64,000 bases of DNA, taken from contig CM059432.1 in NCBI GenBank assembly GCA_030390025.1, positions 34,598,001 through 34,662,000 on the forward strand, read 5' to 3'. This stretch comes from Squalus acanthias (Eukaryota). How positions within the stretch are numbered: position 1 is the stretch's first letter; the number at the start of each line of letters is the position of its first letter. The notes under the pieces are model-generated. The model was given only the letters and a program-made list of their open reading frames with translations, searched no databases and was not told the origin of the DNA. Both the position numbers and the translations under genes were made by a program. Of this stretch, positions 1 to 64,000 are shown piece after piece.

Positions 1-805
1 TTTGCAATCCTCCAGTCCCCTGGCAGCGCCCCCATATCTAAGTAGGATTGGAAGATTGTGACCAGACCCTCCGCAGTTTCAAGATACAAGATTCAATGCA
101 AGAGATTTAGAACAGAGGGCAAGCGAAACATAGAAACATAGAAAAATAGGAGCAGGAGTAGGCCATTCGGCCCTTCAAGTCTGCTCTGCCATTCACTATG
201 ATCATGGCTGATCCTCTATCTCAATACCATATTCCCGTGCTCTCTCCATACCCCCTGACACCTTTTGCGTCTAGAAACCTCTTCAGAGTTGTGAGGCTGT
301 GGATTTCATTTCCAGGGTTCGTGATTGAGGCAGAAATTATGCCAACATTCAAAATAAGATTGGATAGATTGATGAAGGGAAAGGGGATGAAGGGATATGG
401 GAACAGGGTGGGTAAATATGATTAGAACTATTTGCTCACATGGAGCGTAAACATCGACACTGACTGGGCCGAATGGCCTGTTACCGTGTTGTAACTTTTA
501 TGTATTTCTGTGTTCAGTTCTGGTCACCAAGAAACAAGGGAAATATCCAAGTCTGGGGATCAGCGTACAGAAGGGTCATTAGGCAGATCCCAAATCTCGA
601 AGGACTGAGCAATGAAGAATGGTTAGAAAAACTCTCCAGCCTTGAAAGGAGACAAAAGGGAGGGGGCTTTAGAGAGGATGTAAGAAACTAAGTGGAATAG
701 AAAAGGTTAATACAAAACACTACTTCAAGTCAGACCATGAATGCAGGACAGAGGGACATGGGTATAAACTGGTAAAAGGAAATTTCAGCACTTCACACAC
801 ACAAA

Positions 806-1286
806 GGGGTCGATTTTCACTGACTTCGCCTGATGTTAATAGGGCCATAATGGCCTCAAAATGGGGTCGGTAGACTTACCACCCTGTTAACACTGGCGAT
901 GTAGCCGGCTCCATTTTGAAAGGGGCCTACTGTGGATTTTCAAAGAGACTGCATTTTTCAGCAGATAGACCCCTTTTAATATGGAAATCAGGGTCTTATG
1001 AGTGCTCCTCTGGGGCTCAGAAAAATAATCTGGCCCACTGCCATTCCGGGAGCTCTACCCTTCGCGATGACAACCGCTCCCTGCAACTTCCGTTGCTGGT
1101 GGTCACGGCCCTGGCTTCAATCCGGCGAGCCACACGGGAGACACCTGTTTGGCACCCCGCAGCTCGTCTGCCCGATTTAAAGGAGGCCGGGGCCTCAAAT
1201 TCGCTAAAACTCTTCGCTGCCGGAACGGGCGGCCGGTCTTGCGAGTAAGCCAGGCAGTTGGTCGCCCAAAAGTCAAAACCGACCCC
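806..1286. mobile_element. MITE-like non-autonomous DNA transposon
   Basis: TIRs ggggtcgatttt / aaaaccgacccc (1 mismatch); related pieces near 40300-40470 and 43340-43625. Confidence 0.6.
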
Positions 1287-2794
1287 AGAGTGACTAATAG
1301 CTGGAATGCGCTCCAGGTAGGGGAGTGGGGCCAAAAGCTCAAGTCATTCAAGAGGCTGCTGAATGCCATTTTGGAGGGGGATCGTAGGTGTCTATGGAAG
1401 GATGAACTAGATGGACTGAATGATCTTCCTCATCTCTACATATCTCTAAGAAATCTGAATTTAAAACAATCAGCAGCTGACGGGGGCAGAAACAGTCAAA
1501 GACCTGACTCTTTTTTCTATAATGTGTTCAGAGAATGGGCTCATTCAGACATTCGCAGGGCCTCTTGATAAAATTATCCACTGGGTTCACCCAAGGCCGC
1601 CTTCACACAAAAGGAGTGCTTGTGGCACTCTGACTTTTCCACCACGGTGCACCAAGCTTCTCCTCCTGTTGGTCTCAAAAGACTTTTCTCCTGTGTGTTC
1701 GTACTCACACGATAGGATCCTACTGCCACAGACAATTCTTGAATTCAACAAGACTCTGGTCTCTGAAGGAGTTTTGGTTAATGCATCATTACAGAATGTG
1801 TCCCAAGGTTCATAGCCTGGCTGGGTCTTTGTCTGGCTACAGGAGCAAAATTCAACATTAAAGACATTGGATAGAGAATGGGCCCCCGTGACAGTTTTAG
1901 TCGCTATTTATTGAGTTCTAAATTGTAAGTATTACCTTGCAAGAGAAACTCCCCAAGTTTCTCTCCTCCTCTTGAAGGTATCGAGTCTTTCCGGGATATA
2001 GTTCCACTCTCACTGCTTCAAACAAGCTAACGGTCACACCAACAGTCAGCGTTCTGGGTGCGGGGCGGTGTGGGTTCAGTTAATGTGCCAGTGTTTGCTG
2101 ATGAGAATCAACTCAGACCAGGCCCCTCTACACCAGGCCAGTGGCAAATGCACCAGAACAGATATCTCTCTTTCTACACCACTCCCAGTCTTAAAGGTGG
2201 GGATTGTGAGAACAGTAGAGGCCACAATCAAGAAGCAATTCTTTGTGCAAAGAGTGGTGGAAATTTGGAACTCTCTCTCTCTCCCCGCCCCCCCCCCCCC
2301 CCCAAAATTGAAATTTTTGGCTTGTATTCCCTTGAGTTTAGAAGATTGAGGGGTGATCTGATCGAGGTGTTTAAAATGATAAAGGGATTCGATAAGGTAG
2401 ATAAAGAAACTATTTCCTCTGGTGGGGGAATCCAGAACAAGGCATCTTCAAGATGTCCCAGCCAATTAATTACCAGTGTGGCTATGATAGTCTACTGTGT
2501 GTTATTGGGTAAGAAATTAAGCCAGTTGTGAATTCAAATCCCACCATGGTAAATTATAAAATGTTATAAATCTGGTAATTTCTAGACTAGTGGCAGAAAA
2601 TGACTGAAAGCTGCTGGATTACTGTTTTAAAAAAAAAACGAATTGGATCACTAATGCGCTTCAGGGAAGTCAACCTGTTACCTCCTTACCTGTACGTGAC
2701 TCTAGTCCTATACTATGAGGTTGACTTAATGTTGCTGGGGCAACAAGGAACATGGCAGTGTTTCCCTACATCCCAAGAACCAATTAAAAAAAAA

Positions 2795-3120
2795 TCACTG
2801 TTGTAATGCAGGAGGCAGTTAGTGCACAGCAAGATCCCATAAGCAGCAAATTAATTTTTTTTGGTGGTGTTTGCTGAGGGAAGAATATTGGCCAGGACAG
2901 CTCCCTTTTCTTTGAAAAATGCCATAGAACTTATGAACTTATGACCTTAACCTGAACAGGCAGATAGAGCCTCGGTTTAATGTCTCATCCTAAAGACGGA
3001 TCCTCTAGCAACCCAACACTCCCTTAATGCTGCACTGAAGCATCAGCCTAGGTTACATGCTCAAGTCGGTACTGGGACTTGAACCTTTGAACTATGGTGC
3101 GAGAGTGTTGCCAACTAAGG
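2795..3120 (-). mobile_element. Deu-domain tRNA SINE copy (degenerate)
   Basis: Reverse-complement match to the SINE at 9140-9571, including B-box-like gttcaagtccc. Confidence 0.7.
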
Positions 3121-3481
3121 CAAGCAGGGATAATGCCAAATTTGATGTAGGGGGAGAAAGCCGCCTTGTGCCCAAAACGGGCAGCAAGTCAGTGGAGCGA
3201 TTGTTCTGTGTACTGGTCAATACCAGACTTAGGCCAAAGCCATCAGTCCACATTTGAATAGAAGCAGCAAGCCAGGGCGCCAAACGGGTGTCGCAATGAA
3301 GCTAATGTGCACTAATGGATTCTGGCTGGTGCCGATGCCGAGTCAGCCCACAGGTAGGGTCTTGGGGTGATGGGAGCAGTTGACGTCGAGGGGGGTGAGC
3401 AGCGGCCCGCATTGTGTGTGTGTGTGCTAACCCCCCCCCCCCCCCCCAGCTTCCTTATATTAATGGTCAATGTGATCTCCT

Positions 3482-4272
3482 GCAAGTGTGATGCGATGCA
3501 TTTTCACAGAAGGAACAAGGAGAGGCAATATACACTTAAGAGCACAGTTTGAAAGAGTAGACGGACCTGGGAGTTAATGTGCATAGGTCCCTGAAGGTGG
3601 CAGGACATATTGAGGGAGTGGTTAACAAAGCATATGGGATCTTGGGCTTCATAAATAGAGGTATTGAGTACAAAAGTAGAGAAGTTATGCTGAACCTTTA
3701 TAAAGCGCTGGTTAGGCCACAACTGGAGTATTGCGTCCAGTTCTGGTCACCACACTTTAGGAAGGATGTGAAGGCCCTTGAGAGGGTGCAGAGGAGATTT
3801 ACCAGAATGGTTCCGGGGATAGGGGATCTTAGCTACATGGACAGGTTAGAGAAGCTGGATTTGTTTTCATTAGAGCAAAGGAGGTTGAGGGGTGATTTGA
3901 TAGAGGTGTACAAGATTATGACGGGTTTTGATAGGCTAGACGGGGCAAGGCTGTTCCCACTAGTTGATGGTACAAGGACTAGGGGACACAGATTTAAGGT
4001 TTTGGGCAAGAGATACAGGGGGATGTGAGGAAAAACTTTTTTACGCAACGAGTGGTGAGGACCTGGAATTCGTTGCTGATGGAAGTGTTGGAAGCAGAGA
4101 CACTCAATGTTTTCAAGGGGAGGCTGGATAGGCACTTGAGGGAAATAAACTTGCAGGGCTACGGGGATAGAGCAGGGGAATGGGACTGACTGGATTACTC
4201 TACAGAGAGCCGGCACGGACTCGATGGGCTGAATGGCCTCCTTCTGTGCCGTTATGACTCTGACTCTGACTC
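3482..4272 (+). mobile_element. CR1 LINE 3' fragment
   Basis: LVRPQLEYCVQFWSP...RRLRGDLIE; 3' UTR ending tgactc repeats. Confidence 0.92.
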
Positions 4273-4750
4273 GTTTCGAATGCCTGAGGAGTCTGAAGAA
4301 TTTTCCAGAGTTTTTTTCCCCTTTTATTGGTGCTGGGATTTTATCTGGTTCTTTTGCCTAACGCAGGCGATTACATGTCTGTGTGGGGTGCGTAGGAAGT
4401 GTCTAGTCATGATACTCCAGGCATCATGAGTGTGGAGCAGGCGTGGTGGAGCAACTGGTCTTTTCCTGCCCATCATACTCATAAAAACAATCCCTTATTC
4501 AGCCTGCTCACTGAAATCTTCCTCCCTAAACATGATGATAAAAGTGGAATTTTAATATTTGGAACATTTGGGGGGAGGGGACTGTGGTTTCCTTATCTTC
4601 ACAATGAGAAACGGGAGCGAATGAGGGGTAGAGGCAGTGGTGCAAAATCTTCTACACACAAGCTGCTGACAGACAGCAGCATCTCTTGAAACCCTCTCTG
4701 TATGTCTCTCTCGAAACAAGTCACTTCAGCTTTTAAATGAGCTTACCTCT

Positions 4751-4763
4751 GTTGCCAAGCAAC
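4751..4763. promoter_or_regulatory. RFX X-box-like motif
   Basis: gttgccaagcaac fits GTNRCC-N-RGYAAC; a second half-site gttgcc follows. Confidence 0.35.
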
Positions 4764-5247
4764 TGTTGCCTAGGTGCTGAGAAAGGAGACAACCTCGTCC
4801 CCGACAGACTGCTGATGTTTTTTTTAAAAAAAGCGCAGCCATCTGCGAGAGACCCAGAAGTGGAAACATTCCCTTTAAAATGAGAGAAGGATAGGAAGGA
4901 TGGATTTGGAAGATCTTATTACCACCCCTTGCAGTTCCTGTTGCTTTTTCCTCGTCCGCTTTTCTGAAGGTGTTGACCCCTGGCATGGCTCCAGTGTGAG
5001 CATCGACAGGCAGCTCGACCACAGGAGGCATCGCATACGAACGAACGTACAAAAAAGACGGACAGAATAAACGTAGGCCATAGCTGCACCCTCACGTGAT
5101 GCCTGCCCATGCACAGAGGGGGCCAGTGATCAGGAGTGGGAGCCCTGGCTGATTTAACCCCTCCTTAACCCAGGGCCAACTGAGGCATTCCTATTGGCTG
5201 AGATCGACTAACTTAGCTCAGAGGCATTGGGACTTCAGGAGAGTTTA

Positions 5248-5720
5248 AAATGTATTCTTGGGAAGTGGGTGTCGCTGGCAAGGCCGGTGTTTATTTCCCA
5301 TCCTTAGTTGCCCTGAAGAGATGGTAGGTCTTTTCCTTGAACGGCTGCTGTCCGTGTGGAGAACGTGCTCCCACAGTGCCGTTAGGTCGGGAATCACAGC
5401 TGAGTAGTCCATCCGGTTTTCTTGTTAATCTTTGCAGAGGTTTGACACAACTGAGTGCCTTGCTGTGCTTCTTCAGAGGGCAATTAAGAGTCAATCACAT
5501 TGATGAGGGACTAGAGCCACATGTAGGCCAGACTGGGTAAGGTTTCCTTCCCTAAAGGAGATTAGTGAACCAGTTGGGTTTTCACAGCAATCCAACAGCT
5601 TCATGGTTATTTCTACTGATACCAGCTTTTTATTTCCAGATTTTTTTATTGAACTGGATTCAAATTCTCAATGCCACGGTGGGATTTGAACTCATGTTCT
5701 CTAGATTATAAATGCAAGTG
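5248..5720 (-). mobile_element. Second SINE-like family copy
   Basis: Reverse complement of the family at 57045-57302; also + copies near 2525-2790 and 7295-7425. Confidence 0.65.
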
Positions 5721-6289
5721 TTTCTTTTTTTCTTTTTATTAGTCTACTACACTACCATATCGCTTCAGGGAAGTGCCAGAAATGTGTGTGTATATTTATA
5801 TTTATAAAATGAAATTTGAACATTTCCATCTTTAGTTGGGTAGGCCTGCTTTGCTTGGCCTTTGTGAATCCACCTGGCTGAAGCCTGTTGTCCCTATCGA
5901 TGAGAGAAGTTTGGGAATATTTTTCACCCCCATTTGTGTTTTATTTTTGTCCCCCTTTATCAAAGAAAGACAATAGGGCAGAAATTCTTCTGCCCTTCTG
6001 GTAGAAGAGCTTGGAATTAGGCCTCAGCCTTCCTCTTACAAGGCCAGTGATGTAGAGCAGCTTGGGACTCCATACATTGGGAGTCCCCACGACCTCAGCC
6101 TAGCAGAAGGTAAGCGCATTTTTAAAGGTCGGTACTGCCCTGTGGGAGGAGGTGTACCTGCCTCTCTTTAGACTGAGGGGCCCAGCATTAGGGCCTAGGC
6201 TGGGATCATGGTCTGGACCCACAAAGATGTAAGGCAATCAAGTGTTTTAAATATTTAATTCAGCCCCCTTATAAAGGAGGCTGAGTCTG

Positions 6290-6690
6290 ACTGCTTTGTG
6301 CGAGGTTAAGTTCCATCCAGAGACTTGAGCATAAAATCTCGCTGACACTCCAGTGCAGTACTGAGGGAGTGCTGCACTGTCAGAGGTGCCACCTTTCGGA
6401 TGAGCTGTTATCTGAGGCCCTGTCTGCCCTTTCAGGTGACGATCCCATGGCACCCTTCTCCCAGGGTTCTCCCAGTGTCCTGGCCAATATTTATCACTCA
6501 ATCAACATCACTACAAACAGATTATCTGGTCATTATTTCATTTTTGTTTGTACGTTCTTGCTGTGCGCAAATTAGCTGCCTGTTTCCCTATATTAAAACA
6601 GTGACTACACTTCAAAAAGTATTAATTGGCTGTGAAGCGCTTTGGGACATCCAGAGGTCGCTATATAAATGCAAGTTTGTTCCTTCTTTC
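6290..6690 (+). mobile_element. Deu-domain tRNA SINE
   Basis: gagggagtgctgcactgtcagaggtgcc...tcctggccaatattt core; L2-type tail ctatataaatgcaag. Confidence 0.8.
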
Positions 6691-7865
6691 TCCCGCTGCC
6701 CTGTTCAACATTCCTCCCTCAACCAACACCACCAAAAAAACCATATGGAATGGTCATTGAGCTGGTTTCTGTTTGTGGAGCTACGCTGGTGCACAATGGC
6801 TGCCATGTTCCCCTTCCTGGAAACTGTCACTGCAGTTCAAAAAGTAATTCATCGTGTGAAGCGCTTTGACACATTCCTCAGACATGTGATGTGGTGCAAT
6901 GGTCTTTCTCTATTCTGCCGGAAACCTATCCTCTTCCCCTTTGCAGGGTAAATGATTGCAATCTCCCTCCCTCCTAGTCCTCACAATAAGATTGAGGAAT
7001 TCCTCTGCAGCTATTTCTACTCTTACCGGTCGCAGAAGTTTTCACAGTATTTATTTCTGATTATTGAAGTGAGATTTGATGAGAGCTCCTACCTTTAGGC
7101 TTGTCTGGGATGTCGTCTCATACACTTGACGTGTGCCTAGCCGGGCTGACAGGACAGTTCATGTCTGATTCAGGAGGACCATGAACTGCAACACAAATAG
7201 GCAATGGCTGTCCACAGGCTCGTTTAACCCTTAGACTGCGTGTGATTTACAGTCCCCTGCTCACCAGGCACTGACTTGCAAGGAACCCTGGTCCGGTAAC
7301 ATAGTGGTTATTGCTCTGGACTAGCAATCCAGAGGCTGAGAGTTCAAATTTCACCATGGCAAGTTGGGAAATTGAATTAATCAAATCTAATGATTCGTGG
7401 GCTGGCATCTGATAAAATGACCACAGGATCAATATTCCCGCCCCTCCCCCCCAACCACAACAGGCAGGAGAGGATCTGCGGGGGGGGGGGATAAAATTTA
7501 AAATTGGGGAAGGTGTCCCCAAACCGCTGCGTAAGCGCCTGCCCCCATTTTTATGGCAGCGGGTCCTGGAGAGGAGGGACACTTCATTATAATATTTAAA
7601 TCAGGTGCCCACAGAGCAAGTGGGCTGCAACTTTCACATTTAAATTAGGCCCTCGCCTGCTTGCAAGGGCATCCTCGGCCGGGTGGGAATGGTGCAGCCT
7701 TGGGTCGCTAAATGGACTCGGCCAATTTTAACCCCTCCCACACACCGATCCTGCCGGATTGGGGAAGGCGTGGGTTAAAGTTGATCTTCTGGTTTCAAGA
7801 TGGTTTCTGAAAATGTGGGGCTGAAATTCTGTAGTGGCGGTGGGGGTGGGTAACTATAACTTTTT

Positions 7866-8588
7866 GGGCTGGATTTTGAATGACCCGTGGAGTCGGGTTT
7901 GGAGGCGTGTGGGGGGTTAAAGTAGCAGATTTGGGGGTCCCGACCCCATCCCGACTCCAACACGCCTCCACGCAATTTTGACAAAATGGGTCACGGGGTT
8001 CCCGACTCCGTCCCGCCTCCAAGAGGCGCGAGAGGCCATTAACGCTCTTAACTATCCCTAAATTGGCTCTGTAATGCCATTTTGAAACGTTTTAGCTAGT
8101 TTAACCCTTTTCAAACATGAAGTACGCCTGATGTGAAACACGCCAGTGAAACCTGGCGGGAGCACAAGTGGATAGGTGACTATCAGCTGCAGGTCCACTA
8201 TTACAACGGAGATGTGATGAAGGTAGTAGTAGTATTATGTCTAAAAGTCACCTCTGATGCTGCTGCATTGAATGTCTTCAGAGACTGCCTGGCCTTTGCT
8301 GTGAGAGGACCTGAATGCAAAAAAAATGCGCGCTCTCGCTCTCTCATTTTGCATCCAGGTCCTCTCACCAAAAGCCATGCAGTCAGTCTCTGACCTGCAA
8401 TGATGACATCATCAGAGGCGACTTTCAGACTGAAACCACTAATTGGTTCATGGGTTCCCATATGCTGGAACTCAATTACCCAATTAAGTGAAAATTGCAT
8501 CATTCATCCACATTAATCTGGAGTTGGGGGGGCAACACGAAATGTGGGTAACACGACCCCAACCCGACCCCAAGACAAAATCCAGACC
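7866..8588. mobile_element. MITE (PIF/Harbinger-like) with internal long inverted repeat
   Basis: TIRs gggctggattttg / caaaatccagacc (1 mismatch), flanked by TTT on both sides. Confidence 0.65.
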
Positions 8589-9139
8589 TTTAACTTTCCC
8601 GCCAGCACAGACACGATGGGCCGAATGGCCACCTTCTTCTGTTATTCTATGATAACTCCAGCGGGAGACCCGTGGCATTTCATTCCCGTGAAACACACAC
8701 AGCTCTGCCAGCTTCAGATGAAATAACAGCCAGTCCGGGAGTGTACCAGCGCACCAAGGACACACGCCCAGTCTTGGAATTCTTGAGAACGTCCTGCCCA
8801 GCAAAGCCTCACTGAGTGTAATTCGCATTGAGTGTAGCATTTGCCTCCTAGCCTCCACCTGTCAGTCTAGCCGTCTGCTCTTTCCTTCTCACAAATCCTA
8901 AATGACTGAGATGTGATTTGGCTGCAGGAATTTTTATAACTGAATGCATTGCACCATCATAAACAAGCGTAGAGAGAGTGAGAGGAGTCATCGACATGTT
9001 AAATCAAAACTTTCCAGCTGTCCATTTGCTAACCACTGACTGGGGCCTCGCTCCATAGACTTGGCAGCCATTACGTAAGCACAAGTCATCTGTTTGTGCA
9101 TTTAGAACAATTGTGAAATGTATACCAAGGGGGTGAAGT

Positions 9140-9571
9140 GGGTCAGCTGTGGCTCAGTGGTAGCTCTCTCGTCTGAGTCACAATGTTGTGGGTTCGAGTC
9201 CCACTCCAGAGACGTGAACACATTCCAGGCTGATTCTTAAGTGCATTAATGAGGGAGTGCTGCACTGTCTGAAGTTCCGTTTTTTGGATGAGACGTTCAA
9301 TCGAGGCCCCCTCTGCTGTCTCGGATGGATGTAAAATGTTCCACGCCGCTATTTGAAAAAGAGCGGGGAGTTCGTTCAGTGTCTTGGCCAATATTTATCC
9401 CTCAACCAGCACCACCAAAAATTCATATTAACAAGTCATGTACTGTTGTAGGACCTTGCTGTGTGCAAATTGGCTACCACGTTTCCCTATATTCAAATGT
9501 ATTTAATTGGTTGTGAAGCACTTTGGGATGTTATGGTCATGAAAGGTACTTTTTAAATGTAAGTTCTTTCT
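9140..9571 (+). mobile_element. Near full-length Deu-domain tRNA SINE (SacSINE1/AmnSINE1-like core)
   Basis: A box tggctcagtgg, B box ggttcgagtcc, Deu core, tail shared with the adjacent L2. Confidence 0.85.
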
Positions 9572-9714
9572 AATGTTCAATAAATTTGCCTGGTCGTATG
9601 CAGTGTGATAGAATATTATCTTTTTCCACCTACTAATAGCGAGGAGATGACATGACAGCATGTGATCCAGTTCAGTCAGCTGGGGTTCGCTATTCGACCC
9701 CGAGTCACACTATA

Positions 9715-10833
9715 CTTCGTCCAGCTGGGTGGGACTGCACTCGCCTGGTTCCATTTTTCTCTATCTAATCGTACCCAGAGAATCACCTGCAATGGCATCT
9801 CTTCCCGCTCCCGCACCGTTACCACTGGTGTCCCCTAAGGATCTACCCTTGGCCCCCTCCTAATTCCTACATGTTGCCCCTTGGCGACAGGATCCGAAAA
9901 CACTGCGTCAGTTTCCACATGTACGCTGACAACACCCAGCTCTACCTCACCACCACCTCCCTCGACCCCTCCACTATCTCTAAATTGTCAGACTGCTTGT
10001 CCGACATCCAGTACTGGATGAGCAGAAATTTCCTCCAACTAAATATTGGGAAGACCGAAGCCATTGTCTTCAATCCCTGCCACAAACTCCATTCCCTAGC
10101 CACCGACTCCATCCTTCTCCCTGCCAACTGTCCTGGAGCTGTCTGAGTCTGTTCGCAACCTTGGTGCTGTATTTGACCCTGACATGAGCTTCCGACCACA
10201 TATCTGCACCATCACTAAGACCGCCTATTTCCACCTCCATAACATTGCCTGACTCTGCCCCTGCCTCAGCTCATCTGCTGCTGAAACCCTCATCCATGAC
10301 TTTGTTACCTGTAGACTTGACTATTCCAACGCACTCCTAGCTGGCCTCCCACGTTCTACCCTACGTAAACTTGAGGTGATCCAAAACTCGGCTGCCTGTG
10401 TTCTAACTCACACCAAGTCCCATTCACCCATCACCCCTGTGCTCGCTGACCTACATTGGCTCCCGGTTAAGCAACGCATCGATTTAAAAATACTCATCCT
10501 TGTTTTCAAATCCCTCCAGCCCTGCAACCCTCTGAGATATCTGCGTTCTTCTAATTCTGGCCTCTTGAGCATCCCTGATTTTAATCGCTCCACCAGTGGT
10601 GGTCGTGCCTTCAGCTGCCAAGGCCCTAAGCTCTGGAATTCCCTCCCTAAACCTCTCCGCCTCTCTATCTCTCTTTCCTCCTTTTAAGACGCTCCTTAAA
10701 ACCTACCTCTTTGACCAAGCTCTGCCCTAATATGTGGCTCGGTGTCAAATTTTGTTTCATAACGCGCCGTGAAGCATCTTGGGATGTTTTACTACGTTAA
10801 AGGCGCTCTATAAATACAAGTTGTTGTTGTTGT
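9715..10833 (+). mobile_element. L2-clade LINE 3' part
   Basis: FHMYADNTQLY, LQLNIGKTE, HSPITPVLADLHWLPV, KLWNSLP; (gtt)n tail. Confidence 0.9.
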
Positions 10834-11403
10834 ACACTTATCGAGATATTGGGCAGATAAAGACACACTTTGTTTCATAGGGGAGAATATGTTCAGTGTT
10901 CGCTGCTGTGGGTATCAAAGTTGAATCCAAACCTGCCCTCAGTTGACATCAATACACAGACACACACATTCCTCTGGGCTTCAATAATGATCAGGAGTTG
11001 AAACCGTAACTGAGTGTCTTCTCCAGAGACACAGAGATTAGTTTTAATGCCCCAGACCAGCGGCCTGGCTGAGATCAAGCTGACTCAGCACAGGCTGGGA
11101 ATCAAACCGGCTACTCTGTTCCTGAGTATTTTTAAATAAAATTTTCGTGGAGTACAGTGTACGAGCACATTCACCGAGCAGCCCACGTCAGTCAATAGAG
11201 GTCCCGTGAAAAAGTGATCTTACATTAGTTGTTGCTCCACTGTTTTGGAGGCCAGGACTGTTGTATAAATCCTGAGAGAGAGTGTTCAACTGCTTGCTCT
11301 TTCCCATCTCCATTCCCGGCTTCCTCCCCCCCTCTCCGCAGTCAGACTGAAGTAGGCCCCTGTTCAGTGTGCCACCGTGCAGAGGTTGCCCTGTGCAACA
11401 ATG

Positions 11404-11420
11404 CCACCAGCAGGTGGCAG
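11404..11420 (+). promoter_or_regulatory. CTCF-like motif
   Basis: ccaccagcaggtggcag contains CCAGCAGGTGGCAG, close to the CTCF core consensus; non-repetitive context. Confidence 0.4.
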
Positions 11421-11996
11421 GCCCTCTCCTACCCCTCCCATGGCCTCATAGAAGCCAGCCAGACACGTGCTGACAGCTGCCTACAACAGATGGTGCTGGT
11501 CAAGTCCTTTATGCCCGGAGCTGCAGGGGCGGGAGGAGGAAGAATAGAGTTAGGCCTCAAAGCAAGCCATCTGTCACCTGTCAGAGTTTGATTCTGAGGC
11601 AGAAAAACTATTTACACCACATATCCCCCAGCTGTTCAATAATGGGATTACACAAGCGCGATGACCAGATCAATTCAAGTCACAGTATTCTGATCCATGG
11701 GCCTGGAAGATTCAAGGAATGAGACTTTTAGGTATGAGTTTTGAACTCAAGACAATGACTTAATAATTGATTAAAATTAGCAAACCGTGTCCGACACAGA
11801 ACACAAACAAATGGTATTAAATTCTTCTCTCCATTAGCCATTTTCACTTATATTTTCCCCTTCTCTGATTTTTTTCTCTCTCTCGCTTCACTATTACGGT
11901 AGGATTTGTGCACGTTTTTCTGCAAGAGAAGGTAAGTCTCATGCTGCTATCTGACAGCAGAGTGATGCTTGAGTCCTGAGGTGAGAGGGTAGAAAA

Positions 11997-12362
11997 TAGG
12001 GTTGCCAACCCTCCTGGATTGTCCTAGCGTCTCCAGGAATTAAAGATTAATCTCCCGGACACTCCTGACGGAAACCTGAGAGAAAAATAATAGGAGCGCT
12101 TTCCCAGAATTACAACAAACAGAAGGGCTGCAACACGCCCAGGATGTAATGCGGCACTGGCGCACTCACGCTCCAATAAAACCAAGCAATGTATAGAGCC
12201 GTTTCTGGAGCGCAGAAGGTTGTGGGTATTGTAGCCGCCATTATTGACTGATTGTCACAAGGATTGACGTGTCGGGCAACCGATGGCAGGAGAACTGGGG
12301 CGGGGTGGTTGGAGGCAGTGAAACCTCTCGGAATATGGCTCAACCGCAGTTGGCAACTAGTA
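11997..12362. mobile_element. hAT-like MITE remnant
   Basis: Ends tagggttgccaac / gttggcaac; no clear TSD. Confidence 0.4.
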
Positions 12363-13769
12363 GGAATTTCAGAGCTCATGCCTCACTCTCCTGCAGTGAG
12401 TGAATGAAGGAGAGACTGAGAGAGAGTCACAAAGGCATATCAAACAGAATCTGTTAGATTAGCACAGATCACACAGAGCTCTTGAGACTCCATGGTATTG
12501 GCTGCTGAACCGAGCTGACTTCCAATAATTAGAGCGCATATGCCTGAGGAGATGAACAGACTGACATCGCGGCCTGAGAACATCCACCCACGCCAGCCTT
12601 CAGGAAGGGTTTACTGAACTGTTAAAATACTGTCTAAATATTGTCATGTTCATCTTCTCCCTGATTTAACCATCGATTTGTCTGTCAAGTGAGAGTTTAA
12701 TTTGAAGGAGTGGCTCCAGGTCAGTCACACAATAGCCTTGAGTACTGCTCCTTCCCGATAGTAATTTAATCGTCAGTGAAGTTTTAAAGTGTTTTTTTGT
12801 TCCTTTTCCACACACGCTCCAGTTCTCTCCCCTTTGCTGACTCTTGCTGGGGTACCACGAGTTCCACTGGTGCTGACCATCTTCCAGGACCTCAACCAAG
12901 GACTCATTCCTCAGGCGCTTGCCCATTAAAGCACTGGTTTTGGGACAGCAGCGCCTCACCATGCTCCTGGGGTCATTCTTCCCCCGTTTACATTCTCACC
13001 CGCTGCCATTCTCCATTGGGCAGAAGCAAAGGTGACAAATCCACCAGCTAGATCAATGAAAAATAAACCTTTGCAACGTTTCTTCTCTTTCTCTTTGTTT
13101 CTATTTTTCTCTCTCTCTCTTTTCTGTTCTCTGCCCCTTCCTTTCCATCTCTCTTTCTATCTGTCTTTGTCTCTCTCTCTCACTTTTTCTGTTTCGTTCT
13201 CTCTTCCTCTGTCCTCAGTGCCTCAAGAATAAGACAAGTCTGACGATAATTCAATGTTGCTGCACTGTCAGAGTGGAACCTCACCAACAGTGAGAGGGTT
13301 ATGCAGCGGCTATTGGCTGCAGTCTTATAATGTAAAGAGGGCTTCCATCTGCAAGACTAGGCAGGGTATTCAGTGCCGAGGAACCTCCCGACAGAGCCAA
13401 GCGCCATGCTCTGTCCAGTGTCCATTGCAGGCACACTTTCTAGTAAGGGTCAGTGATCAGGAATGGGAACTCTAATGGTTCCACCCCTCCACAGCCCATA
13501 ATTATACCACTGTGCCCTGCACTCGCATGAACGTTAGAAACCAACGAGAGGCCTGCAGGTCCCTCTCTCCCCATCGACCGTGCTCCATCGTATAAATGGC
13601 CCGATGCTTAGGAGAACAAAGTGGGTCGATGAAGGTGCTGTGTGATGAAGGACTGCTTTCAGGAAACTAAACATGCCAAGTTGGAGTGAAAGAAAAAAGA
13701 ACGACTTGTATTTATGTAGCGCCTTTCACAATCTCAGCCAATACAGTACAGCCAATAAAGAACGTTTTA

Positions 13770-14611
13770 ACATAAGAACATAAGGAATAGGAGCAGTTGG
13801 AGGCTATATGGCACCTCGAGCCTGATCCACCATTCAATAAGATCATGGCTGATCTTCTACCTCAATTCCATTTTCCCACCCTAACCCCATATCCCTTGCT
13901 TCCCTTAGCGTCCAGATATCTATTGATCTCAGTCTTGAATATATTCAACGACTGAGGATCCACAGCCCTCTGGGGTCGAGAATTCCAAAGATTCACAACC
14001 ATCTGAGTGAAGAAATTTCTCCTCATCTGAGTCCTAAGTGGCCGACTCCTTATCCTTATTCCAGACTCTCCAGCCAGGGGAAACAGCCTCTCCGCATCTA
14101 CACTGTCAAGCCCTCTCAGAATTTTAGATGTTTCAATGAGATCACCTCTCATTCTTCTAAACTCCAGAGAGTATAGGCCCATTGTACTCAATCTCTTCTC
14201 ATAGGACAATCCCCCCATCCCAGGAATCAATCTAGTGAACCTTCGTTGCACCTCCTCCAAGGCAAGTATATTCTTCCTCAGATAAGGAGACCAAAACTGT
14301 GCACAGTACTCCAGGTGTGGTCTCACCAAAGCCCTATATAATTCCAGCAAGACTTCCTTACTCTTATACTCCAACCCCCTTGTAATAAAGGCCAACATAC
14401 CATTTGCTTTCCTAATTGCTTGCTGTACCTGCATGTTAACTTTCTGTGAGTCATGTACAAGGAACCCAAATCCCTCTGCATACCAACATTTACTAGTCTC
14501 TCACTGTTTAAAACATATTCTGCTTTTCTATTCTTCCTACCAAAGTGGATAATTTCACATTTCCCCACATTATACTCCACCTGCCACCTTCTTGCCCACT
14601 CACTTAATCTA
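13770..14611 (-). mobile_element. CR1 LINE 3' fragment
   Basis: LVRPHLEYCAQFWSP...RRMRGDLIE; ttcttatg-type tail. Confidence 0.92.
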
Positions 14612-14717
14612 TCTTTTGAAGTGTAGGCACTGTTAAAATGTAGGAAACGCAGCAGCCAATTTACGCACAGCAAGATCCCACAAACGGCAAAGAGATACGT
14701 GACCAGATAATCTATTT

Positions 14718-14756
14718 CAGTTCTGACGAAGGGTCTTCGACCTGAAACGTTAACTG
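14718..14756 (+). ncRNA. Minimal type I hammerhead ribozyme motif, family A
   Basis: CAGTT-CTGACGA-A-GGGTC ttc GACCT-GAAA-CG-TT-AACTG: core boxes, helix II, helix I, palindrome AACGTT. Confidence 0.8.
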
Positions 14757-16173
14757 TGTTTCTCTCTCCACGGGTGTTGCCTGGCCTGCTGAGTTTTTCC
14801 AGCGCTTTCTGTTGTTATTTCAGTTTTCCAGCATCCGCAGTATTTTGCTATTGTATCTATTTTTGTGATGTTGGTTGAGGGATAAATATTGGCCAGGATA
14901 CTGTGGCGAACTCCGCTGCTCTTCTCTGAATAATGCCATGGGATCTTTTACGTCCACATATGAGCTCAAGTCTCTAGGGTGGGACTTGAACCCACAACCT
15001 TCTGACTCTGAGGCGAGAGTGCGACTAACTGAGCCACGGCTGACACAGTTGGTTGAGCAATTGGGTCTCTGCAGAGCAAAGTAAGGCCCTGTGCGACCGA
15101 CAGCCCACTGCAAAAGGAAAAGGGGAAGCACAACACGTGGAGTTTGGTTCTCATTAGACAGGAACAGTAAAAAAAAACGGTCAACAAAAAAGCCCACAGG
15201 GCTGTCAGCCACTCCCGCCCTCACAGAAACAATCAAGTAGTGTGAAAACAGCAGGCCAGTGGCCTATCTGTTACCATGGTGATAGAGATGTTGCCCACAG
15301 AAGAGGGTTTGTTCTGTTGCTTTCTTGATGGTCAATTTTGATTCAGTCATTAATCCTGCTCCAAGCTCTGTCTGTAGGATTAGTACAAACGGCAGACAAC
15401 TGTGATCTTATTAAAGGAGCCTCCCAAGCAGATAAACCAGCCACATATCAGGTAATCAATGTCAACAGGGTGTTAGTCAAAGCTAATCTTGTCAGTTTGA
15501 AGGATTCCAGTCAGTAATAGGGAACGGAACATTCTTTCTGATTTTTCACTTGGGATTAGCATCAAACAGCCCCAGGTCAGGTACAGAGTGGGTTCAGAAT
15601 AAAACTCCTTCTACGCTGTCCCATCAGACACTTCCAGGTCATCTAGGGCATGGGTTAGATGCAGAGTAAAGCTTCTTCTGCACGGCCCCATCGATGTACC
15701 CCAACTAACAGTGCCTTCTAGCCCAGTTCTGGAACCGGTTGCCTGCCCTGGTTTTTGAAATGAAAATGCATCTTTTGCTACTTATTTCTGTATCTTATGA
15801 TGTGGTGCATTCGTTATGAAAGTGAAATCCCCAGCAACAATTGCCAGTCACCCTCTTTGCAGAAATCTTTTTAATGCTGGCAATTTATATTGGAAGATTA
15901 GTTTTAAGTTCCAAGATGCAATCCTTTTTTGCTTTGCCACTATTGTATCTCCTGCAGCTGCTCTCCCAACCCCTGGTTCTCCCATTCGCTCTCCAAGTTC
16001 TGCACTGCCCCATCCCCTGGTTCTTATATCCCAACTTCTGCTGCCCCATCTCAACCTCTGCTGCCCTAACACATCTCTTGCCATCCCATCTATCACAAAC
16101 TACCCTAATTCCATACCCAGCTTCCCATACCATCCTCAGCTTCCCATATCTCATCTCTGCTGTCCCTATACCA

Positions 16174-16436
16174 TGATGTGGAGATGCCGGCGTTGGACTG
16201 GGGTGGACAAAAATGAGAAGTCGCACAACACCAGGTTATAGTCCCAACAGATTTATTTAATTTTACAAGCTTTCGTAGGGAAAGATTTGAATAGATTTTG
16301 TCTGTGTTTATATTGTGAATTCTGGGAGATTCTCTCACTGCTACCCTACCTGAGGAAGGAGCGAACCGCTCCGAAAGCTTGTAAAATTAAATAAATCTGT
16401 TGGACTATAACTTGGTGTTGTGCGACTTCTCATTTT
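16174..16436. mobile_element. Penelope-like element pLTR remnant in inverted arrangement
   Basis: About 70 bp inverted arms, hammerhead motif, flanking duplication tgtccctatacca; homologous to the termini of the element at 27068-27958. Confidence 0.8.
16347..16383 (+). ncRNA. Minimal type I hammerhead ribozyme motif, family B
   Basis: TAC-CTGAGGA-A-GGAGCG aac CGCTCC-GAAA-GC-TT-GTA. Confidence 0.75.
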
Positions 16437-16785
16437 TGTCCCTATACCAACCCCACCTACTCCATATCCATCCTCAGTTATTTTGAATTTGGCAAAAGGT
16501 GGCATCTCAATTTATAATCTTATCTTCAGGAGTACCACCTATTGCATCAGTGTGACCATTATATTTCCCACAAAAAACATTCTTATGACCTTTGAGTGTG
16601 ATTGGCAATTTAGTGTCAATTAACCCTGAATTATGGGCAGTTTTACATTGCAGACCCATATCATACTTACTGCTGGACTTTTACACAGATGGTGGCCAAC
16701 TGCTGGTATGGGTTACCAGGACAGATGGCTGAGGCCAGAACACTGGACTCCTTTAAGAAACAGCTGGATGTTGTCATGGGAAGAT

Positions 16786-17438
16786 AGTAGGATGATACCC
16801 TCCCTCTTGTATGCTTCAGAGACATGGACCTTGTACAGCAGGCACCTCAAAGCACTGGAGGCACCTCAAAGCACTGGTACCACCAACGCTGCCTCCGCAA
16901 GATCCTGCAAATTCATTGGCAGGATAGGTGTACCAACGTCAGTGTTCTCGCTCAGGCCAACATCCCCAGCATCGAAGCTCTGACCACGCTCGATCAGCTC
17001 AGATGGACGGATCACATCGTCCGCATGCCCGATACGGGACTCCCAAGCGCTCTACTCTGAGTTCCGACACAGCAAGAGAGCCCTAGGTGGGCAGAGGAAA
17101 CGCTTCAAGGACACCCTCAAAGCCTCCTTGAAAAAGTGTAACATCCCCACCGACACCTGGGAATCCCTGGCCCAAGATGCACAAAGTGGAGGAGAAGCAT
17201 CCGGGAAGGCGCCGAACACCTCGAGTCTCTTCGCCGGGAGCAAGCGGAAGCCAAGCGCAAACAGCGGAAGGAGCGCACGTCAACCCAAGCACCCCACCCA
17301 CCCGCCCCTTCAACCACCATCTGCCCCACCTGTGACAGAGACTGTAGGTCCCGCATTGGACTCATCAGTCACCTGCAAACTCATTTTTAGTGTGGAAGCA
17401 AGTCATCCTCGGTTCCGAGGGACTGCCTAAGAGAGAGA
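16786..17438 (+). mobile_element. RTE-clade LINE 3' fragment
   Basis: LLYASETWTLY, HQRCLRKIL, QLRWTDHIVRMPD; frameshifted. Confidence 0.85.
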
Positions 17439-17881
17439 CAGTAGGGTTGGTCTATCAATCAAACCCCTCATCCACAGTCCAAGAGGGGTGGTATTCTGGA
17501 AGGGGGAGATCAAATGGGCAAAAAGTCTTCTTCATCTGACCCTATGCTGTGATCCTGCAATCTCAAAACTGTGGAACTCCTTACCTCCCTTGGTATTTCC
17601 TTGCTTCAACTTTAATATCACCCAGCCACTATGTCTTTATTTACCTCATCTTCTGTCCCCTTTTCAGTCTTGGAGGTGTTTTGCACTGAGTTTTGGTCCA
17701 GCAATTTAAAAAATGCTAAATTCCTCCCTATGTTGCCAGTTTTAGGGTGTTGAGTATTTTAGCTGAGCATGCAGCGCACAGTCTACCCCAAGGTGGCTGC
17801 CGCAGAAGTCCTGCTTATTCATGGGTGGGTGAATAGCTGTTTATATTTGCATCACAATACGGTGCTGCATGCATCACTCAC

Positions 17882-18036
17882 TTGTTAAAGTGATTTGCCA
17901 AGACCCCGACAACTTCTCCGATCCTATTATCGTTCCCCCGCTGCATCTTGTGCAGGCAAACTACCAGGTCATCATTCGCCTTGGTGTGGAAGATGATCAG
18001 CTGATCTCTGCCGTTGGTAACGCTGACTCCAGTCAC
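17882..18036 (-). CDS. MYO1G: Myosin I exon, TH1: [51 protein letters not shown]
   Basis: 155 bp, phase 0/2, acceptor tttgttcctttag, donor AA/gtgagt; read by hand. Confidence 0.93.
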
Positions 18037-19519
18037 CTAAAGGAACAAATGGGGATGTTAGAGCTTACTCTAGTTCATGTAGTGGGTGGCCTCAGTGTCC
18101 AGAGTCTCTGAGCTAGAAATATTTCAGTACAACTTAGCCCTTTTAATCGGGACACTTCAGATGGAACTGGCCCATCCCGATTGATGATTGCTCATCCTCA
18201 CAGAAGGCCACAGCTGACATTGCTATCTGCACAATTCCCCAATTTAGTGTTTTTTTTTATCCACCTGCCAACATTTCAAGTCAATCAGCTGCTTGACCAG
18301 CCCCCGCAGTTGGGCAACCCAGACCAGTGACATAGAAAATAAACAGAGGGTCAGGAGTAGGCCATTGAGCCCCTCGAGCCTGTTATGTCATAGAGTCATA
18401 ACGGCACAGGAGGCCATTCGGCCCATCGAGTCCGCGCCGGCTCTCTGCAGCGCAATCCAGTCAGTCCCATTCCCCCGCTCTATCCCCGTAGCCCTGCAAG
18501 TTTATTTCCCTCAAGTGCCTATCCAGTCTCCCCTGTTCTGCCATTCAATTAGATCATGGCTGATCTGTACCTCAACTGCTTTTACCCATCTTTTCTCCAT
18601 ATCCCTTGATGCCCTTACCGAACAAAAATCTGTCAATCCCAGTCTTGAAAATTTCTATTGATCCAGCATCCACAGCCTTTAGTGTGCAAACGTGCTTCCT
18701 GATTGGCCTAGCTCTAATTTTAAGATTATGCTCCCTTGTTCTGGACTCCCCCACAAGAGGAAATAGTTTCTCACTATCTATCCGATCAAATCTATTTTTT
18801 ATTTTAAAGAAAGAACTTGCATTTAATTAGCATCTTCCACGATCTCAGAATGTCATAAAGCACTTTACAGCCAATGAAGTACTTTTTGAAATTTAGTCAC
18901 TGTTGTAATGTAGGACATGGGCATGAGCTGGCACTAGTTCGCAGTATTTTTCTGGAGCCAGGAGGAGCTCTCCTGCAACTCCAGGCCCCACAGAAAATTC
19001 TTCCGAAAAACGTTCTGCACCTTTTTTTGAGTGATCAGCAGTGGCCCCTTTAAGAATCGTCGGTTAGGCTACTCACAGCCCGGTTCAATTGGGTGGAGTC
19101 CGCGCAGTGGATGCTCTGCTCATTTGTACCTGAATATTGCACACAGGGTCCTACAGCAGACGTAGGACCTTAATTTGCATATGTAAGCAGCTTCCCGTCC
19201 AAAACAGGCAGGCGTGCTGCTTGCACGTTTACAAATCCGCCTGAAAGTTGCATCAGGCAGGCTTTGGACGTCTATGGGATGGCCGAGGTGCCACCCAACC
19301 CACCAACTCTGCGGGGTGAGTCCAGGAAGTTGCCAGTGGAGGCATCCAGAGTGTAATTGCAAAGATAGCGGTCTGCAGACTTTCAGGCCCTCTCTCTTTA
19401 AAAGGGTTCCTGACGGTGAGATTCCATCTTTAAAGGGAATGGCCATTGGTGAGATTTGTTCTATAAACAGGAAGTACCCAGAAGCCCTGTTTACAGGGCA
19501 CACATGGCTGGATACTCAC

Positions 19520-19633
19520 TTGGCTGAGTGGCAGTGCTTTCATGCTCTTGTAGCATTTGTTCGGCTCCAGTTTGTACAGGTGCTGGTCAGTGATGAGAAT
19601 GGCTCGATCCTCACACTTGTTAAACCTATTGAC
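19520..19633 (-). CDS. MYO1G: Myosin I exon, TH1 PH-like: [38 protein letters not shown]
   Basis: 114 bp, phase 0/0, acceptor ttttctcggcttag, donor CAA/gtgagt; read by hand. Confidence 0.93.
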
Positions 19634-19734
19634 CTAAGCCGAGAAAACAAGAAAAATAAACCATTTCTTCCAAGGGATCTATAAATGTTCTAGACAAACA
19701 AGCAAATACACTGATAAGCACACGCACATATATA

Positions 19735-20671
19735 CATTTTGATAAATATAAATGACCTGGATATTGGAATACAGAGTAGAATTTCTAAATTTGCCAATGA
19801 CACCAAACTTGGGGCTGTGGCAAACAGTGAGGATGATACCAATCGACTGCAGCAGGACATAGAAAGGCTAGTAGAATGGGCAGACAAGTGGCAGCTGGAA
19901 TTTAATACAGAGAAGTGTGAAGTGATGCATTTTGGCAGAAGGAACAGGGAGAGGCAATATACACTTAATGGCACAGTTTTAAAGAGTGTGCAGGGACAGA
20001 GGGACCTGGGAGTTAATGTGCATAGGTCCCTGAAGGTGGCAGGACATATTGAGAGAGTGGTTAGCAAAGCATATGGGATCTTGGGCTTCATAAATAGAGG
20101 TATTGAGTACAAAAGTAGAGAAGTTATGCTGAACCTTTATAAAGCACTGGTTAGGCCATAACTGGAGTATTGCATCCAGTTCTGGTCACCACACTTTAGG
20201 AAGGATGTGAAGGCCCTCGAGAGGGTGCAGAGAGATTTACCAGAATGGTTCCGGGGATGGGGGATTTTAGCTACAAGGACAGGTTGGAGAAGCTGAGTTT
20301 GTTTTCATTAGAGCAAAGGAGGTTGAGGGGTGATTTGATAGAGGTGTACAAGATTATGACGGGTTTGGATAGGCTAGACGGAGAAAGGCTGTTCCCACTA
20401 GTTGATGGTACAAGGACAAGGGGACACAGAGTTAAGGTTTTGGGCAAGAGATACAGGGGGATGTGAGGAAAAACTTTTTTACACAGCGAGTGGTGAGGAC
20501 CTGGAATTCGCTGTCGACGGCAAGGGGAGACTGGATAGGCACTTGAGGGAAATAAACTTGCAGGGCTACGAGGATAGAGCGGGGGAATGGGACTGACTGG
20601 ATTGCTCTACAGAGAGCCGGCACGGACTCGATGGGCCGAATGGCCTCCTTCTGTGGCGTATGACTCTATGA
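19735..20671 (+). mobile_element. CR1 LINE 3' fragment (RT core to 3' UTR)
   Basis: INDLD...SKFANDTKL...KCEVMHFG; near-identical to 3482-4272. Confidence 0.92.
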
Positions 20672-22189
20672 CATACATACACACATACTCACGCACACAC
20701 GCGCACACATACACACACACGCACGCACATATACACACGCAGAGATGCACACACTTATGTTTTGGGGTTTAAATGCTCAATATTTTCCTTGGGTTCAGTT
20801 TTACCGGCCACTCCAATAAGCGAGCTTCATGTCCCCTATGTACTGGGGTATGCCTTTACTTGCCTAATATTTAGATGAATGAAGCGAGACTCAGGAAGCA
20901 AACAGGGACCCCTTGTCACTGAGGTTTGGATTACTGGAACACATCACATTCCACCACATGAACAACTTGTGTTAAGTGCGTGAAGAAATAACTATTCTAT
21001 CGGACTGTAGCTCAGGGTATAAACCAGCGAGAACAGTTACTGAACATTAAACAGGTAAATGTACAGCATTCAGTGCAAACAGTGTATGTCTGCAGCCCTT
21101 CCAACAAACTGCAGCCCCATAGCTCTGGTGGGTGTGTGCCAGATATTAGGCCGGGACCGAAATACACTGACGTCCCTGCTTCGCATGGGGATTCCCACTC
21201 GGTCTAGTGGGCAATGAATCCTCCATCCAAACAAGCGTAACAGGGACCAGGCTAGAAATGAGGGTGTGGGTGGAGTGTTCTCAATGCAGGGCGTTCCCAG
21301 ACCCCCATCCTCTAAGAGGATTGTCGAAATATTGCCGATGGTACCAAGTTACTAAATGGAGGCTGTGGGCCCCACCCGGGATCGTTATTTTTAAAGCGGC
21401 CCAATTATTAAAGAAACAACAAAATATTCTTTTGAGCAGGGGAGAGGAAATCTGCCAACCCTTTCCCTCGATCCTAGCAAGTAGTGCCACAGTATGCAGG
21501 TCTCTTCGAGAGCCCGCCATTGCAATGAAATTAGGGACCTCAGAAAGGTCTTTGAGGTCAACAGTGGAGGTTCCCTTGGAAGTGCTCCCCCTTCGGTTGA
21601 CTTTTAACCCCAGCATATTTGCAGTACTTACAAACTTTACAAAATGCCAAAAATAATAAAGGCTGCACTCTCTTTCACTCATGCTCAGCATAAACTTGAC
21701 CAGCACAAACATAGTTACTTTCTGTGTGGCTACTTGTTAAGGGGGAGTCCTCTGAGCCACCTCAAACCCTTCTGACCACTTCAGACGGATTGCTGTCTAG
21801 TTGCTTTAAAGCCAAGATAAAGCTCCAAATTTCTTTTGAAGATATCCCAGAATTGAAAAGGAATTGAAAACTGCATTTCTCTTAACAACATTAGATAGTC
21901 AGCCATTCAAAGATGTAAAACAGCTCTCAATCACGCACTTAAACAACCCACAGGCTGCTTGCTAATCAATGACATGGCCTGGCACATTGATCAGTTTCAA
22001 ACCATTTGAAGGTCTGTGGGAAGGGTCCTCATCGAAGGACAAAGGAAGCAATCATTCATCAACCAGGCTGGGCTTGGTATCTTCTGTGGCTTGCAGAAAC
22101 AGCTAGCAGTAACCAATTTTAACCTTGTGCCTGAGTTGACTGGCAAGGAAGATGCCAATAAATAATCAATCATAGCCAAGTTGAAGCAC

Positions 22190-23470
22190 ATACAAGCATA
22201 CTTACGAACACATATACAGTATGTGCACACTCATATAATCACACAAATGCACACATACACATACACACTCAGACAGTTGCACATACACAACAGACTTACA
22301 CTCAGATATATACACATCTACACATGTATACCCACTCTACAATGGCCCAAAAATTAGTGCCGCTACGCGAGAGTACGCACTGCGTACTCTCGCGTATTCT
22401 GTCTCCAATTGCCAGTTTTCTGCATGCACTGCGCATGCGCTGAAAACCGGCACTTGGTGAATGGAAAAGGGGGCGGGTCCTAGGTGAACCGCGTGCGCGC
22501 TACAGGCTGCGCGCACGCTGTGCACTTAGTGGTTTCAACGCGCAGGTAAGTACGGAAGATTCTACACATAAAAAAAGGAGGAGTAAGACCCACTTTTAAC
22601 AAGGTAAGTAGTGAATTAAGTATTATTTTCAATTTTTTTTAACAGGTATATCTTTTTTAGAGACTTTAAAGACAGGTAAGTTTATTTTTATAACTTTTTA
22701 AAAGATTTTAAATTTTTTCAAAAATTTAATTTTTTATTTAAAATGGTTAATTTATTTAACTATACTAATTTTATTAATGTGATGGTTTTTAAAAAAAATT
22801 TAATTGAGTTTTAGCGGTTCTTTTGGGGGGCTATAGTATTCATAGCTTTCACAGCACTTATGTGAAAGTTATGAATGGAAGATGGTGTGCTGCCATTGGC
22901 TCTAACTGAGTCACGTGATCCCACAGCTCGCACGAATTAACTACGCCTGTGGGATACGCAAGCCCAGCACAGCAGCTGTCCAGAACATCAAGTTCGTGCG
23001 AGCTGGAACTGAAAAAGCCAACGCGCAGTGAGAGATCGCGGGGAGGCCTTACCCTCGCACGAAGGCTTCCTCACGAATTTTTGGGCCAATATATTCTCGC
23101 ATGTGCATACAAATACAGTCACACATACGCATACATAGAAAAATGGACTTACACTCAGACACATTCACATACATATCAACGTGCACACAAAGTCATATAA
23201 ACATATTCACATGCATGGGGTCATATGTCATGTACAAACATATGCACACTCACACATACCCAAGTGAACACATATCCAATCATATGCACAAACTCGCATT
23301 TACACACACATGCACACAGACATAAACACATATATATACACACACGAACAGTTGTACAACACATACATATGCACACAGATATATATGCATGCATATATGT
23401 ACCCTTATGCATACACAAACTCTCGTATACACATGTACACACATGTAAAACCATACATACACACACACAT
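22190..23470. repeat. Degenerate (CA/TA)-rich low-complexity tract split by a MITE
   Basis: CA-rich sequence on both sides of 22344-23087; similar tracts at 20670-20755 and 38410-38620. Confidence 0.7.
22344..23087. mobile_element. MITE (PIF/Harbinger-like), 744 bp
   Basis: Perfect 12-bp TIRs ggcccaaaaatt / aatttttgggcc with AAT on both flanks. Confidence 0.8.
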
Positions 23471-23824
23471 ATAGTAATGAATGTGTTAATGTAGTTGTAC
23501 AAGATTCCTTTCTCCGCTATTTTACCCTTTGCGTTAACCCATTCTTAAAGCTCTTGTTAAATTAATTTATCAGAGAAATGAATTTCATTCAAGCCCCTTC
23601 ACATCTTTGTCACTAATACCGCAGGATGTGAGCTCAAAACCATATTTTTTGAATGTTGATTGGGGAAGGACTATGAATAAAACATGCCAAGCCCTAGACG
23701 TGACTTTACCCTTAACAATCCCACTAGTATCACTGATAAAAGAATGGAGAAGTGAAGAGCAGAGTTTTATAAATATAAGCCTGGAAACCTCTGCTGGGAG
23801 GAATCAGCAAACAAAGGTTTAATG

Positions 23825-24093
23825 CATTGCTAAGATGGCAAAAGAACCAGGGGAGAGATAAGAAATGTTTTTACGCAGTGAGTTGTTATGATCTGGAACA
23901 CACTGCTTGAAAGAGTGGTGGAAGCCAATTCAATGGTAACTTTGAAAAGGGAATTGGATATATGCTTGAAAAGGAAAAATATTCAGGGCTATGGGGAAAG
24001 AGCGAGGAGTGGGACTTACTAGATATCTCTATCAAAGAGCTGGCACAAACACGATGGGCCGAATGGCCTCCTTCTGTGCTGTACGATTCTATG
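23825..24093 (+). mobile_element. CR1 LINE 3' end fragment
   Basis: CR1 3' ORF2/UTR ending gggccgaatggcctccttctgtgctg; similar pieces at 44355-44615 and 44935-45198. Confidence 0.8.
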
Positions 24094-24269
24094 GCGACAT
24101 TCCTTTCTTAGCTTTTTGAGCAGGGAGATAAATTCTAACAGGTTACTCTCCGTGTTAAAATAGCAGGCGGGGTGAATGCCATAGGAACAAGCTTGGAGTG
24201 TTCATCCACTACTGTCGCCAGCAGAGATTTCTCGGTTGTAGCGAGGGCGCTTTCCTTCTTTATCCTTAC

Positions 24270-24374
24270 CTTTCGTACGTGTGCGGAGAACAGCACGCTG
24301 CTGAACTGTTCCTTGCATATCAGCCCCTTCATGGTTGTGATAAACTGGGACATATTCTCCTGGTTGTCCCTGGC
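24270..24374 (-). CDS. MYO1G: Myosin I exon, TH1: ARDNQENMSQFITTMKGLICKEQFSSVLFSAHVRK
   Basis: 105 bp, phase 0/0, acceptor gttccttcag, donor AAG/gtaagg. Confidence 0.93.
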
Positions 24375-24857
24375 CTGAAGGAACAGAGATTTTAATGTCA
24401 GATCGCAGCTCCAGATGAGATGGCTAGTGTCAGTGTGTCGGGACAGGTGTTTGGCTTGGCCTCGCTCGATGGGCCCATCCGAGTTGTGTCGAGCAGGGAG
24501 TCAATGAGCAGAGGATGTTGCATTTCCCAGAAGGATAGAATTTTAAGGGGTAAGACTCCTCCCCTTCCCTCTTGCCCCATGCACCTGGGCAATCTCTGGC
24601 ATCTCCTGGTAGCCACCTACAGGGACGCATTGTCGGCAATTTGAGAATGAGCAGTGTGACCGCTCATAGGAATAGGAGTAGGCCTTTCAGCCCCACGAGC
24701 CTGTTCCGGCACTCAATTAGATCATGGCTGATATTTACCTCAACTCCATTTACCTGCCTTTGCTCCATATACTTTGACACCCTTACCTAACAAAAATCCA
24801 TCTATCTCAGTCTAGAAAGAAAGAGTGGAACAGAAGAATAGGGAAGGGAGATATTCA

Positions 24858-25110
24858 ACAACAACAACAACAACAACATGCATTTATGTAGCATCTTTAA
24901 CATAGTAAAATGTCCCAAGGGGCTTCGCTGGAGCGTAATCTGACAAAAAATGACTCCAAACCAAAGAAAGTGTTATGAGGAGGAGGGACTAAAAGCTTGG
25001 TCAAAGAGGTAAGTTTTAAGGAGGAGAGAGCGAGGTGGAGAGATTTAGGGAGGGAATTCCAAAGCTTGAGGCTTAGACAGGTGAAGGCATGGCTGCCAAT
25101 GGTGGGGCGA
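24858..25110 (-). mobile_element. L2 LINE 3' end fragment
   Basis: (caa)n tail and reverse-complement match to 10590-10833. Confidence 0.75.
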
Positions 25111-25532
25111 AGGAAATGAGAGTTGCGAATGAAGTGGGGAAAAGCACAAAAGAAACATAAAAATAACCCTCCATGAACAAAGGAAGTGAGGAAAACATAA
25201 ATTACAGTTATAAGGGGTCGTTTTCAGACATCGAGTTCCTGGAAGGGAGCCTTGTCCGTTGTATTGGAAATTCCGGCATACACCCTGTATTGTTTTTCGT
25301 AAAATCATGTGCAACGTGTGCCGGAATTTGCCAAACCAGCTCTTCAACCATGACTTTGGTCACCTTCGCTCCTGCTATTCCTCTGTGAATGGCCTTGGGA
25401 TGTTTACAACATTAAAGGCGCTGTATGAATTCAAGTTGTTAATTTTGCCCAAGGGCAGAAGCAATATATAGACGAGGTTCTAGTATCTACAGATAAGCGG
25501 GGCCGACAGAGCAAAAGTAAAACGGTACTTAC

Positions 25533-25677
25533 AGATGAGAGGTAGTCCTGCTCCCAGGTTCTCTGTACACCCCAGTCTTTCCTCCGCCCCAGCAGTGCGT
25601 CCATGGCAGCGATCTTTGCCTTGATTTGTGGCATGTCAGAGGGCGGGATGTTTTTGACAATCTGTCGTGCCCTCCAC
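25533..25677 (-). CDS. MYO1G: Myosin I exon, TH1 start: WRARQIVKNIPPSDMPQIKAKIAAMDALLGRRKDWGVQRTWEQDYLSS
   Basis: 145 bp, phase 2/0, acceptor ctctcttgcag, donor TCT/gtaagt. Confidence 0.95.
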
Positions 25678-26004
25678 CTGCAAGAGAGTAGCATATCGTA
25701 AGAGTCAATAACAGCTAGATCGAGCAGCAAAAGATGCTAATTTTACCAGGGTTTCAACTGTCGGGAGATTGAAGAATACATAGCTCTATTAAATTTCACT
25801 CTCTCTCTCAGATAACTATGGGGTGAAATTCCTCAGGAATTCTCCTGCTCCCTGTCGGTGGAGCGGGGAGCAGCCCGGAGGAAATTCATGTTAAATTAAA
25901 ATATGTGGCATTGGTCGCACATTTTTAAAGATAATTATTTTCTGCTGCAAGGAAAAATGAGGTAAACTGCTTTGTGATGTGAATCATTGTTATGGCCTTA
26001 TGGT

Positions 26005-27067
26005 TACCATGGAGAAATTAATGGGACCTGACGACCTGCATCCTAGGGTTTTAAAAGAGGTAGCTGCAGAGATAGTGGATGCACTGGTATTAATCTTCCA
26101 GAATTCCCTAGATTCTAGAACAGTCCCCAAGGATTGGAAGGTAGCAAACATAACCCCGCTATTTAAGAAAGGAGGAAGAGAAAAAACGGGGAACTGTCGG
26201 CCAGTTAGCCTGACTTCAGTAGTAGGCAAAATGCTAGAATCTATTATTAGGGACGTGGTAACAGGGCACTTAGAAAATCATAATATGATTAGGCAGAGTC
26301 AACATGGTTTTATGAAAGGGAAATCGTGTTTGACAAATCTGTTAGAGTTTTTCGAAGATGTAACTAGTAGGATGGATAAGGGGAAACCAGTGGATGTAGT
26401 GTATATGGATTTTCAAAAAGCATTCGGTAAGGTGCCACACAAGAGGTTATTACACAAAATTAGGACTCATGGTATTGGGGGTAATATATTAGCATGGATT
26501 GAGGATTGGTTAATGGACAGAAAACAGAGAGTAGGAATAAACGGGACTTTTTCAGGTTGGCAGGTTGCAACTTGCGGCGTACCGCAAGGATCAGTGCTTG
26601 GGCCTCAGCTATTTACAATCTATATTAGTGACTTAGATGAAGGGACTGAGTGTAACGTATCCAAGTTTGCTGATGATACAAAGGTAAGCTGTGAGGAGGA
26701 CGCAAAGAGGCTGCAGAAAAATATAGACAGGTTGACTGAGTGGGCAAGAACATGGCAAATGGAATACAATGTGGGGAAGTGTGAAGTTATCCACTTTGGT
26801 AGGAAAAACAAAAAAGCAGAATATTTTTTGAATGGTGAGAGACTGGGAAATGTTTACATTCAGAGGGACCTGGGTGTCCTTGTACATGAATCACAGAAAG
26901 TTAACACGCAGGTACAGCAAGCAATTAGGAAAGCAAATGGTGTGTTAGCTTTTGTTACAAAGGGATTAGAGTATAAGAGTAAAGAAGTCTTACTACAATT
27001 ATGCAGGGGGCATTGGTGAGGCCACACCTGGAGTACCGTGTACAGTTCTGGTCTCCTTACCTAAGAA
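26005..27067 (+). mobile_element. CR1 LINE ORF2 RT fragment, 3' end cut at the Penelope insertion
   Basis: RPVSLTS, QHGF, GVPQGSVLGP, KFADDTK. Confidence 0.93.
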
Positions 27068-27156
27068 ATGATGCGGAGATGCCGGTGTTGGACTGGGGTG
27101 GACAAAAGTGAGAAGTTGCACAACACCAGGTTATAGTCCAACAGTTTTATTTGAAA

Positions 27157-27193
27157 TCACAAGTTTTCGGAGCGCTGCTCCTTCGTCAGGTGA
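27157..27193 (-). ncRNA. Hammerhead motif, family B (palindrome mutated)
   Basis: Reverse complement TCAC-CTGACGA-A-GGAGC agc GCTCC-GAAA-AC-TT-GTGA. Confidence 0.7.
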
Positions 27194-27213
27194 AGTATCT
27201 GTGATGACGGATC

Positions 27214-27603
27214 ATGAACACAGATACCGTCATCACACGTGAGGACACTACCCACCAGGTACATGGTACATACTCATGTGTCTCGGCCAACGTTGTCTAC
27301 CTGATACGTTGCAGGAAAGGATGCCCCAGAGCATGGTACATCGGCGAGACCATGCAGACACTGAGACAACGTATGAACGGACACCGCGCAACAATCGCCA
27401 GGCAGGATAGTTGCCTCCCAGTCGGGGAACACTTCAGCAGTCAAGGGCATTCAGCCTCGGATCTGCGGGCTAGCGTTCTCCAAGGCGGCCTTCGAGATAC
27501 ACGACAATGCAAAATCATCGAGCAGAAACTGATAGCCAAGTTCCGCACTCATGAGGACGGCCTCAATAGGGATATCGGGTTCATGTCACGCTACAGAACG
27601 TGA
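27214..27603 (+). pseudogene. GIY-YIG endonuclease domain of Penelope-like element (RT missing)
   Basis: C..ANVVYLIRC..C...YIGET...LRQRMNGHR...EQKLI.KF......GLNRD. Confidence 0.9.
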
Positions 27604-27870
27604 CTTGACATCGTTGTCTGTCTTTCCAGTTTTTAAAAAACATACACAAAAAAACAAACCCAAAATACAAACCCCAAAAAAGACGGAGAGAGAGGAAGGG
27701 ATATGGAGAGAGATCAGCTACAGACAGCAGGATTTGACACGTTGGACCCCCTGGGACACATCTCATTGTCTTGGCTGTGCTCTTGGTGTGTCTTTGATGT
27801 AAGGAAAGATTGTATCTCTGTAGTATCTGTGTTTATATTGTGAACTTTTGTAGATTCACTCAGTTTAACT

Positions 27871-27910
27871 TTACCTGAAGAAGGGGCAGGATAGCTCCGA
27901 AAGCTTGTAA
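27871..27910 (+). ncRNA. Hammerhead motif, family B, in 3' pLTR
   Basis: TTAC-CTGAAGA-A-GGGGC aggata GCTCC-GAAA-GC-TT-GTAA. Confidence 0.75.
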
Positions 27911-28038
27911 TTTTAAATAAATCTGTTGGACTATAACCTGGTGTTGTGCGACTTCTCATATAATAGATGCTGAAGGTGCTAGTCATAACATTCAATGTGT
28001 ATCTGCTCTGGGAGTGTTTGATTGGATAGTGTAGAGGG

Positions 28039-31000
28039 TGTGATATCTTGGGGACACAGCATATATATACAACAGCGCAACATGGCTTCTGGTAAGAACT
28101 GTACTGTACATGGCTTTATTATATACATCAGTAGTCCATCAGATGGCTCTATTACACTTCTCCTCCTTATTGAAGGAGTTAATCATAGCAAATAATCATT
28201 GTACATGACCTGCATGGTATATACAACTCTTGGTATATATTTCTCAAATGGAACCCATTTTATGTTTTCAAATTCTACTATAGAATTCTGTAACACAAAC
28301 AAAAGATATAAGCTTAGTTTCCATATTAGTCAGAGTATGAAAGGCTTAGAGGGTGCGGAATTCTTAAAGTGCATCCAGGAAAGCTTTTTGAGCCAGCATG
28401 TAGAAAGTCCTACAAGAGAGGGGGCGGTACTGGACCTAATTCTAGGGAATGTAGCCGGGCAAGTAGTAGAAGTGTTAGTAGGAGAGCATTTTGGTGACAG
28501 TGACCATAATTCGGTGAGATTTAAGGTAGTCATGGAAAAGGACAAAGGTGGACCGGAGATAAAGGTTCTAAATTGGGGGAAGGCCGATTTTAATATGATA
28601 AGGCAGGATCTGGCCAAAGTGGACTGGGATCAGCTACTTGTAGGAAAATCCACATCAGAGCAGTGGGAGTCTTTCAGAAAGGAAATAGGGAGAGTACAAC
28701 GCCAATATGTCCCCGTAAAGGTCAAGGGTGGGACCAACAAGCTCAGGGAACCCTGGATGTCAAAGGATATACAAGAATGGATTAGGAAAAAAAGGGAGGC
28801 TTTTGGCAGATACAAAGGACTAAAAACAATGGAAGCTCTAGAGGAATATAGAAAGTGCAGGGGGGTACTTAAAAAAGAAATTAGGAGAGCAAAGAGGGAG
28901 CATGAAATAACACTGGCGGGCAAAATAAAGGAAAATCCCAAGGTGTTTTATAAGTATATTAAGGGCAAGAGGATAACCAGGGAAAGAGTAGGGCCCATTA
29001 GAGACCAAAGTGACAATCTGTGTGTAGAGCCAGAAGATGTAGGTGGGGTTTTAAATGAATATTTTACATCTGTGTTCACTATGGAGAAGGACGATGTAGG
29101 CATAGAAATCAGGCAGGGGGATTGTGATATACTTGAACAAATTAGTATTGAGAGGGAGGAGGTAGTAACAGTTTTAGCAGGCTTAAAAGTGGATAAATCC
29201 CCAGGCCCAGACGAGATGTAACACAGGCTGCTGTGTGAGGCAAGGGAGGAGATTGCAGGGGTTCTGACACAAATTTTCAGAACCTCTCTGGCCACAGGGG
29301 AGGTGCCAGAGGACTGGAGAACAGCTAACGTAGTACCATTATTCAAGAAGGGTAGTAGGGATAAACCAGGGAATTATAGGCCAGTGAGTCTAACATCAGT
29401 GGGAGGGAAATTATTGGAAAAATTTCTGAGGGACAGAATTAGTCTCCACTTGGAGAGGCAAGGATTAATCATGGATAGTCAGCATGGCTTTGTCAGGGGG
29501 AGATCATGTCTGACCAATTTGATTGAATTTTTTGAGGGGGTGATTAGGTGTGTAGATGAGGGTAGTGCAGTTGATGTGGTCTACATGGACTTCAGTAAGG
29601 CTTTTGACAAAGTCCCGCATGGGAGACTGGTCAAGAAGGTAAAAGCCCATGGGATCCAGGGCAACTTGGCACATTGGATCCAAAATTGGCTTAGTGGCAG
29701 GAGGCAGAGGGTGATGGTTGAAGGTTGTTTTTGTGACTGGAAGCCTGTGTCCAGTGGTGTACCGCAGGGATTGGTGCTGGGTCCTTTGCTGTTTGTAGTG
29801 TACATTAATGATTTAGATATGAATGTAGGAGGTATGATCAGTAAGTTTGCAGATGACACGAAAATTGGTGGGGTGGTAAATAGCGAGGAGGGAAGCCTCA
29901 GGCTACAGGATGATATAGATGGGTTGGTCAGATGGGCAGAACAGTGGCAAATGGAATTTAACCCTGAAAAGTGTGAGGTGATGCATTTTGGGAGGACTAA
30001 CAAGGCAAGGGAATACACAATGGATGGTAGGACCCTAGGAAGGACAGAGGATCAGAGGGACCTTGGCGTGCATGTACATAGATCCCTGAAGGTAGCAGGA
30101 CAGGTAGATAAGGTGGTTAAGAAGGCATATGGGATACTTGCCTTCATTAGCCGAGGCATAGAATATAAGAGCAGGGAGGTTATGATGGAGCTGTACAAAA
30201 CGCTAGTTAGGCCACAGCTGGAATACTGTGTGCAGTTCTGGTCACCACACTATAGGAAGGATGTGATTGCATTGGAGAGGGTGCAGAGGAGATTCACCAG
30301 GATGTTACCTGGGCTGCAGCGCTTCAGCTATGAAGAGAGACTGGACAGGCTGGGGTTGTTTTCCTTAGAGCAGAGAAGGCTGAGGGGGGACCTGATTGAG
30401 GTGTACAGAATTATGAGGGGCATAGATAGGGTAGATAGAAAGGAACTTTTCCCCTTAGTAGAGGGGTCAATAACCAGGGGGCATAGTTTCAAGGTAAGGG
30501 GCAGGAGGTTTAGAGGGGATTTGAGGAAAAACTTTTTCACCCAGAGGGTGGTTGGAATCTGGAACTCACTGCCTGAAAGGGTGGTAGAGGCAGGAACCCT
30601 CACAACATTCAAGAAGCATTTAGATGAGCACTTGAAACGCCATAGCATACAAGGCTACGGACCAAGTGCTGGAAAATGGGATTTAAATAGACAGGGCTTG
30701 ATGGCCGGCGTGGACACGATGGGCCGAAGGGCCTCTTTCTGTGCTGTATAACTCTATGGCTCTATCTATGACTCTATTTACAGCTTAAACTTAACCACTG
30801 GTTTTCTGTTTTGAAGAGGATAACTTCTTTCGTGAACAGAACTTTCAGATCTTGTTGTAGGACTTTGACTCATTCTTGGCTGAGCCTGCGGAGAATTTTT
30901 CTCCAAGGGCTAACCTTGATCTACATTTGGACTCTGTACACTATCAGACTGTTTGTCTGCCTGACTCGTGCTCAGAATTAAATTCTGTCTTTGTCTTGGA

Positions 31001-34000
31001 CTTATTTCTGATACGTCTGATGTAGGATTTGCTACAGGTACTCTACTTGTAACAAGACTATCTGACTCATCAGAATAAATTGAATCATCCCAGCTTTCAA
31101 CTCCTTCTACATCTGTAGGTAAGATATGATCAATGTGAACAAACCTAACCTTTCCATGATCAAACATCTTGACCAAATATGTGCGAGGGCCACACATCTT
31201 CACTACTCTTCCTGGTAACCACTTTAACCATTTATGGTGATGGTTCTTCACTCTAACCTTCTGGTTTAACTTCACACTTCTCTCTAACTCTACCTTTATC
31301 ATGACTCTCTGCCTCGATTGTTTCTCTTCTACGGATTGTGCCAAGTTTGGCTTTAACAAAGAGAACCTGGTTCAAGGCTGTCGTTTGAGAAACAACTCTG
31401 CTGGTTTTCTACCAGTGGTGGTATGAGAAAATTTGCCAGTTTGTGGTCCAACGACAACTAACGTTTCTTTGGATTTGGATCCAACATTTGTTTGATGAGG
31501 GCATGTTTGACAATTTGTACTGTGCGCTCTGCTGCACCATTTGAAGCAGGGTGGTACGGTGGAACTTTGGTATGTTTCACACCATTTCTGCTCATGAACT
31601 GTGTGAACTCTTCTGAACAAAATTGCAGCCCATTATCAGACACAATTTCTTCTGGGAGGCCGTATGAAGAAAACAATCTTCGCAAATTGTCTAGTGTTTT
31701 GCTTGTTGTTATTATCCACATCGGAAACACCTCTACCCACTTTGAGTGACTATCTATCACTATGAACAATTGCTGTCCTTCTAGGAAATTCTACATGTAA
31801 CCTTTGCCACACTCTGGGAGGCCATTTCCATGGCTGTAATGGTACTGATGGTGGTTTCTTGCTCACCGATTGACATGTTGTATACTGACTGACTATGTAC
31901 TCTATATTTTTATCTAAACCTGGCCACCATAAGTAACTGTGTGCAAAGCTCTTGGTCAAGCACATGCTGGTCATGAAGAGCTCCTAACAATTTAGACCTG
32001 AACCTATTTGGGATAACCACTCTTGCTCCCCACATGATACAATCTTTATCCACTGACAATTCATTCCTACAAATGAAGTATGGATGGATATCTTCCTCTG
32101 ATACCTGGTTTGGCCTTCCATTTGCTATGTAATCATACACCTTTGACATCATTGGGTCACGTTTGGTTGCCCTACCAATCTCTTCAGCTGTGACTGGCAC
32201 CTCATCAATGTATGAGAAATAGAACACTTTTTCCTTAGTGGGTGATGGGGATTGCAACCTGGACATAGCATCAGCATTACTGTGATCAGCTGATTGTCTG
32301 TACTCAATGTCATACGTGTACGCTGACAACATCAAAGCCCATCTCTGCATTCGGGCTGCAGCTAAGGTTGGAACTGGGGACTTTGGATGGAGGATTGCTG
32401 TTAGGGGCTTATGGTCAGTATCTATGGTAATCTTACCACCAAACAAGTATTTGTGAAACTTCTTGACCCCAAAAATCAATGACAAAGCTTCCCTTTCAAT
32501 CTGTGCATAATTCCACTCAATGGCACTGAGAGTGCATGAAGCAAAAGCAATTGGTCTCTCCTCCCCACTATCTAGTACATGGGAGATCACTGCCCCAACT
32601 CCGTACGGAGAGGCGTCACACGCTAGCTTGATCTCCTTAGATACACCATAGTGAACTAACATGGTACTCTCTACTAACTGGCTTTTACACTCTTTGAGTG
32701 CTGTGACGCATTCTTTTGACCACTTGCAAGGGACCTGTTTTCTCAACAGCTCATTCAGTGGATGTAACAATGTAGCCAAGTTTGGGAGGAACTTTCCGTA
32801 ATAATTCAAAAGATCCAAAAATGATCGAAGTTCAGAGACATTCTTGGGAGTGGGTGCATTTCTGATTGCATCCAGCTTTCCCTTGGTTTGATGTAAACCA
32901 TCTTTGTCTACTCTGTGCCCTAAGTACTCCACTGAGTTTTGAAACAACTCACACTTGTGAGCAGTCACTCGTAGTCCGTGCTTCTCTAGCCATTTGAGCA
33001 CTTCATTCAACACCTTATCATGGATTTGCCTGTTTGGTGCTGAAATGATTATGTCATCCAAATAACACACTACCCCTTCAATCCCTTGCAAAATTTGGTT
33101 CATCATTCCTGGAATATGCCGGGGGCAGAAGGCACTCCAATAGCCTATTGAACTGATATAGGCCTCGGTGAGTATTTAGAGTCAAGCATGTCTTGGACTC
33201 TTCATCTAACTCAAGTTGTAGGTTGGCGTTTGATAGATCTAACTTCGAAAAGATCTGGCATTGTGAACAAATCTTTCACATTTGGCAACGTATTGGGTAG
33301 ATTACACTCTAGAACCTGGTTTACGGTTACCTTATAATCACCACACAACCTTACCTTACCATCTGACTTAGGTACAACAACAATGGGTGTAGCCCAATTA
33401 CTCAGATCTACCTTAGAGATAATGTTCTCAGTTTTTAGTCTTTTGAGTTCTTGCTCAACTTTCTCCTTGAGTGCGTATGGTACAGGATGTGGCTTGCAGT
33501 AAACTGGTCTTGTGTCCTTCTGCACTCTGACACTCGCCTTGAAGTCTTGGATCAGACTGCCCGTTACACTGAACACCTTTGGATACTGCTTGATGACATC
33601 ATCTTTCGATGCAAATTTCGCTTCCACACGAAAAATCTCATTCCAATCCAACTTCAGTGATCCAACCAATTTCTACCTATCAAGGCAGGCGTGTCTCCTG
33701 CCACTACTATGACAGGCAAGCTCTGACACTGATCCTTGTATTTCACTGGTATGGTGACACTTCCTACTACAGGGATTTGCTCTCCTAAGTAGCCTCGCAG
33801 CTCTACTTTCGACTTCTCTATTCGATAATCATGCAACTTGTCGCGATATAGCGATTCCGGTACTACACTCACGGATGCACCAGTGTCGATTTCCATGGGT
33901 ATCCTGGTTCCTGCGACATCTACTTGGATGATGATACCTCACGAATCGCTGTTATATATCTTCATGCTCCTGATGACGTGAATCTCCAGAAACTCCTCGT

Positions 34001-35030
34001 CCTGCTGCTTCTCTTCAACAGTATCTAGTGTCTGGTGATTTCTACTTCTAGCATTGCCAGTCAGTTTACTCTTCTGTCGGCACGCCTTCGCAAGATGCCC
34101 AGTTTCCTTGCCTTCACATATGGACAACTTTGAGTGATGTGTTGTCCCAGGCACTGATAGCACGACTCAATGTATTGTTACCTTGGCCAGTTGCTGAGGC
34201 CTTGGGGCCTAACTGCCTTTTACTTTTAGCCTGCAGCCAATTCACCTCAGTTGTCTGACGACTGGAAATGGCGCGGAACTCTCGGGAGTATCAGTCGGCC
34301 ATATCCATCGACATAGCTGTCGGACAAGCTAAGTCAAAAGTCAAGTTAGGGGTTGTCAACAATTTACTTCTGATACGTTCATTTTTCAACCCACAAACAA
34401 AGCGGTCACGCAAAGCTCGGTCCTGAAAGTTTCCGTAATGACAGTGAATGGATAGCTTTTTTAAAGCTTCAATGTACTCACTGATACTCTCATAATTTAA
34501 TTGATCACATGTTCCAAAACGATAACTTTCAGTAATTTCCAGGGGCTCAGGACTGTAGTGCTGTTCTAACTTGGTTAGGATCTCCTTCAGTGGTGTGCCC
34601 TTCGGCTTGGCGGGAACAAGCACATTTTTCAGGGTTTCATACACCTCGGGGCCTGCTTCAGTCAAAAAATAGCCAGTTTCATTTCTAAAACCGCCCGGTT
34701 ACGGTTTACATCATCGGGGACTTCGACGATACTATTCGCGGTGGAAAACATTTCTAGCCGCTCCCCATACGCTCCAAAAGTCCCTCGGTCATGATAGAAC
34801 TCACCCACGTGCCCTATTATTCCCATAGGCGCGGCCATCTGGACTCTGGCAACATCGGCAGTTCAGCCACGTGTGCGTGAAATTTACCACGGATTTTTAA
34901 GTTTTTCTGCAAAACAAAGAACCTCTAACAGTCCCTCCGTCGGTTGGCAGGATTATCCTCCAGCAAAAATTTCAGCTAGGAATCTGCAATCGCATCCTCA
35001 TCGCCAATTCTGTGATATCTTGGGACACTG
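28039..35030 (-). mobile_element. Decayed Ty3/Gypsy LTR retrotransposon
   Basis: gag from 34838, protease DTGAS, RT YLDD, RNase H DAS, integrase (SDNG, NGAAER) in PR-RT-RH-IN order, pol stop near 30778; PBS TGGCGATGAGGAT at 34994-35006; PPT 28157-28168; short 3' LTR 28039-28156 (TG..CA, AATAAA); many frameshifts. Confidence 0.93.
28326..30776 (+). mobile_element. CR1 LINE, 5'-truncated ORF2 (end of APE + RT), nested in the Gypsy element
   Basis: LDLIL..SDH, then RT motifs; ORFs 28199-29221 and 29303-30751 share one frame with a single stop; ctat-type tail. Confidence 0.95.
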
Positions 35031-35164
35031 CTTTGTAACGGCTGTTATATATTCATTGCTGAAGGTGCTATTCATAACATTCAATTTGTATCTAACCTGT
35101 GCTGTACCTGCCCTGGAGTGTATGATGGGACAGTACAGAAGGACCTTTACTCTGTATCGCTTAA

Positions 35165-36585
35165 TCATAGAATCATAGAATGGTTACAGCACAGAAGGAG
35201 GCCATTCGGCCCGTCGAGCCTGTGCCGGCTCTCTACCAAAGCACTTCAGCTAGTCCCACTCCCCCGCCCTTTCCCCGCAACCCTGCAAATTTTTTTCCTT
35301 CAGGTACTTATCCAATTCCCTTTTGAAAGCCACAATTGAGTCTGCCTCCACCACCCTCTCAGGCAGTGCATTCCAGATCCTAGCCACTCGCTGCGTAAAA
35401 AAGTTTTTCCTCATGTCGCCTTTGGTTCTTTTGTCAATCACCTTAAATTTGTATCCTCTGGTTCTCGACCCTTCCGCCAATGGGAACAGTTTCTCTCTAT
35501 CTACTCTGTTTAGACCCCTCATGATTTTGAACAACTCTATCAAATCTCCTCTCAACCTTCTCTACTCTAAGGAGAACAACCCCAACTTCTCCAGTCTATC
35601 CACGTAACTGAAGTCCCTCATCCCCGAAACCATTTTTGTAAATCTTTTCTGCACCCTCTCTAAGGCCTTCATATCCTTCCTAAAGTGCATTGCCCAGAAT
35701 TGAACAGAAAGGTTAATCATAACTTCCTTGCTTTTGTACTCTATGCCTCTATTTATGAAACCCAGGATCCCGTATGCTTTTTTAACCGCTTTCTCAACCT
35801 GCCCTACCACCTTCAACAATTTGTGCACATATACCCCCAGGCCTCTCTGTTCCTGCACCCCCTTTAGAATTGTACCCTTTAGTTTATATTTCCTCTCCTT
35901 GTTCTTCCTACCAAAATGTAGGAAGAACTTCGCACTTTTCTGCGTTAAGTTTCATCTGCCACTTGTCCGCCCATTCCACCAGCCTGTCTATGTCCTCTTG
36001 AAGTCTATCACTATCCTCTTCACTGTTCACTATACTTCCAAGTTTTGTGTCATCTGCAAATTTTGAAATTGTGCCCTGTACACCCAAGTCCAAGTCATTA
36101 ATATATATCCAGAAAAGCAGTGGTCCTAATACCGACCCTAGGGAACACCACTGTACACCTTCCTCCAGTCCGAAAAACAACCGTGCACCACTACTCTCTC
36201 TTTCCTGTTACTTAGCTAATTTCATATCCATGCTGCCACTGTTCCTTTTATTCCATGGGCTTCAACTTTGCTGGCAAGCCTATTATGTGGCACTTTATCA
36301 AACGCCTTTTGGAAGTCCATGTACACCACATCAACCGCATTGCCCTCATCAACCCTCTCGGTTACCTCATCAAAAAATTCAATCAAGTTAGTTAAACACG
36401 AGATAACAACAGAAAACGCTGGAAAAACTCAGCAGGCGAGGCAGCATCCGTGGAGAGAGAAACAGAGTTAACGTTTCAGGTCAAAGACCTTTCATCAGAA
36501 CTGTTAAACACGATTTGCCTTTAACAAATCTGTGCTGGCTTTCCTTAATTAATCCAAACTTGTCCAAGTGACTGTTAATTTTGCA
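35165..36585 (-). mobile_element. CR1 LINE RT to 3' end, interrupted by a 101-bp ribozyme insert
   Basis: SKFADDTKL, MRGDLIE; tctatgat-type tail. Confidence 0.92.
36466..36502 (-). ncRNA. Hammerhead motif, family A
   Basis: Reverse complement AGTT-CTGATGA-A-AGGTC ttt GACCT-GAAA-CG-TT-AACT. Confidence 0.8.
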
Positions 36586-36639
36586 TACAATAATGCGTAC
36601 AATAAGTTAATAAAATTCCTTAAAGAAAATATTTTTTAC

Positions 36640-36863
36640 CTTCTGAACAGATACTTCATGTTCTCCTCAAATTTGACTAAGACCATGGGAGGTGTTGGCC
36701 ACGTCACGCTCTTTCCATAGTCGCTCATGCTCCGTACACTCTGGAAGCGCCTCATTACCTCTATCAGATATGCCTTGACCTTGAATGTCTTGTAATAACT
36801 CATGATTGCGTAGACAGCTCTCATGCCCCGGCAACGTTTCCTAGCAAGGGCTCCCCTCCAGAT
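36640..36863 (-). CDS. MYO1G: Myosin I exon, IQ neck: IWRGALARKRCRGMRAVYAIMSYYKTFKVK...WPTPPMVLVKFEENMKYLFRR
   Basis: 224 bp, phase 0/2, acceptor tcctcaacag, donor AG/gtaaaa; completes IQ motif LQK-IWRGALAR. Confidence 0.93.
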
Positions 36864-37229
36864 CTGTTGAGGAAAACATGTGAAACAACTCGTTGAATGT
36901 GAATTCTTAGCATTTCATTGCATGTGTTTTATTCCCAAATCAAGTATCGTTGAAGGGTTGAGCAGACATTGGCCTTTCATCTCTGACACCGGGTTCAAAT
37001 CCACCTCTGATGAATGGGATGCAAGTTTCCTCTTTCTGCCATTTGTGTACAGTGAATCTCAGTCTCAAGTGGGCACGAGTCCCCAGCACCAAAACTGCAG
37101 TTACTTTATCACTAATTAGTGATGTCACTCAGGAGCACCATTGAATGGCAGGTGACAAATGGAAAAATGATGTCCTACAACACCATTATTACTGAGGTTG
37201 CAGCTGAGAGACATTAGAGGGATCTAGCC

Positions 37230-37392
37230 AGGGAATGTTTGATGGGCAGTGTAGGGGGACCTTTACTCTGTACCTAACCCGTGCTATACCTACCCTGGGA
37301 GTGTTTGCTGGGACAATGCAGACGGAGATTTACTCTGTATCTAACCTGTGCTGTACCTACCCTGGGAGCTTTTGCTGGGACAATGCAGAGGG
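37230..37392 (+). repeat. About 2.4 dispersed units of the 67-bp satellite
   Basis: Matches the unit of 59232-60360. Confidence 0.8.
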
Positions 37393-39134
37393 AGTCAATG
37401 GAAATAAAAATCGTGAGAGATGTAAAACAGGCTGCCGACTCGCTATCACCCATTTTACGCTATCACACAAAGTCAAGAGCTACCCCATGTCTCCATGTTT
37501 AAAGCCCAAGTGATTCTTCTCATTAACATATAACATAAAAAATAGTTCTAACTGATGTTTATGTTTTTTGCTATGGGTGTTAACCCAGGTTATTTTAACC
37601 TGGTTATTTTAACCTGGTTAACCCCGCGCTAACAAAACACACAGAGAAATTTAGTCCGAGCACGTTCAGTATTCATATGAGAACAGCATTGATTGGAAGA
37701 CATCCCCCATATTTGGAAAAGGAGTCGTTCGCTGCTGAGACTGCTCGATGAATCCTCTGCGGAATTCATGCTCGAGCTTCAGCTGCTTGATTAAGAATGT
37801 TTCTATGAATAATTAATTAAAAATTAATAAATCACTGTGAACAGCTGCATCTGAAGCTTCCAGGTTTTAAAACATTGTAGCTGTCTCTCTCTTGCTGAAG
37901 TTCAGTTGCTCTGTGTTCTATTTTTATCTCGCAGGTCGACACCTTTATATTACATTCCTGTCTGCACTATTTTGTCATGGTCGTTAATCTGTCTATATTA
38001 AGCACACAGAGGAAATGAAGCCCCTTTGGTGTCTGGGAGGTGTAAGAGAAACCAAAGTGAAACACAACAGGCACTTCAACATGCTGTTCTCCCTGGCTTT
38101 GGTGCTACAATGATCTCTGTATGCCTGACACTAGTTTGAAGCTGTGCGGTCTCACAACACGCATTACATTTGCTGAGGCTGGGTCGATGCGAACTGTATA
38201 GTTCAATTTGGGTGTGAAGTCACCAGAAACATGTCTAGCCAAAAAATAGCATAAGACCACTTCCAGGAGGGGTTTGCACCTGCACCAGAATACCGGCTGC
38301 CCACTGTGAAGCCGTGTTTAAAAAGCTCTCGGTCAGTAGTATAGGAATTCTGAGAAATGGGGAAACTAGGGCATGATTCTGGTATGGGGGAAGCAGAATA
38401 CACTGGGTTTCCATACAGACACACACAAAAATACGTGTCTGTATATGTATATTTGTGTATCTGTATATTTGGCTGCTGATATATGCGCCTGTATTTTTGT
38501 GCGTGTCTGTATTTTTGTGCGTGTCTGTATTTTTGCGTGTGTCTGTATATCTGCATGCCTGTAAATGTGCCTGTATACTTGTGTGCCAGTCTGTATATGC
38601 GCGTGCCTGTATGTCTCTACTTTTCCAATTATTATTCAGATTATTTGGCTGTCTTTGTTTCTCTGCTCCAATTACTAAAATGGGAAGAATCAAATAATTT
38701 CAAACCCTCCTCCCTAGGGCCAGATAAATGGCATCTCTATAAAAGAACTGGACATTTATCAAACCTGGCACGTTGAGGCCAAGGCCCTGAAAGTAGGCCA
38801 GACACCTTCATGTGATCTATAGAGAGCTGACAATGAGGGACGGGTTCGTGGACCCAGATCCCCTCCCCATTAATCACTGGAAGCCGCAGTGTCTACGGAA
38901 CTAAATCATTCTTCGGAAAGGCAGGGAGCAAATCTGAGGGCTTTTAAGGAGTGTATCGGAAATGCAGAATACTGAAACAGTGACGGGGACTTGGTGCTGC
39001 TCTATCTGCAGACAGTGACTATATTTTTCAGACGTAAAATCAGGTCAACCCTTTAAAAGGGAAATGAATTCAATTGCATGTCCCCTTAACAGCAGTGATG
39101 TAAAGAGAGATCTGCATATACTAACTTCAGGTCT

Positions 39135-39400
39135 GATACCTTTGCAGTACTGAGGGAGTGCTGCAATGTTGGAGGTACCGTCTTTCAGATGAGACGTTAA
39201 ATCGAGGCCCCGTTGCCCTCTCAAGTGGACGTAAAAGATCCCTTGGCACTATTCGAAGAAGAGCATTGGAGTCCAGTCTCCTAATCATTTCCAACATTAC
39301 AACAGTGACCACACTTCAAAAAGTACTTCATTGGCTGTGAAGCACTTTGGGGTGTCCTGAGGTTGAGAAAGGCGCTATATAAATGCAAGTTCTTTCTTAC
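39135..39400 (+). mobile_element. Deu-domain SINE (internally deleted)
   Basis: Deu core and aggcgctatataaatgcaag tail. Confidence 0.8.
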
Positions 39401-39827
39401 CTTCACTAGAGGAAACAATATGCCTCAATTAGCTCTGCCAATTCCTTTCATAATCTTGAGAACTTCAATTAAGTCACCTCACAAACTCCTCTTTTCCAAT
39501 AAACAGAACCAATGATGAGGGATGTTAATACTTGGGAATGGAACTCTTCCCATTTCAGGCACGCAGTGTCAGCATGAAGCACGCCTAGGCCAAGTAGAGT
39601 ACAGCAAAGCTCCCGCTGTGCTTTATATCAGACCTAAGAAGAATGCCTCCTACTGTAATAAGCTGCATTTTTTCCTATTTCTCACACCAGCTGCCCTGTG
39701 GTGTAGCTGGCTGAGAGTGTCAATCAGTCCTGAATTATGGGCACTTTTGTGCTGTAGACCCACATCCATCAGGAACTGGAATGGGACTGCCCAACTCACA
39801 TAGCACCTTTATAGCCAATAGATAGTA

Positions 39828-40122
39828 AGAAAGAAAGAATTTGCATTTATATAGCATCTTTCATGACCTCAGGATCTCCCAAAGTGCTTTACAGTCAATG
39901 AAGTATGTTTTGAAGTGGAGTCACTGTTGTAATGTAGGAAATGCGGCAGCCAATTTGCACACAGCAAGCTCCCACAAACAGCAATGATACAATGACCAGA
40001 TATTTTGTTTTGGTGATGTTGGTTGAGGAATAAATATTAGCCAGGACACCAGGGAGACCTCATGGGACCTGAGAGGTGGGGCCTCAGTTTAACGTCTCAT
40101 ATGAAAGATGGCACCTCCGACA
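39828..40122 (-). mobile_element. Deu-domain SINE 3' part
   Basis: Reverse-complement match to the family; further tails at 18810-18915 and 50260-50400. Confidence 0.8.
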
Positions 40123-41539
40123 GTTAAAACAATGATGGGTTTAGAAAGGCTGAATAGAAAAAGAATACTTCCTCTGGTTGGGGAGTCAGTGACAGAGGGT
40201 TGTCTATTTATAATTGTCACTAAGAAAGTGAGGAAAGTGTTAAGAAAAATGTCTTTACTCAGAAGGATTTTGGAGCATGTAATGCTTTACTGCCTTCATT
40301 TGATTTGGAGTGCCTTCACCTCGCATTAACGGGGCAGTAACAGCTGTAAAAGGGGTAGGTAGTCTTACTGCCCCGATAACACCAGTGATGCAGCCGGCTC
40401 CATTTTGAAAGAGGTCTACCACCGAGTGCCTAAAGCCCCCACCTGTTTCAGACAACAGGCCCCTTTTATTGGCAGCGTGTATTTGCAACACCAAAGTTCT
40501 GATTGGTCGCCTTGGATGACAAGACCAGATTTCTGATTGATTCCCTTGAAGGACAAGACACACCCAACAGTTTGTCTGGAATGTGTAGTTTGATCCTGCC
40601 TGCCTGAGTAATCAAGATTTTTGCAATGTGTAATTTGATCCATTCATTGTGACCGCCAGGCTCCAGACAGAGCTCACAGTACTAACACTACTGCTTTCAG
40701 AGAACAGACAGGGCTCACCCTCCAGAGTTAGGACATTCTCCACCCCCACAACAAGTTCCTGACCTTCTCCCACCCCCCACGCACCCCCCACCCTGAGCTG
40801 CATCTACAGCCTGTGAATGGGCTCCAGGCTCCGTGCTGGGCCTACATGTAATGCAGGCACATGCGCAGTTGGAACAATGGGTGCGCATGTGGGGGCAGGA
40901 TGGTCTGTAAGCTCCGCCCCCCCCATGTGGTGAGCATGCACAGAATGACTCAAATTTGTTCGTGCAAATGATCACCCTGGTTTTTGTATTGAATAGCCGG
41001 CAAGCCGGCTGCGCGGGTTCCCTGGAGTGTTGCACGGCCGCTTACAAGGAACATTGCACAGAATACACCCTCATTTTAAAAATTAATTAATTTATTGCCT
41101 ATCCCTAGTTGCCCTTGAGAGGGTGGTAGTAAGTTGCCTTCTTGAACCGCCGTGGTCTGAGAGGGGGTTGGAGAGAGATAATGTGCTGCAGGTGTAGTGA
41201 GGGTGGGGGAGGAAGAACGTGATCCAGGCCTAACAGAGGGCGGGAGAACGTGATCTATCTTCCCATCTGGATCACGTTCTTGCTCTCAATCCCCCCTCCT
41301 TTAGATCTGGATCATGTTCTTCCCCCATCCCCACTGTTCTCACCGTGCTCCCCCCCCCCCAACAAGTTCCTGACCTTCTCTCCCCGAGTTCATGGCCTTC
41401 CCTCTGAGATCCTGACCTTCTCTTCCCCCTCCCAGTTCCTGACCTTACCCCCTCCTGAACTCCTGACCTTCTCTCTCTGAGGTCCTGACCTTCTCTACCC
41501 GCAACCCGAGTTCCTGACCTTCTCCCCTCACAAACCCCT

Positions 41540-43100
41540 CTCCTCTCCCCCCTTCGATACCTTCTCCTCTCCTCCTTCGATCCCCTCTCCTCTCCCCCTT
41601 CGATCCCCTCTCCTCTCCGATCCCCTCTCCCACTTTGATCCCCTCTCCTCTCCCCCTTCGATCCCCTCTCCTCTCCGATCCCCTCTCCTCTCCCACTTTG
41701 ATCCCCTCTCCTCTCCCCCTTCGATCCCCTCTCCTCTCCGATCCCCTCTCCTCTCCCCCTTCGATCCCCTCTCCTCTCCGCCTCGATCCCCTCTCCTCTC
41801 CGCCTCGATCCCCTCTCCTCTCCCCCTTCGATCCCCTCTCCTCTCTGCCTTGATCCCCTCTCCTCTCCCCCTTCGATCCCCTCTCCTCTCCGATCCCCTC
41901 TCCTCTCCCCCTTCGATCCCCTCTCCTCTCCCCCTTCGATCCCCTCTCCTCTCCCGCCTCGATCCCCTCTCCTCTCCCCCTTCGATCCCCTCTCCTCTCC
42001 CCCTTCGATCCCCTCTCCTCTCCGATCCCCTCTCCTCTCCCCCTTCGATCCCCTCTCCTCTCCCGCCTCGATCTCCTCTCCGCCTCGATCCCCTCTCCTC
42101 TCCCGCCTCGATCCCCTCTCCTCTCCCGCCTCGATCCCCTCTCCTCTCCCGCCTCGATCCCCTCTCCTCTCCCCCTTCGATCCCCTCTCCTCTCCCCCTT
42201 CGATCCCCTCTCCTCTCCCCCTTCGATCCCCTCTCCTCTCCCCCTTCGATCCCCTCTCCTCTCCCCCTTCGATCCCCTCTCCTCTCCCCCTTCGATCCCC
42301 TCTCCTCTCCCCCTTCGATCCCCTCTCCTCTCCCCCTTCGATCCCCTCTCCTCTCCCCCTTCGATCCCCTCTCCTCTCCGATCCCCTCTCCTCTCCCCCT
42401 TCGATCCCCTCTCCTCTCCCCCTTCGATCCCCTCTCCTCTCCCCCTTCGATCCCCTCTCCTCTCCCCCTTCGATCCCCTCTCCTCTCCGATCCCCTCTCC
42501 TCTCCCCCTTCGATCCCCTCTCCTCTCCGATCCCCTCTCCTCTCCCCCTTCGATCCCCTCTCCTCTCCCCCTTCGATCCCCTCTCCTCTCCGCCTCGATC
42601 CCCTCTCCTCTCCCGCCTCGATCCCCTCTCCTCTCCCGCTTCGATCCCCTCTCCTCTCCCGCCTCGATCCCCTCTCCTCTCCCGCCTCGATCCCCTCTCC
42701 TCTCCCGCCTCGATCCCCTCTCCTCTCCCGCCTCGATCCCCTCTCCTCTCCCCCTTCGATCCCCTCTCCTCTCTGCCTTGATCCCTTCTCCTCTCCCCCT
42801 TCGATCCCTTCTCCTCTCCCCCTTCGATCCCCTCTCCTCTCCCACTTCGATCCCCTCTCCTCTCTGCCTTGATCCCTTCTCCTCTCCCCCTTCGATCCCC
42901 TCTCCTCTCCGCCTCGATCCCCTCTCCTCTCCGCCTCGATCCCCTCTCCTCTCCGCCTCGATCCCCTCTCCTCTCCGCCTCGATCCCCTCTCTCACCCTT
43001 CTGTCCCTTCTCCTCCCCCCCTCGATACCCTCTCCTCTCACCCCTTCGATGCCGTCTCCTCTCCTCCCCTCCCTTTGATCCCCTCTCTTCTTTCTCCCCT
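41540..43100. repeat. Pyrimidine-rich minisatellite, units of 17-23 bp (cgatcccctctcctctccccctt)
   Basis: Directly visible tandem array. Confidence 0.97.
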
Positions 43101-43891
43101 CCCTTTGATCCCCTCTACTCTCCCCCCTTCGGTCCCCTCTCCTTCACCCCCCCCCCCCCCCCCCCCCCCCCACCACCGGCCCATCCAATCCCTGACCTGC
43201 TCTGCACGAAGCCGAGGAAAGCGTTACGGTTCAGGTCACAGCCGCCACACCGTTTAGTACTGCGCAATCGCATCGCATCGCATGCATGGTACCAAACGGG
43301 CGCGCATGCGCACTAAAAAGTGGTGCAAATAATCACTCCGCCTTTTAATATGGAAATCGGGGTCCTATGACATAAATAGGACTCTAATTAGGTTAGGTTG
43401 GAACTGGTCAGAGCTTGTGCAGTGCACATTCCCAGCAGTTCCACGGGCGATGGAACCATAGAGGTCGCTAAAGGAAAGTGCCCTTCCCATAGCAACTCAC
43501 CTTGCTGGCGGCCATCTCCGCCCAACTTGAGGCCTCAATCAGCTCACCTACCAAATCTTCGCTGCTGGATTAGCTGGCCGACCAGCGCCCTCCGGTTGGT
43601 CATCCAAAAGTCAAAATCAACTCCAGAGAGGCAGAGAGAACATAAGAAATAGGAGCAGGAATAGGCCACTTGGCCCCTCGAGCCTGCTCCACCATGTCTT
43701 AAGAGAAAATTGGATGAATATTAAAAGAGAAAGATACAGGGCTGTTGGAAAATGGGGCAATAGGACAAGTTTTGGATTGATCCGGCAAAGAGCCGGTATA
43801 GACAAGGTGGGTCGAATGACCTCCCTCTGTGCTGTAAACCTCTAAGGATTATGATTTAATAGATTGCTCCAATCTGACCTAGTATCTTTAC

Positions 43892-44099
43892 CTTTTGCAG
43901 AAAGAGCACAATGAGGGGAATTATTCCTGCCCGTGTTGTCTCCAGTTCAAACAAGGTCTGCGGCGTTCGAATGAATAGCTTTGTATTTCCATAGGCAACA
44001 TCCTGCTGGAAGCCATGTTGGTCTATGATCACACGGGCGGCCTCCAGGTCCGTTGACATGAGGTGATTGGGCCAAGTGTACTCACAAGTCATCTTATAC
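43892..44099 (-). CDS. MYO1G: Myosin I exon, converter and start of IQ1: YKMTCEYTWPNHLMSTD...TKLFIRTPQTLFELETTRAGIIPLIVLFLQK
   Basis: 208 bp, phase 2/0, acceptor gtatttcag, donor AAG/gtaaag. Confidence 0.95.
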
Positions 44100-45664
44100 C
44101 TGAAATACATTTTTAAATGGTACATAGATATTAAAGCGTGGTCAATTAATTAACATACCTGTAACAAGGAGTACCATCACCACATAGACTGCAGCAGTTC
44201 AAGAAGAAGGCCCACCACCACCTTCTCAAGGGCAACTAGGGCTGGGCAATAAATGCCAGCCTTGCCAGCATTGCCCACATGTCAAGACTGAATTTTAAAA
44301 AGCATGCAAATGTTGGAAATTGGAAATAAAAACAGAAATTGCTGAAAGTAATCACCAAAAGAACAAAAGGAGAGGTTAGGAGAAATATTTTTAGGCAGTG
44401 GGTTGTTAGGACATGGAATGTCTGACCAGAAAATCTGGGGGATGCAGAATCAGGATTTTAAAGGGAAACGGATAAATATTTGAAAAAGAAAAATTTTAAA
44501 GGTTATGGAGAGAGGGTAGGGGAATGGAACTGAGTGGAGAGTTCTTTCAGAAAGCTGATACAGACACAATGGGCTGAATGGCCTCCTTCTGTGCTGTTAA
44601 ATTCTACGATTTTATGAAATAGACAGCGGTTTAGTCAGCAGCTGTAAGAAGGAAAGACAGGCTAAATGATGATTGTGGTGTGTACCCTGCACCAGAATAA
44701 AGGCTGAAAAGGAAGATGAAAATCATTTTATTAAGATTGTAAAAAATAAAGAGGAAAAATGAGGAAGGGGAGAGAATCGACAGAGACTCCAATCACAGGC
44801 AGGGAGTTAAGGGGTTGAATGATCTGTAATCTGCTTATTAGAAGACCATTAGATGATATGAAAGATTGTCAGTGAGACAAGGGAAATACAGAAAAAAGGA
44901 AAAATAGTCAAGAGGGTGAAACAACAGAAAGGTGAGAAAGAACCAGAGGGGAGATGAGGAGAATTTATTTTACGGAAGCTAATTATTATGATCTGAAATT
45001 CACTGCCTGAAAGGGTCATGGAAGCAGTTTCAATAGTAGCTTTCAAAAGGGAATTGGATCTATACTTGAAAGGAAAAAATTGCAGGGCTAAGGGATAGAG
45101 CAGGGAAGTGGGACTAATTGGATAGCTCTTTCAAAGAGCCGACACAGGCACGATGGGCTGAATGGTCATCTTCTGTGCTGTATGATTCTATGCTTCTATG
45201 AAATGGGGGATTGGGAGTTGGAAAAACCCTGCAAGTGCAGCACAGAAAATGCTGGGACAACAGAGTGGGGTTGATTTTCCTGTTGCCCCTGTGCCTGGGC
45301 AGTACTCGGGCAGAGCAGCGTCCAAAGAAAATAGCGGCCAGAAGGATTTCACTGCTGACCCCTATCCTGTGGACCCTGGAAGGACAAAGATCTTTGCTGT
45401 GATCTTTGCTGCCTTCCTCTCTCCGATCAGAGCATCGGATGATCCTTCTTGATAGGGGGAGGGATTCAGGGCCTCTTTGGGGTCAAGGCTGGTCCAGGAT
45501 GATGTGGCTGGTGATGAAGGCCTGGGTTCCTTCTGCAGCTGACTTAGTAACCCTGTGCCTTGAGCTAGGCAGGATCTTATTACTGATTGACCAAGCAGCC
45601 TCATTCACTAATGGAACATGGAGGGGTAGCTCTCTCATTGCTTGTTCTCTCTCGACTCCAGATA

Positions 45665-46100
45665 ACTTTAGGGGAGTGTCTATGGATGTTGTCTATGTGG
45701 ACCTTCAGAAGGCATTTGATAAGGTTCCACACAAGAGTTTATTAGCAGAAATGAGAGCACATAGAATTGGTGTTAACCTTGTGATATGGGTTGGTAATTT
45801 GTTGGGAGGTAGGAGACAGTGAGTAGGGATAAAGGGTTTGTTCTCTGATTGACAGGTTGTAACCAATGGAACTGTACAGGGGCCTCAGCTTTTCATCATA
45901 TATATTAATAACTTGGATGAAGAAATTTGAGTTGTATACCCACGTTTGCAGATGACACTAAGTTAGGAGGCACAGTAAATTCTGTAGATGGCAGCAGGAT
46001 GTTCCAAAGGGACATAGACAGACTAAGTGAGTGGGCAAAACTATGGCAGATGGAGTTGAATGTGGAGAAGTGTGAGGTCCTGCACTTTGGATCTGAGAAA
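45665..46100 (+). mobile_element. Degenerate CR1 RT fragment
   Basis: DVVYVDLQKAFDKVPH, FADDTKLGG. Confidence 0.85.
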
Positions 46101-47376
46101 GCCAAATCAGGTAGGGTGACTGATCCTAACTGGACAAGCAGAAGGAAGAAGCTCTGATATGCTTCACAGTTGTAGATATCAACTCCACCAGTACCTCTCC
46201 ACACTTAGGAACATAGGAAGATTAGGACCAGAAGTAAGCCATTCAGCACCTCGAGCCTGCTCTGCCATTCAATTAGATCATGGTTGATCTGTACCTCAAC
46301 TCCATTTACCCATCTTTGCTCCATATCCCTTAATAACCTTACCGAATAAATCTCTCTCTCTCTCAGTCTTGAAAGCTATAATTGACCGTGCATTCAGAGC
46401 CTTTTGGGTGAGCAAGTTCCAGATTTCTACTACCTTTGTGTGAAAAAGTATTTCCTGATTTTGCTCCTGAATGGCCTGGTTCTAATTTTAAGATTATGTC
46501 GCTTGTTCTTGATTCCCCACCAGAGGAAATAGTTTCTCCTTGGGGGGTCCCTCAGTCTCGGCTCTGCCAACCTGCACCTAAGCTCTGTGTACAGAAAGGC
46601 ATCCCTGTGGACATCAAGTGTGCCCTCCATATTGGAGAAACAGAAACCCAACAACTAACTATAAGAAGGTGAAACAGAGGGATGATGGGTATTTGCCGTA
46701 CACCAGGTTCTGGCAAAGATTGCAGAATGAGGGTGGAACAAGGCTGTGGAGGGATTTGGAAGACGAGGACTTTAAGGTCAAACATGTTGGAGGACAGGAA
46801 GGGAAGAGGTGATCAAGCATGGGGATGATAGGTATAAGGGACTTAGCATGGCATGTATACAAAGTGGAGTCTGTTTAACTGAATAGGAATGAAATTGGAT
46901 AGTTCCGGCCTACTGGTGCAAACTGGGTGCAGGGAATGATATCTGCCAGATGGGTAGGTCCAAGGTACGATCAAAATTGTGTCTTAGACCTCATTTAAAT
47001 TAGACCAACGAGCTGTAAACGAGCTGCAAAGTTTACTACATTACAACAGTGACTACATTTCAAAAGTACATAAATGGTTTGGCATGTTCTGAGGTTGTGA
47101 AAGGAACTATAGAAACGTAAGTTCTTTGTTTTTTAAGGATATCAAAAAGATATAGGCTTGCTGGGTATAATAATCTTTACCTACAGATTCCTAATAAGTT
47201 TTCTTCACTGTTCCTTTAACTGGCATCACAGCCCAAAGATAGATTTACCACACTACTGAGGAATAGAACTAGAATGACAACAGAAACTATAGATTCAGTC
47301 TCATTCCCTTTAAATGGGAGCCCAGCATTCCACTGCTGTGCCTGTAAACACTTTGACATACCAGAACTAGAATTAC

Positions 47377-47543
47377 CTCAACAGGAAGCGCTCGTACGGC
47401 TGCCGGTAGGCGAATCCGGCTCGCCGCACACGCACGTTTTCCAACAATCCCAAATATTCCACCTGGTGTCTGCAGCGTTCATAGTCAAAGAGCACCGGAG
47501 ATTTCTGGTCATTGGGCTTGATGCATCGTACGTAGTAGGGCTC
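47377..47543 (-). CDS. MYO1G: Myosin I exon, motor: [56 protein letters not shown]
   Basis: 167 bp, phase 0/2, acceptor ccttttcag, donor AG/gtaatt; hallmark myosin motifs. Confidence 0.97.
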
Positions 47544-48200
47544 CTGAAAAGGGGCAAGAAGATGTACCAGACTATTAGAATATATGAGCACTGCAAGGAT
47601 TGGTACTTACAGGTACTACCAACTTAAAGAGAGGCACACACCTAATTCACGTACATCATTGCAATGGTCCAAACCCCTTCCCATTCACTCCCTTAGTATA
47701 GAATCTCAATAAATCAAGCCATTCCCATTATATAAAATTTGAATAGACCAAACCCTTCTCCGTTCACTCCCATTGTATGTAATTCTAATGGATCAAGCTG
47801 CTTCCCATTGGGTCCATTATATAGAATCCTAGTTGACCACAACAAAATACCTTTCAATCTCCAGACCATGTAACATGGGAAGTGAACAAACAACCAAAAA
47901 TAAAAGATTGTTTTTTTGCTCCATGTAGTATTATTAATGAGTCACAAAGTTGAGAAGTGTGATTAGCCTAGATGTTTTCATGCATTCCTCACTTCATTGT
48001 AGTAATAGACTTCCCCTCACCTTACTTCCTGTACAATGGTGCATGCCAGACATTTTATTTTAAAACACATTTCTACAGCCTTTGCTGCCCCCCGCATATG
48101 AAAATAAATCATAAGAGAACATGGAACAAGACAAGAGAAGGCCATTTGACCCATTAGTCAACTCCTTCCAAGGTCCATGTACCATCTAGCCTATTATGCA

Positions 48201-49830
48201 CTCTACCCACCCATTTAATCTTCTCCCACAGCTCTGTACAATCTACCCTATCATGGACCCTACCCCACCCATTTAATCTTCTCCCACAGCCCTGTACAAT
48301 CTACCCTATCACCAACTCTACCCACCCATTTAATCTCTTCCCATAGACACTGTACAATCTACACTCGTTGACCAACCTATTAAATTTTTTGAAGAGGTAA
48401 CAGAGAGAGTAGACAATGGTAATGCAGTAGATGTAATTTATCTAGATTTTCAAAAGGCCTTCGATAAGGTACCCCATAATAGACTGATGAACAAAGGCAG
48501 AGAATGCGGAGTCAGGGGACAAGTAGCAGAATGGATAGCTAGCTGGCTTCAAGATAGAAAGCAGAGAGTAGGGGTAAAGGGTAGCTATTCACAATGGCAG
48601 AAGGTGGGTAGTGGTGTTCCACAAGGATCAGTGCTGGGACCACTGTTGTTCACAATTTACATTAACGATTTAGACTCTGGAATCAAAAACACAATTTCTA
48701 AATTTGCAGATGACACCAAATTGGGGGGGACAGTCAATACTGAGGAGGACTGCAACAAGTTACAGGAGGACATCAATAAACTTGCAGAATGGGCAAATAA
48801 TTGGCAAATGAAGTTCAACACTGATAAATGTGAGGTATTACATTTTGGTTAATAGAATAAGGAGGTCACTTATTACTTGGAGGGTGTGAGTCTAGGTGGG
48901 GTAGAGGAACAAAGGAGTACAAATACACAAATCACTAAAAGTTGTGACACAGGTTAGCAAGGCCATAAAAAAAAGCAAACCAAGCACTAGGGTTTATTTC
49001 TAGAGGGATAGAATTGAAAAGTATGGAAGTTATGCTAAACCTGTATCGAACCTTGGTTAGACCACACTTGGAGTACTGCGTACAGTTCTGGTCGCCATAT
49101 TATAAAAAGGATATAGAGGCACTGGAGAGGGTGCAGAGAAGATTTACAAGGATGATACCAGAAATACAAAGGTATACATATCAGGAAAGGATGAACAGAC
49201 TGGGTCTCTTTTCTCTTGAAAAAAGAAGGCTGAGGGATGACCTAATAGAGGTCTTTAATATTATGAAAGGTTTTGATAGAGTGGATACAGAGAGAATGTT
49301 TCCACTTGTGGGGAAGAGCAAAACTAGGGGCCATCAATATAAGATCGTCACCAAGAAATCCAATAGGGAATTCAGAAGAAACTTCTTTACCCAAAGAGTG
49401 GTGAGAATGTGGAACTTGCTACCACAGGGAGTGGTTGAAGCGAATAGTAAAGATGCATTTAAGGGGAGGTTAGACAAGCATATGAGGGCGAAGAGAATAG
49501 AGGGTTATGCTGAGAGATTTAGATGAGGAAAGACGGGAGGTGGCTCGAGTGGAGCATAAACGCCGGCATGGACTGGTTGGGCCGAATGGCCTGTTTCTGT
49601 GCCGTATATCCTATGTAATCCTATGTACCCTCTCATGGACCCTACCCACCCATTTATTCTCCTCCCACAGACACTGTACAACCTCCCGTATTGTGGACTC
49701 TACCCACCCATTTAATCTCCTCCCATAGACACTGTACAATCTACCCTATCATGGACCCTGCCCCACCCATTTAATCGCTTCCTATACACTCTACCCTATC
49801 ATAGACTATACCCTACTCATTTAAACTCCT
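48201..49830. repeat. About 57-bp tandem repeat split by a CR1 LINE
   Basis: ccatttaatc...tgtacaatctaccctatc units at 48201-48363 and 49626-49830. Confidence 0.85.
48364..49625 (+). mobile_element. CR1 LINE RT to 3' end
   Basis: GVPQGSVLGP, KFADDTKL, LVRPHLEYC; atcctatgt-type tail. Confidence 0.93.
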
Positions 49831-51354
49831 GAAGGAAAGTTGTGGATAGATACTCCCTGAATCTCAAAGGTAATCAAGCAAAACTCTGAGATATTCATTG
49901 CTTTTCTACCATGTCCTGCTGCCCTCTGCAGACATTGGCCCCAGTAGCAGAGGACCATTGCATTCTGTGTAGAGGCTCAAGACCTCAGTGTAAACCTAAG
50001 CCTACAAGCTCCAGTCCAATTCCAAAGAAAATATTTGTTCAACTCCTTTTTAAAGGTGTAATTGACGCCGCAACAACTTACTGGGTGTCCCCTAAAGTGT
50101 ATCTGAGTCACCCATCCTGACTGCTGTGAACTGAATTCTCCATTCTGCCCACTCATAGGAATTGCTAAATGAAAAAAGGCCAAGGTATATCTAGTTCGCC
50201 TTCTACCATCCTGGTAGCTGCATGATATAATAATAATGGAGCTATTGACAATTCATAACTAAAGAACTTGCATTTTTATAGCGCCTTTCACAACCCCAGG
50301 ACATCCCAAAGGCTTTACAGCCAATGAAGTACTTTTGAAATGTAGTCACTGTTGTAATGTAGGGAAACTTGGCAGCCAATTTGCTCACAGTAAGCTTCAC
50401 TTACTTCACCTTGCTTGATCTTCAAGCACATGGACCTTCCAGCAGGTGGTTACCGGATGACAATACAATGAAACTCTAACGAGCTTTTCCCTTTCTTGGC
50501 CTTAAGGCTAATTATAGCGCCTCAAGCATGAACAAGGAATCAAAGCTCGTACCTTCTGCCCTCTGGCATCTGCCCATGGAGCCATCGAGGGAGCTGGACC
50601 TGCATCTAATGGGTGCAGCCCCTGATCCACAAGCAATTGATTCCAAGATTAATGAAAGAGTTAATTGATCCAGGAGGTGCCAGCCCTGGCATCTTTCACT
50701 TTGAGAACTAGATTGAACAATTAAGCACCGCCTATTATATGGCCGAGAACCATCGCTGTAAGCCTCGACGGCTCACCTTAACTTACATATTGAGTAAATG
50801 GTACACTATCTTTCTGCATGACATCCCATGTAACAACACCAGTCAAGGCCATTCCAAGGTGCTCGGATTAGCTTCCTGGAATGTATCTCACCTGGCAGTA
50901 ATGGCAGGAAGGGATTACTGTCCTGGATTCTACTCAGATGGGAACTGTCTAATTAATTCTGATGGCTCAGAAACATGACAACTGTTCCAGGAAGGACATC
51001 AAAGAGCAGAGAGTAGAATCATTTGTCTTATTCCAACTTGGTACAACAGGGTGACTGCGAAAGAGATAGCAGCAGCAGACCAAAGCCTAACTCAATAGCT
51101 CCGGAACTATTTGGGGCTGTTTTTGTTAGAATAGAGGAGATTACAAAGTTTGAAATTTTTAAAATTATGAAAGGATGGGACACGGTAGATAGAAACAAAC
51201 ATTTTCTTGTGATTAAGGGGTCTAGAAACAAGGGGATAATAGATATCAGATTAAAAGTAAGAGATTTAGGAGTGAGAACCAGATGTGTGAATGGGCGGTG
51301 TGTGAGTGAGACGTGTAAATGATTTGTATGTGAGTGAGACTTGTGTATGGACTG

Positions 51355-53070
51355 TGCATGTGTGTGAATGAGTTGTGTGTGAATGAGACGTGTGTGTGTG
51401 AATGAGTTGTGTGTGCGTGAATGAGTTGTGTCCGTGTGTAAATGAGTTGTGTCTGTGTGTGAATGAGTTGTGTCCGTGTGTGAATGAGTTTTGTGTGTGA
51501 ATGAGTTGTGTGTGTGTGTGAATGAGTTGTGTCTTGTGTGAATGAGTTGTGTCCGTGTGTGAATGAGTTGTGTCCATGTGTAAATGAGTTGTGTGTGTGA
51601 ATGAGTTGTGTGTTGTGTGAATGAGTTGTGTGTGTGTGTGAATGAGTTGTGTCTTGTGTGAATGAGTTGTGTCCGTGTGTAAATGAGTTGTGTGTGTGAA
51701 TGAGTTGTGTGTTGTGTGCATGAGTTGTGTGCGTGTGTGAATGAGTTGTGTGTTGTGTGCATGAGTTGTGTGCGTGTGTGAATGAGTTGTGTCCGTGTGT
51801 GAATGAGTTGTGTGTTGTGTGCATGAGTTGTGTGCGTGTGTGAATGAGTTGTGTCCGTGTGTGAATGAGTTGTGTGTTGTGTGCATGAGTTGTGTGCGTG
51901 TGTGAATGAGTTGTGTCCGTGTGTGAATGAGTTGTGTGTGTGTGTGAATGAGTTGTGTGCGTGTGTGAATGAGTTGTGTGTTGTGTGCATGAGTTGTGTG
52001 CGTGTGTGAATGAGTTGTGTCCGTGTGTGAATGAGTTGTGTGTGTGTGTGTGAATGAGTTGTGTGTTGTGTGCATGTGTGAATGAGTTGTGTCCGTGTGT
52101 GAATGAGTTGTGTGTGTGTGTGAATGAGTTGTGTGCGTGTGTGAATGAGTTGTGTGCGTGTGCGAATGAGTTGTGTCCGTGTGTGAATGAGTTGTGTCTT
52201 GTGTGTGAATGAGTTGTGTGCGTGTGTGAATGAGTTGTGTGTGTGTGAATGAGTTGTGTGCGTGCGTGAATGAGTTGTGTGCGTGCGTGAATGAGTTGTG
52301 TGCGTGCGTGAATGAGTTGTGTGCGTGCGTGAATGAGTTGTGTGCGTGCGTGAATGAGTTGTGTGCGTGCGTGAATGAGTTGTGTGTGCGTGAATGAGTT
52401 GTGTGTGTGAATGAGTTGTGTGTGTGTGAATGAGTTGTGTGTGTGTGTGAATGAGTTGTGTGTGTGTGTGAATGAGTTGTGTGTGTGAATGAGTTGTGTG
52501 TGTGAATGAGTTGTGTGTGTGAATGAGTGTGTGTGTGAATGAGTTGTGTGTGTGTGAATGAGTTGTGTGTGTGTGAATGAGTTGTGTGTGTGTGAATGAG
52601 TTGTGTGCGTGTGAATGAGTTGTGTGCGTGTGAATGAGTTGTGTGCGTGTGTGAATGAGTTGTGTGCGTGCGTGAATGAGTTGTGTGCGTGCGTGAATGA
52701 GTTGTGTGTGTGAATGAGTTGTGTGTGTGTGAATGAGTTGTGTGCGTGTGTGAATGAGTTGTGTGCGTGCGTGAATGAGTTGTGTGTGTGTGTGAATGAG
52801 TTGTGTGTGTGAATGAGTTGTGTGCGTATGTGAATGAGTTGTGTGCGTGTGTGAATGAGTTGTGTGCGTGTGTGAATGAGTTGTGTGCGTGTGTGAATGA
52901 GTTGTGTGCGTGTGTGAATGAGTTGTGTCTGTGTGTGAATGAGTTGTGTGCGTGTGTGAATGAGTTGTGTGCGTATGTGAATGAGTTGTGTGCGTGTGTG
53001 AATGAGTTGTGTGTGTGTGAATGAGTTGTGTGCGTGTGTGAATGAGTTGTGTGCGTGTGTGAATGAGATG
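51355..53070. repeat. Minisatellite gaatgagtt(gt)n, units of 17-23 bp, modal 21
   Basis: Directly visible tandem array. Confidence 0.97.
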
Positions 53071-53428
53071 TGTGAGTGAAACGTGTGTATTGTTCTGCAC
53101 ATATGTGTGAATGAGTTGTGACTGACTGATGTGTATATGCGCTGTGTTTGCTTGTGACCAGGTTGTGTGTGGATGGTGATGACTGCCAGTGACCTGTCCC
53201 CACCACCGAGCACACATGAAAAACCGTTCCCTCCTGGGGTTCAGTAACAGGCCGACAGCCCAGGTAAAACTATGCCCCAACCCGGATCTGCAGCTTGCGG
53301 GGGGGGGAGAGAAGGAGGCAAATAATGAATGAATTGAGGTCTGATCGTTGGAGAGGATTTGCAGTGCACTGGAGCTGTAATGTGTGAACAGTACAGTGGG
53401 CTGTGAGACTCAGGCAGACTTCCTTTAC

Positions 53429-53561
53429 CTTGCATTCCAAGTTAACAACGAGAGCAATCATGGAACTCCTGAAGAGGGTTGCAGCAGTTTGAGGTCGTTT
53501 CGTGACTTCTGTGATACTCAGTTCCCCTTCCGGCCACATGTCTTTCAACACGGGGTTAACA
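53429..53561 (-). CDS. MYO1G: Myosin I exon, motor: [44 protein letters not shown]
   Basis: 133 bp, phase 2/0, acceptor tgttcccag, donor AAG/gtaaag. Confidence 0.95.
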
Positions 53562-53901
53562 CTGGGAACAGAAAAAGTAACGCATTTCAGTCAGTTATGT
53601 TTCAGATTTTTCGCTCATCAAGGCCGAATATTTTAGTACAAGGAGTGTGGGGTTTCCCCCTTTCTCATCCAGTGTTGGATCAGGAATTTCCAGGTCAGCT
53701 AAAGCGTGGGTTAGATACAGAGTACAGCTCCCGCTACTCTTCCCACCCCAGTAATATCACTTAAGATGCAGGTAAGAGCCCCCTACCTGTATCGGAGTAA
53801 TATTTCCATTTCTCCCACTGCAAATGTTGTAACCTCTATAAACAAAATTAACAACTTTGGGATTGAAGTCTGAGAATTTGCCAGGAATATTTCATAGTCT
53901 C

Positions 53902-53916
53902 AGTGCCCTCTATCGG
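53902..53916 (-). promoter_or_regulatory. Weak CTCF-like motif
   Basis: Reverse complement CCGATAGAGGGCACT. Confidence 0.25.
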
Positions 53917-54409
53917 ATGCTTCAAGTATAACATCTTGAGTAAAAACAGGCCTCTCAGCTGAAATCTATTTTACCAACACTTGTGTTTGATTTTATTTTA
54001 TATCACAATATGGTTGTGTGTGGATGGTGATGACTGCCAGTGACCTGTCCATGCCCCCATAACTATAACTTCTATAACTGACGGAAATTTGTAAAATTAG
54101 GTTCTTTTGAGATCTGCACTCTGTGGAATAAAATTTTTAACAGTGTTGCATCCTTCAGGGAGCAAGATGGTGGGGTTTATATTGGTGTCGAGGTGGTCTA
54201 GTGATGGAACAAAATCACCCTCTGTGGCAGACTGTAATGTGATGCCTGAATCAGGCCGGGCTGCAGCACTCCAAGGCTTTGTTGATCATTGATTGACCAG
54301 CCAGGCTCATCCATGGAACAGGGAGGGGTGGCGATGCCACTCGAAGCTGAGGTTCTTCTTCTTCAGCTCCCTATTGCAACCCAAGGCCCTAATGGGTAGG
54401 ATAGTCCCA

Positions 54410-56215
54410 GCACGTCCATGGAAATTACAACAGGAAAACAGGCCATGGCCCAACCAGACCGTGTTGGTGTTTACCCTCCACGCAAGCAAATAGTTCTAAT
54501 CACATTTACCTACTCCCATATCCCTTCAATCCCTTTTTCTTCATCCTCTTTGAAACTTAATCTTGAATGTTGAAACAGTTTTTGCCTCAACCACTAATCC
54601 TGGAAGTGAATTCCGCAGCCTCACATCTCACTGTGTGGAAAAAGTATCACCTGCCCTCTGTTCTAAAGCTCTTACATTTAACCTTCATATCTATGGCCCC
54701 TCGTTCTTGACCCCTCAACTACTGGAAACGGTCTGCTTCTATCTACCCAGTCTCATTCTTCCATAATTTCTATCATAATCTGTGTTGTTCTCATTAAAAA
54801 AAATGCTTATTTTAAAAATCTTTCTTCATATTTGTATTTCCTCATACCAGGCAACATCTTAGTGAATCTGTGTTGTACCCTCTCTATCCTTCCTATAGCG
54901 TGGAGCTCAATAATGCACACAGCACTCTAACGGAGGTTTTACTAAGGTTTTATAGAGGCTCATTATTACCTCTTGGCTTTTAGCTCTTGTGATAAAACAT
55001 AGAATTTCATTAGCTTTCTTTTGTCTTATCAACCTGAGCTGCCTTTAATGTCTTGTGAACCTGTACTTCTAAATTTCTCTGTTCTTTCATGGCATCGAGC
55101 CTGCTTACATTCAGAGTATAATTACTGCTGTTTTTTTAACCAAAATGTATCACCTCATACTTACCGACATTGAATTCCATCAGTCACCTTTTACCTCATT
55201 CCCCCATCTTATCAGTATCTCTTTGAATTTCCGTTGGTCGTCGAACAAATTAACCATACCTCCTATTTTGGTACCATCTGCAAATTTCGACACCACTCCC
55301 TCTAGGCCTATAGCCAAAATCATTGATATACACGGTGGACAGAGGTGGTCCCAGAACTGATCCCTGTGGAAAACCATTACCCGCTTCCAACTAATCTGAA
55401 AGACTGCCATTTACTCCAACTCTGTTTTCTCCTTTCTAACCATTTTTAATCCAATTTGCTATCCTACCCCTAATTCTATACTCTTTAATCTTCTCCAATA
55501 GTCTCCCGTGTAATATCTTATCAAAGGCTTTCCTAAAGTCCATGTACACTACATCCACTGCATTTCCCCCATCTATAACATCTGCTACCTCCTCAAACAA
55601 TTCTATAGGTTTCTTGAGCACAAACGTCCATTTTGAAATCTGTGGTAATTTCATCCTTAATTAAAGACTCTAAAATTTTCCCTAACACAGATATTAAGCT
55701 AACTGGCCTGTAATTACCCGGATTAGCCCTTTTAAAAAATGGATATTACCTTGGCCACTCTCCAGTCCTCCAGCACACATTCATACTTAGGGAAATATAA
55801 TTTTTGGTCGTCGCAATTTTCTCCCTCACCTCCCTTGGGATCCTAGGTTGTATCCTGTCAGGTGCTGGCACTTTGTCTTCCTTTAACGTAACAATTTAAT
55901 CTAAAATTTCACTTATATCCATCATAATCTTACTCATCTCACTCAACAACTTCAGGATTCACCTCCTCTCCTATTGGAATTTTTTTCCTCATGCTCTCTC
56001 TTAGTTTTCCTTATTCTGCTCTTATTTTCTCATATTCTCCTTTAGTTTTTTCATCATTATTATTCTTGTAGTCCTTATAGGCCCTCTTCTTCACTTTTAC
56101 TTGGCTTCTAGGATCTTTACTTACCTATGGTCACCTGAAACTATTATTAGTTTCATTTTTTAATTATATATTTTATTATGTACCTTTGCAATCTCTTTTT
56201 CAAAAACATCCCAAA
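54410..56215 (-). mobile_element. Old degenerate CR1 LINE
   Basis: DVVYMDFRKAFDK, SKFADGTKIGG; many indels. Confidence 0.8.
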
Positions 56216-56414
56216 TGAAACATCTGAAAGTATTTTGCAAACAATGAATTGCTTTGAAGTGCAGTGACTAAGTGACTATAGTTACAGAGATAAACATGCA
56301 GCTGCTTTGAACACAACAAGATACCACAAATCACAAGTCCAATTAATCTGTTTTTGGCAAGAGTAAATTGTTCATGTTTACGCTCTGTACACTGGAGATG
56401 TACAGGAGCTGACG

Positions 56415-56620
56415 GGGGTGAATCATTCCCTTTTACCCACTATGTACTGAACATTTACAGGACCTGACACACAAGCCATATAGTACCAGATGGAATTGAA
56501 TCATTCCCTTTTACCCGCTATGTACTGAACATTTACAGGCGTTGGCACTGAGACACACACGAGCCATACAGTGCCAGACGGGAGTGAATTGTTCCCTTTT
56601 CCGGCTGTGTACTGTAGATC
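56415..56620. repeat. Degenerate tandem repeat, about 3 units of 80-90 bp
   Basis: gaatcattcccttttacc..tatgtactgaacatttacagg recurs at 56420, 56498 and 56587. Confidence 0.7.
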
Positions 56621-56683
56621 ATAAACAAAAGCTAAAGAGACACTGCAGTGATCAGGACACTGTGCTCCTAGTACTGTCCTCAC

Positions 56684-56758
56684 CTGTTGTACATCAGGCG
56701 TTTGAAGTCCTGATAGAGTGTGTCCTTGTTCTTATCGATGAAGCCTTCCACCGAGTAC
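56684..56758 (-). CDS. MYO1G: Myosin I exon, motor: [25 protein letters not shown]
   Basis: 75 bp, phase 2/2, acceptor gttcag, donor AG/gtgag; read by hand. Confidence 0.95.
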
Positions 56759-57044
56759 CTGAACCCAAGCACAAAACACAGCTTTAGTTCCCTGTCCCTA
56801 TTTTCTCCTCTCCGATCGACACTGACAGCTGCCGGGTACAGATCCACCAGCACCAGCCGTCTCCCTCCCCCAACACCTTACCCAAGTGGCTATTCTTTTA
56901 GTGTAATCCCAGACAGTGAGCGGTGGCTTGCTTTTCGCCGATGAAGGGCATCGCAGCCAAGCCTGGCTATTCCCACATATATAAAGGGGAAAAAAATCTG
57001 GTAATCTGAAGCACTAAAACAGAACGTACCCTCAGAAATTCAGT

Positions 57045-57302
57045 TTCAAAAATCTGTAAATAAAAAGCTGGTATCAGTAAAAGTGACCATGATGCTGTCG
57101 GATTGTCATAAAAACCCATCTGGTTCACTAATGTCCTTTAGGGAAGGAAATCTGCCATCCTTACCCGGTCTGGCCTATATGTGACTCCAGCCCTACACCA
57201 ATGTAGTTGATTCTTAACTGCCCTCTGAAGTGGCCTAGCAAGTCACTTGGTTGTATCAAATACCTTCCTCATCTTCTAAGGGCAACTAGGGATGGGCAAT
57301 AG
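57045..57302 (+). mobile_element. Second SINE-like family, 3' part
   Basis: Ends aagggcaactagggatgggcaata, a tail shared with LINE-end fragments at 44165-44300 and 60650-61100. Confidence 0.7.
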
Positions 57303-58475
57303 GAAGGGGAGATGGAAAGTGGGAGAGAAGGGAGAGATGGGCAGAGGGGGAAGAGGGACACACAAAGCCAGGGCCGATGTTAGGACCATGCAACCTGTGC
57401 AATTGGACAAGGCCACGAGCTAGTCAAAGCAAATGTCATCCCTGTACAGAGAAGGGGAGGTGAATAGACGGAGAAAGGAGGGGTAAGCACAGACAGAGAG
57501 GGAAGGAGACAGAGAGGAAGAGAGTGGTAGTGAGGATAGAAAACAAATGAATTTATGGGCACAAACTATCAGCATTTTCTCAATGTTTCATTAAAGGAGT
57601 TGTTGAATGCCTCCTATTATGTCAAATAAAGGTGATTCATCTCCTCGATTGAAACAATGAATTTTTAACAAAATAGTTTGGGGATCAAAAGGAAAACAGT
57701 CTGACAGCCAGCAGCAGGGACTGAACGCCCCTATGTGAAGTATTTTAACATTTTGTTTTGAGTATTCAACAAAACCTGGAAATTTCAGTTGAGGTGTTGG
57801 AGGTTGAAGCACAGACAGCCATTATCTGCTAACTAGCAGATCTCCCCTGGCATTGCTCATGGTAAGTTGGAAGATTGGCTGTTTTATAACGACCAGAGCA
57901 TTACACCATGTGACATGCAATCTAGTATTCTGCTGCTGAGGTGGAGCTGCATGTTACTAACCTGTCCCTTTTAATGGAGATATCCAGAGGCCAATTGGAA
58001 GCTAATTGCTGTCTCTGCAGGACATTTGTCTGCAGACTGGCAGTTGATTAGAAATCCCCAGCTCCTTCCCTTGGAAAGAGGCCAGGTTATCATGGTCAGA
58101 AGAAACAAGTAGGAATGACTGGCTTTCTTTCTCTATTTTTTCTATATATTTTTCAAAGATGCTTCTTGTTGATTGGTCAGTTCTCTCTGTTGAGTTTTGA
58201 TTTGCTTTTGTTTGGTTCAAATGTCATATTCATTAATCAGATGCAAATTGTGACACAGACTTTCCATGTGTGACGCTTTTCAACAAAGTTTCAACAGAGA
58301 AAGACATTGGGGGTGAAATTTCCATCGTTAGCGCCTCCGGTGGGAGGCACTAACGGGGCGCAAATGGCTTTTCGTCCCCCGAAGCGCTAACCGCGCCTCC
58401 CGTGAAATTCTGCAGGAGGTTAGCGGTGGCGCTACCGGGTAGCGCCCCAATCTTCTGCGCCCGGAGATCATGACG

Positions 58476-58512
58476 TCACCTGACGAAGGAGCAGCGCTCC
58501 GAAAGCTTGTGA
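58476..58512 (+). ncRNA. Hammerhead motif, family B
   Basis: TCAC-CTGACGA-A-GGAGC agc GCTCC-GAAA-GC-TT-GTGA. Confidence 0.8.
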
Positions 58513-58560
58513 TTTCAAATAAAGCTGTTGGACTATAACCTGGTGTTGTGCGACTTCTCA
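58476..58560 (+). mobile_element. Solo Penelope-like pLTR fragment
   Basis: Matches the pLTRs at 16.3 and 27 kb through cgacttctca. Confidence 0.8.
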
Positions 58561-59231
58561 CATCCTGGTAGTGGCGTGATACAATGATAATGGTGTTGTT
58601 GACTAATCACAGCAATCAATCTCTTTCAATTAGTCTACAGCAGACCCAAATATCACGAGGAAAACCACCAGGAGTGGAGAGCTTTGGGAACCATAGGTCC
58701 AAAGTCACCTGTTCCTCCCAAGCATGCTACACTTTATGACATCTCTGAGAAATGTCCCAAAGTGTTTCACATAGAATAATTTACTTTCAAATACTGGGGT
58801 GAGGAAGACACTATACAATTCTGGGGACAGAAAGTGGAGTCCAAGGTGAAGCATTTGTACCAACCAGATCACTTCCTTTAATCCTTTTCTTATGCTCTTA
58901 CAAAACGTAACATGTAACGAGACAGCGTGAAATGAGAAATGTCCATTGGGCCCACCAGCCTACTTCCTCCAATTCCGGAGATGCTTGAGTGAAAGGTTAA
59001 TCCCCAAGGTTGAAAAGAGTAGGCGGGAGGATGAGGCAGATCAGCAAGTGGTGATTAAAGGGGAAGTGGATCAGTACTTGAAAAGGAAAAATTTAAAAGG
59101 ATACTGGAAAATGGCAGGGAAATGGGATTTGAGTGTGTCAGCTCTAGCTGAAAAACTAGCACTGACACAGGCGCAATAGGCCAAATAGACTGCTTCTGTG
59201 CTGTAATTTCAGTGATTCTTTGATTGAGCAT

Positions 59232-60360
59232 TGTAGAGGGAGCTTTACTCTGTATCTATCCTGTGCTGTACCTGCCCTGGGAGTGTTTGATGGGACAGTG
59301 TAGAGGGAGCTTTACTCTGTATCTATCCTGTGCTGTACCTGCCCTGGGAGTGTTTGATGGGACAGTGTAGAAGGAGCTTTACTCTGTATCTAACCCGTGC
59401 TGTACATGGCCTGGGAGTGTTTGATGGGACAGTGTAGAGGGAGCTTTACTCTGTATCTAACCCGTGCTGTACATGGCCTGGGAGTGTTTGATGGAGCAGT
59501 GTAGAGGGAGCTTTACTCTGTATCTAACCCATGCTGTACATGGCCTGGGAGTGTTTGATGGGACAGTGTAGAAGGAGCTTTACTCTGTATCTAACCCGTG
59601 CTGTACCTGCCCCGGGAGTGTTTGATGGGGCAGTGTAGAGGGAGCTTTACTCTGTATCTAACCCGTGCTGTACATGGCCTGGGAGTGTTTGATGGAGCAG
59701 TGTAGAGGGAGCTTTACTCTGTATCTAACCCGTGCTGTACCTGCCCTGGGAGTGTTTGATGGGACAGTGTAGAGGGAGCTTTACTCTGTATCTAACCCGT
59801 GCTGTACATGGCCTGGGAGTGTTTGATGGAGCAGTGTAGAGGGAGCTTTACTCTGTATCTAACCCGTGCTGTACATGGCCTGGGAGTGTTTGATGGGACA
59901 GTGTAGAAGGAGCTTTACTCTGTATCTAACCCGTGCTGTACCTGCCCCGGGAGTGTTTGATGGGGCAGTGTAGAGGGAGCTTTACTCTGTATCTAACCCG
60001 TGCTGTACATGGCCTGGGAGTGTTTGATGGAGCAGTGTAGAGGGAGCTTTACTCTGTATCTAACCCGTGCTGTACCTGCCCTGGGAGTGTTTGATGGGGC
60101 AGTGTAGAAGGAGCTTTACTCTGTATCTATCCAGTGCTGTACATGGCCTGGGAGTGTTTGATGGGACAGTGTAGAGGGAGCTTTACTCTGTATCTATCCT
60201 GTGCTGTACATGGCCTGGAAGTGTTTGATGGGGCAGTGTAGAGGGAGCTTTACTCTGTATCTATCCTGTGCTGTACATGGCCTGGAAGTGTTTGATGGGG
60301 CAGTGTAGAGGGAGCTTTACTCTGTATCTATCCTGTGCTGTACATGGCCTGGGAGTGTTT
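59232..60360. repeat. 67-bp tandem satellite, about 17 units
   Basis: Unit tgtagagggagctttactctgtatctaacccgtgctgtacctgccctgggagtgtttgatgggacag; constant period 67. Confidence 0.97.
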
Positions 60361-60467
60361 GGCGCTGACATGAGGTGCAAAAAAGCGTTCAGTTTGCCAT
60401 TAAAGACGTCCTATCCATCTTGCGAGATACCCCCAAATATTTTTAAAGATAGAAGGAGGGGTCTTAC

Positions 60468-60538
60468 GTGACTTGTCCAGCATAATGCTTTATCCTGAAG
60501 TGTTTGTTGAACTCCATATTCTTTTCAGTCGGACATAG
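60468..60538 (-). CDS. MYO1G: Myosin I exon, motor: LCPTEKNMEFNKHFRIKHYAGQVT
   Basis: 71 bp, phase 0/2, acceptor tttctgcag, donor AC/gtaag; not in the ORF track, read by hand. Confidence 0.95.
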
Positions 60539-60775
60539 CTGCAGAAAAACAAACGCATTAAAAGTAAGAAGTTTTTAGGGGCTGTCAGATGACTCAGTGG
60601 GCAACCCACCAACCAATGTGAGCTGAATCTTCCATGGGAGGAGGTCTCAAATTATATTGCCGTTCCTTCATCGTCGCTGGGTCAAAGTCCTGGAACTCCC
60701 TCCCTAACAGCACTGTGGGACCACTTACACCATATGGACTGCAGCGGTTCAAGAAGAAAGCCAACCACCACCTTC

Positions 60776-61033
60776 ATACAGGGGAGATGTGAGGAAAAAC
60801 TTTTTTACGCAGTGAGTGGCGATGACCTGGAATTCGTTGCCGACAGAAGTGGTGGAAGCGGAGACACTCAATGTTTTCAAGGGGAGACTGGATAGGCACT
60901 TGAGGGAAATAAACTTGCAGGGCTACGGGGATAGAGCGGGGGAATGGGACTGACTGGATCGCTCTACAGAGAGCCGGCATGGACTCGATGGGCCGAATGG
61001 CCTCATTCTGTGCCGCCATTATGACTCTATGAC
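60776..61033 (+). mobile_element. CR1 3' end inserted in an older LINE 3' end
   Basis: Same subfamily as 3482-4272; the host repeat resumes after 61033. Confidence 0.85.
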
Positions 61034-61520
61034 TAGGGGAAGAAGGGATGGGCAATAATGCTGGCCTTGCCAGCGACGCCCTCATCCCGATAATAAAGGA
61101 AATCCTGCCAAAACTGGCTGCTTCAGAGAGGGCTGCTGGCTCATTGGAATTGTAACGCAGCAGCAGTCAGAACTCTTCTTTGGGTTGGCGTCAGTGCGTG
61201 GTGTGGTTACGCTTCACTTTGCTGTGCTCAGTAGTGTAGCCGATTAATGTGTCAACACCTGGCATGATGGAATGGCAAGATGGTATTTTGCACCATCGAC
61301 CATTGCCCGTGTCGCGAGTTCAAGTCCAAGGGAAAGACGCTGAATGGATTACAATTGCTAGTCTTCAGGGAGGCAAAATCAGCAAGCAAGTTAGCCTCCA
61401 TCGCTACTACATAACTCCAGATGGCAACAGGTCTGGTAATAGATTCTCTGCCCATCTTATTGGTCAGGGAATGGCACATCTAGTGAGTTTCTGGCCTCAG
61501 GTATGAAACCAGGAGCAGGT

Positions 61521-61800
61521 AAAGAAAGAAAGAACTTGTATCTATATAGCGCCTTTTACAACCTCAGGACACCCTAAACATTTTACAGCCAATTCAGTAC
61601 TTTTTGAAGTGTAGACACTGTTGTAATGTAGGAATCGCAGCAGCCAACTTGCGCACAGCAAGCTCCCATAATCAGCAAAGTGATAATAACTAGATCATCT
61701 ATTTTTTAGTGCTGTTGGTTGAGGGATGATTTTTGGCCAGGACACCGGGGAAATGTCCCTTGCTCTTCTTCAAAGTAGTGCCATGGGATCTTTTACCTGA
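61521..61800 (-). mobile_element. Deu-domain SINE 3' part
   Basis: Reverse-complement match to the family. Confidence 0.8.
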
Positions 61801-62645
61801 TAGGGCAGGCATGTCAGCTTTGGGATGTCCTGATGTCATGAAAGACACTAAATAAATGCAAGTTCTTTCTTTCTATTGGTGAAATCAAGCCCGGAGGTGA
61901 GAAGACTGAAGATATGGGTTTTGGCAGTGATATGGGTGATGTGCAGTGGGGAGTGAACGGTCTACATACATATTGGGAGTTTGATATAGCCATATGTTGC
62001 TTCTCATTGATCGGAGGCACCATGGGTTTAAATTGTAATCCCAAGAACGTGCAATGCCATTCCATCAGCAAAATGCTCATTCCAACAGTGTTTAACGCTG
62101 TCAGATTTCAGGTAATTTGCATACTGTTACCGGGCGCCCATGTGCTGCTGGTAGGGCAGGGGCAGAGCCCCTTTATGAGAAAACTGATTCCCAACCTTGA
62201 CTCTTGTCTTTCACAGGGGCTTTTTTTTGTTGTTGAGTGTTTCAGGCCATTGCTACTACTTTGTATAGCTAATGTAGATGTAGTTGTAGATGTACAAGCC
62301 ATTGTACTGGCCTGAGCAGCTCTTGTGGGCCCCTTCTGAGTTACTGAGATGCATCTCACAGTAGGAGGAACCAGAGGCAGGAGTAGCTATCCCACCAGTA
62401 CTGCCTCCGCTTCTGACTTCAGCCTGTGAGGGGGAGCGGCACAATAGCTGTGTACCCGACCTCCCCACAGGAAATCCCAGCGATAGGTTTAATGGGGCAG
62501 AGACCTGGCATAACCAGGCCCCGCCTCAAGACTCCTCCCGCCTTGATGATTTGGGGCTTGTTTGAGTTGCTGCTTGAGAGCTGTACTTGTCCTTGTTATA
62601 TATTTCCCAACCTCTTGCTGTTCCCAGCTTCTGGTTTGGCCCTAC

Positions 62646-62816
62646 CTTTCTGCTGGTGTAGTGGGCGTGTTTGCCCAGCTTGGAGTTCATGGTGTCCACC
62701 AGTATAGTGTCTGTCACCTTCCCGACGTTCATACAGGCTTCATCCAGGATAGCGATGATTCCTTTGTGTGGCTGTTCGACCAGATCCACGATGATTTGAT
62801 TGTTGAAGTAGTCAAT
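62646..62816 (-). CDS. MYO1G: Myosin I exon, motor: [57 protein letters not shown]
   Basis: 171 bp, phase 0/0, acceptor ttgcccag, donor AAG/gtagg. Confidence 0.95.
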
Positions 62817-62959
62817 CTGGGCAATGAAAAGGCAGAAAGGAAAGAAGCTTTCAGTAGTCAGACATGAACCGCTCCGTCTTTGGGACACTTGTGTAATGCT
62901 AATCCATGGAGCTAAGCCGGACATAGTAGAAGGGAGGAAGTGCAGTGGAAAGTCTTTGG

Positions 62960-63375
62960 GAGATTATTAGAGAAGATTAAGGAGTATGGAATTATGGGGC
63001 GGTTAGAAAATTGGATTAGAAATTGGTTAGAAGGGAGAAAACAAAAGTAGAAGTTAAGGGCAGTTTTTCCAGAGTAGCTCAAAATGGGTAATGGTGTTCA
63101 CAGGGATCAGTACTGGGACTACTTCTGTACACTCTGTATGTCAATGATTTGGATATAAGCCTAAAGGGGGGGTGTTGAAATTTGGAGATGATACCAAAAT
63201 AGGAGGTATATTTAATTCTTTAGAACACCAAAAGAAACTGCTAAGGGAAATTAATAAGATGGGAGGATGGGCTAAAATGTGGCAGATGGAATTCAATATT
63301 AGTAAGTGTGAGGGTAAATACCGACACGGACTGATTGGGCCAAAATGGCATGTTTTCACTTTGTAATTTCTATGT
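62960..63375 (+). mobile_element. Old CR1 RT fragment
   Basis: KFGDDTKIGG, WQMEFNISKC. Confidence 0.75.
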
Positions 63376-64000
63376 ATAAGCTTGGTTCACCCATATGCAG
63401 GCAGGATTCCAGAGAGCCATTGATGATTAACTGACCAGTGTTGCTCATTGACGTGTCTTGGATGAATAGGCATGCCAATGGGGAGCTGGGAGTCTTCCCA
63501 CTGGGCTCCGGGTTACCCAAAGTAGCCTAGTCCTGTTCAACAAGCAGCAAGAAGCTTACCAGTGCTCGGTGTGGGTAATTTGCATGCATTTTCAGCTGGT
63601 TCATCTCCAGCTGTACCGCATGTGCACATTTGGGGGTGCCTCATGTTTTGGCTTTTGCCAATCCGTGCTAGTCTGTCTGGACTCAGCTAAGTGTGTTGTG
63701 CACATAAGCGGGGAAAGAGTGTGCACTCCATATCGAGCAAACAAATACTCGCAGTGTAGATTATCTCAGCAGTTTGGTCAGGGACTGTTGAAAGTTGTTG
63801 ATGGATTTCAGTGTGTCAGACAACCAGCTGATCAAAAACAAAAACTGTGAACGATGAGGGCATCTATACCTAATCTGGTCACTCAAAAATGTTTCAAATT
63901 GCATCCTTTTTGAAACAATTTATGGACTCTCCTTCCACAACGGTTTGAGGCAGAGAATCCCACATTCCCGCACACCTAGAGAGTTTCTACCCACCTCTTT

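Follow-up and report, generated by a model that had tools for sequence, protein, structure and literature searches.

A hammerhead-bearing 137-bp insert in Squalus acanthias DNA as the probable truncated end of a Penelope-like element

The insert at 14718-14854 of the 64,000-nucleotide stretch of Squalus acanthias DNA analysed here (the window; contig CM059432.1, positions 34,598,001 to 34,662,000) is very probably a heavily 5'-truncated terminal repeat of a Penelope-like element (PLE), placed there by target-primed reverse transcription of an uncleaved RNA. The insert is genuine, behaves like an end piece of an EN+ PLE left by truncation, and is largely ordinary except for the position at which its copies begin. 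The features needed for the argument are the following.

14610-15050, minus strand: host repeat, multi-copy in the window, SINE-like, limits approximate
14710-14717, plus strand: left TSD copy, 8 bp, 7/8 A/T, supported by empty paralogues
14718-14854, plus strand: insert copy 1, long form, 137 bp, composed of a hammerhead, a spacer and a tail, and interpreted as the pLTR end (terminal module) of a PLE
14855-14862, plus strand: right TSD copy, 8 bp
14718-14756, plus strand: minimal type I hammerhead motif with a predicted cut after 14751 (descriptor scan; consensus from PMC4209133 Fig. S3)
14718-14722 with 14752-14756, plus strand: helix I, 5 bp
14723-14729, plus strand: hammerhead core
14731-14735 with 14739-14743, plus strand: helix II, 5 bp
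14744-14747, plus strand: GAAA
14746-14751, plus strand: 6-nt palindrome replacing helix III
14820-14854, plus strand: 35-nt optional 3' extension (PLE 'tail'), absent from copy 2; contigs end at 14819-14822 and 14848-14852
36402-36502, minus strand: copy 2, short form, 101 bp, tailless, in ORF2 of a CR1-type LINE
36391-36401 and 36503-36513, no strand assigned: 11-bp TSD of copy 2

The stretch 14718-14854 is confirmed as an insertion with an 8-bp TSD into a SINE-like repeat. The 8-bp repeats on its two sides are exact, and with random boundaries placed 137 bp apart and tandem arrays excluded a repeat of at least 8 bp arose in 1 of 6000 trials, or in 8 of 6000 when a slack of ±2 nt was allowed, the whole-window chance with arrays included and a slack of ±4 being 3.6%. 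Furthermore, the host repeat is restored once the insert and one 8-bp copy are deleted, since all of the four closest paralogues, which were tested out of eight candidates aligned, can be aligned through the junction, where no gap exceeds 2 nt. An earlier, sequence-only reading of this DNA had described a TSD-flanked insert opening with the 5' strand of helix I, and on both counts it was right, 14718-14722 pairing with 14752-14756 as listed. The host repeat has a tRNA-like head near 14990-15050 when read by eye, and ARAGORN calls no tRNA within 14610-15050. Free-energy folding of the insert is no better than that of shuffles (z -1.1). The window itself is repeat-rich vertebrate DNA and includes CR1-type LINE fragments. 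Broken ORFs of a Gypsy-like LTR retroelement were read from translations at 30900-34700 (minus strand), satellite DNA is represented by a 67-bp unit repeated about 20 times, with related pieces dispersed (59080-60450, 37243-37394 and 15572-15692), and an exon at 62526-62960 (minus strand) matches the myosin head domain (Pfam PF00063, E 4.5e-11), and much of the window may therefore be intronic.

The homology to 36402-36502 that had been pointed out before likewise holds, as 92 of 101 positions are identical. Copy 2 interrupts the ORF2 of a CR1-type element of which both paralogues tested (2/2) are empty, and its 11-bp TSD is 7/11 A/T. Both copies are solo, as truncated copies of PLEs often are, tandem arrangements being absent from the locus and the rest of the window, and since both carry TSDs they are to be regarded as direct insertions. 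Their 5' edge is common within 1 nt (2/2 window copies), copy 1 starting 5 nt and copy 2 4 nt before C3 of the hammerhead, with the fifth base shared with the TSD of copy 2, whereas their 3' ends lie 132 and 97 nt beyond C3, a difference of 35 nt, and neither carries a poly(A) or simple-repeat tail. Both copies furthermore span the predicted cut site, and the RNA template must therefore have been uncleaved or rejoined. A possible third, decayed piece at 44310-44347 (minus strand) consists of a 38-bp match to the 3' part of the insert (79%, E 0.001) and has no hammerhead.

The hammerhead has one unpaired base between core and helix II, and only 2 nt separate GAAA and U16.1. It fits the published consensus of minimal hammerheads (min-HHR) except at the 10.1-11.1 pair, described as a highly conserved G-C, where copy 1 has G-U and copy 2 has A-U. 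The descriptor scan detects four minimal motifs in the real window, whereas 60 shuffled versions yield none; at the locus Rfam gives no hammerhead among its eight matches with E of at most 1, all of which are weak and unrelated. When helices I and II of six window motifs are compared, 55 of 58 cells are paired and two-sided changes occur in 8 of 10 pairs, whereas pairing in slid controls does not exceed 42%; only two families contribute to these figures, and the structure was derived from the very sequences compared. It thus appears that helices I and II are maintained by compensatory changes between the two families. Minimal hammerheads require a second copy to fold helix III and cleave poorly in vitro, and because a single hammerhead needs such a partner, the insert copy is most likely inert and self-cleavage by a solo copy would be unlikely. 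In run X21 (see below) the loose end before 14757 comprises three reads from another organism, which have the same downstream sequence after a hammerhead-like head whose helix II is different yet complementary, a hint of a related family with compensatory changes.

All or part of the stretch is present in 20 listed public runs from 9 studies, none of which is on record as an RNA run, X6 being only guessed to be one. Four runs were compared over 14630-14940, flanks included, of which X1 (about 55% of the run) gave 29,348 contigs, X6 4,044 contigs, X21 22 reads and X22 none; contigs as such cannot reveal RNA ends. Before 14718 there are loose ends in 280 contigs of X1 (agreement 0.51) and 41 of X6 (0.66), with a nearly identical 30-letter consensus in the two runs. 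A mixture would account for this, in which some copies run on into a shared upstream sequence while others begin at this point amid unrelated flanks; its proportions are not quantifiable because on this reference every longer copy must break at 14718. The contigs that break there partly have one upstream continuation in common, which makes it probable that a longer element ends with the insert; the continuation is known only as that 30-letter consensus of modest agreement. One contig of 1388 nt matches 14718-14820 exactly and has other sequence on both sides. Other copies seem to start inside the hammerhead region, since six contigs break at 14732, and unmatched sequence precedes two listed pieces, whose starts are at 14737 and 14759. 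At the 3' side, 26 contigs have loose ends behind 14856 that are mixed and AT-rich (agreement 0.40), and 6 of the 16 contig pieces listed (33,854 others exist, and the orientation of two minus-strand records is assumed) end with at least 20 unmatched letters beyond, three at 14819-14822 and three at 14848-14852, the latter class being one that the reference could partly force. No place is listed in the runs over 14630-14940 where many molecules begin or end. The loose-end consensus before 14718 also resembles a branch point, a pyrimidine tract and a YAG acceptor at 14718-14720, and by eye two further acceptor-like stretches occur inside the insert near 14772 and 14823.

No RT or GIY-YIG ORF tied to the insert family was seen in the window, as had been claimed before, and the assignment to PLEs therefore rests on four non-coding hallmarks, namely the min-HHR, the tail, the TSD and the upstream continuation. 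Indeed, the insert carries a minimal type I hammerhead of the kind found in PLE terminal repeats, an optional tail within the 30-40 bp range, given by the 35 nt between copies 1 and 2, and short TSDs of variable length (8 and 11 bp) at AT-rich targets. It is on these 8- and 11-bp TSDs, the minimal hammerhead, the 3' ends 35 nt apart and the upstream continuation that the earlier proposal of an extremely truncated Penelope-type unit integrated by a TSD-forming mechanism can be retained. The open sense frame across the insert is just 45 codons long, and the idea that it is the N-terminus of a PLE ORF, as in the PAc element discussed below, received no support from any of 185 candidates. Searching 1.84 billion representative proteins with this frame gave seven hits, none with RT or GIY-YIG; three are ORFs of 71-76 aa resembling other short copies, which are biased against upstream-extended copies and hence not counted as evidence on 5' ends, and four are unrelated repetitive proteins. 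The antisense frame gave one hit among 52 candidates, a Heterodontus francisci gene model in which a copy is read as an exon; this shows the family to be present in a shark and is uninformative on ends. DNA pattern scans of viral contigs, metagenome contigs and prokaryote genomes, where a shark repeat is not expected, returned 0 loci, and none of the 79 pattern hits of a peptide scan of viral contigs was confirmed.

A second, unrelated hammerhead family at 16350, 27189 (minus strand), 27875 and 58480 serves as an internal control. It is to this family that the sole GIY-YIG-like ORF found in the window belongs, located at 27208-27603 upstream of one of its copies, with a Pfam E of 3e-4 just under the curated cut-off and matches to GIY-YIG clusters at 0.96 in the ESM Atlas; tblastn of the window with this ORF revealed no second GIY-YIG ORF. 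The region of about 27070-27960 comprises an inverted terminal piece, the ORF, a 3' UTR and the hammerhead, and no clear TSD was found around it. At 16174-16436 a fold-back insertion of the same family has a 13-bp TSD and a 37-nt tail that is present in the inverted arm only and missing from the direct arm, an arrangement typical of PLEs. With its two-end geometry and its GIY-YIG ORF, a PLE-type family in the same window thus shows the same anatomy, which by analogy supports the PLE class of the insert and provides no link for the insert family itself. At 58480 and 27189 the homology sets in about 4-7 nt ahead of C3, whereas the copies at 16350 and 27875 extend further. The short copy at 58476-58563, the homology of which starts at about that edge, has no TSD of at least 6 bp at its ends, and no empty paralogue was found for its left flank.

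If the truncated-end reading is correct, a PLE RT/GIY-YIG protein encoded elsewhere would act in trans and nick AT-rich DNA in a staggered fashion, as the biochemistry of PLEs suggests (PMC11167929). Reverse transcription would then be primed internally, about 97 or 132 nt downstream of the hammerhead C3 depending on which of two start sites is used, and a cDNA of about 100 or 135 nt would be copied through the uncleaved hammerhead and stop at the 5' edge of helix I, after which the short cDNA would be joined to the target and gap filling would yield the 8- or 11-bp TSD. The stop may reflect an RNA template that begins at the helix I edge by way of a promoter or processing, but it could alternatively be caused by the U-rich tract just upstream acting as a truncation hot spot by slipping, or by a splice-acceptor-like boundary. 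The edge does fit the initiator-like pattern YYANWYY, to which 1% of positions conform by chance, and the Penelope of D. virilis has an internal promoter within its pLTR. An intron of the D. virilis element ends at helix I; an origin of the edge as a splice product was nonetheless set aside and is kept only as a minor possibility, because the copies begin 2-3 nt before the would-be exon. The earlier note had named as fatal to its proposal that all copies might be random truncations of one ordinary long element, and this finds partial agreement in the data: the existence of longer copies and of some starts inside the hammerhead conforms to it, while the 5' edge shared by the two window copies does not. 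The shared edge is indeed more orderly than random truncation predicts and as such counts against the reading as a truncated PLE. On the same side stand the lack of a linked RT or GIY-YIG ORF, the modest agreement of the upstream consensus, the altered 10.1-11.1 pair and a fold no better than that of shuffles.

The notion that the insert is instead a non-autonomous mini-element, a unit of 101-137 nt that came from a PLE terminal repeat but would now have transcription of its own, starting at the helix I edge of its copies, and would rely on the PLE protein in trans for re-insertion, stems from this same edge, its YYANWYY fit and the 1388-nt contig with foreign sequence on both sides, and it should also be mentioned that non-autonomous PLE derivatives are known (PMC8557442). 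It is nonetheless rather improbable, given that part of the copies share an upstream continuation and others seem to start inside the hammerhead, that the runs list no accumulation of molecule ends and that no promoter has been demonstrated. Furthermore, the two 3' end classes need a template reaching past the short end, and short copies therefore cannot give rise to long ones. A monomer of a non-LTR retrozyme, copied from a small RNA that hammerheads cut and circularise and that stems from tandem arrays elsewhere in the genome, is a highly improbable source. The insert does combine a type I hammerhead with the lack of an ORF and a TSD of more than 4 bp (PMC7229834), and tandem retrozymes related to PLE pLTRs have been reported, including in one chondrichthyan genome (bioRxiv 10.64898/2026.07.22.740005). 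However, head-to-tail hammerhead units are found neither at the locus nor in the window, the motif is minimal and not the canonical type I with helix III of the 2020 definition, and the unit is shorter than the 150-450 bp given for retrozymes (PMC7229834). In addition, the loose-end consensus behind the 3' end is unlike that before the 5' end, none of the 15 listed joints (141 others exist) goes back, and the two copies, which share a 5' edge yet measure 137 and 101 bp, are not permuted forms of a single unit-length circle, nor do their ends lie at the cut site, so neither copy corresponds to one circle unit. The retrozyme-like membership that the sequence-only reading had offered as one option is accordingly not upheld, the copies being solo, their motif minimal and without helix III, and their ends off the cut site.

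Least of all do we favour the terminal piece of a retroelement of another class, such as a LINE, a SINE or a tyrosine-recombinase element, with a minimal hammerhead present by chance, which we consider extremely improbable. No coding partner is linked to the insert, and variable-length TSDs are common to all target-primed elements and would fit any of them. Against this, a poly(A) or simple-repeat tail is missing at both 3' ends, and the two-end tail geometry has been described as unique to PLEs. Insertions of tyrosine-recombinase elements are generally free of TSDs, in poor agreement with the TSD of the insert, and our literature search found no paper on DIRS or Ngaro elements with hammerheads.

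Some animal genomes contain thousands of single min-HHR copies (PMC4209133), and the literature already documents their origin from truncated PLEs as well as tails and 8-10-bp TSDs, which leaves the 5' edge at helix I shared by both copies (2/2) as the remaining point of interest. The stub matters only if this edge is a fixed boundary. Published work calls both the regeneration of PLE terminal repeats and the role of the hammerhead unclear, and short copies of this kind, flanked by TSDs and combining a single 5' edge with two classes of 3' end, would allow the termini of the first cDNA to be read off directly from genome sequence. We tentatively suggest, as a possibility that we consider doubtful, that the template RNA of the PLE really begins at the 5' edge of helix I, by a transcription start or a processing point and not by chance truncation, and that internally primed reverse transcription would yield a fixed product of 100 or 135 nt, comparable to the strong-stop DNA of LTR elements, which would normally jump to the far end of the RNA to build a full pLTR-flanked copy and otherwise integrate alone as a TSD-flanked stub. 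If this were true, the stubs would constitute a fossil record of a missing step in the regeneration of PLE pLTRs.

Our search of the literature, which included few subscription papers, found neither this shark family nor any clustering of 5' ends at helix I described, although the supplements of the preprint covering one chondrichthyan genome may list the family. The part of the motif table of PMC4209133 that was covered contains no shark motif, one of its supplements has neither 'shark' nor 'Callorhinchus', and in the available part of that paper there is no description of copies starting at helix I. The min-HHRs of metazoan PLE pLTRs and of dispersed single copies described there are nonetheless much like that of the insert, being of type I with a helix I of 4-5 bp and no helix III, and sharing the one unpaired base before helix II, a palindrome at 15.2-16.2 and a U-rich upstream flank, and most of the motifs are single and ascribed to truncated PLEs. 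The insert differs from them in having G-U or A-U in place of G10.1-C11.1, of which A-U occurs in the published table too (PMC4209133). Non-LTR retrozymes of animals (PMC7229834; bioRxiv 10.64898/2026.07.22.740005) are likewise ORF-less, of type I, flanked by TSDs exceeding 4 bp and related to PLE pLTRs, but they are defined by tandem units (with canonical motifs in PMC7229834) and circular RNA, whereas the copies of the insert are solo, minimal and not cut-to-cut. The preprint also admits minimal motifs as retrozyme hammerheads, and it reports most PLE insertions to be 5'-truncated with one terminal repeat kept (bioRxiv 10.64898/2026.07.22.740005).

The PLEs of Adineta vaga (PMC3846280) resemble the insert in their TSDs of 8-10 bp, an optional tail of 31 bp and the existence of solo pLTRs, and mobilisation in trans through pLTR sequences has been described for them. 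Their solo pLTRs are however without TSDs and are ascribed to recombination or deletion, whereas both copies of the insert have TSDs. Closest in its 3' geometry is the Poseidon PLE PAc of Anolis carolinensis (PMC11167929), in which two internal start sites of reverse transcription give rise to an optional tail of 30-40 bp, as in the 35-nt end difference seen here, and which shares the AT-rich targets. PAc is full length with an ORF starting in the hammerhead, whereas here only the terminal module is present, with a 45-codon frame that matches no PLE protein. The main template of PAc in vitro is uncleaved RNA, and the inserted cDNA, having been made across the hammerhead cut site, is consistent with that result.

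Follow-up and report, generated by a model that had tools for sequence, protein, structure and literature searches.

Six sequences resembling minimal hammerhead ribozymes were described in an earlier note on the 64,000-nucleotide stretch of Squalus acanthias DNA analysed here (the window), and they raise the question of what brought them to this locus and what, if anything, the ribozyme fold does for its carrier. Our analysis indicates that they are very probably minimal type I hammerhead sequences in the pLTRs of two families of Penelope-like elements (PLEs), here termed A and B, present as 5'-truncated insertions.

Hammerhead motifs in the window

Direct reading and a descriptor search (CUGANGA, helix II of at least 4 bp, GAAA, a short helix III, UH and helix I of at least 3 bp) both recovered the six CUGANGA-A-helix II-GAAA-NN-UU motifs at the noted places, although the positions originally given mark the outer ends of helix I and not core C3, which lies at 14723(+), 16350(+), 27189(-), 27875(+), 36498(-) and 58480(+). 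The descriptor matched the window seven times (the six motifs and one unrelated loose match at 25836), as against a mean of 0.03 matches and a maximum of 1 in 60 dinucleotide shuffles of the window, which rules out a chance origin; none of the 21 matches that an Rfam scan of the window returned at E ≤ 10 was to a hammerhead family. The core of PLE minimal hammerheads (CUGANGA and GAAA...UH, with helices I and II and without helix III) is present, as is their further A, found in 84/84 family A and 187/187 family B copies.

In family A, the hammerhead at 14718..14756 (+; helix I AGUU/AACU, core CUGACGA, helix II GGGUC/GACCU, then GAAA-CG-UU; predicted cleavage 5' of 14752) belongs to a 5'-truncated pLTR arm with tail (14718..14854, +) that sits within another interspersed repeat and shows, on direct reading, an 8-bp target duplication (14710-14717 and 14855-14862). 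A tail-less family A arm at 36402..36502 (-), inserted in a CR1 copy and flanked by an 11-bp target duplication (36391-36401 and 36503-36513), carries the hammerhead at 36466-36502. Family B contributes an inverted two-arm insertion (16174..16436) with a 13-bp target duplication (16161-16173 and 16437-16449), of which the tailed arm (16174-16278, -) is truncated inside helix II and the tail-less arm ends at 16436(+); its hammerhead occupies 16347..16383 (+; UAC/GUA, CUGAGGA, GGAGCG/CGCUCC, GAAA-GC-UU; predicted cleavage 5' of 16381). The truncated arm is a seventh arm, additional to those that hold the six motifs.

A tailed family B arm of the UCAC/GUGA class (27068..27196, -) ends about 7 nt 5' of C3 and contains a hammerhead with a broken palindrome (27157-27193, -; GAAA-AC-UU). 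Near it lie a GIY-YIG endonuclease fragment from the C-terminal part of the family B ORF (27208..27603, +; PF01541, E 3e-4, slightly below the curated cut-off), which is 96% identical to near-full-length copies elsewhere, and a 3' UTR with tail-less pLTR of the UUAC/GUAA class (27604..27959, +; hammerhead 27871-27910, predicted cleavage 5' of 27907). Since the latter copy and the 27068 arm share no target duplication they are possibly two events rather than a single chimeric insertion. The tail-less UCAC/GUGA-class arm of family B at 58476..58560 (+), which has helix I at its start and carries the hammerhead at 58476-58512 (predicted cleavage 5' of 58509), showed no target duplication at its locus; three of the five insertion loci in the window have one.

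All six motifs are indeed intronic, as the earlier note had it, and occupy three introns of a myosin-Id-like gene (eleven exons, 17881..62816, -) that runs past both window ends. Only those at 27157(-) and 36466(-) are sense to the pre-mRNA, with a myosin 5' splice site about 140 nt upstream of the arm of the latter. At 6 per 64 kb, the motifs are about three times as dense as in a genome sample of 99 evenly spaced 10-kb stretches (32 motifs in 988,300 bases), an excess with a Poisson P of 0.02 before allowing for window selection; the 110 kb flanking the window hold only 3 more motifs.

Two Penelope-like families

The proposal that two hammerhead-bearing retroelement lineages were once mobile in this genome is borne out, every motif lying in the pLTR of a Penelope-like RT-GIY-YIG element. 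Genome-wide, exact patterns matched 32,720 family A and 62,440 family B copies, and reversed-pattern controls gave 0. Each element has a single ORF comprising RT, a Cys linker and, at the C-terminus, a GIY-YIG domain, with RVT_1 and GIY-YIG profile matches, and the A and B proteins are 30% identical. Target-site duplications and intact full-length pLTR-ORF-pLTR copies occur in both families (L370 in family A, 916 aa from the first Met; L372 in family B, 892 aa), dozens of open frames of 900+ aa were found among the 150 best matches, and the traits of EN+ PLEs are present (direct or inverted pLTRs, a 30-40-nt tail, 5' truncation and a short target duplication). A CX4CX2C linker, of the CX2-5CxxC type, was read in B and most A copies, its first Cys being changed in L370; by this linker both families appear to be of Neptune/Nematis type, an assignment made from the motif, the RT homologues including no named clade references.

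The 5' leader of the full-length element holds the hammerhead, which precedes the ORF start by about 120 nt (B) or 167 nt (A) and comes directly behind a TATA-like and initiator-like sequence that would serve as promoter. In family A a pyrimidine-rich ...CAG, a sequence that may conceivably be a 3' splice site, precedes helix I; four contig-only runs against the family A leader gave no RNA ends and no GT-AG joint, and are uninformative either way.

Several other readings of the elements were set aside. Motifs unlinked to RT-GIY-YIG ORFs are excluded by the element ORFs, and non-LTR retrozymes by the autonomous ORFs and by the lack of a tandem repeat at each of the six sites. A non-autonomous UCAC/GUGA class is unsupported, most of its long-upstream copies carrying the same ORF end at 84-95% identity. 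Apparent B elements with unlike 5' and 3' hammerhead types (L092, L097) owe their second types to separate neighbouring insertions; L370 carries the same type at both ends.

Helices, palindrome and covariation

The palindromes AACGTT (A) and AAGCTT (B) described in the earlier note are found in five of the six window copies, but not in 27157(-), which reads AAACTT and is thus broken. In the established hammerhead numbering only A15.1-N-N-U16.1 can pair as helix III in the active fold; the working palindrome is therefore 4 nt long (ACGU or AGCU) and not 6, positions 15.2-16.2 being CG in family A and GC in family B. Helix I at 14718 does read cagtt/aactg, but its fifth pair is private to that copy: AACTG occurs in 1/84 family A copies and CAGTT/AACTC in 68/84, and helix I of the 36466 copy has 4 pairs. 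Helix II measures 5-6 bp, with the usual G10.1-C11.1 pair in family B and, as a departure from it, A-U or G-U at 10.1-11.1 in family A.

The covariation claimed for these helices is real, but stems from two lineage-level compensatory events and from G-U intermediates among subfamilies; being copies of two families at five insertion loci, the six motifs are not independent samples of it. Overall, 97.1% of helix cells were paired, a value reached by none of 500 shuffles (slid controls gave at most 48%), and 19 B haplotypes showed two double changes and two G-U variants, a count of few independent events that is not tree-aware. Subfamily variation falls at hammerhead-tolerant places: N7 in 187 B copies is C92/A56/G32/T7, loop II has 3 to 8 nt, H17 can be U or C, and changes in the helices are either compensatory or of the G-U kind. 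In invariance the core is matched by the next 30 nt downstream of the motif, so that invariance alone is no proof of ribozyme function.

Dimer compatibility and predicted cleavage

By analogy with published examples the predicted ribozymes, having no helix III of their own, would cleave only as same-family double hammerheads. Nearest-neighbour energies for the active fold were -10.9 to -21.9 kcal/mol for homodimers of intact-palindrome copies and +1.0 to -3.8 kcal/mol for A/B heterodimers, which form 2/4 helix-III pairs and 0-1 helix-I pairs. The model predicts that A/B heterodimers would fail, and that helix I, which is intermolecular in the double hammerhead too, would weigh as much in this incompatibility as the palindrome. 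The active dimer was the lowest-energy fold for none of the computed pairs, and the minimum-energy folds of the family A monomer and dimer sequester the core. Subfamilies with a U4C core have spread in both families (3,877 matches in family B; both pLTRs of the intact copy L370 in family A); since U4C is reported to reduce hammerhead activity considerably in vitro (PMC3088659), strong catalysis is not required for spreading.

Insertion junctions and inverted copies

The 5' ends of 24/102 family A and 36/106 family B arms fall between C3+2 and C3-12. The rate of 5' ends near the hammerhead is 2.7% per nt in A and 3.3% in B, as against 0.36 and 0.68% further upstream, which amounts to an excess of about 5-8-fold just 5' of the motif (p about 2e-9 per family). 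No such pile-up occurs within 2 nt of the cleavage site (3/102 A and 0/106 B arms). That inserted copies end just 5' of the hammerhead, and hardly ever where it would be cleaved, makes uncut RNA the most likely template for reverse transcription. The reference set behind the 5'-end calls comprises 11 A and 9 B copies, and subfamilies missing from it would yield false ends near helix I, a concern partly answered by 7/12 B inverted pairs in unselected stretches whose junction lies at the hammerhead and by two duplication-bounded copies in the window.

Inverted insertions follow a one-tail rule, a tail being present in one arm only in 117/124; a target duplication of at least 10 bp accompanies 91/117 of these pairs, compared with 1/83 mismatched controls. 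The two arms match in allele in 48/57 target-duplicated B pairs and differ at subfamily-diagnostic sites in 9/57, three of them at two sites (background mismatch 1.2% per site; 2/59 rows dropped as junction artefacts), which suggests that some insertions use two templates. There were no A-B pairs among the 124 inverted pairs and no GUGA-GUAA pairs among 59.

Role of the hammerhead

A putative pathway can accommodate these observations. New copies would likely derive from uncut RNA. The RT-endonuclease would nick the two target strands at sites 12-14 nt apart, and priming would take place at the tail for one end and at the pLTR end for the other. Synthesis of the cDNAs would frequently cease at the hammerhead or just 5' of it, reflecting either the transcript 5' end or an RT stall, and such early stops would generate the genome's predominant copies, which are short solo and fold-back forms. 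Double-hammerhead cleavage would probably be slow and aided by the element protein, judging from Cervera 2014 and Frangieh 2024. Copying of uncut RNA, with 5' ends that avoid the cleavage site, agrees with Frangieh 2024.

We consider it unlikely that the main role of the fold is to signal RNA dimerisation in a family-specific way, much as a retroviral dimer-initiation site does. On this view the palindrome and swapped helix I would pair two uncut transcripts in a dimeric RT-endonuclease particle, both target nicks would be primed (the first at the tail, the second at the pLTR end), and each RNA would template one arm, the cDNAs joining at the ribozyme, where the RNAs meet. Such pairing would fit the single tail of inverted pairs, the clustering of junctions at the hammerhead, the retention of both helices and palindrome in U4C lineages and the protein dimer predicted for the anole element (PMC11167929); nevertheless, the cluster is explained without pairing if transcription starts just 5' of the motif, core mutants left in vitro insertion unchanged (PMC11167929), and Naiad elements, which have no canonical hammerheads, form the same inverted one-tailed insertions (PMC8557442). 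The nine allele-discordant B pairs also favour dimerisation, but could arise if the RT slips in loop II, by gene conversion or from a source whose two pLTRs differ, and the 48 matched pairs are what a single source locus would also give. Similarly, the lack of A-B and GUGA-GUAA pairs is as expected of a family-specific signal, yet family purity could equally reflect cis-preference of the protein, and the loci were mostly retrieved one family at a time.

Doubtful, too, is the view of the motif as a relic without catalytic activity that persists only through overlap with promoter and RT-binding signals. Initiator-like sequences do overlap helix I, the downstream flank is as invariant as the core, U4C subfamilies exist and 5' ends lie elsewhere than at the cleavage site (3/208 arms at it); against this, the core is kept between families with 30%-identical proteins and non-aligning flanks, free variation is confined to N7, loop II and H17 whilst helix changes are compensatory, and cleavage does occur in related motifs, as dimers or in the presence of protein. 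An action on the myosin gene, by intronic self-cleavage or by pairing that regulates the pre-mRNA, is highly improbable: the intronic position of all six, the sense orientation of 36498(-) close to a splice donor and the raised local density might favour it, but the two sense motifs, one A and one broken-palindrome B, are predicted to be incompatible, the sole other sense canonical copy in the flanks (window-equivalent 73371) is a fold-back with its own inverted arm, and all six are near-identical to thousands of dispersed young copies. The intronic copies are most likely inert passengers, and their location in myosin introns is without special meaning.

For the preferred reading, of pLTR hammerheads in elements copied from uncut RNA, the sample lends genomic support to the in vitro result. 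The role of the PLE hammerhead is called unclear in PMC8557442, and this genome offers as material two young and very abundant families whose source copies are intact, natural variation in helix I and at U4C, and insertion junctions by the tens of thousands. Were dimerisation the true role, some 100,000 copies would form a fossil record of junctions and chimeric arms.

Comparison with known systems

The motifs are of the kind described in 2014 in pLTRs of metazoan PLEs, in the relevant passages of Cervera and de la Pena (PMC4209133), and dimer cleavage of such hammerheads is reported by Lunse et al., as cited in PMC6765202. Sharks are not named in those 2014 passages, and no paper on shark PLE hammerheads was found in the literature searched, which is thin in subscription journals and repeat databases. 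Exact matches here number at least 95,000, whereas the counts for coelacanth (about 4,000) and Xenopus (9,000) come from a different descriptor; the dogfish motifs further differ in the A-U or G-U pair at 10.1-11.1 of family A, the 5-6-bp helix II and the U4C subfamilies.

For PAc, the Poseidon element of Anolis carolinensis, Frangieh 2024 (PMC11167929) found that unprocessed RNA is the main substrate, that hammerhead cleavage needs protein, that two RT start sites flank the tail and that both strands are cut and extended. Our families resemble PAc in a pLTR hammerhead near the start of one RT-GIY-YIG ORF, in a tail between two element ends and in showing no sign of ends at the cleavage site. 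However, PAc belongs to the Penelope/Poseidon clade and its cut site lies inside the ORF, whereas the shark motif lies wholly in the 5' leader and the shark proteins have a Neptune/Nematis-type Cys linker.

Type I hammerheads related to those of PLE pLTRs also occur in the non-LTR retrozymes of animals (bioRxiv 10.64898/2026.07.22.740005; PMC7229834), reported in one chondrichthyan too. Retrozymes are non-coding head-to-tail tandem repeats, unlike the window copies, which are dispersed truncated ends of autonomous coding elements.

Further parallels are offered by the Neptune/Nematis EN+ PLEs, as defined by Craig et al. 2021 (PMC8557442), and by the Penelope elements of Adineta (PMC3846280), which share with our families a GIY-YIG domain at the C-terminus, the CX2-5CxxC linker, 5' truncation, partial tandems, inverted copies, a tail of 30-40 bp that is often present at one end, target duplications of short length and TATA/initiator-like pLTR motifs. 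Relative to these, no microsatellite insertion bias is seen in the window copies, and the one-tail rule and junction positions are quantified. What is added here comprises the 5'-end positions, the one-tail statistics, the mixed-allele arms and the spread of U4C in both families.

Results

Hammerhead motifs and their carriers

Direct reading of the window confirms the six hammerhead motifs described in the earlier note (core position C3 at 14723(+), 16350(+), 27189(-), 27875(+), 36498(-) and 58480(+)), and a type I hammerhead descriptor returned seven matches, i.e. these six and one loose unrelated match, against a chance level of 0.03 (mean of 60 dinucleotide shuffles). An Rfam scan of the window gave no model matching the motifs. 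Beyond it, the descriptor matched 32 times in 988,300 bases (99 evenly spaced 10-kb stretches of large contigs), far above the 1, 0 and 0 matches in three shuffles of these stretches, and all 32 belong to families A and B, the two Penelope-like element (PLE) families that carry minimal hammerheads in their pseudo-LTR ends (pLTRs). Exact-pattern counts across the 3.7-Gb assembly to which the window belongs were 62,440 for B and 32,720 for A, with none for control patterns; these are assembly matches, in which duplicated scaffolds may be included. The motifs are real, their original classification is correct and their kind is already known. Two details need amending: the palindrome ascribed to every copy is missing from copy 27157 (C3 at 27189) because this reads GAAA-AC-UU, and the 5-bp helix I of copy 14718 (cagtt/aactg) occurs in this one copy of the 84.

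Between the inverted motifs at 27189 and 27875 sits a GIY-YIG fragment. A first-look search of the genome gave 52,029 candidates for it, and the 150 that were scored showed 93-100% identity; its longer copies combine RT, a CX4CX2C linker and GIY-YIG. Full-length B copies comprise a pLTR with hammerhead, a tail, an ATG and an 892-aa ORF, the start codon lying where the tail stops. A second RT-GIY-YIG ORF precedes the family A motifs by ~270-300 nt, and locus L370 is a full pLTR-ORF-pLTR copy of this family (916 aa from the first Met). These separate ORFs, whose proteins are 30% identical, bear out the proposal of two ribozyme-bearing retroelement lineages. Among 7,999 candidates scored, the named close homologues of the B protein are uncharacterised shark proteins (79-92% identity), and turtle and invertebrate relatives stand at ~40%. 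One full-length B copy, L372, has an intact 5' hammerhead and lacks 3-4 core bases in that of its 3' pLTR.

Conservation, covariation and predicted dimers

In an alignment of 187 B copies, which were not motif-selected (up to 3 and 4 mismatches permitted in the two halves), each core position is 97-100% fixed, the exceptions being N7 (three states), H17 (U in 164, C in 21) and U4 (kept in 173, C in 9); loop II has many lengths. Helix I reads TCAC/GTGA in 77 copies and TTAC/GTAA in another 65, while 3-bp and G-U forms also occur; helix II changes from A-U to G-U, plus one C-G to U-A. Two loci, L282 and L270, have TTAC/GTGA, a G-U intermediate between the helix-I classes. Over 19 distinct B haplotypes the covariation test found 97.1% of cells paired, a value reached by none of 500 shuffles, with slid controls at 48% or less. 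As judged from the alignment, variation in B is the pattern of a hammerhead, as the claim of a fixed core with covarying helices had it, though two double changes carry the pairing signal. Invariance is equally high in the adjacent pLTR sequence, and in family A (84 copies) A-U/G-U is the sole helix change. Both families contain amplified U4C subfamilies (B alone gave 3,877 matches), in which the core variant CCGACGA is fixed (examples at L370:1293 and 4487, L343, L105 and L232); some of those in B show a compensatory helix II change alongside. In vitro, U4C is described as reducing hammerhead activity (PMC3088659).

In a double hammerhead, helices I and III are both intermolecular. Computed with a nearest-neighbour energy model, an A x B dimer would retain two of four helix-III pairs and 0-1 helix-I pairs, and a B x B dimer across helix-I classes would keep helix III intact and lose part of one helix I. 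Because A x B loses pairs in both helices, family-specific dimer activation remains the prediction, one that would depend on helix I together with the palindrome. In no case was the active dimer the lowest-energy fold, and the modelled family A monomer hides its core.

Insertion anatomy

All fetched loci together yielded 124 outward-facing pairs of arms (inserted pLTR copies, with or without a short tail): 36 A-A, 88 B-B and no A-B, a family purity that is weak evidence because retrieval was done one family at a time for most loci. Exactly one arm is tailed in 117 pairs, both in 1 and neither in 6 (108 of 114 followed the one-tail rule in an earlier set), and target duplications of at least 10 bp (mode 12-13) accompany 91 of the 117 one-tail pairs vs 1 of 83 controls. 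Three of five window loci have a duplication (8, 13 and 11 bp). Typed B pairs with duplication are GUGA-GUGA (40) or GUAA-GUAA (19), and arms differ at diagnostic sites in 11 of these 59 (2 being junction artefacts, 3 at two sites), where random pairing would give 85% discordance and background mismatch is 1.2% per site; A arms differ in 8 of 21 pairs, mostly at single sites (background 1.7%). On these figures, one source element lies behind most insertions, and two templates seem to lie behind a minority.

Among arms not chosen by upstream sequence (3 from one tandem array removed from B), 5' ends fall within C3+2 to -12 in 24 of 102 A and 36 of 106 B arms, ~5-8 times the upstream rate, the end calls depending on a reference set of 11 copies for A and 9 for B. 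Ends at the cleavage site are scarce (A 3, B 0); TATA-like words occur ~35-40 nt upstream and initiator-like words overlap helix I. These words make run-off at a transcription start the simplest cause of the cluster, RT stalling being the alternative. In family A a pyrimidine tract 15 nt before C3 (e.g. L032), its CAG end abutting helix I, could be taken either for an initiator or for a 3' splice site like that of Drosophila virilis Penelope. At window 27196-27240 a small inverted duplication resembling a template-switch scar lies where the tailed B arm meets the GIY-YIG fragment. Elsewhere, less than 10 kb of sequence at G000:C9:140.10 Mb (L217-L221) holds five tailed B arms, all identical and ~1.0-4.8 kb apart, behind minisatellite-like sequence; this is a tandem amplification of local extent that may be retrozyme-like.

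Host gene and neighbouring repeats

A domain search matched one window exon to Myosin_head; the ten top-ranking homologues of this exon are all myosin-Id-like proteins from sharks and rays, and tblastn with two such homologues traces the gene on the minus strand through the window and past it. This mapping, with splice sites read, bears out the claimed position in myosin introns, of which three hold the motifs. The pre-mRNA would carry two of them in sense orientation, 36498 (family A) and 27189 (family B, broken palindrome), and the flanking 110 kb contain three more motifs; there is no indication of a function within the myosin gene. A myosin intron also holds broken LTR retrotransposon remnants (30910-34698, minus strand) with gag-, RT/RNase H- and integrase-like frames, which we take from their translations to be Ty3/gypsy-like. 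Many CR1-type LINE fragments lie on both strands (3561-4251, 13862-14614, 19718-20658, 25961-27019, 28196-30751, 35240-36401, 48334-49526), and two Penelope arms sit in or adjoin them. Minisatellites occupy 41535-43151, 51374-53078 and 59219-60361 (units 23, 21 and 67 nt), the 67-nt unit being dispersed too (27998, 35110, 37262).

Comparison with published systems

The relevant passages of Cervera and de la Pena 2014 (PMC4209133) define the motif in PLE pLTRs, with palindrome and dimer requirement, describe PLE hammerhead activity as low and count ~4,000 motifs in coelacanth and ~9,000 in Xenopus. Frangieh 2024 (PMC11167929), as far as its account of insertion goes, places the tail between two RT start sites, with both strands cut and extended; the protein assists cleavage, and insertion in vitro proceeds without need of it. 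Inverted copies, a tail frequently at one end and the linker definition appear in sections of Craig 2021 (PMC8557442) and the Adineta paper (PMC3846280), where hammerhead function is called unclear. Copy number and junction statistics make that question of PLE hammerhead function testable.

Follow-up and report, generated by a model that had tools for sequence, protein, structure and literature searches.

The fragment at positions 27068-27959 of the window (the whole 64-kb stretch of DNA analyzed here, vertebrate DNA rich in repeats) is the dead remnant of a known kind of retroelement, a Penelope-like element (PLE), in the usual back-to-back layout, and its two pLTR arms belong to different subfamilies. 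It is a 5'-truncated shark copy that combines an inverted pLTR, a 41-nt tail at one side only and minimal hammerheads (Table 1). The element type, the layout and the ribozyme are already known, the origin of the arms from two subfamilies is the sole oddity, and apart from these mixed arms the locus is an ordinary dead repeat. Inverted pLTRs, one-sided tails, palindromes and TSD-less copies are all described in the published accounts PMC8557442, PMC3846280 and PMC4209133, so that the regard in which a preliminary description of this DNA had held the locus was too high.

The analysis was based on the window, homologous proteins, the contigs of 4 public runs (20 listed) and the literature. Scans with the pLTR motif gave no loci in viral contigs, metagenomes or prokaryote genomes, and in the EN protein scans none of the 62 metagenome and none of the 23 viral candidate stretches was confirmed. 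PLEs and hammerhead repeats are reported to co-occur over the vertebrate classes, Chondrichthyes included (10.64898/2026.07.22.740005).

Table 1. Features of the PLE locus, of its flanks and of the two other copies of the family in the window
Feature	Positions	Strand	Basis or remark
Host LINE (CR1-like), RT region, cut at the PLE	25961..27067	+	RVT_1, E 1e-33
41-nt tail, left arm only	27068..27108	-	first base common to CR1; left arm of the 16-kb element has the same tail
Inverted pLTR arm, variant A, predicted minimal type I hammerhead	27109..27195	-	core 27183-27189
Junction filler, 14 nt, reverse-complement copy of the adjacent EN 5' end	27196..27209	.	inverted repeats with the EN stump
5'-truncated GIY-YIG endonuclease (EN) domain of the PLE ORF, with CCHH motif, decaying	27210..27603	+	homology, alignment, fold
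3' UTR / upstream pLTR part	27604..27870	+	from 27799 onward common to the 16-kb element
Direct pLTR end, variant B, predicted minimal hammerhead, no tail	27871..27959	+	stem I 27871-27874 with 27907-27910; core 27875-27881
Right flank: AT-rich beginning of an unrelated repeat, followed by part of the 67-bp satellite unit; not CR1	27958..28038	+	matches 35047-35093 and the 59.2-60.4 kb array
Control copy, head-to-head variant-B arms, tail on the left	16161..16449	.	2 differences in 63 nt; 13-bp TSD 16161-16173 / 16437-16449
Solo variant-A arm, tail-less	58476..58561	+	5' end within 2-3 nt of the 5' end of the left arm

The truncated GIY-YIG endonuclease frame

The stop-free GIY-YIG ORF of 129 codons and the PLE identity put forward in the preliminary description were both borne out. 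The open frame at 27208-27603 comprises 131 codons from stop to stop, or 129 when counted from the ATG at 27214, and its closest relative is a Heptranchias protein (P0001; 89% identical) that contains an RT domain, an affiliation to which the pLTR layout adds. By Pfam profile the GIY-YIG assignment falls slightly short, with 21.5 bits against a cut-off of 22.6, but it is carried by the PLE relatives and by the match to the I-TevI fold. A predicted model of the frame (mean pLDDT 64.7) had the I-TevI catalytic domain as its best structural match (Z 9.6, rmsd 2.9, 91 aligned), followed by T4 EndoII and the N-terminal domain of UvrC, both of them GIY-YIG nucleases; a PDB sequence search with the RT+EN alignment returned no chains. 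A search restricted to longer proteins yielded 51 relatives among 90 candidates; the closest ones are shark proteins, those of Scyliorhinus (85%) and Mustelus (81-82%) coming after that of Heptranchias. In P0001 and in P0012 and P0031, two proteins of ~880 aa with an RT and a C-terminal EN, the RT lies upstream of the EN, and it is not within the truncated copy. Residues Y31, Y44, G46, R55, E105 and N120, the catalytic Tyr, Arg, Glu and Asn among them, are unchanged in the 11 aligned sequences, and so are C35, C39, H75 and H81 of the CCHH motif, whose two cysteines are both placed between GIY and YIG.

A Cx5CxxC linker stands just upstream of the truncation point at 27210 in the homologues, where it is intact in 9 of the 10 aligned proteins and has lost its last cysteine in P0002; from the studied copy it was truncated away. 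Because this type of linker, in Neptune a CX2-5CxxC Zn finger placed between the RT and the C-terminal EN, is missing from Penelope and Poseidon and reduced in Nematis according to PMC8557442, the element is most likely of the Neptune type, judging from the linker of its homologues. The C-terminal GIY-YIG domain with CCHH, the vertebrate host and close homologues with RT and a full Cx5CxxC linker agree with the Neptune clade as presented in the same source. Unlike a complete Neptune element, the shark copy starts directly behind the position of the linker and lacks the RT, and its place in the clade is a probable one.

The open frame is a decaying C-terminal stump and not a gene. It corresponds to the last ~130 residues of an RT+EN ORF of ~880 aa, and the ATG at 27214 is therefore not a start. 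Among the 13 EN variant sites listed, the three near-fixed private differences, at which the window departs from at least 93% of the contig depth in run X2, are all non-synonymous and include the change of the conserved R101 to C. The open state of the frame is unremarkable, since ~51% of simulated neutral copies keep it open at 5% divergence. A functional stand-alone or domesticated nuclease gene was considered and rejected, because the frame begins at the truncation point, has no start of its own and shows no sign of purifying selection.

The loose ends of public contigs place the beginning of the family homology at 27210/11. Many contigs cover 27604-27870 in the three runs of organism A, and in organism F the depth over 27618-27833 is zero. 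The EN peptide also occurs inside annotated shark gene isoforms (P0010, P0011, P0023, P0025 and P0043; septin 5a, XRCC5, PPP1R12A-like, P450 and IQCK), which are either exonised intronic PLE copies or annotation artefacts.

Hammerhead arms of two subfamilies

Five arms of the studied pLTR were found in the window, namely the left (27068-27195, minus strand) and right (27799-27959, plus strand) arms of the fragment, a head-to-head pair at 16.17-16.44 kb and the solo arm at 58 kb; the family thus holds 3 loci and about 2% of the window. Four of the arms extend into the hammerhead. Each of these has the two boxes CUGANGA and GAAA, a stem I of 4 bp, a stem II of 5 bp and, preceding the latter, one additional base; the core motifs and stems I/II are present in all four, with 97% of cells paired. 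Stem I of the left arm is formed by 27190-27193 with 27157-27160, and its stem III palindrome is broken by a private change at 27164, where the window base differs from 99% of the contig depth in each of the 4 runs. As the fold z-scores are modest (-1.2 to -1.4) and Rfam provided no matching hammerhead model (8 weak hits only), the identification of the ribozyme rests on motif and context, which indicate the minimal PLE hammerhead of PMC4209133 with putative self-cleavage.

The metazoan PLE motifs presented in PMC4209133 share with the shark arms the type I fold, the 4-bp stem I, the G10.1-C11.1 pair, the palindromic stem III and the extra base between positions 9 and 10.1; they are described there as opposite-strand pairs 100-700 bp apart and as highly variable within one genome. 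The Schistosoma motifs of that account have a stem II of 7-8 bp, in contrast to the 5 bp of the shark, and the loss of the palindrome in the left copy and the lack of an Rfam hammerhead model match are further differences from the metazoan PLE hammerheads. A second hammerhead-like family in the window (14723-14830, plus strand, and 36390-36498, minus strand; 91% alike), with another stem II and a palindromic stem III, is unrelated to the studied pLTR. In the 16-kb copy the TSD overlaps the element by microhomology at both the tail end and the tail-less end, which makes this copy a clean example of two RT start sites.

The left inverted arm had been described as the 58.5-kb variant and the right one as the 16.3-kb variant, and both groupings stand. 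The left arm (27108-27196, minus strand) is 95.5% identical to 58473-58561 and 86.8% identical to its own right arm, and the right arm matches 16301-16433 at 85%. The upstream block that had been cited as discriminating marker was, however, rejected in this role, because the left arm is truncated before the block, which for that reason cannot separate the arms. In a comparison of 83 columns that lie outside loop II and contain no gaps, the left arm shows 3 differences from the 58-kb copy and 9 from the right arm of its own element, and 7 columns distinguish the right arm from the 58-kb copy. Among the four full-hammerhead arms, 4 two-state columns group the left arm with the 58-kb copy and the right arm with the 16-kb copy, none supports either other grouping, and a fifth, three-state column agrees with the former arrangement. 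One compensated stem I pair, C-G in variant A and U-A in variant B, is not significant (1 pair, 4 sequences; 84 of 500 shuffles).

Private changes are present in both arms (3 columns in the left, 2 in the right), as they would be if the arms had been identical at insertion and differed by decay only, an alternative that the preliminary description had itself kept in mind. Nevertheless, at 5 of the 7 columns that set it apart from the 58-kb copy the right arm has exactly the base of the independent 16-kb copy, an agreement with a p of about 2e-5 under independent decay; the two arms of the 16-kb control element differ at just 2 of 63 positions, and the B-specific context is covered by up to 50 contigs per run. 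Decay as the source of the differences is rejected by this shared-site test and is left with next to no probability.

The B-specific context reaches at most ~5% of the A-arm depth in the three runs of organism A and has no depth in organism F, and a block of the 3' UTR is at least 10-fold deeper than the B context in the public contigs. Summed contig depth, which is not equal to copy number, gives a hint of a single family that shares the EN and comprises A and B as its subfamilies, with B the rarer of the two. The link made earlier between the hammerhead family of these arms and the GIY-YIG nuclease is also supported. Mixed-subfamily inverted pLTRs were not found by title or abstract start in open-licence PMC papers and bioRxiv, the part of the literature covered, so that this is weak evidence of absence.

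Junctions and flanks of the fragment

On the left side, the fragment interrupts a host LINE that we take to belong to the CR1 clade. Its sequence ends at 27067/8, and neither a resumption nor a close continuation was detected in the 64-kb window, in agreement with the earlier remark that the CR1 does not resume on the right. The normal continuation of this CR1 is seen in the copy at 14 kb and in contig loose ends, and because position 27056 maps to 30246 of a paralogue in which the frame extends to 30751, at least about 0.5 kb of the 3' part is missing. The absence of a visible TSD was confirmed as well, the longest word shared near both ends of 27068-27959 being one of 5 nt, located inside the tail and past the right end.

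On the right side, the end of the arm and the unrelated repeat, which recurs at 35.05 kb, overlap by the 2 nt AT. The 67-bp satellite forms an array with dispersed pieces in the window (59196-60361, 37224-37394, 35079-35158, 15560-15692 and 27998-28038), and a few contigs join it directly to the PLE tail end, which indicates that other PLE copies sit in the satellite. A separate imperfect tandem repeat of about 1.9 kb occupies 51284-53171. The region of the solo A arm (58300-58620) is also without TSD; its left flank is a different, GC-rich repeat, and the sequence to its right corresponds to a repeat at 50.2 kb that here lacks its upstream part. This arm may represent a second insertion with deletion, or it may have been cut later.

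Between the A arm and the EN stump lies a 14-nt filler copied in reverse from the 5' end of the stump itself, a feature that, like the one-sided tail, the preliminary description had missed. The filler makes an 11-bp perfect inverted repeat with 27227-27237 and an overlapping one of 9 nt with 27219-27227, its hairpin has a z of -4.47 (reached in 0 of 200 shuffles), and a match of 11 nt is attained by only 1 of 4266 window 15-mers, namely at the place of the filler. Such an inverted copy points to an EN end that folded back and briefly served as its own template before being joined to the A arm.

None of the 32 contig pieces listed (of 135,986; 4 runs) spans the junctions. Among the joints listed (of 211), opposite-strand joints 27163>27196 were present in 2, 3 and 2 contigs of runs X2, X5 and X18, respectively, and suit other A/A head-to-head copies. 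Joints 27196>27893/4, seen in 3, 3 and 1 contigs with short sides of 27-29 letters (again among the joints listed of 211), could be further A/B-like pairs and were not counted as evidence.

Origin of the mixed-arm copy

The fragment probably, although by no means certainly, goes back to a single integration, with a different pLTR template for the priming of each end of a break and with snap-back repair to join the two. A very abundant shark PLE of the Neptune type would have integrated a single time, its RT extending both DNA ends. At the AT-rich site in the repeat, the right end would have been primed on a variant-B pLTR, at its start site without tail, and about 750 nt would have been copied back from there, across the 3' UTR and as far as the EN domain. 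For the left end, in the CR1, priming would have taken place on a variant-A pLTR at the tail site, which lies 41 nt further out, and the synthesis of this cDNA would have come to a halt after about 128 nt, on reaching the foot of stem I of the hammerhead. The 3' end of the longer cDNA may then have folded back, copied 14 nt of itself and joined the short cDNA to give the head-to-head junction. The two primed ends would not have been both sides of one staggered cut, so that the target DNA between the cuts would be lost and no TSD would form. It is conceivable that the pLTR templates were two RNAs of different subfamilies, and rather less plausible that a single RNA, derived from a partial tandem of mixed A/B composition, supplied both with its two ends.

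The geometry of the fragment, with its inverted arm and tail at a single end, equals that of the 16-kb copy, which its 13-bp TSD identifies as one insertion. The left arm and the solo A copy end alike, which suits a stop at the time of insertion, but this shared end point carries little weight because the 5' end of the solo copy abuts another repeat and was maybe cut later. Mixed A/B arms are known from one locus only, where the missing TSD and the unrelated flanks leave no direct proof of a single event.

The protein of PAc, the Poseidon PLE of Anolis carolinensis, is reported to cut and extend both target strands, to prefer AT-rich DNA, to start RT at two sites bounding the tail and to be a predicted dimer (PMC11167929), and the two start sites, the extension of both strands and the AT-rich targets predict the shark geometry. 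In contrast to the shark element, PAc belongs to a different clade and has an ORF that starts inside the hammerhead, the first downstream ATG of the shark element being at the tail end (16-kb arm). The EN+ PLE insertions Pen2/Pen2a of Adineta vaga (PMC3846280), with the general layout given in PMC8557442, resemble the shark locus in their 5'-truncated body, the inverted 5' copy and the tail of 30-40 nt at one end, and also, according to PMC3846280, in the palindrome at the inverted junction, regarded there as a PLE trait, and in some copies without TSD. Their arms are of one family, with no mention of a subfamily mismatch in those descriptions, whereas the shark locus is mixed and has lost at least about 0.5 kb of target. 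Insertions of L1 made from two RNAs likewise contain two 5'-truncated cDNAs, which meet at the 5' breakpoints by way of microhomology or filler, and they can bridge distant DNA ends (PMC11702581, 10.1101/2024.08.27.596794); inverted insertions from two different RNAs arise in cell models according to PMC11702581, and bridges of two inverted truncated copies are reported in 10.1101/2024.08.27.596794. As portrayed in these sources, however, they rely on poly(A) priming, belong to cell models and tumours and are rare, unlike a germline PLE for which an inverted layout is the norm.

The most serious rival, which we hold to be rather unlikely, comprises two insertions at different times, a B copy and an A copy head to head, fused by a deletion that came with the second insertion or later, via end joining with templated filler. 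The preliminary description had already proposed two successive insertions with a deletion, and the proposal stays alive, since two head-to-head insertions of independent origin, with a subsequent deletion between them, would yield exactly the sequence of a single event, filler included. It accounts together for the different arms, the missing TSD, the lost 3' end of the CR1 and the unrelated right flank, and the dense presence of the family in the window speaks for it. Templated inverted fillers are, moreover, typical of ordinary microhomology-mediated repair too. Nevertheless, both breakpoints would have to hit PLE pieces, which make up so small a part of the window, the deletion would have to rebuild the canonical layout of the TSD-flanked 16-kb copy, with the tail on the left and none on the right, and the left arm stops where another A copy stops.

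The remaining explanations are clearly less probable. An element that started with two B arms and later had the left one replaced through ectopic gene conversion, with the more abundant A as donor, would draw on the ~20-fold or greater depth of the A-arm site over the B-specific site in the three runs of organism A (a ratio of depth and not of copy number); it is improbable, as all 5 diagnostic columns across the whole left arm are non-B, with no B remnant, and as the lost target DNA is left unexplained. The failure of any of the contig pieces listed to span the junction would fit an assembly or chimeric-read artefact joining two loci at 27196-27209, but the filler is an overlapping two-part inverted copy of adjacent sequence, the layout is that of a canonical PLE, and a repeat-collapse join would be expected within homology and not at such a filler, which makes an artefact very improbable. 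The template switch between subfamilies suggested in the preliminary description fits poorly in its strict sense, that of an RT passing from a B RNA to an A RNA in one continuous cDNA synthesis. Template jumps have been proposed for PLEs (PMC3846280) and the filler does show a local jump; however, a continuous switch on sense RNAs gives the same orientation, and the arms here are opposite, so that an antisense A template would be needed and such a switch becomes extremely improbable. According to PMC11702581, same-orientation L1 insertions are attributed to template switching, and those in which two transcripts lie in opposite orientation are put down to the ligation of ends that had been extended separately; by this comparison the opposite orientations of the shark arms point to two separately primed cDNAs.

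Two models have been put forward for inverted PLE ends, self-priming on one antisense template (PMC3846280) and priming on both strands, possibly by a dimeric protein (PMC11167929). Fold-back copying of one molecule predicts identical arms and could not produce a single insertion with arms of mixed subfamilies, and loci of this kind would therefore separate the two models. One TSD-less locus cannot settle between them, and its mixed arms are a small hint that one insertion can come from two different templates. It is a tentative and on balance doubtful idea that PLE integration is routinely bimolecular, with two protein-RNA complexes, possibly of different subfamilies, each priming one end and the cDNAs being joined by snap-back. 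If this were true, arms of mixed subfamilies would provide a natural genomic tag for counting two-RNA events, separated cuts would lead to the deletion of the intervening DNA, and PLEs would contribute germline deletions to shark genomes.

Follow-up and report, generated by a model that had tools for sequence, protein, structure and literature searches.

The transposition of Penelope-like elements (PLEs) is poorly understood, and the role of the hammerhead ribozymes that they carry is open. The protein of PAc, the Poseidon element of Anolis carolinensis, nicks AT-rich DNA and starts reverse transcription inside its own RNA at either of two sites (PMC11167929). Its reverse transcriptase (RT) works on uncleaved RNA and does not require ribozyme cleavage (PMC11167929). 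The anole ribozyme itself cut only in the presence of its protein (PMC11167929). Minimal hammerheads (min-HHRs) present as single motifs showed no cleavage (PMC4209133).

Here we analyzed a 101-nt hammerhead-bearing insert within a 64,000-nt stretch of Squalus acanthias DNA (the window). The insert lies on the minus strand at 36402-36502 and is flanked by an exact 11-bp target-site duplication (TSD) that allows no extension, GTTAAACACGA, at 36503..36513 on the element's 5' side and 36391..36401 on its 3' side, neither copy having a strand. We estimate the chance of an exact 11-mer at both element boundaries at ~1e-5 (4^-11 x ~100 offsets). When the insert and one TSD are taken out, the flanks align without gaps, at 72% identity, to a further two CR1 copies within the window, and continuous RT codons are restored (GKSCLTNLIEFF). 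CR1-family contigs from two of four public runs (X13 and X2) carry the same empty site: they join 36390 to 36503 and skip 112 positions, and at this joint 11 letters fit either side. None of the contigs extended over the unique side with the exon, where an orthologous empty allele would be recognizable. The original prediction had described an 11-bp duplication and a return to CR1 sequence upon removal of the insert, and both hold.

The host repeat, a decayed ORF2 (RT) fragment with stops and frameshifts at 35800..36583 on the minus strand (lower boundary approximate), is one that we take to be a CR1 LINE, recognized from its translation. It sits in an intron of a class-I myosin gene, assigned as such because neighboring exons match Myosin_head and Myosin_TH1 with myosin-Ic as the best solved match. 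The exon of the IQ/neck region occupies 36640..36863 on the minus strand, with a GT donor at 36639. Since the minus strand carries the myosin exons, the hammerhead is sense to the myosin pre-mRNA, and the predicted distance of about 140 nt past the donor proved to be 137 nt from 36640/36639. Further myosin head exons reach window coordinate 109 kb, and exon 1 was not found in the region examined. An LTR retrotransposon also lies in a myosin intron, at ~30900-33200 on the minus strand, where fragments of disrupted ORFs carry RT and integrase-like words.

A minimal type-I hammerhead that fits the published min-HHR description (PMC4209133) occupies 36466..36502 on the minus strand, where the insert reads AGTT-CTGATGA-A, a 5-bp helix II, and GAAA-CGTT-AACT. 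As RNA, the 4-bp helix I (AGUU/AACU) is followed by CUGAUGA and one bulged A, and the 5-bp helix II, closed by a 3-nt loop, is followed by GAAA; the palindromic AC-GU has no loop III. This motif was read by eye and with a pattern, an Rfam scan of the 64-kb window at the gathering score giving 0 matches. If element coordinates are counted from +1 at window position 36502, hammerhead geometry predicts self-cleavage after U17 (GUU^AACU), at 36469..36470 or element +33/+34. The TSD, the empty site, the hammerhead, its strand and its distance from the donor are thus confirmed.

The insert belongs to an abundant family, hereafter family A. A 27-mer taken from it has 27,598 exact matches in the 3.7-Gb genome (control, 0), many copies are 98-100% identical to it, and many extend upstream across a 3' UTR rich in pyrimidines and enter an ORF. 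One intact copy, L128, has the structure pLTR - 973-aa ORF - pLTR with a TSD, a unit of 3199 nt and a pLTR pair of 1078 nt at 99.8% identity. The insert at 36402..36502 on the minus strand corresponds to element +1 to +100 plus one mismatching base and is 95/100 identical to L128; one of the five differing bases creates an in-frame stop, and the three element bases beyond the non-matching base match the start of the TSD, which takes the correspondence to about +104. As the reading frame opens at +2, the insert has a double identity: it is the 3' end when the element is in tandem, and it also forms the opening 100 nt of the coding RNA.

The L128 ORF matches RVT_1 (E 2.5e-5) and, toward its C-terminal end, a GIY-YIG domain (E 4e-4), both just under the Pfam cut-off. 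Reading of its translation revealed RT catalytic motifs, a CX4CxxC linker (CTRRRCNTC) and a CCHH motif, with CSRC between the GIY and YIG words and two histidines downstream. Family A combines RT and GIY-YIG in a single ORF with partial-tandem pLTRs, a pLTR hammerhead and TSDs of variable length, and it also has inverted 5' copies and a one-sided tail of 30-40 bp, features that define EN+ PLEs. TSDs of at least 7 bp were detected in 26 of 53 simple copies by an automatic search that misses some, compared with 11 bp for the insert. The C-terminal endonuclease carries the CX2-5CxxC linker and CCHH of the Neptune clade (PMC8557442), and judged by these sequence features the parent family would be of Neptune type. 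The insert is almost certainly a short copy of such an element's hammerhead-bearing end. It is a collinear piece of an autonomous PLE and not a free mini-element, and a separately mobilized small RNA, the reading closest to the defined mobilized RNA of the original prediction, is improbable. The locus L128:1009-5285, a young intact Neptune-type element with a TSD, is a candidate for in-vitro work on PLE transposition. A further locus, L032:740-4077 on the minus strand, has two long ORFs with protease, RT, RNase H and integrase-like words and is an LTR retroelement or provirus.

The window holds a second family-A copy at 14718..14854 on the plus strand, antisense to the myosin gene. This tailed copy spans element 0 to +136 within an 8-bp TSD (ATCTATTT at 14710-14717 and 14855-14862) and shares 92% identity with the insert over 100 nt. 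Alignment bore out that the two have a common ribozyme-side end, both starting at C-AGTTCTGA, and that the insert is shorter at the other end, where the 14.7-kb copy extends ~35 nt further. The whole difference in length arises because the insert has the short 3' end and the 14.7-kb copy has the tail. At 44310-44347 on the minus strand lies a 3' fragment of family A that is older and diverged and lacks the ribozyme.

We then determined both ends of family-A copies in a sample from one end of contig C1 (0.26-11.9 Mb). It was made of the 100 matches that head the listing by genome position, which gave 98 distinct contexts. The 3' ends fell into two groups, 59/98 at +97..+109 and 39/98 at +132..+155, with none between. 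These match two RT start sites and the associated 30-40-bp tail (PMC11167929, PMC8557442). The non-ribozyme end, at which the two window copies differ, is not random but has two defined positions, and this seemingly variable end is better defined than the ribozyme-side end.

Head-to-head pairs with both arms sampled had one short and one tailed end in 11/11 cases. These loci are L047, L072, L077-L081, L086, L110, L125 and L127, and their short arms are mostly found with short arms. Two source RNAs for the two inverted arms are unsupported, the arms of L072 and L086 having rare variants in common. We also rejected fold-back on the hammerhead hairpin as a cause of inverted stubs, as arm breakpoints give no fixed sum.

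On the ribozyme side, merging of short inverted pairs left 91 family-A events, the furthest reach being counted in each; the denominators are somewhat high, since not every long inverted pair or local duplicate was merged. The 5' end lay within 10 nt of the core C, a 21-nt window, in 26 of the 91 events. Seven others stop earlier and four end within the adjoining 60 nt upstream; the remaining 54 extend further, some by more than 1.9 kb into the RT-endonuclease ORF. Per base, 5' ends at the ribozyme side are preferred about tenfold (26 events versus 4 over those 60 nt; binomial p 5e-12, with the window set after inspection of these data). The same count was added for a second family, B, because the window had been set in this way. 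Among 101 family-B copies giving 80 events (0.02-3.1 Mb, at the same end of contig C1), 22 ended in the identical window versus 10 over the adjoining 60 nt (p 5e-7). The end-position histogram that had been suggested, run on 98 copies, therefore shows that both ends are non-random, but also that the ribozyme-side end is preferred rather than fixed. The argument from a fixed end to a defined RNA stands only in part: the end is strongly non-random (26/91) and not fixed, as 58/91 events run further upstream.

Family B is the second PLE family of the window, with a different minimal hammerhead (palindrome AAGCTT) and copies at 16214-16432, 27108-27193 (minus strand), 27873-27961 and 58475-58564. 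A family-B 28-mer has 92,044 exact genome matches. Its copies have the same two 3' ends and the same 5' pile-up as those of family A, and the position that would correspond to +1 is about -7 from the core C. Many copies sit inside repeats, whether CR1-like or of another kind, and two occupy almost identical positions of the repeat (L028 and L132; L010, L014, L061 and L150 flanks). At L052, L086, L051 and L089, unrelated sequence ending ...ATTTT(T/C)GGCC is joined to the 5' end of the copy, possibly another mobile element that targets family A.

The pile-up is not an alignment artefact, since TSDs sit at the junction in 12/14 simple family-A copies whose ends lie from -4 to +13 (judged by eye). 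This rules out, for the sample, an artefact from sister subfamilies with other upstream sequence, which were seen as loose ends at L128:1980. Self-cleavage was rejected as the origin of the shared end, because the cut site is 33 nt inside and only 2/91 events start within 3 nt of +34. Purifying selection against the acceptor-like tract was also rejected as the cause of the pile-up, as long copies retain the tract. To the extent of the openly readable literature we found no description of a 5'-end pile-up at helix I, although Fig. S2 of PMC11167929 might show it.

The pile-up likely marks the 5' end of the element RNA, that is, its transcription start. On balance, we favor the view that the insert is cDNA of the leading ~100 nt of this RNA, made by run-off at its start, which we infer. 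The element enzyme would nick the old CR1 repeat, and copying would begin ~100 bases inside the element's own RNA. On the RNA of a tandem element, the sites at which RT starts should be present twice, once in each pLTR. A start at the downstream pLTR copy would give long inserts with random 5' truncation, whereas a start at the upstream copy would leave a template of only 100-138 nt, with copying ending at the first base of the RNA.

Several observations at the 5' junctions bear on this start. In both families the modal end coincides with the A of a word that resembles an initiator (CCAGTTC and TCACTTC), YYANWYY being the initiator consensus, though this is a weak motif in pyrimidine-rich DNA. 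At three family-B loci (L141, L147 and L105) the 5' junction carries a 6-nt stutter repeat, as if the last template bases had been copied again, as might be expected at a template end. No extra G that could derive from a cap precedes the family-A copies starting at +1 (0/4). A G often precedes the start in family B, which is explained by the inverted arm.

RT copying a long RNA might alternatively stall or fall off at the front of the hammerhead, at the end of a hairpin or at a protein bound to the pyrimidine tract. We consider such a roadblock unlikely. Folding predicts a single hairpin for the stretch from 0 to +40, with its base at the pile-up, and in family A a pyrimidine tract lies just upstream, both of which would suit a stall. 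Yet ends in +11..+70 are no denser than the upstream background (0.0013 versus 0.0011-0.0025 per nt), and the same pile-up occurs in two families whose upstream sequences differ. Structure-caused RT stops usually fall on the 3' side of a helix, and the pile-up is on the 5' side.

A SINE-like family, in which short masters that begin at helix I would be transcribed independently and mobilized by the PLE protein, is improbable. Short copies do make up ~30% of events with a common start, and, given the internal promoter of D. virilis Penelope (PMC2377424), transcription of a copy that begins at +1 would be possible in principle. Such masters should differ from long copies, but the same alleles were found in both at 6 sites (16 short versus 50 long copies, all p>0.1), a comparison of low power in which no allele separated the two. 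Short copies also use both 3' ends (9 short and 7 tailed of 16), as long ones do. The junctions of head-to-head stubs vary between copies, and the simple copies viewed have no carried-over flank between the TSD and +1.

An origin of the end at a 3' splice site is even less probable. In Penelope of D. virilis, a 3' splice site stands at the corresponding point and transcription starts 121 nt upstream of it (PMC2377424, PMC4209133), and the intron ends at helix I (PMC4209133). Family A likewise has an acceptor-like sequence, a pyrimidine tract and CAG at 0..+2, exactly at the pile-up. Nevertheless, family B lacks an AG at its own pile-up, short copies carry no shared upstream exon, and among the joints listed no contig joins a donor to L128:1984.

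If the run-off reading is correct, the pile-up predicts an RNA start at +1 and a ribozyme that is copied uncut, and its sharpness in two families is a clue to the mechanism of PLE transposition. We tentatively raise the further possibility that the short stubs, in their tens of thousands, are fossil 5'-RACE products of RNAs with a capped start at the first base of helix I. The ribozyme would then lie at the extreme front of the mRNA, and a protein-assisted cut at +33/+34 would remove the cap. In that case the hammerhead would be a switch between translating and destroying the RNA and not a tool for excising monomers.

We further considered the effect of the insert on its host gene. The original prediction that a monomer is probably silent agrees with folding: helix III cannot form in a monomer, an inactive hairpin is favored, and the predicted pairing probability of helix I is <=0.004. 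The same prediction proposed that the sense hammerhead could pair in trans with another copy and cut the myosin intron at 36469/36470, which we now regard as extremely improbable. The core and helix I are intact on the transcribed strand, as is the core in 47 of the 69 copies that cover +1..+37. The family is also found in contigs from runs that we guess to be RNA, from related organisms, and the anole ribozyme cuts once its protein is added (PMC11167929). However, the dimer would be held by only three 4-bp helices, and the double hammerhead is predicted to be uphill by +6 to +21 kcal/mol relative to two monomers, in a model without Mg2+, tertiary contacts or protein. The same energy model gives an active dimer fraction below 1e-10 at 0.5 uM. 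Suitable partners are also missing nearby, as the 224 kb around the insert hold no other same-strand family-A copy with an intact core and a single other sense copy that covers the core, which is broken in it. The sense family-B copies differ from family A in palindrome and helix I, and in the one at 27.2 kb, which has the myosin-sense orientation, a helix III base is altered. Elsewhere, tandem min-HHRs cut weakly in vitro (PMC4209133), and RNA-seq reads with an end at the anole cut site were absent (PMC11167929). On these models the insert is very probably silent in the myosin intron, and it is improbable that it affects regulation of the myosin gene. Protein-assisted cleavage may occur in germ cells, although nothing in our data supports it.

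How does the insert compare with known ribozyme-bearing elements? It resembles non-LTR retrozymes in being non-coding and PLE-linked with a type-I hammerhead (bioRxiv 10.64898/2026.07.22.740005, PMC7229834). Retrozymes, in contrast, are tandem monomers bounded by the cut site, whereas the insert stands alone, extends over the cut site and follows the sequence of an autonomous element collinearly. The single copy running across the cut site, together with the scarcity of events starting at +34, led us to reject a retrozyme identity.

The motif has much in common with the min-HHRs of metazoan PLEs (PMC4209133): a short helix I, a bulge between 9 and 10.1, a palindromic 15.2-16.2 without loop III, and occurrence mostly as single dispersed motifs from truncated PLEs. 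It departs from them at pair 10.1-11.1, which is A-U in the insert and G-U in other alleles, versus the usual G-C (PMC4209133). Sharks are not named among the min-HHR hosts in the available part of PMC4209133. With EN+ PLEs of the Neptune clade (PMC8557442), the parent element shares an RT with C-terminal GIY-YIG, the CX2-5CxxC linker and CCHH, as well as a hammerhead pLTR, 5' truncation, inverted 5' copies, a tail and a TSD. At the level of the insert we see no difference from the elements described there (PMC8557442). By all features tested, the insert is thus a 5'-truncated insertion of an EN+ PLE, ordinary debris of a known class.

The comparison with PAc (PMC11167929) reveals differences as well as likenesses. 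Family A has the CX4CxxC linker of the Neptune type, unlike PAc, and its core ATG is allele-specific (T at +9 in 23/66 copies), with a second in-frame ATG at +56, past the cut site. The available text on PAc describes no pile-up of 5' ends at helix I. In both elements, however, the hammerhead lies at the start of the ORF, and the cut site falls 26 nt after an ATG, here in the L128 allele (PMC11167929). As in PAc, copies of family A contain the uncut ribozyme, and there are two RT start sites whose spacing equals the tail (PMC11167929).
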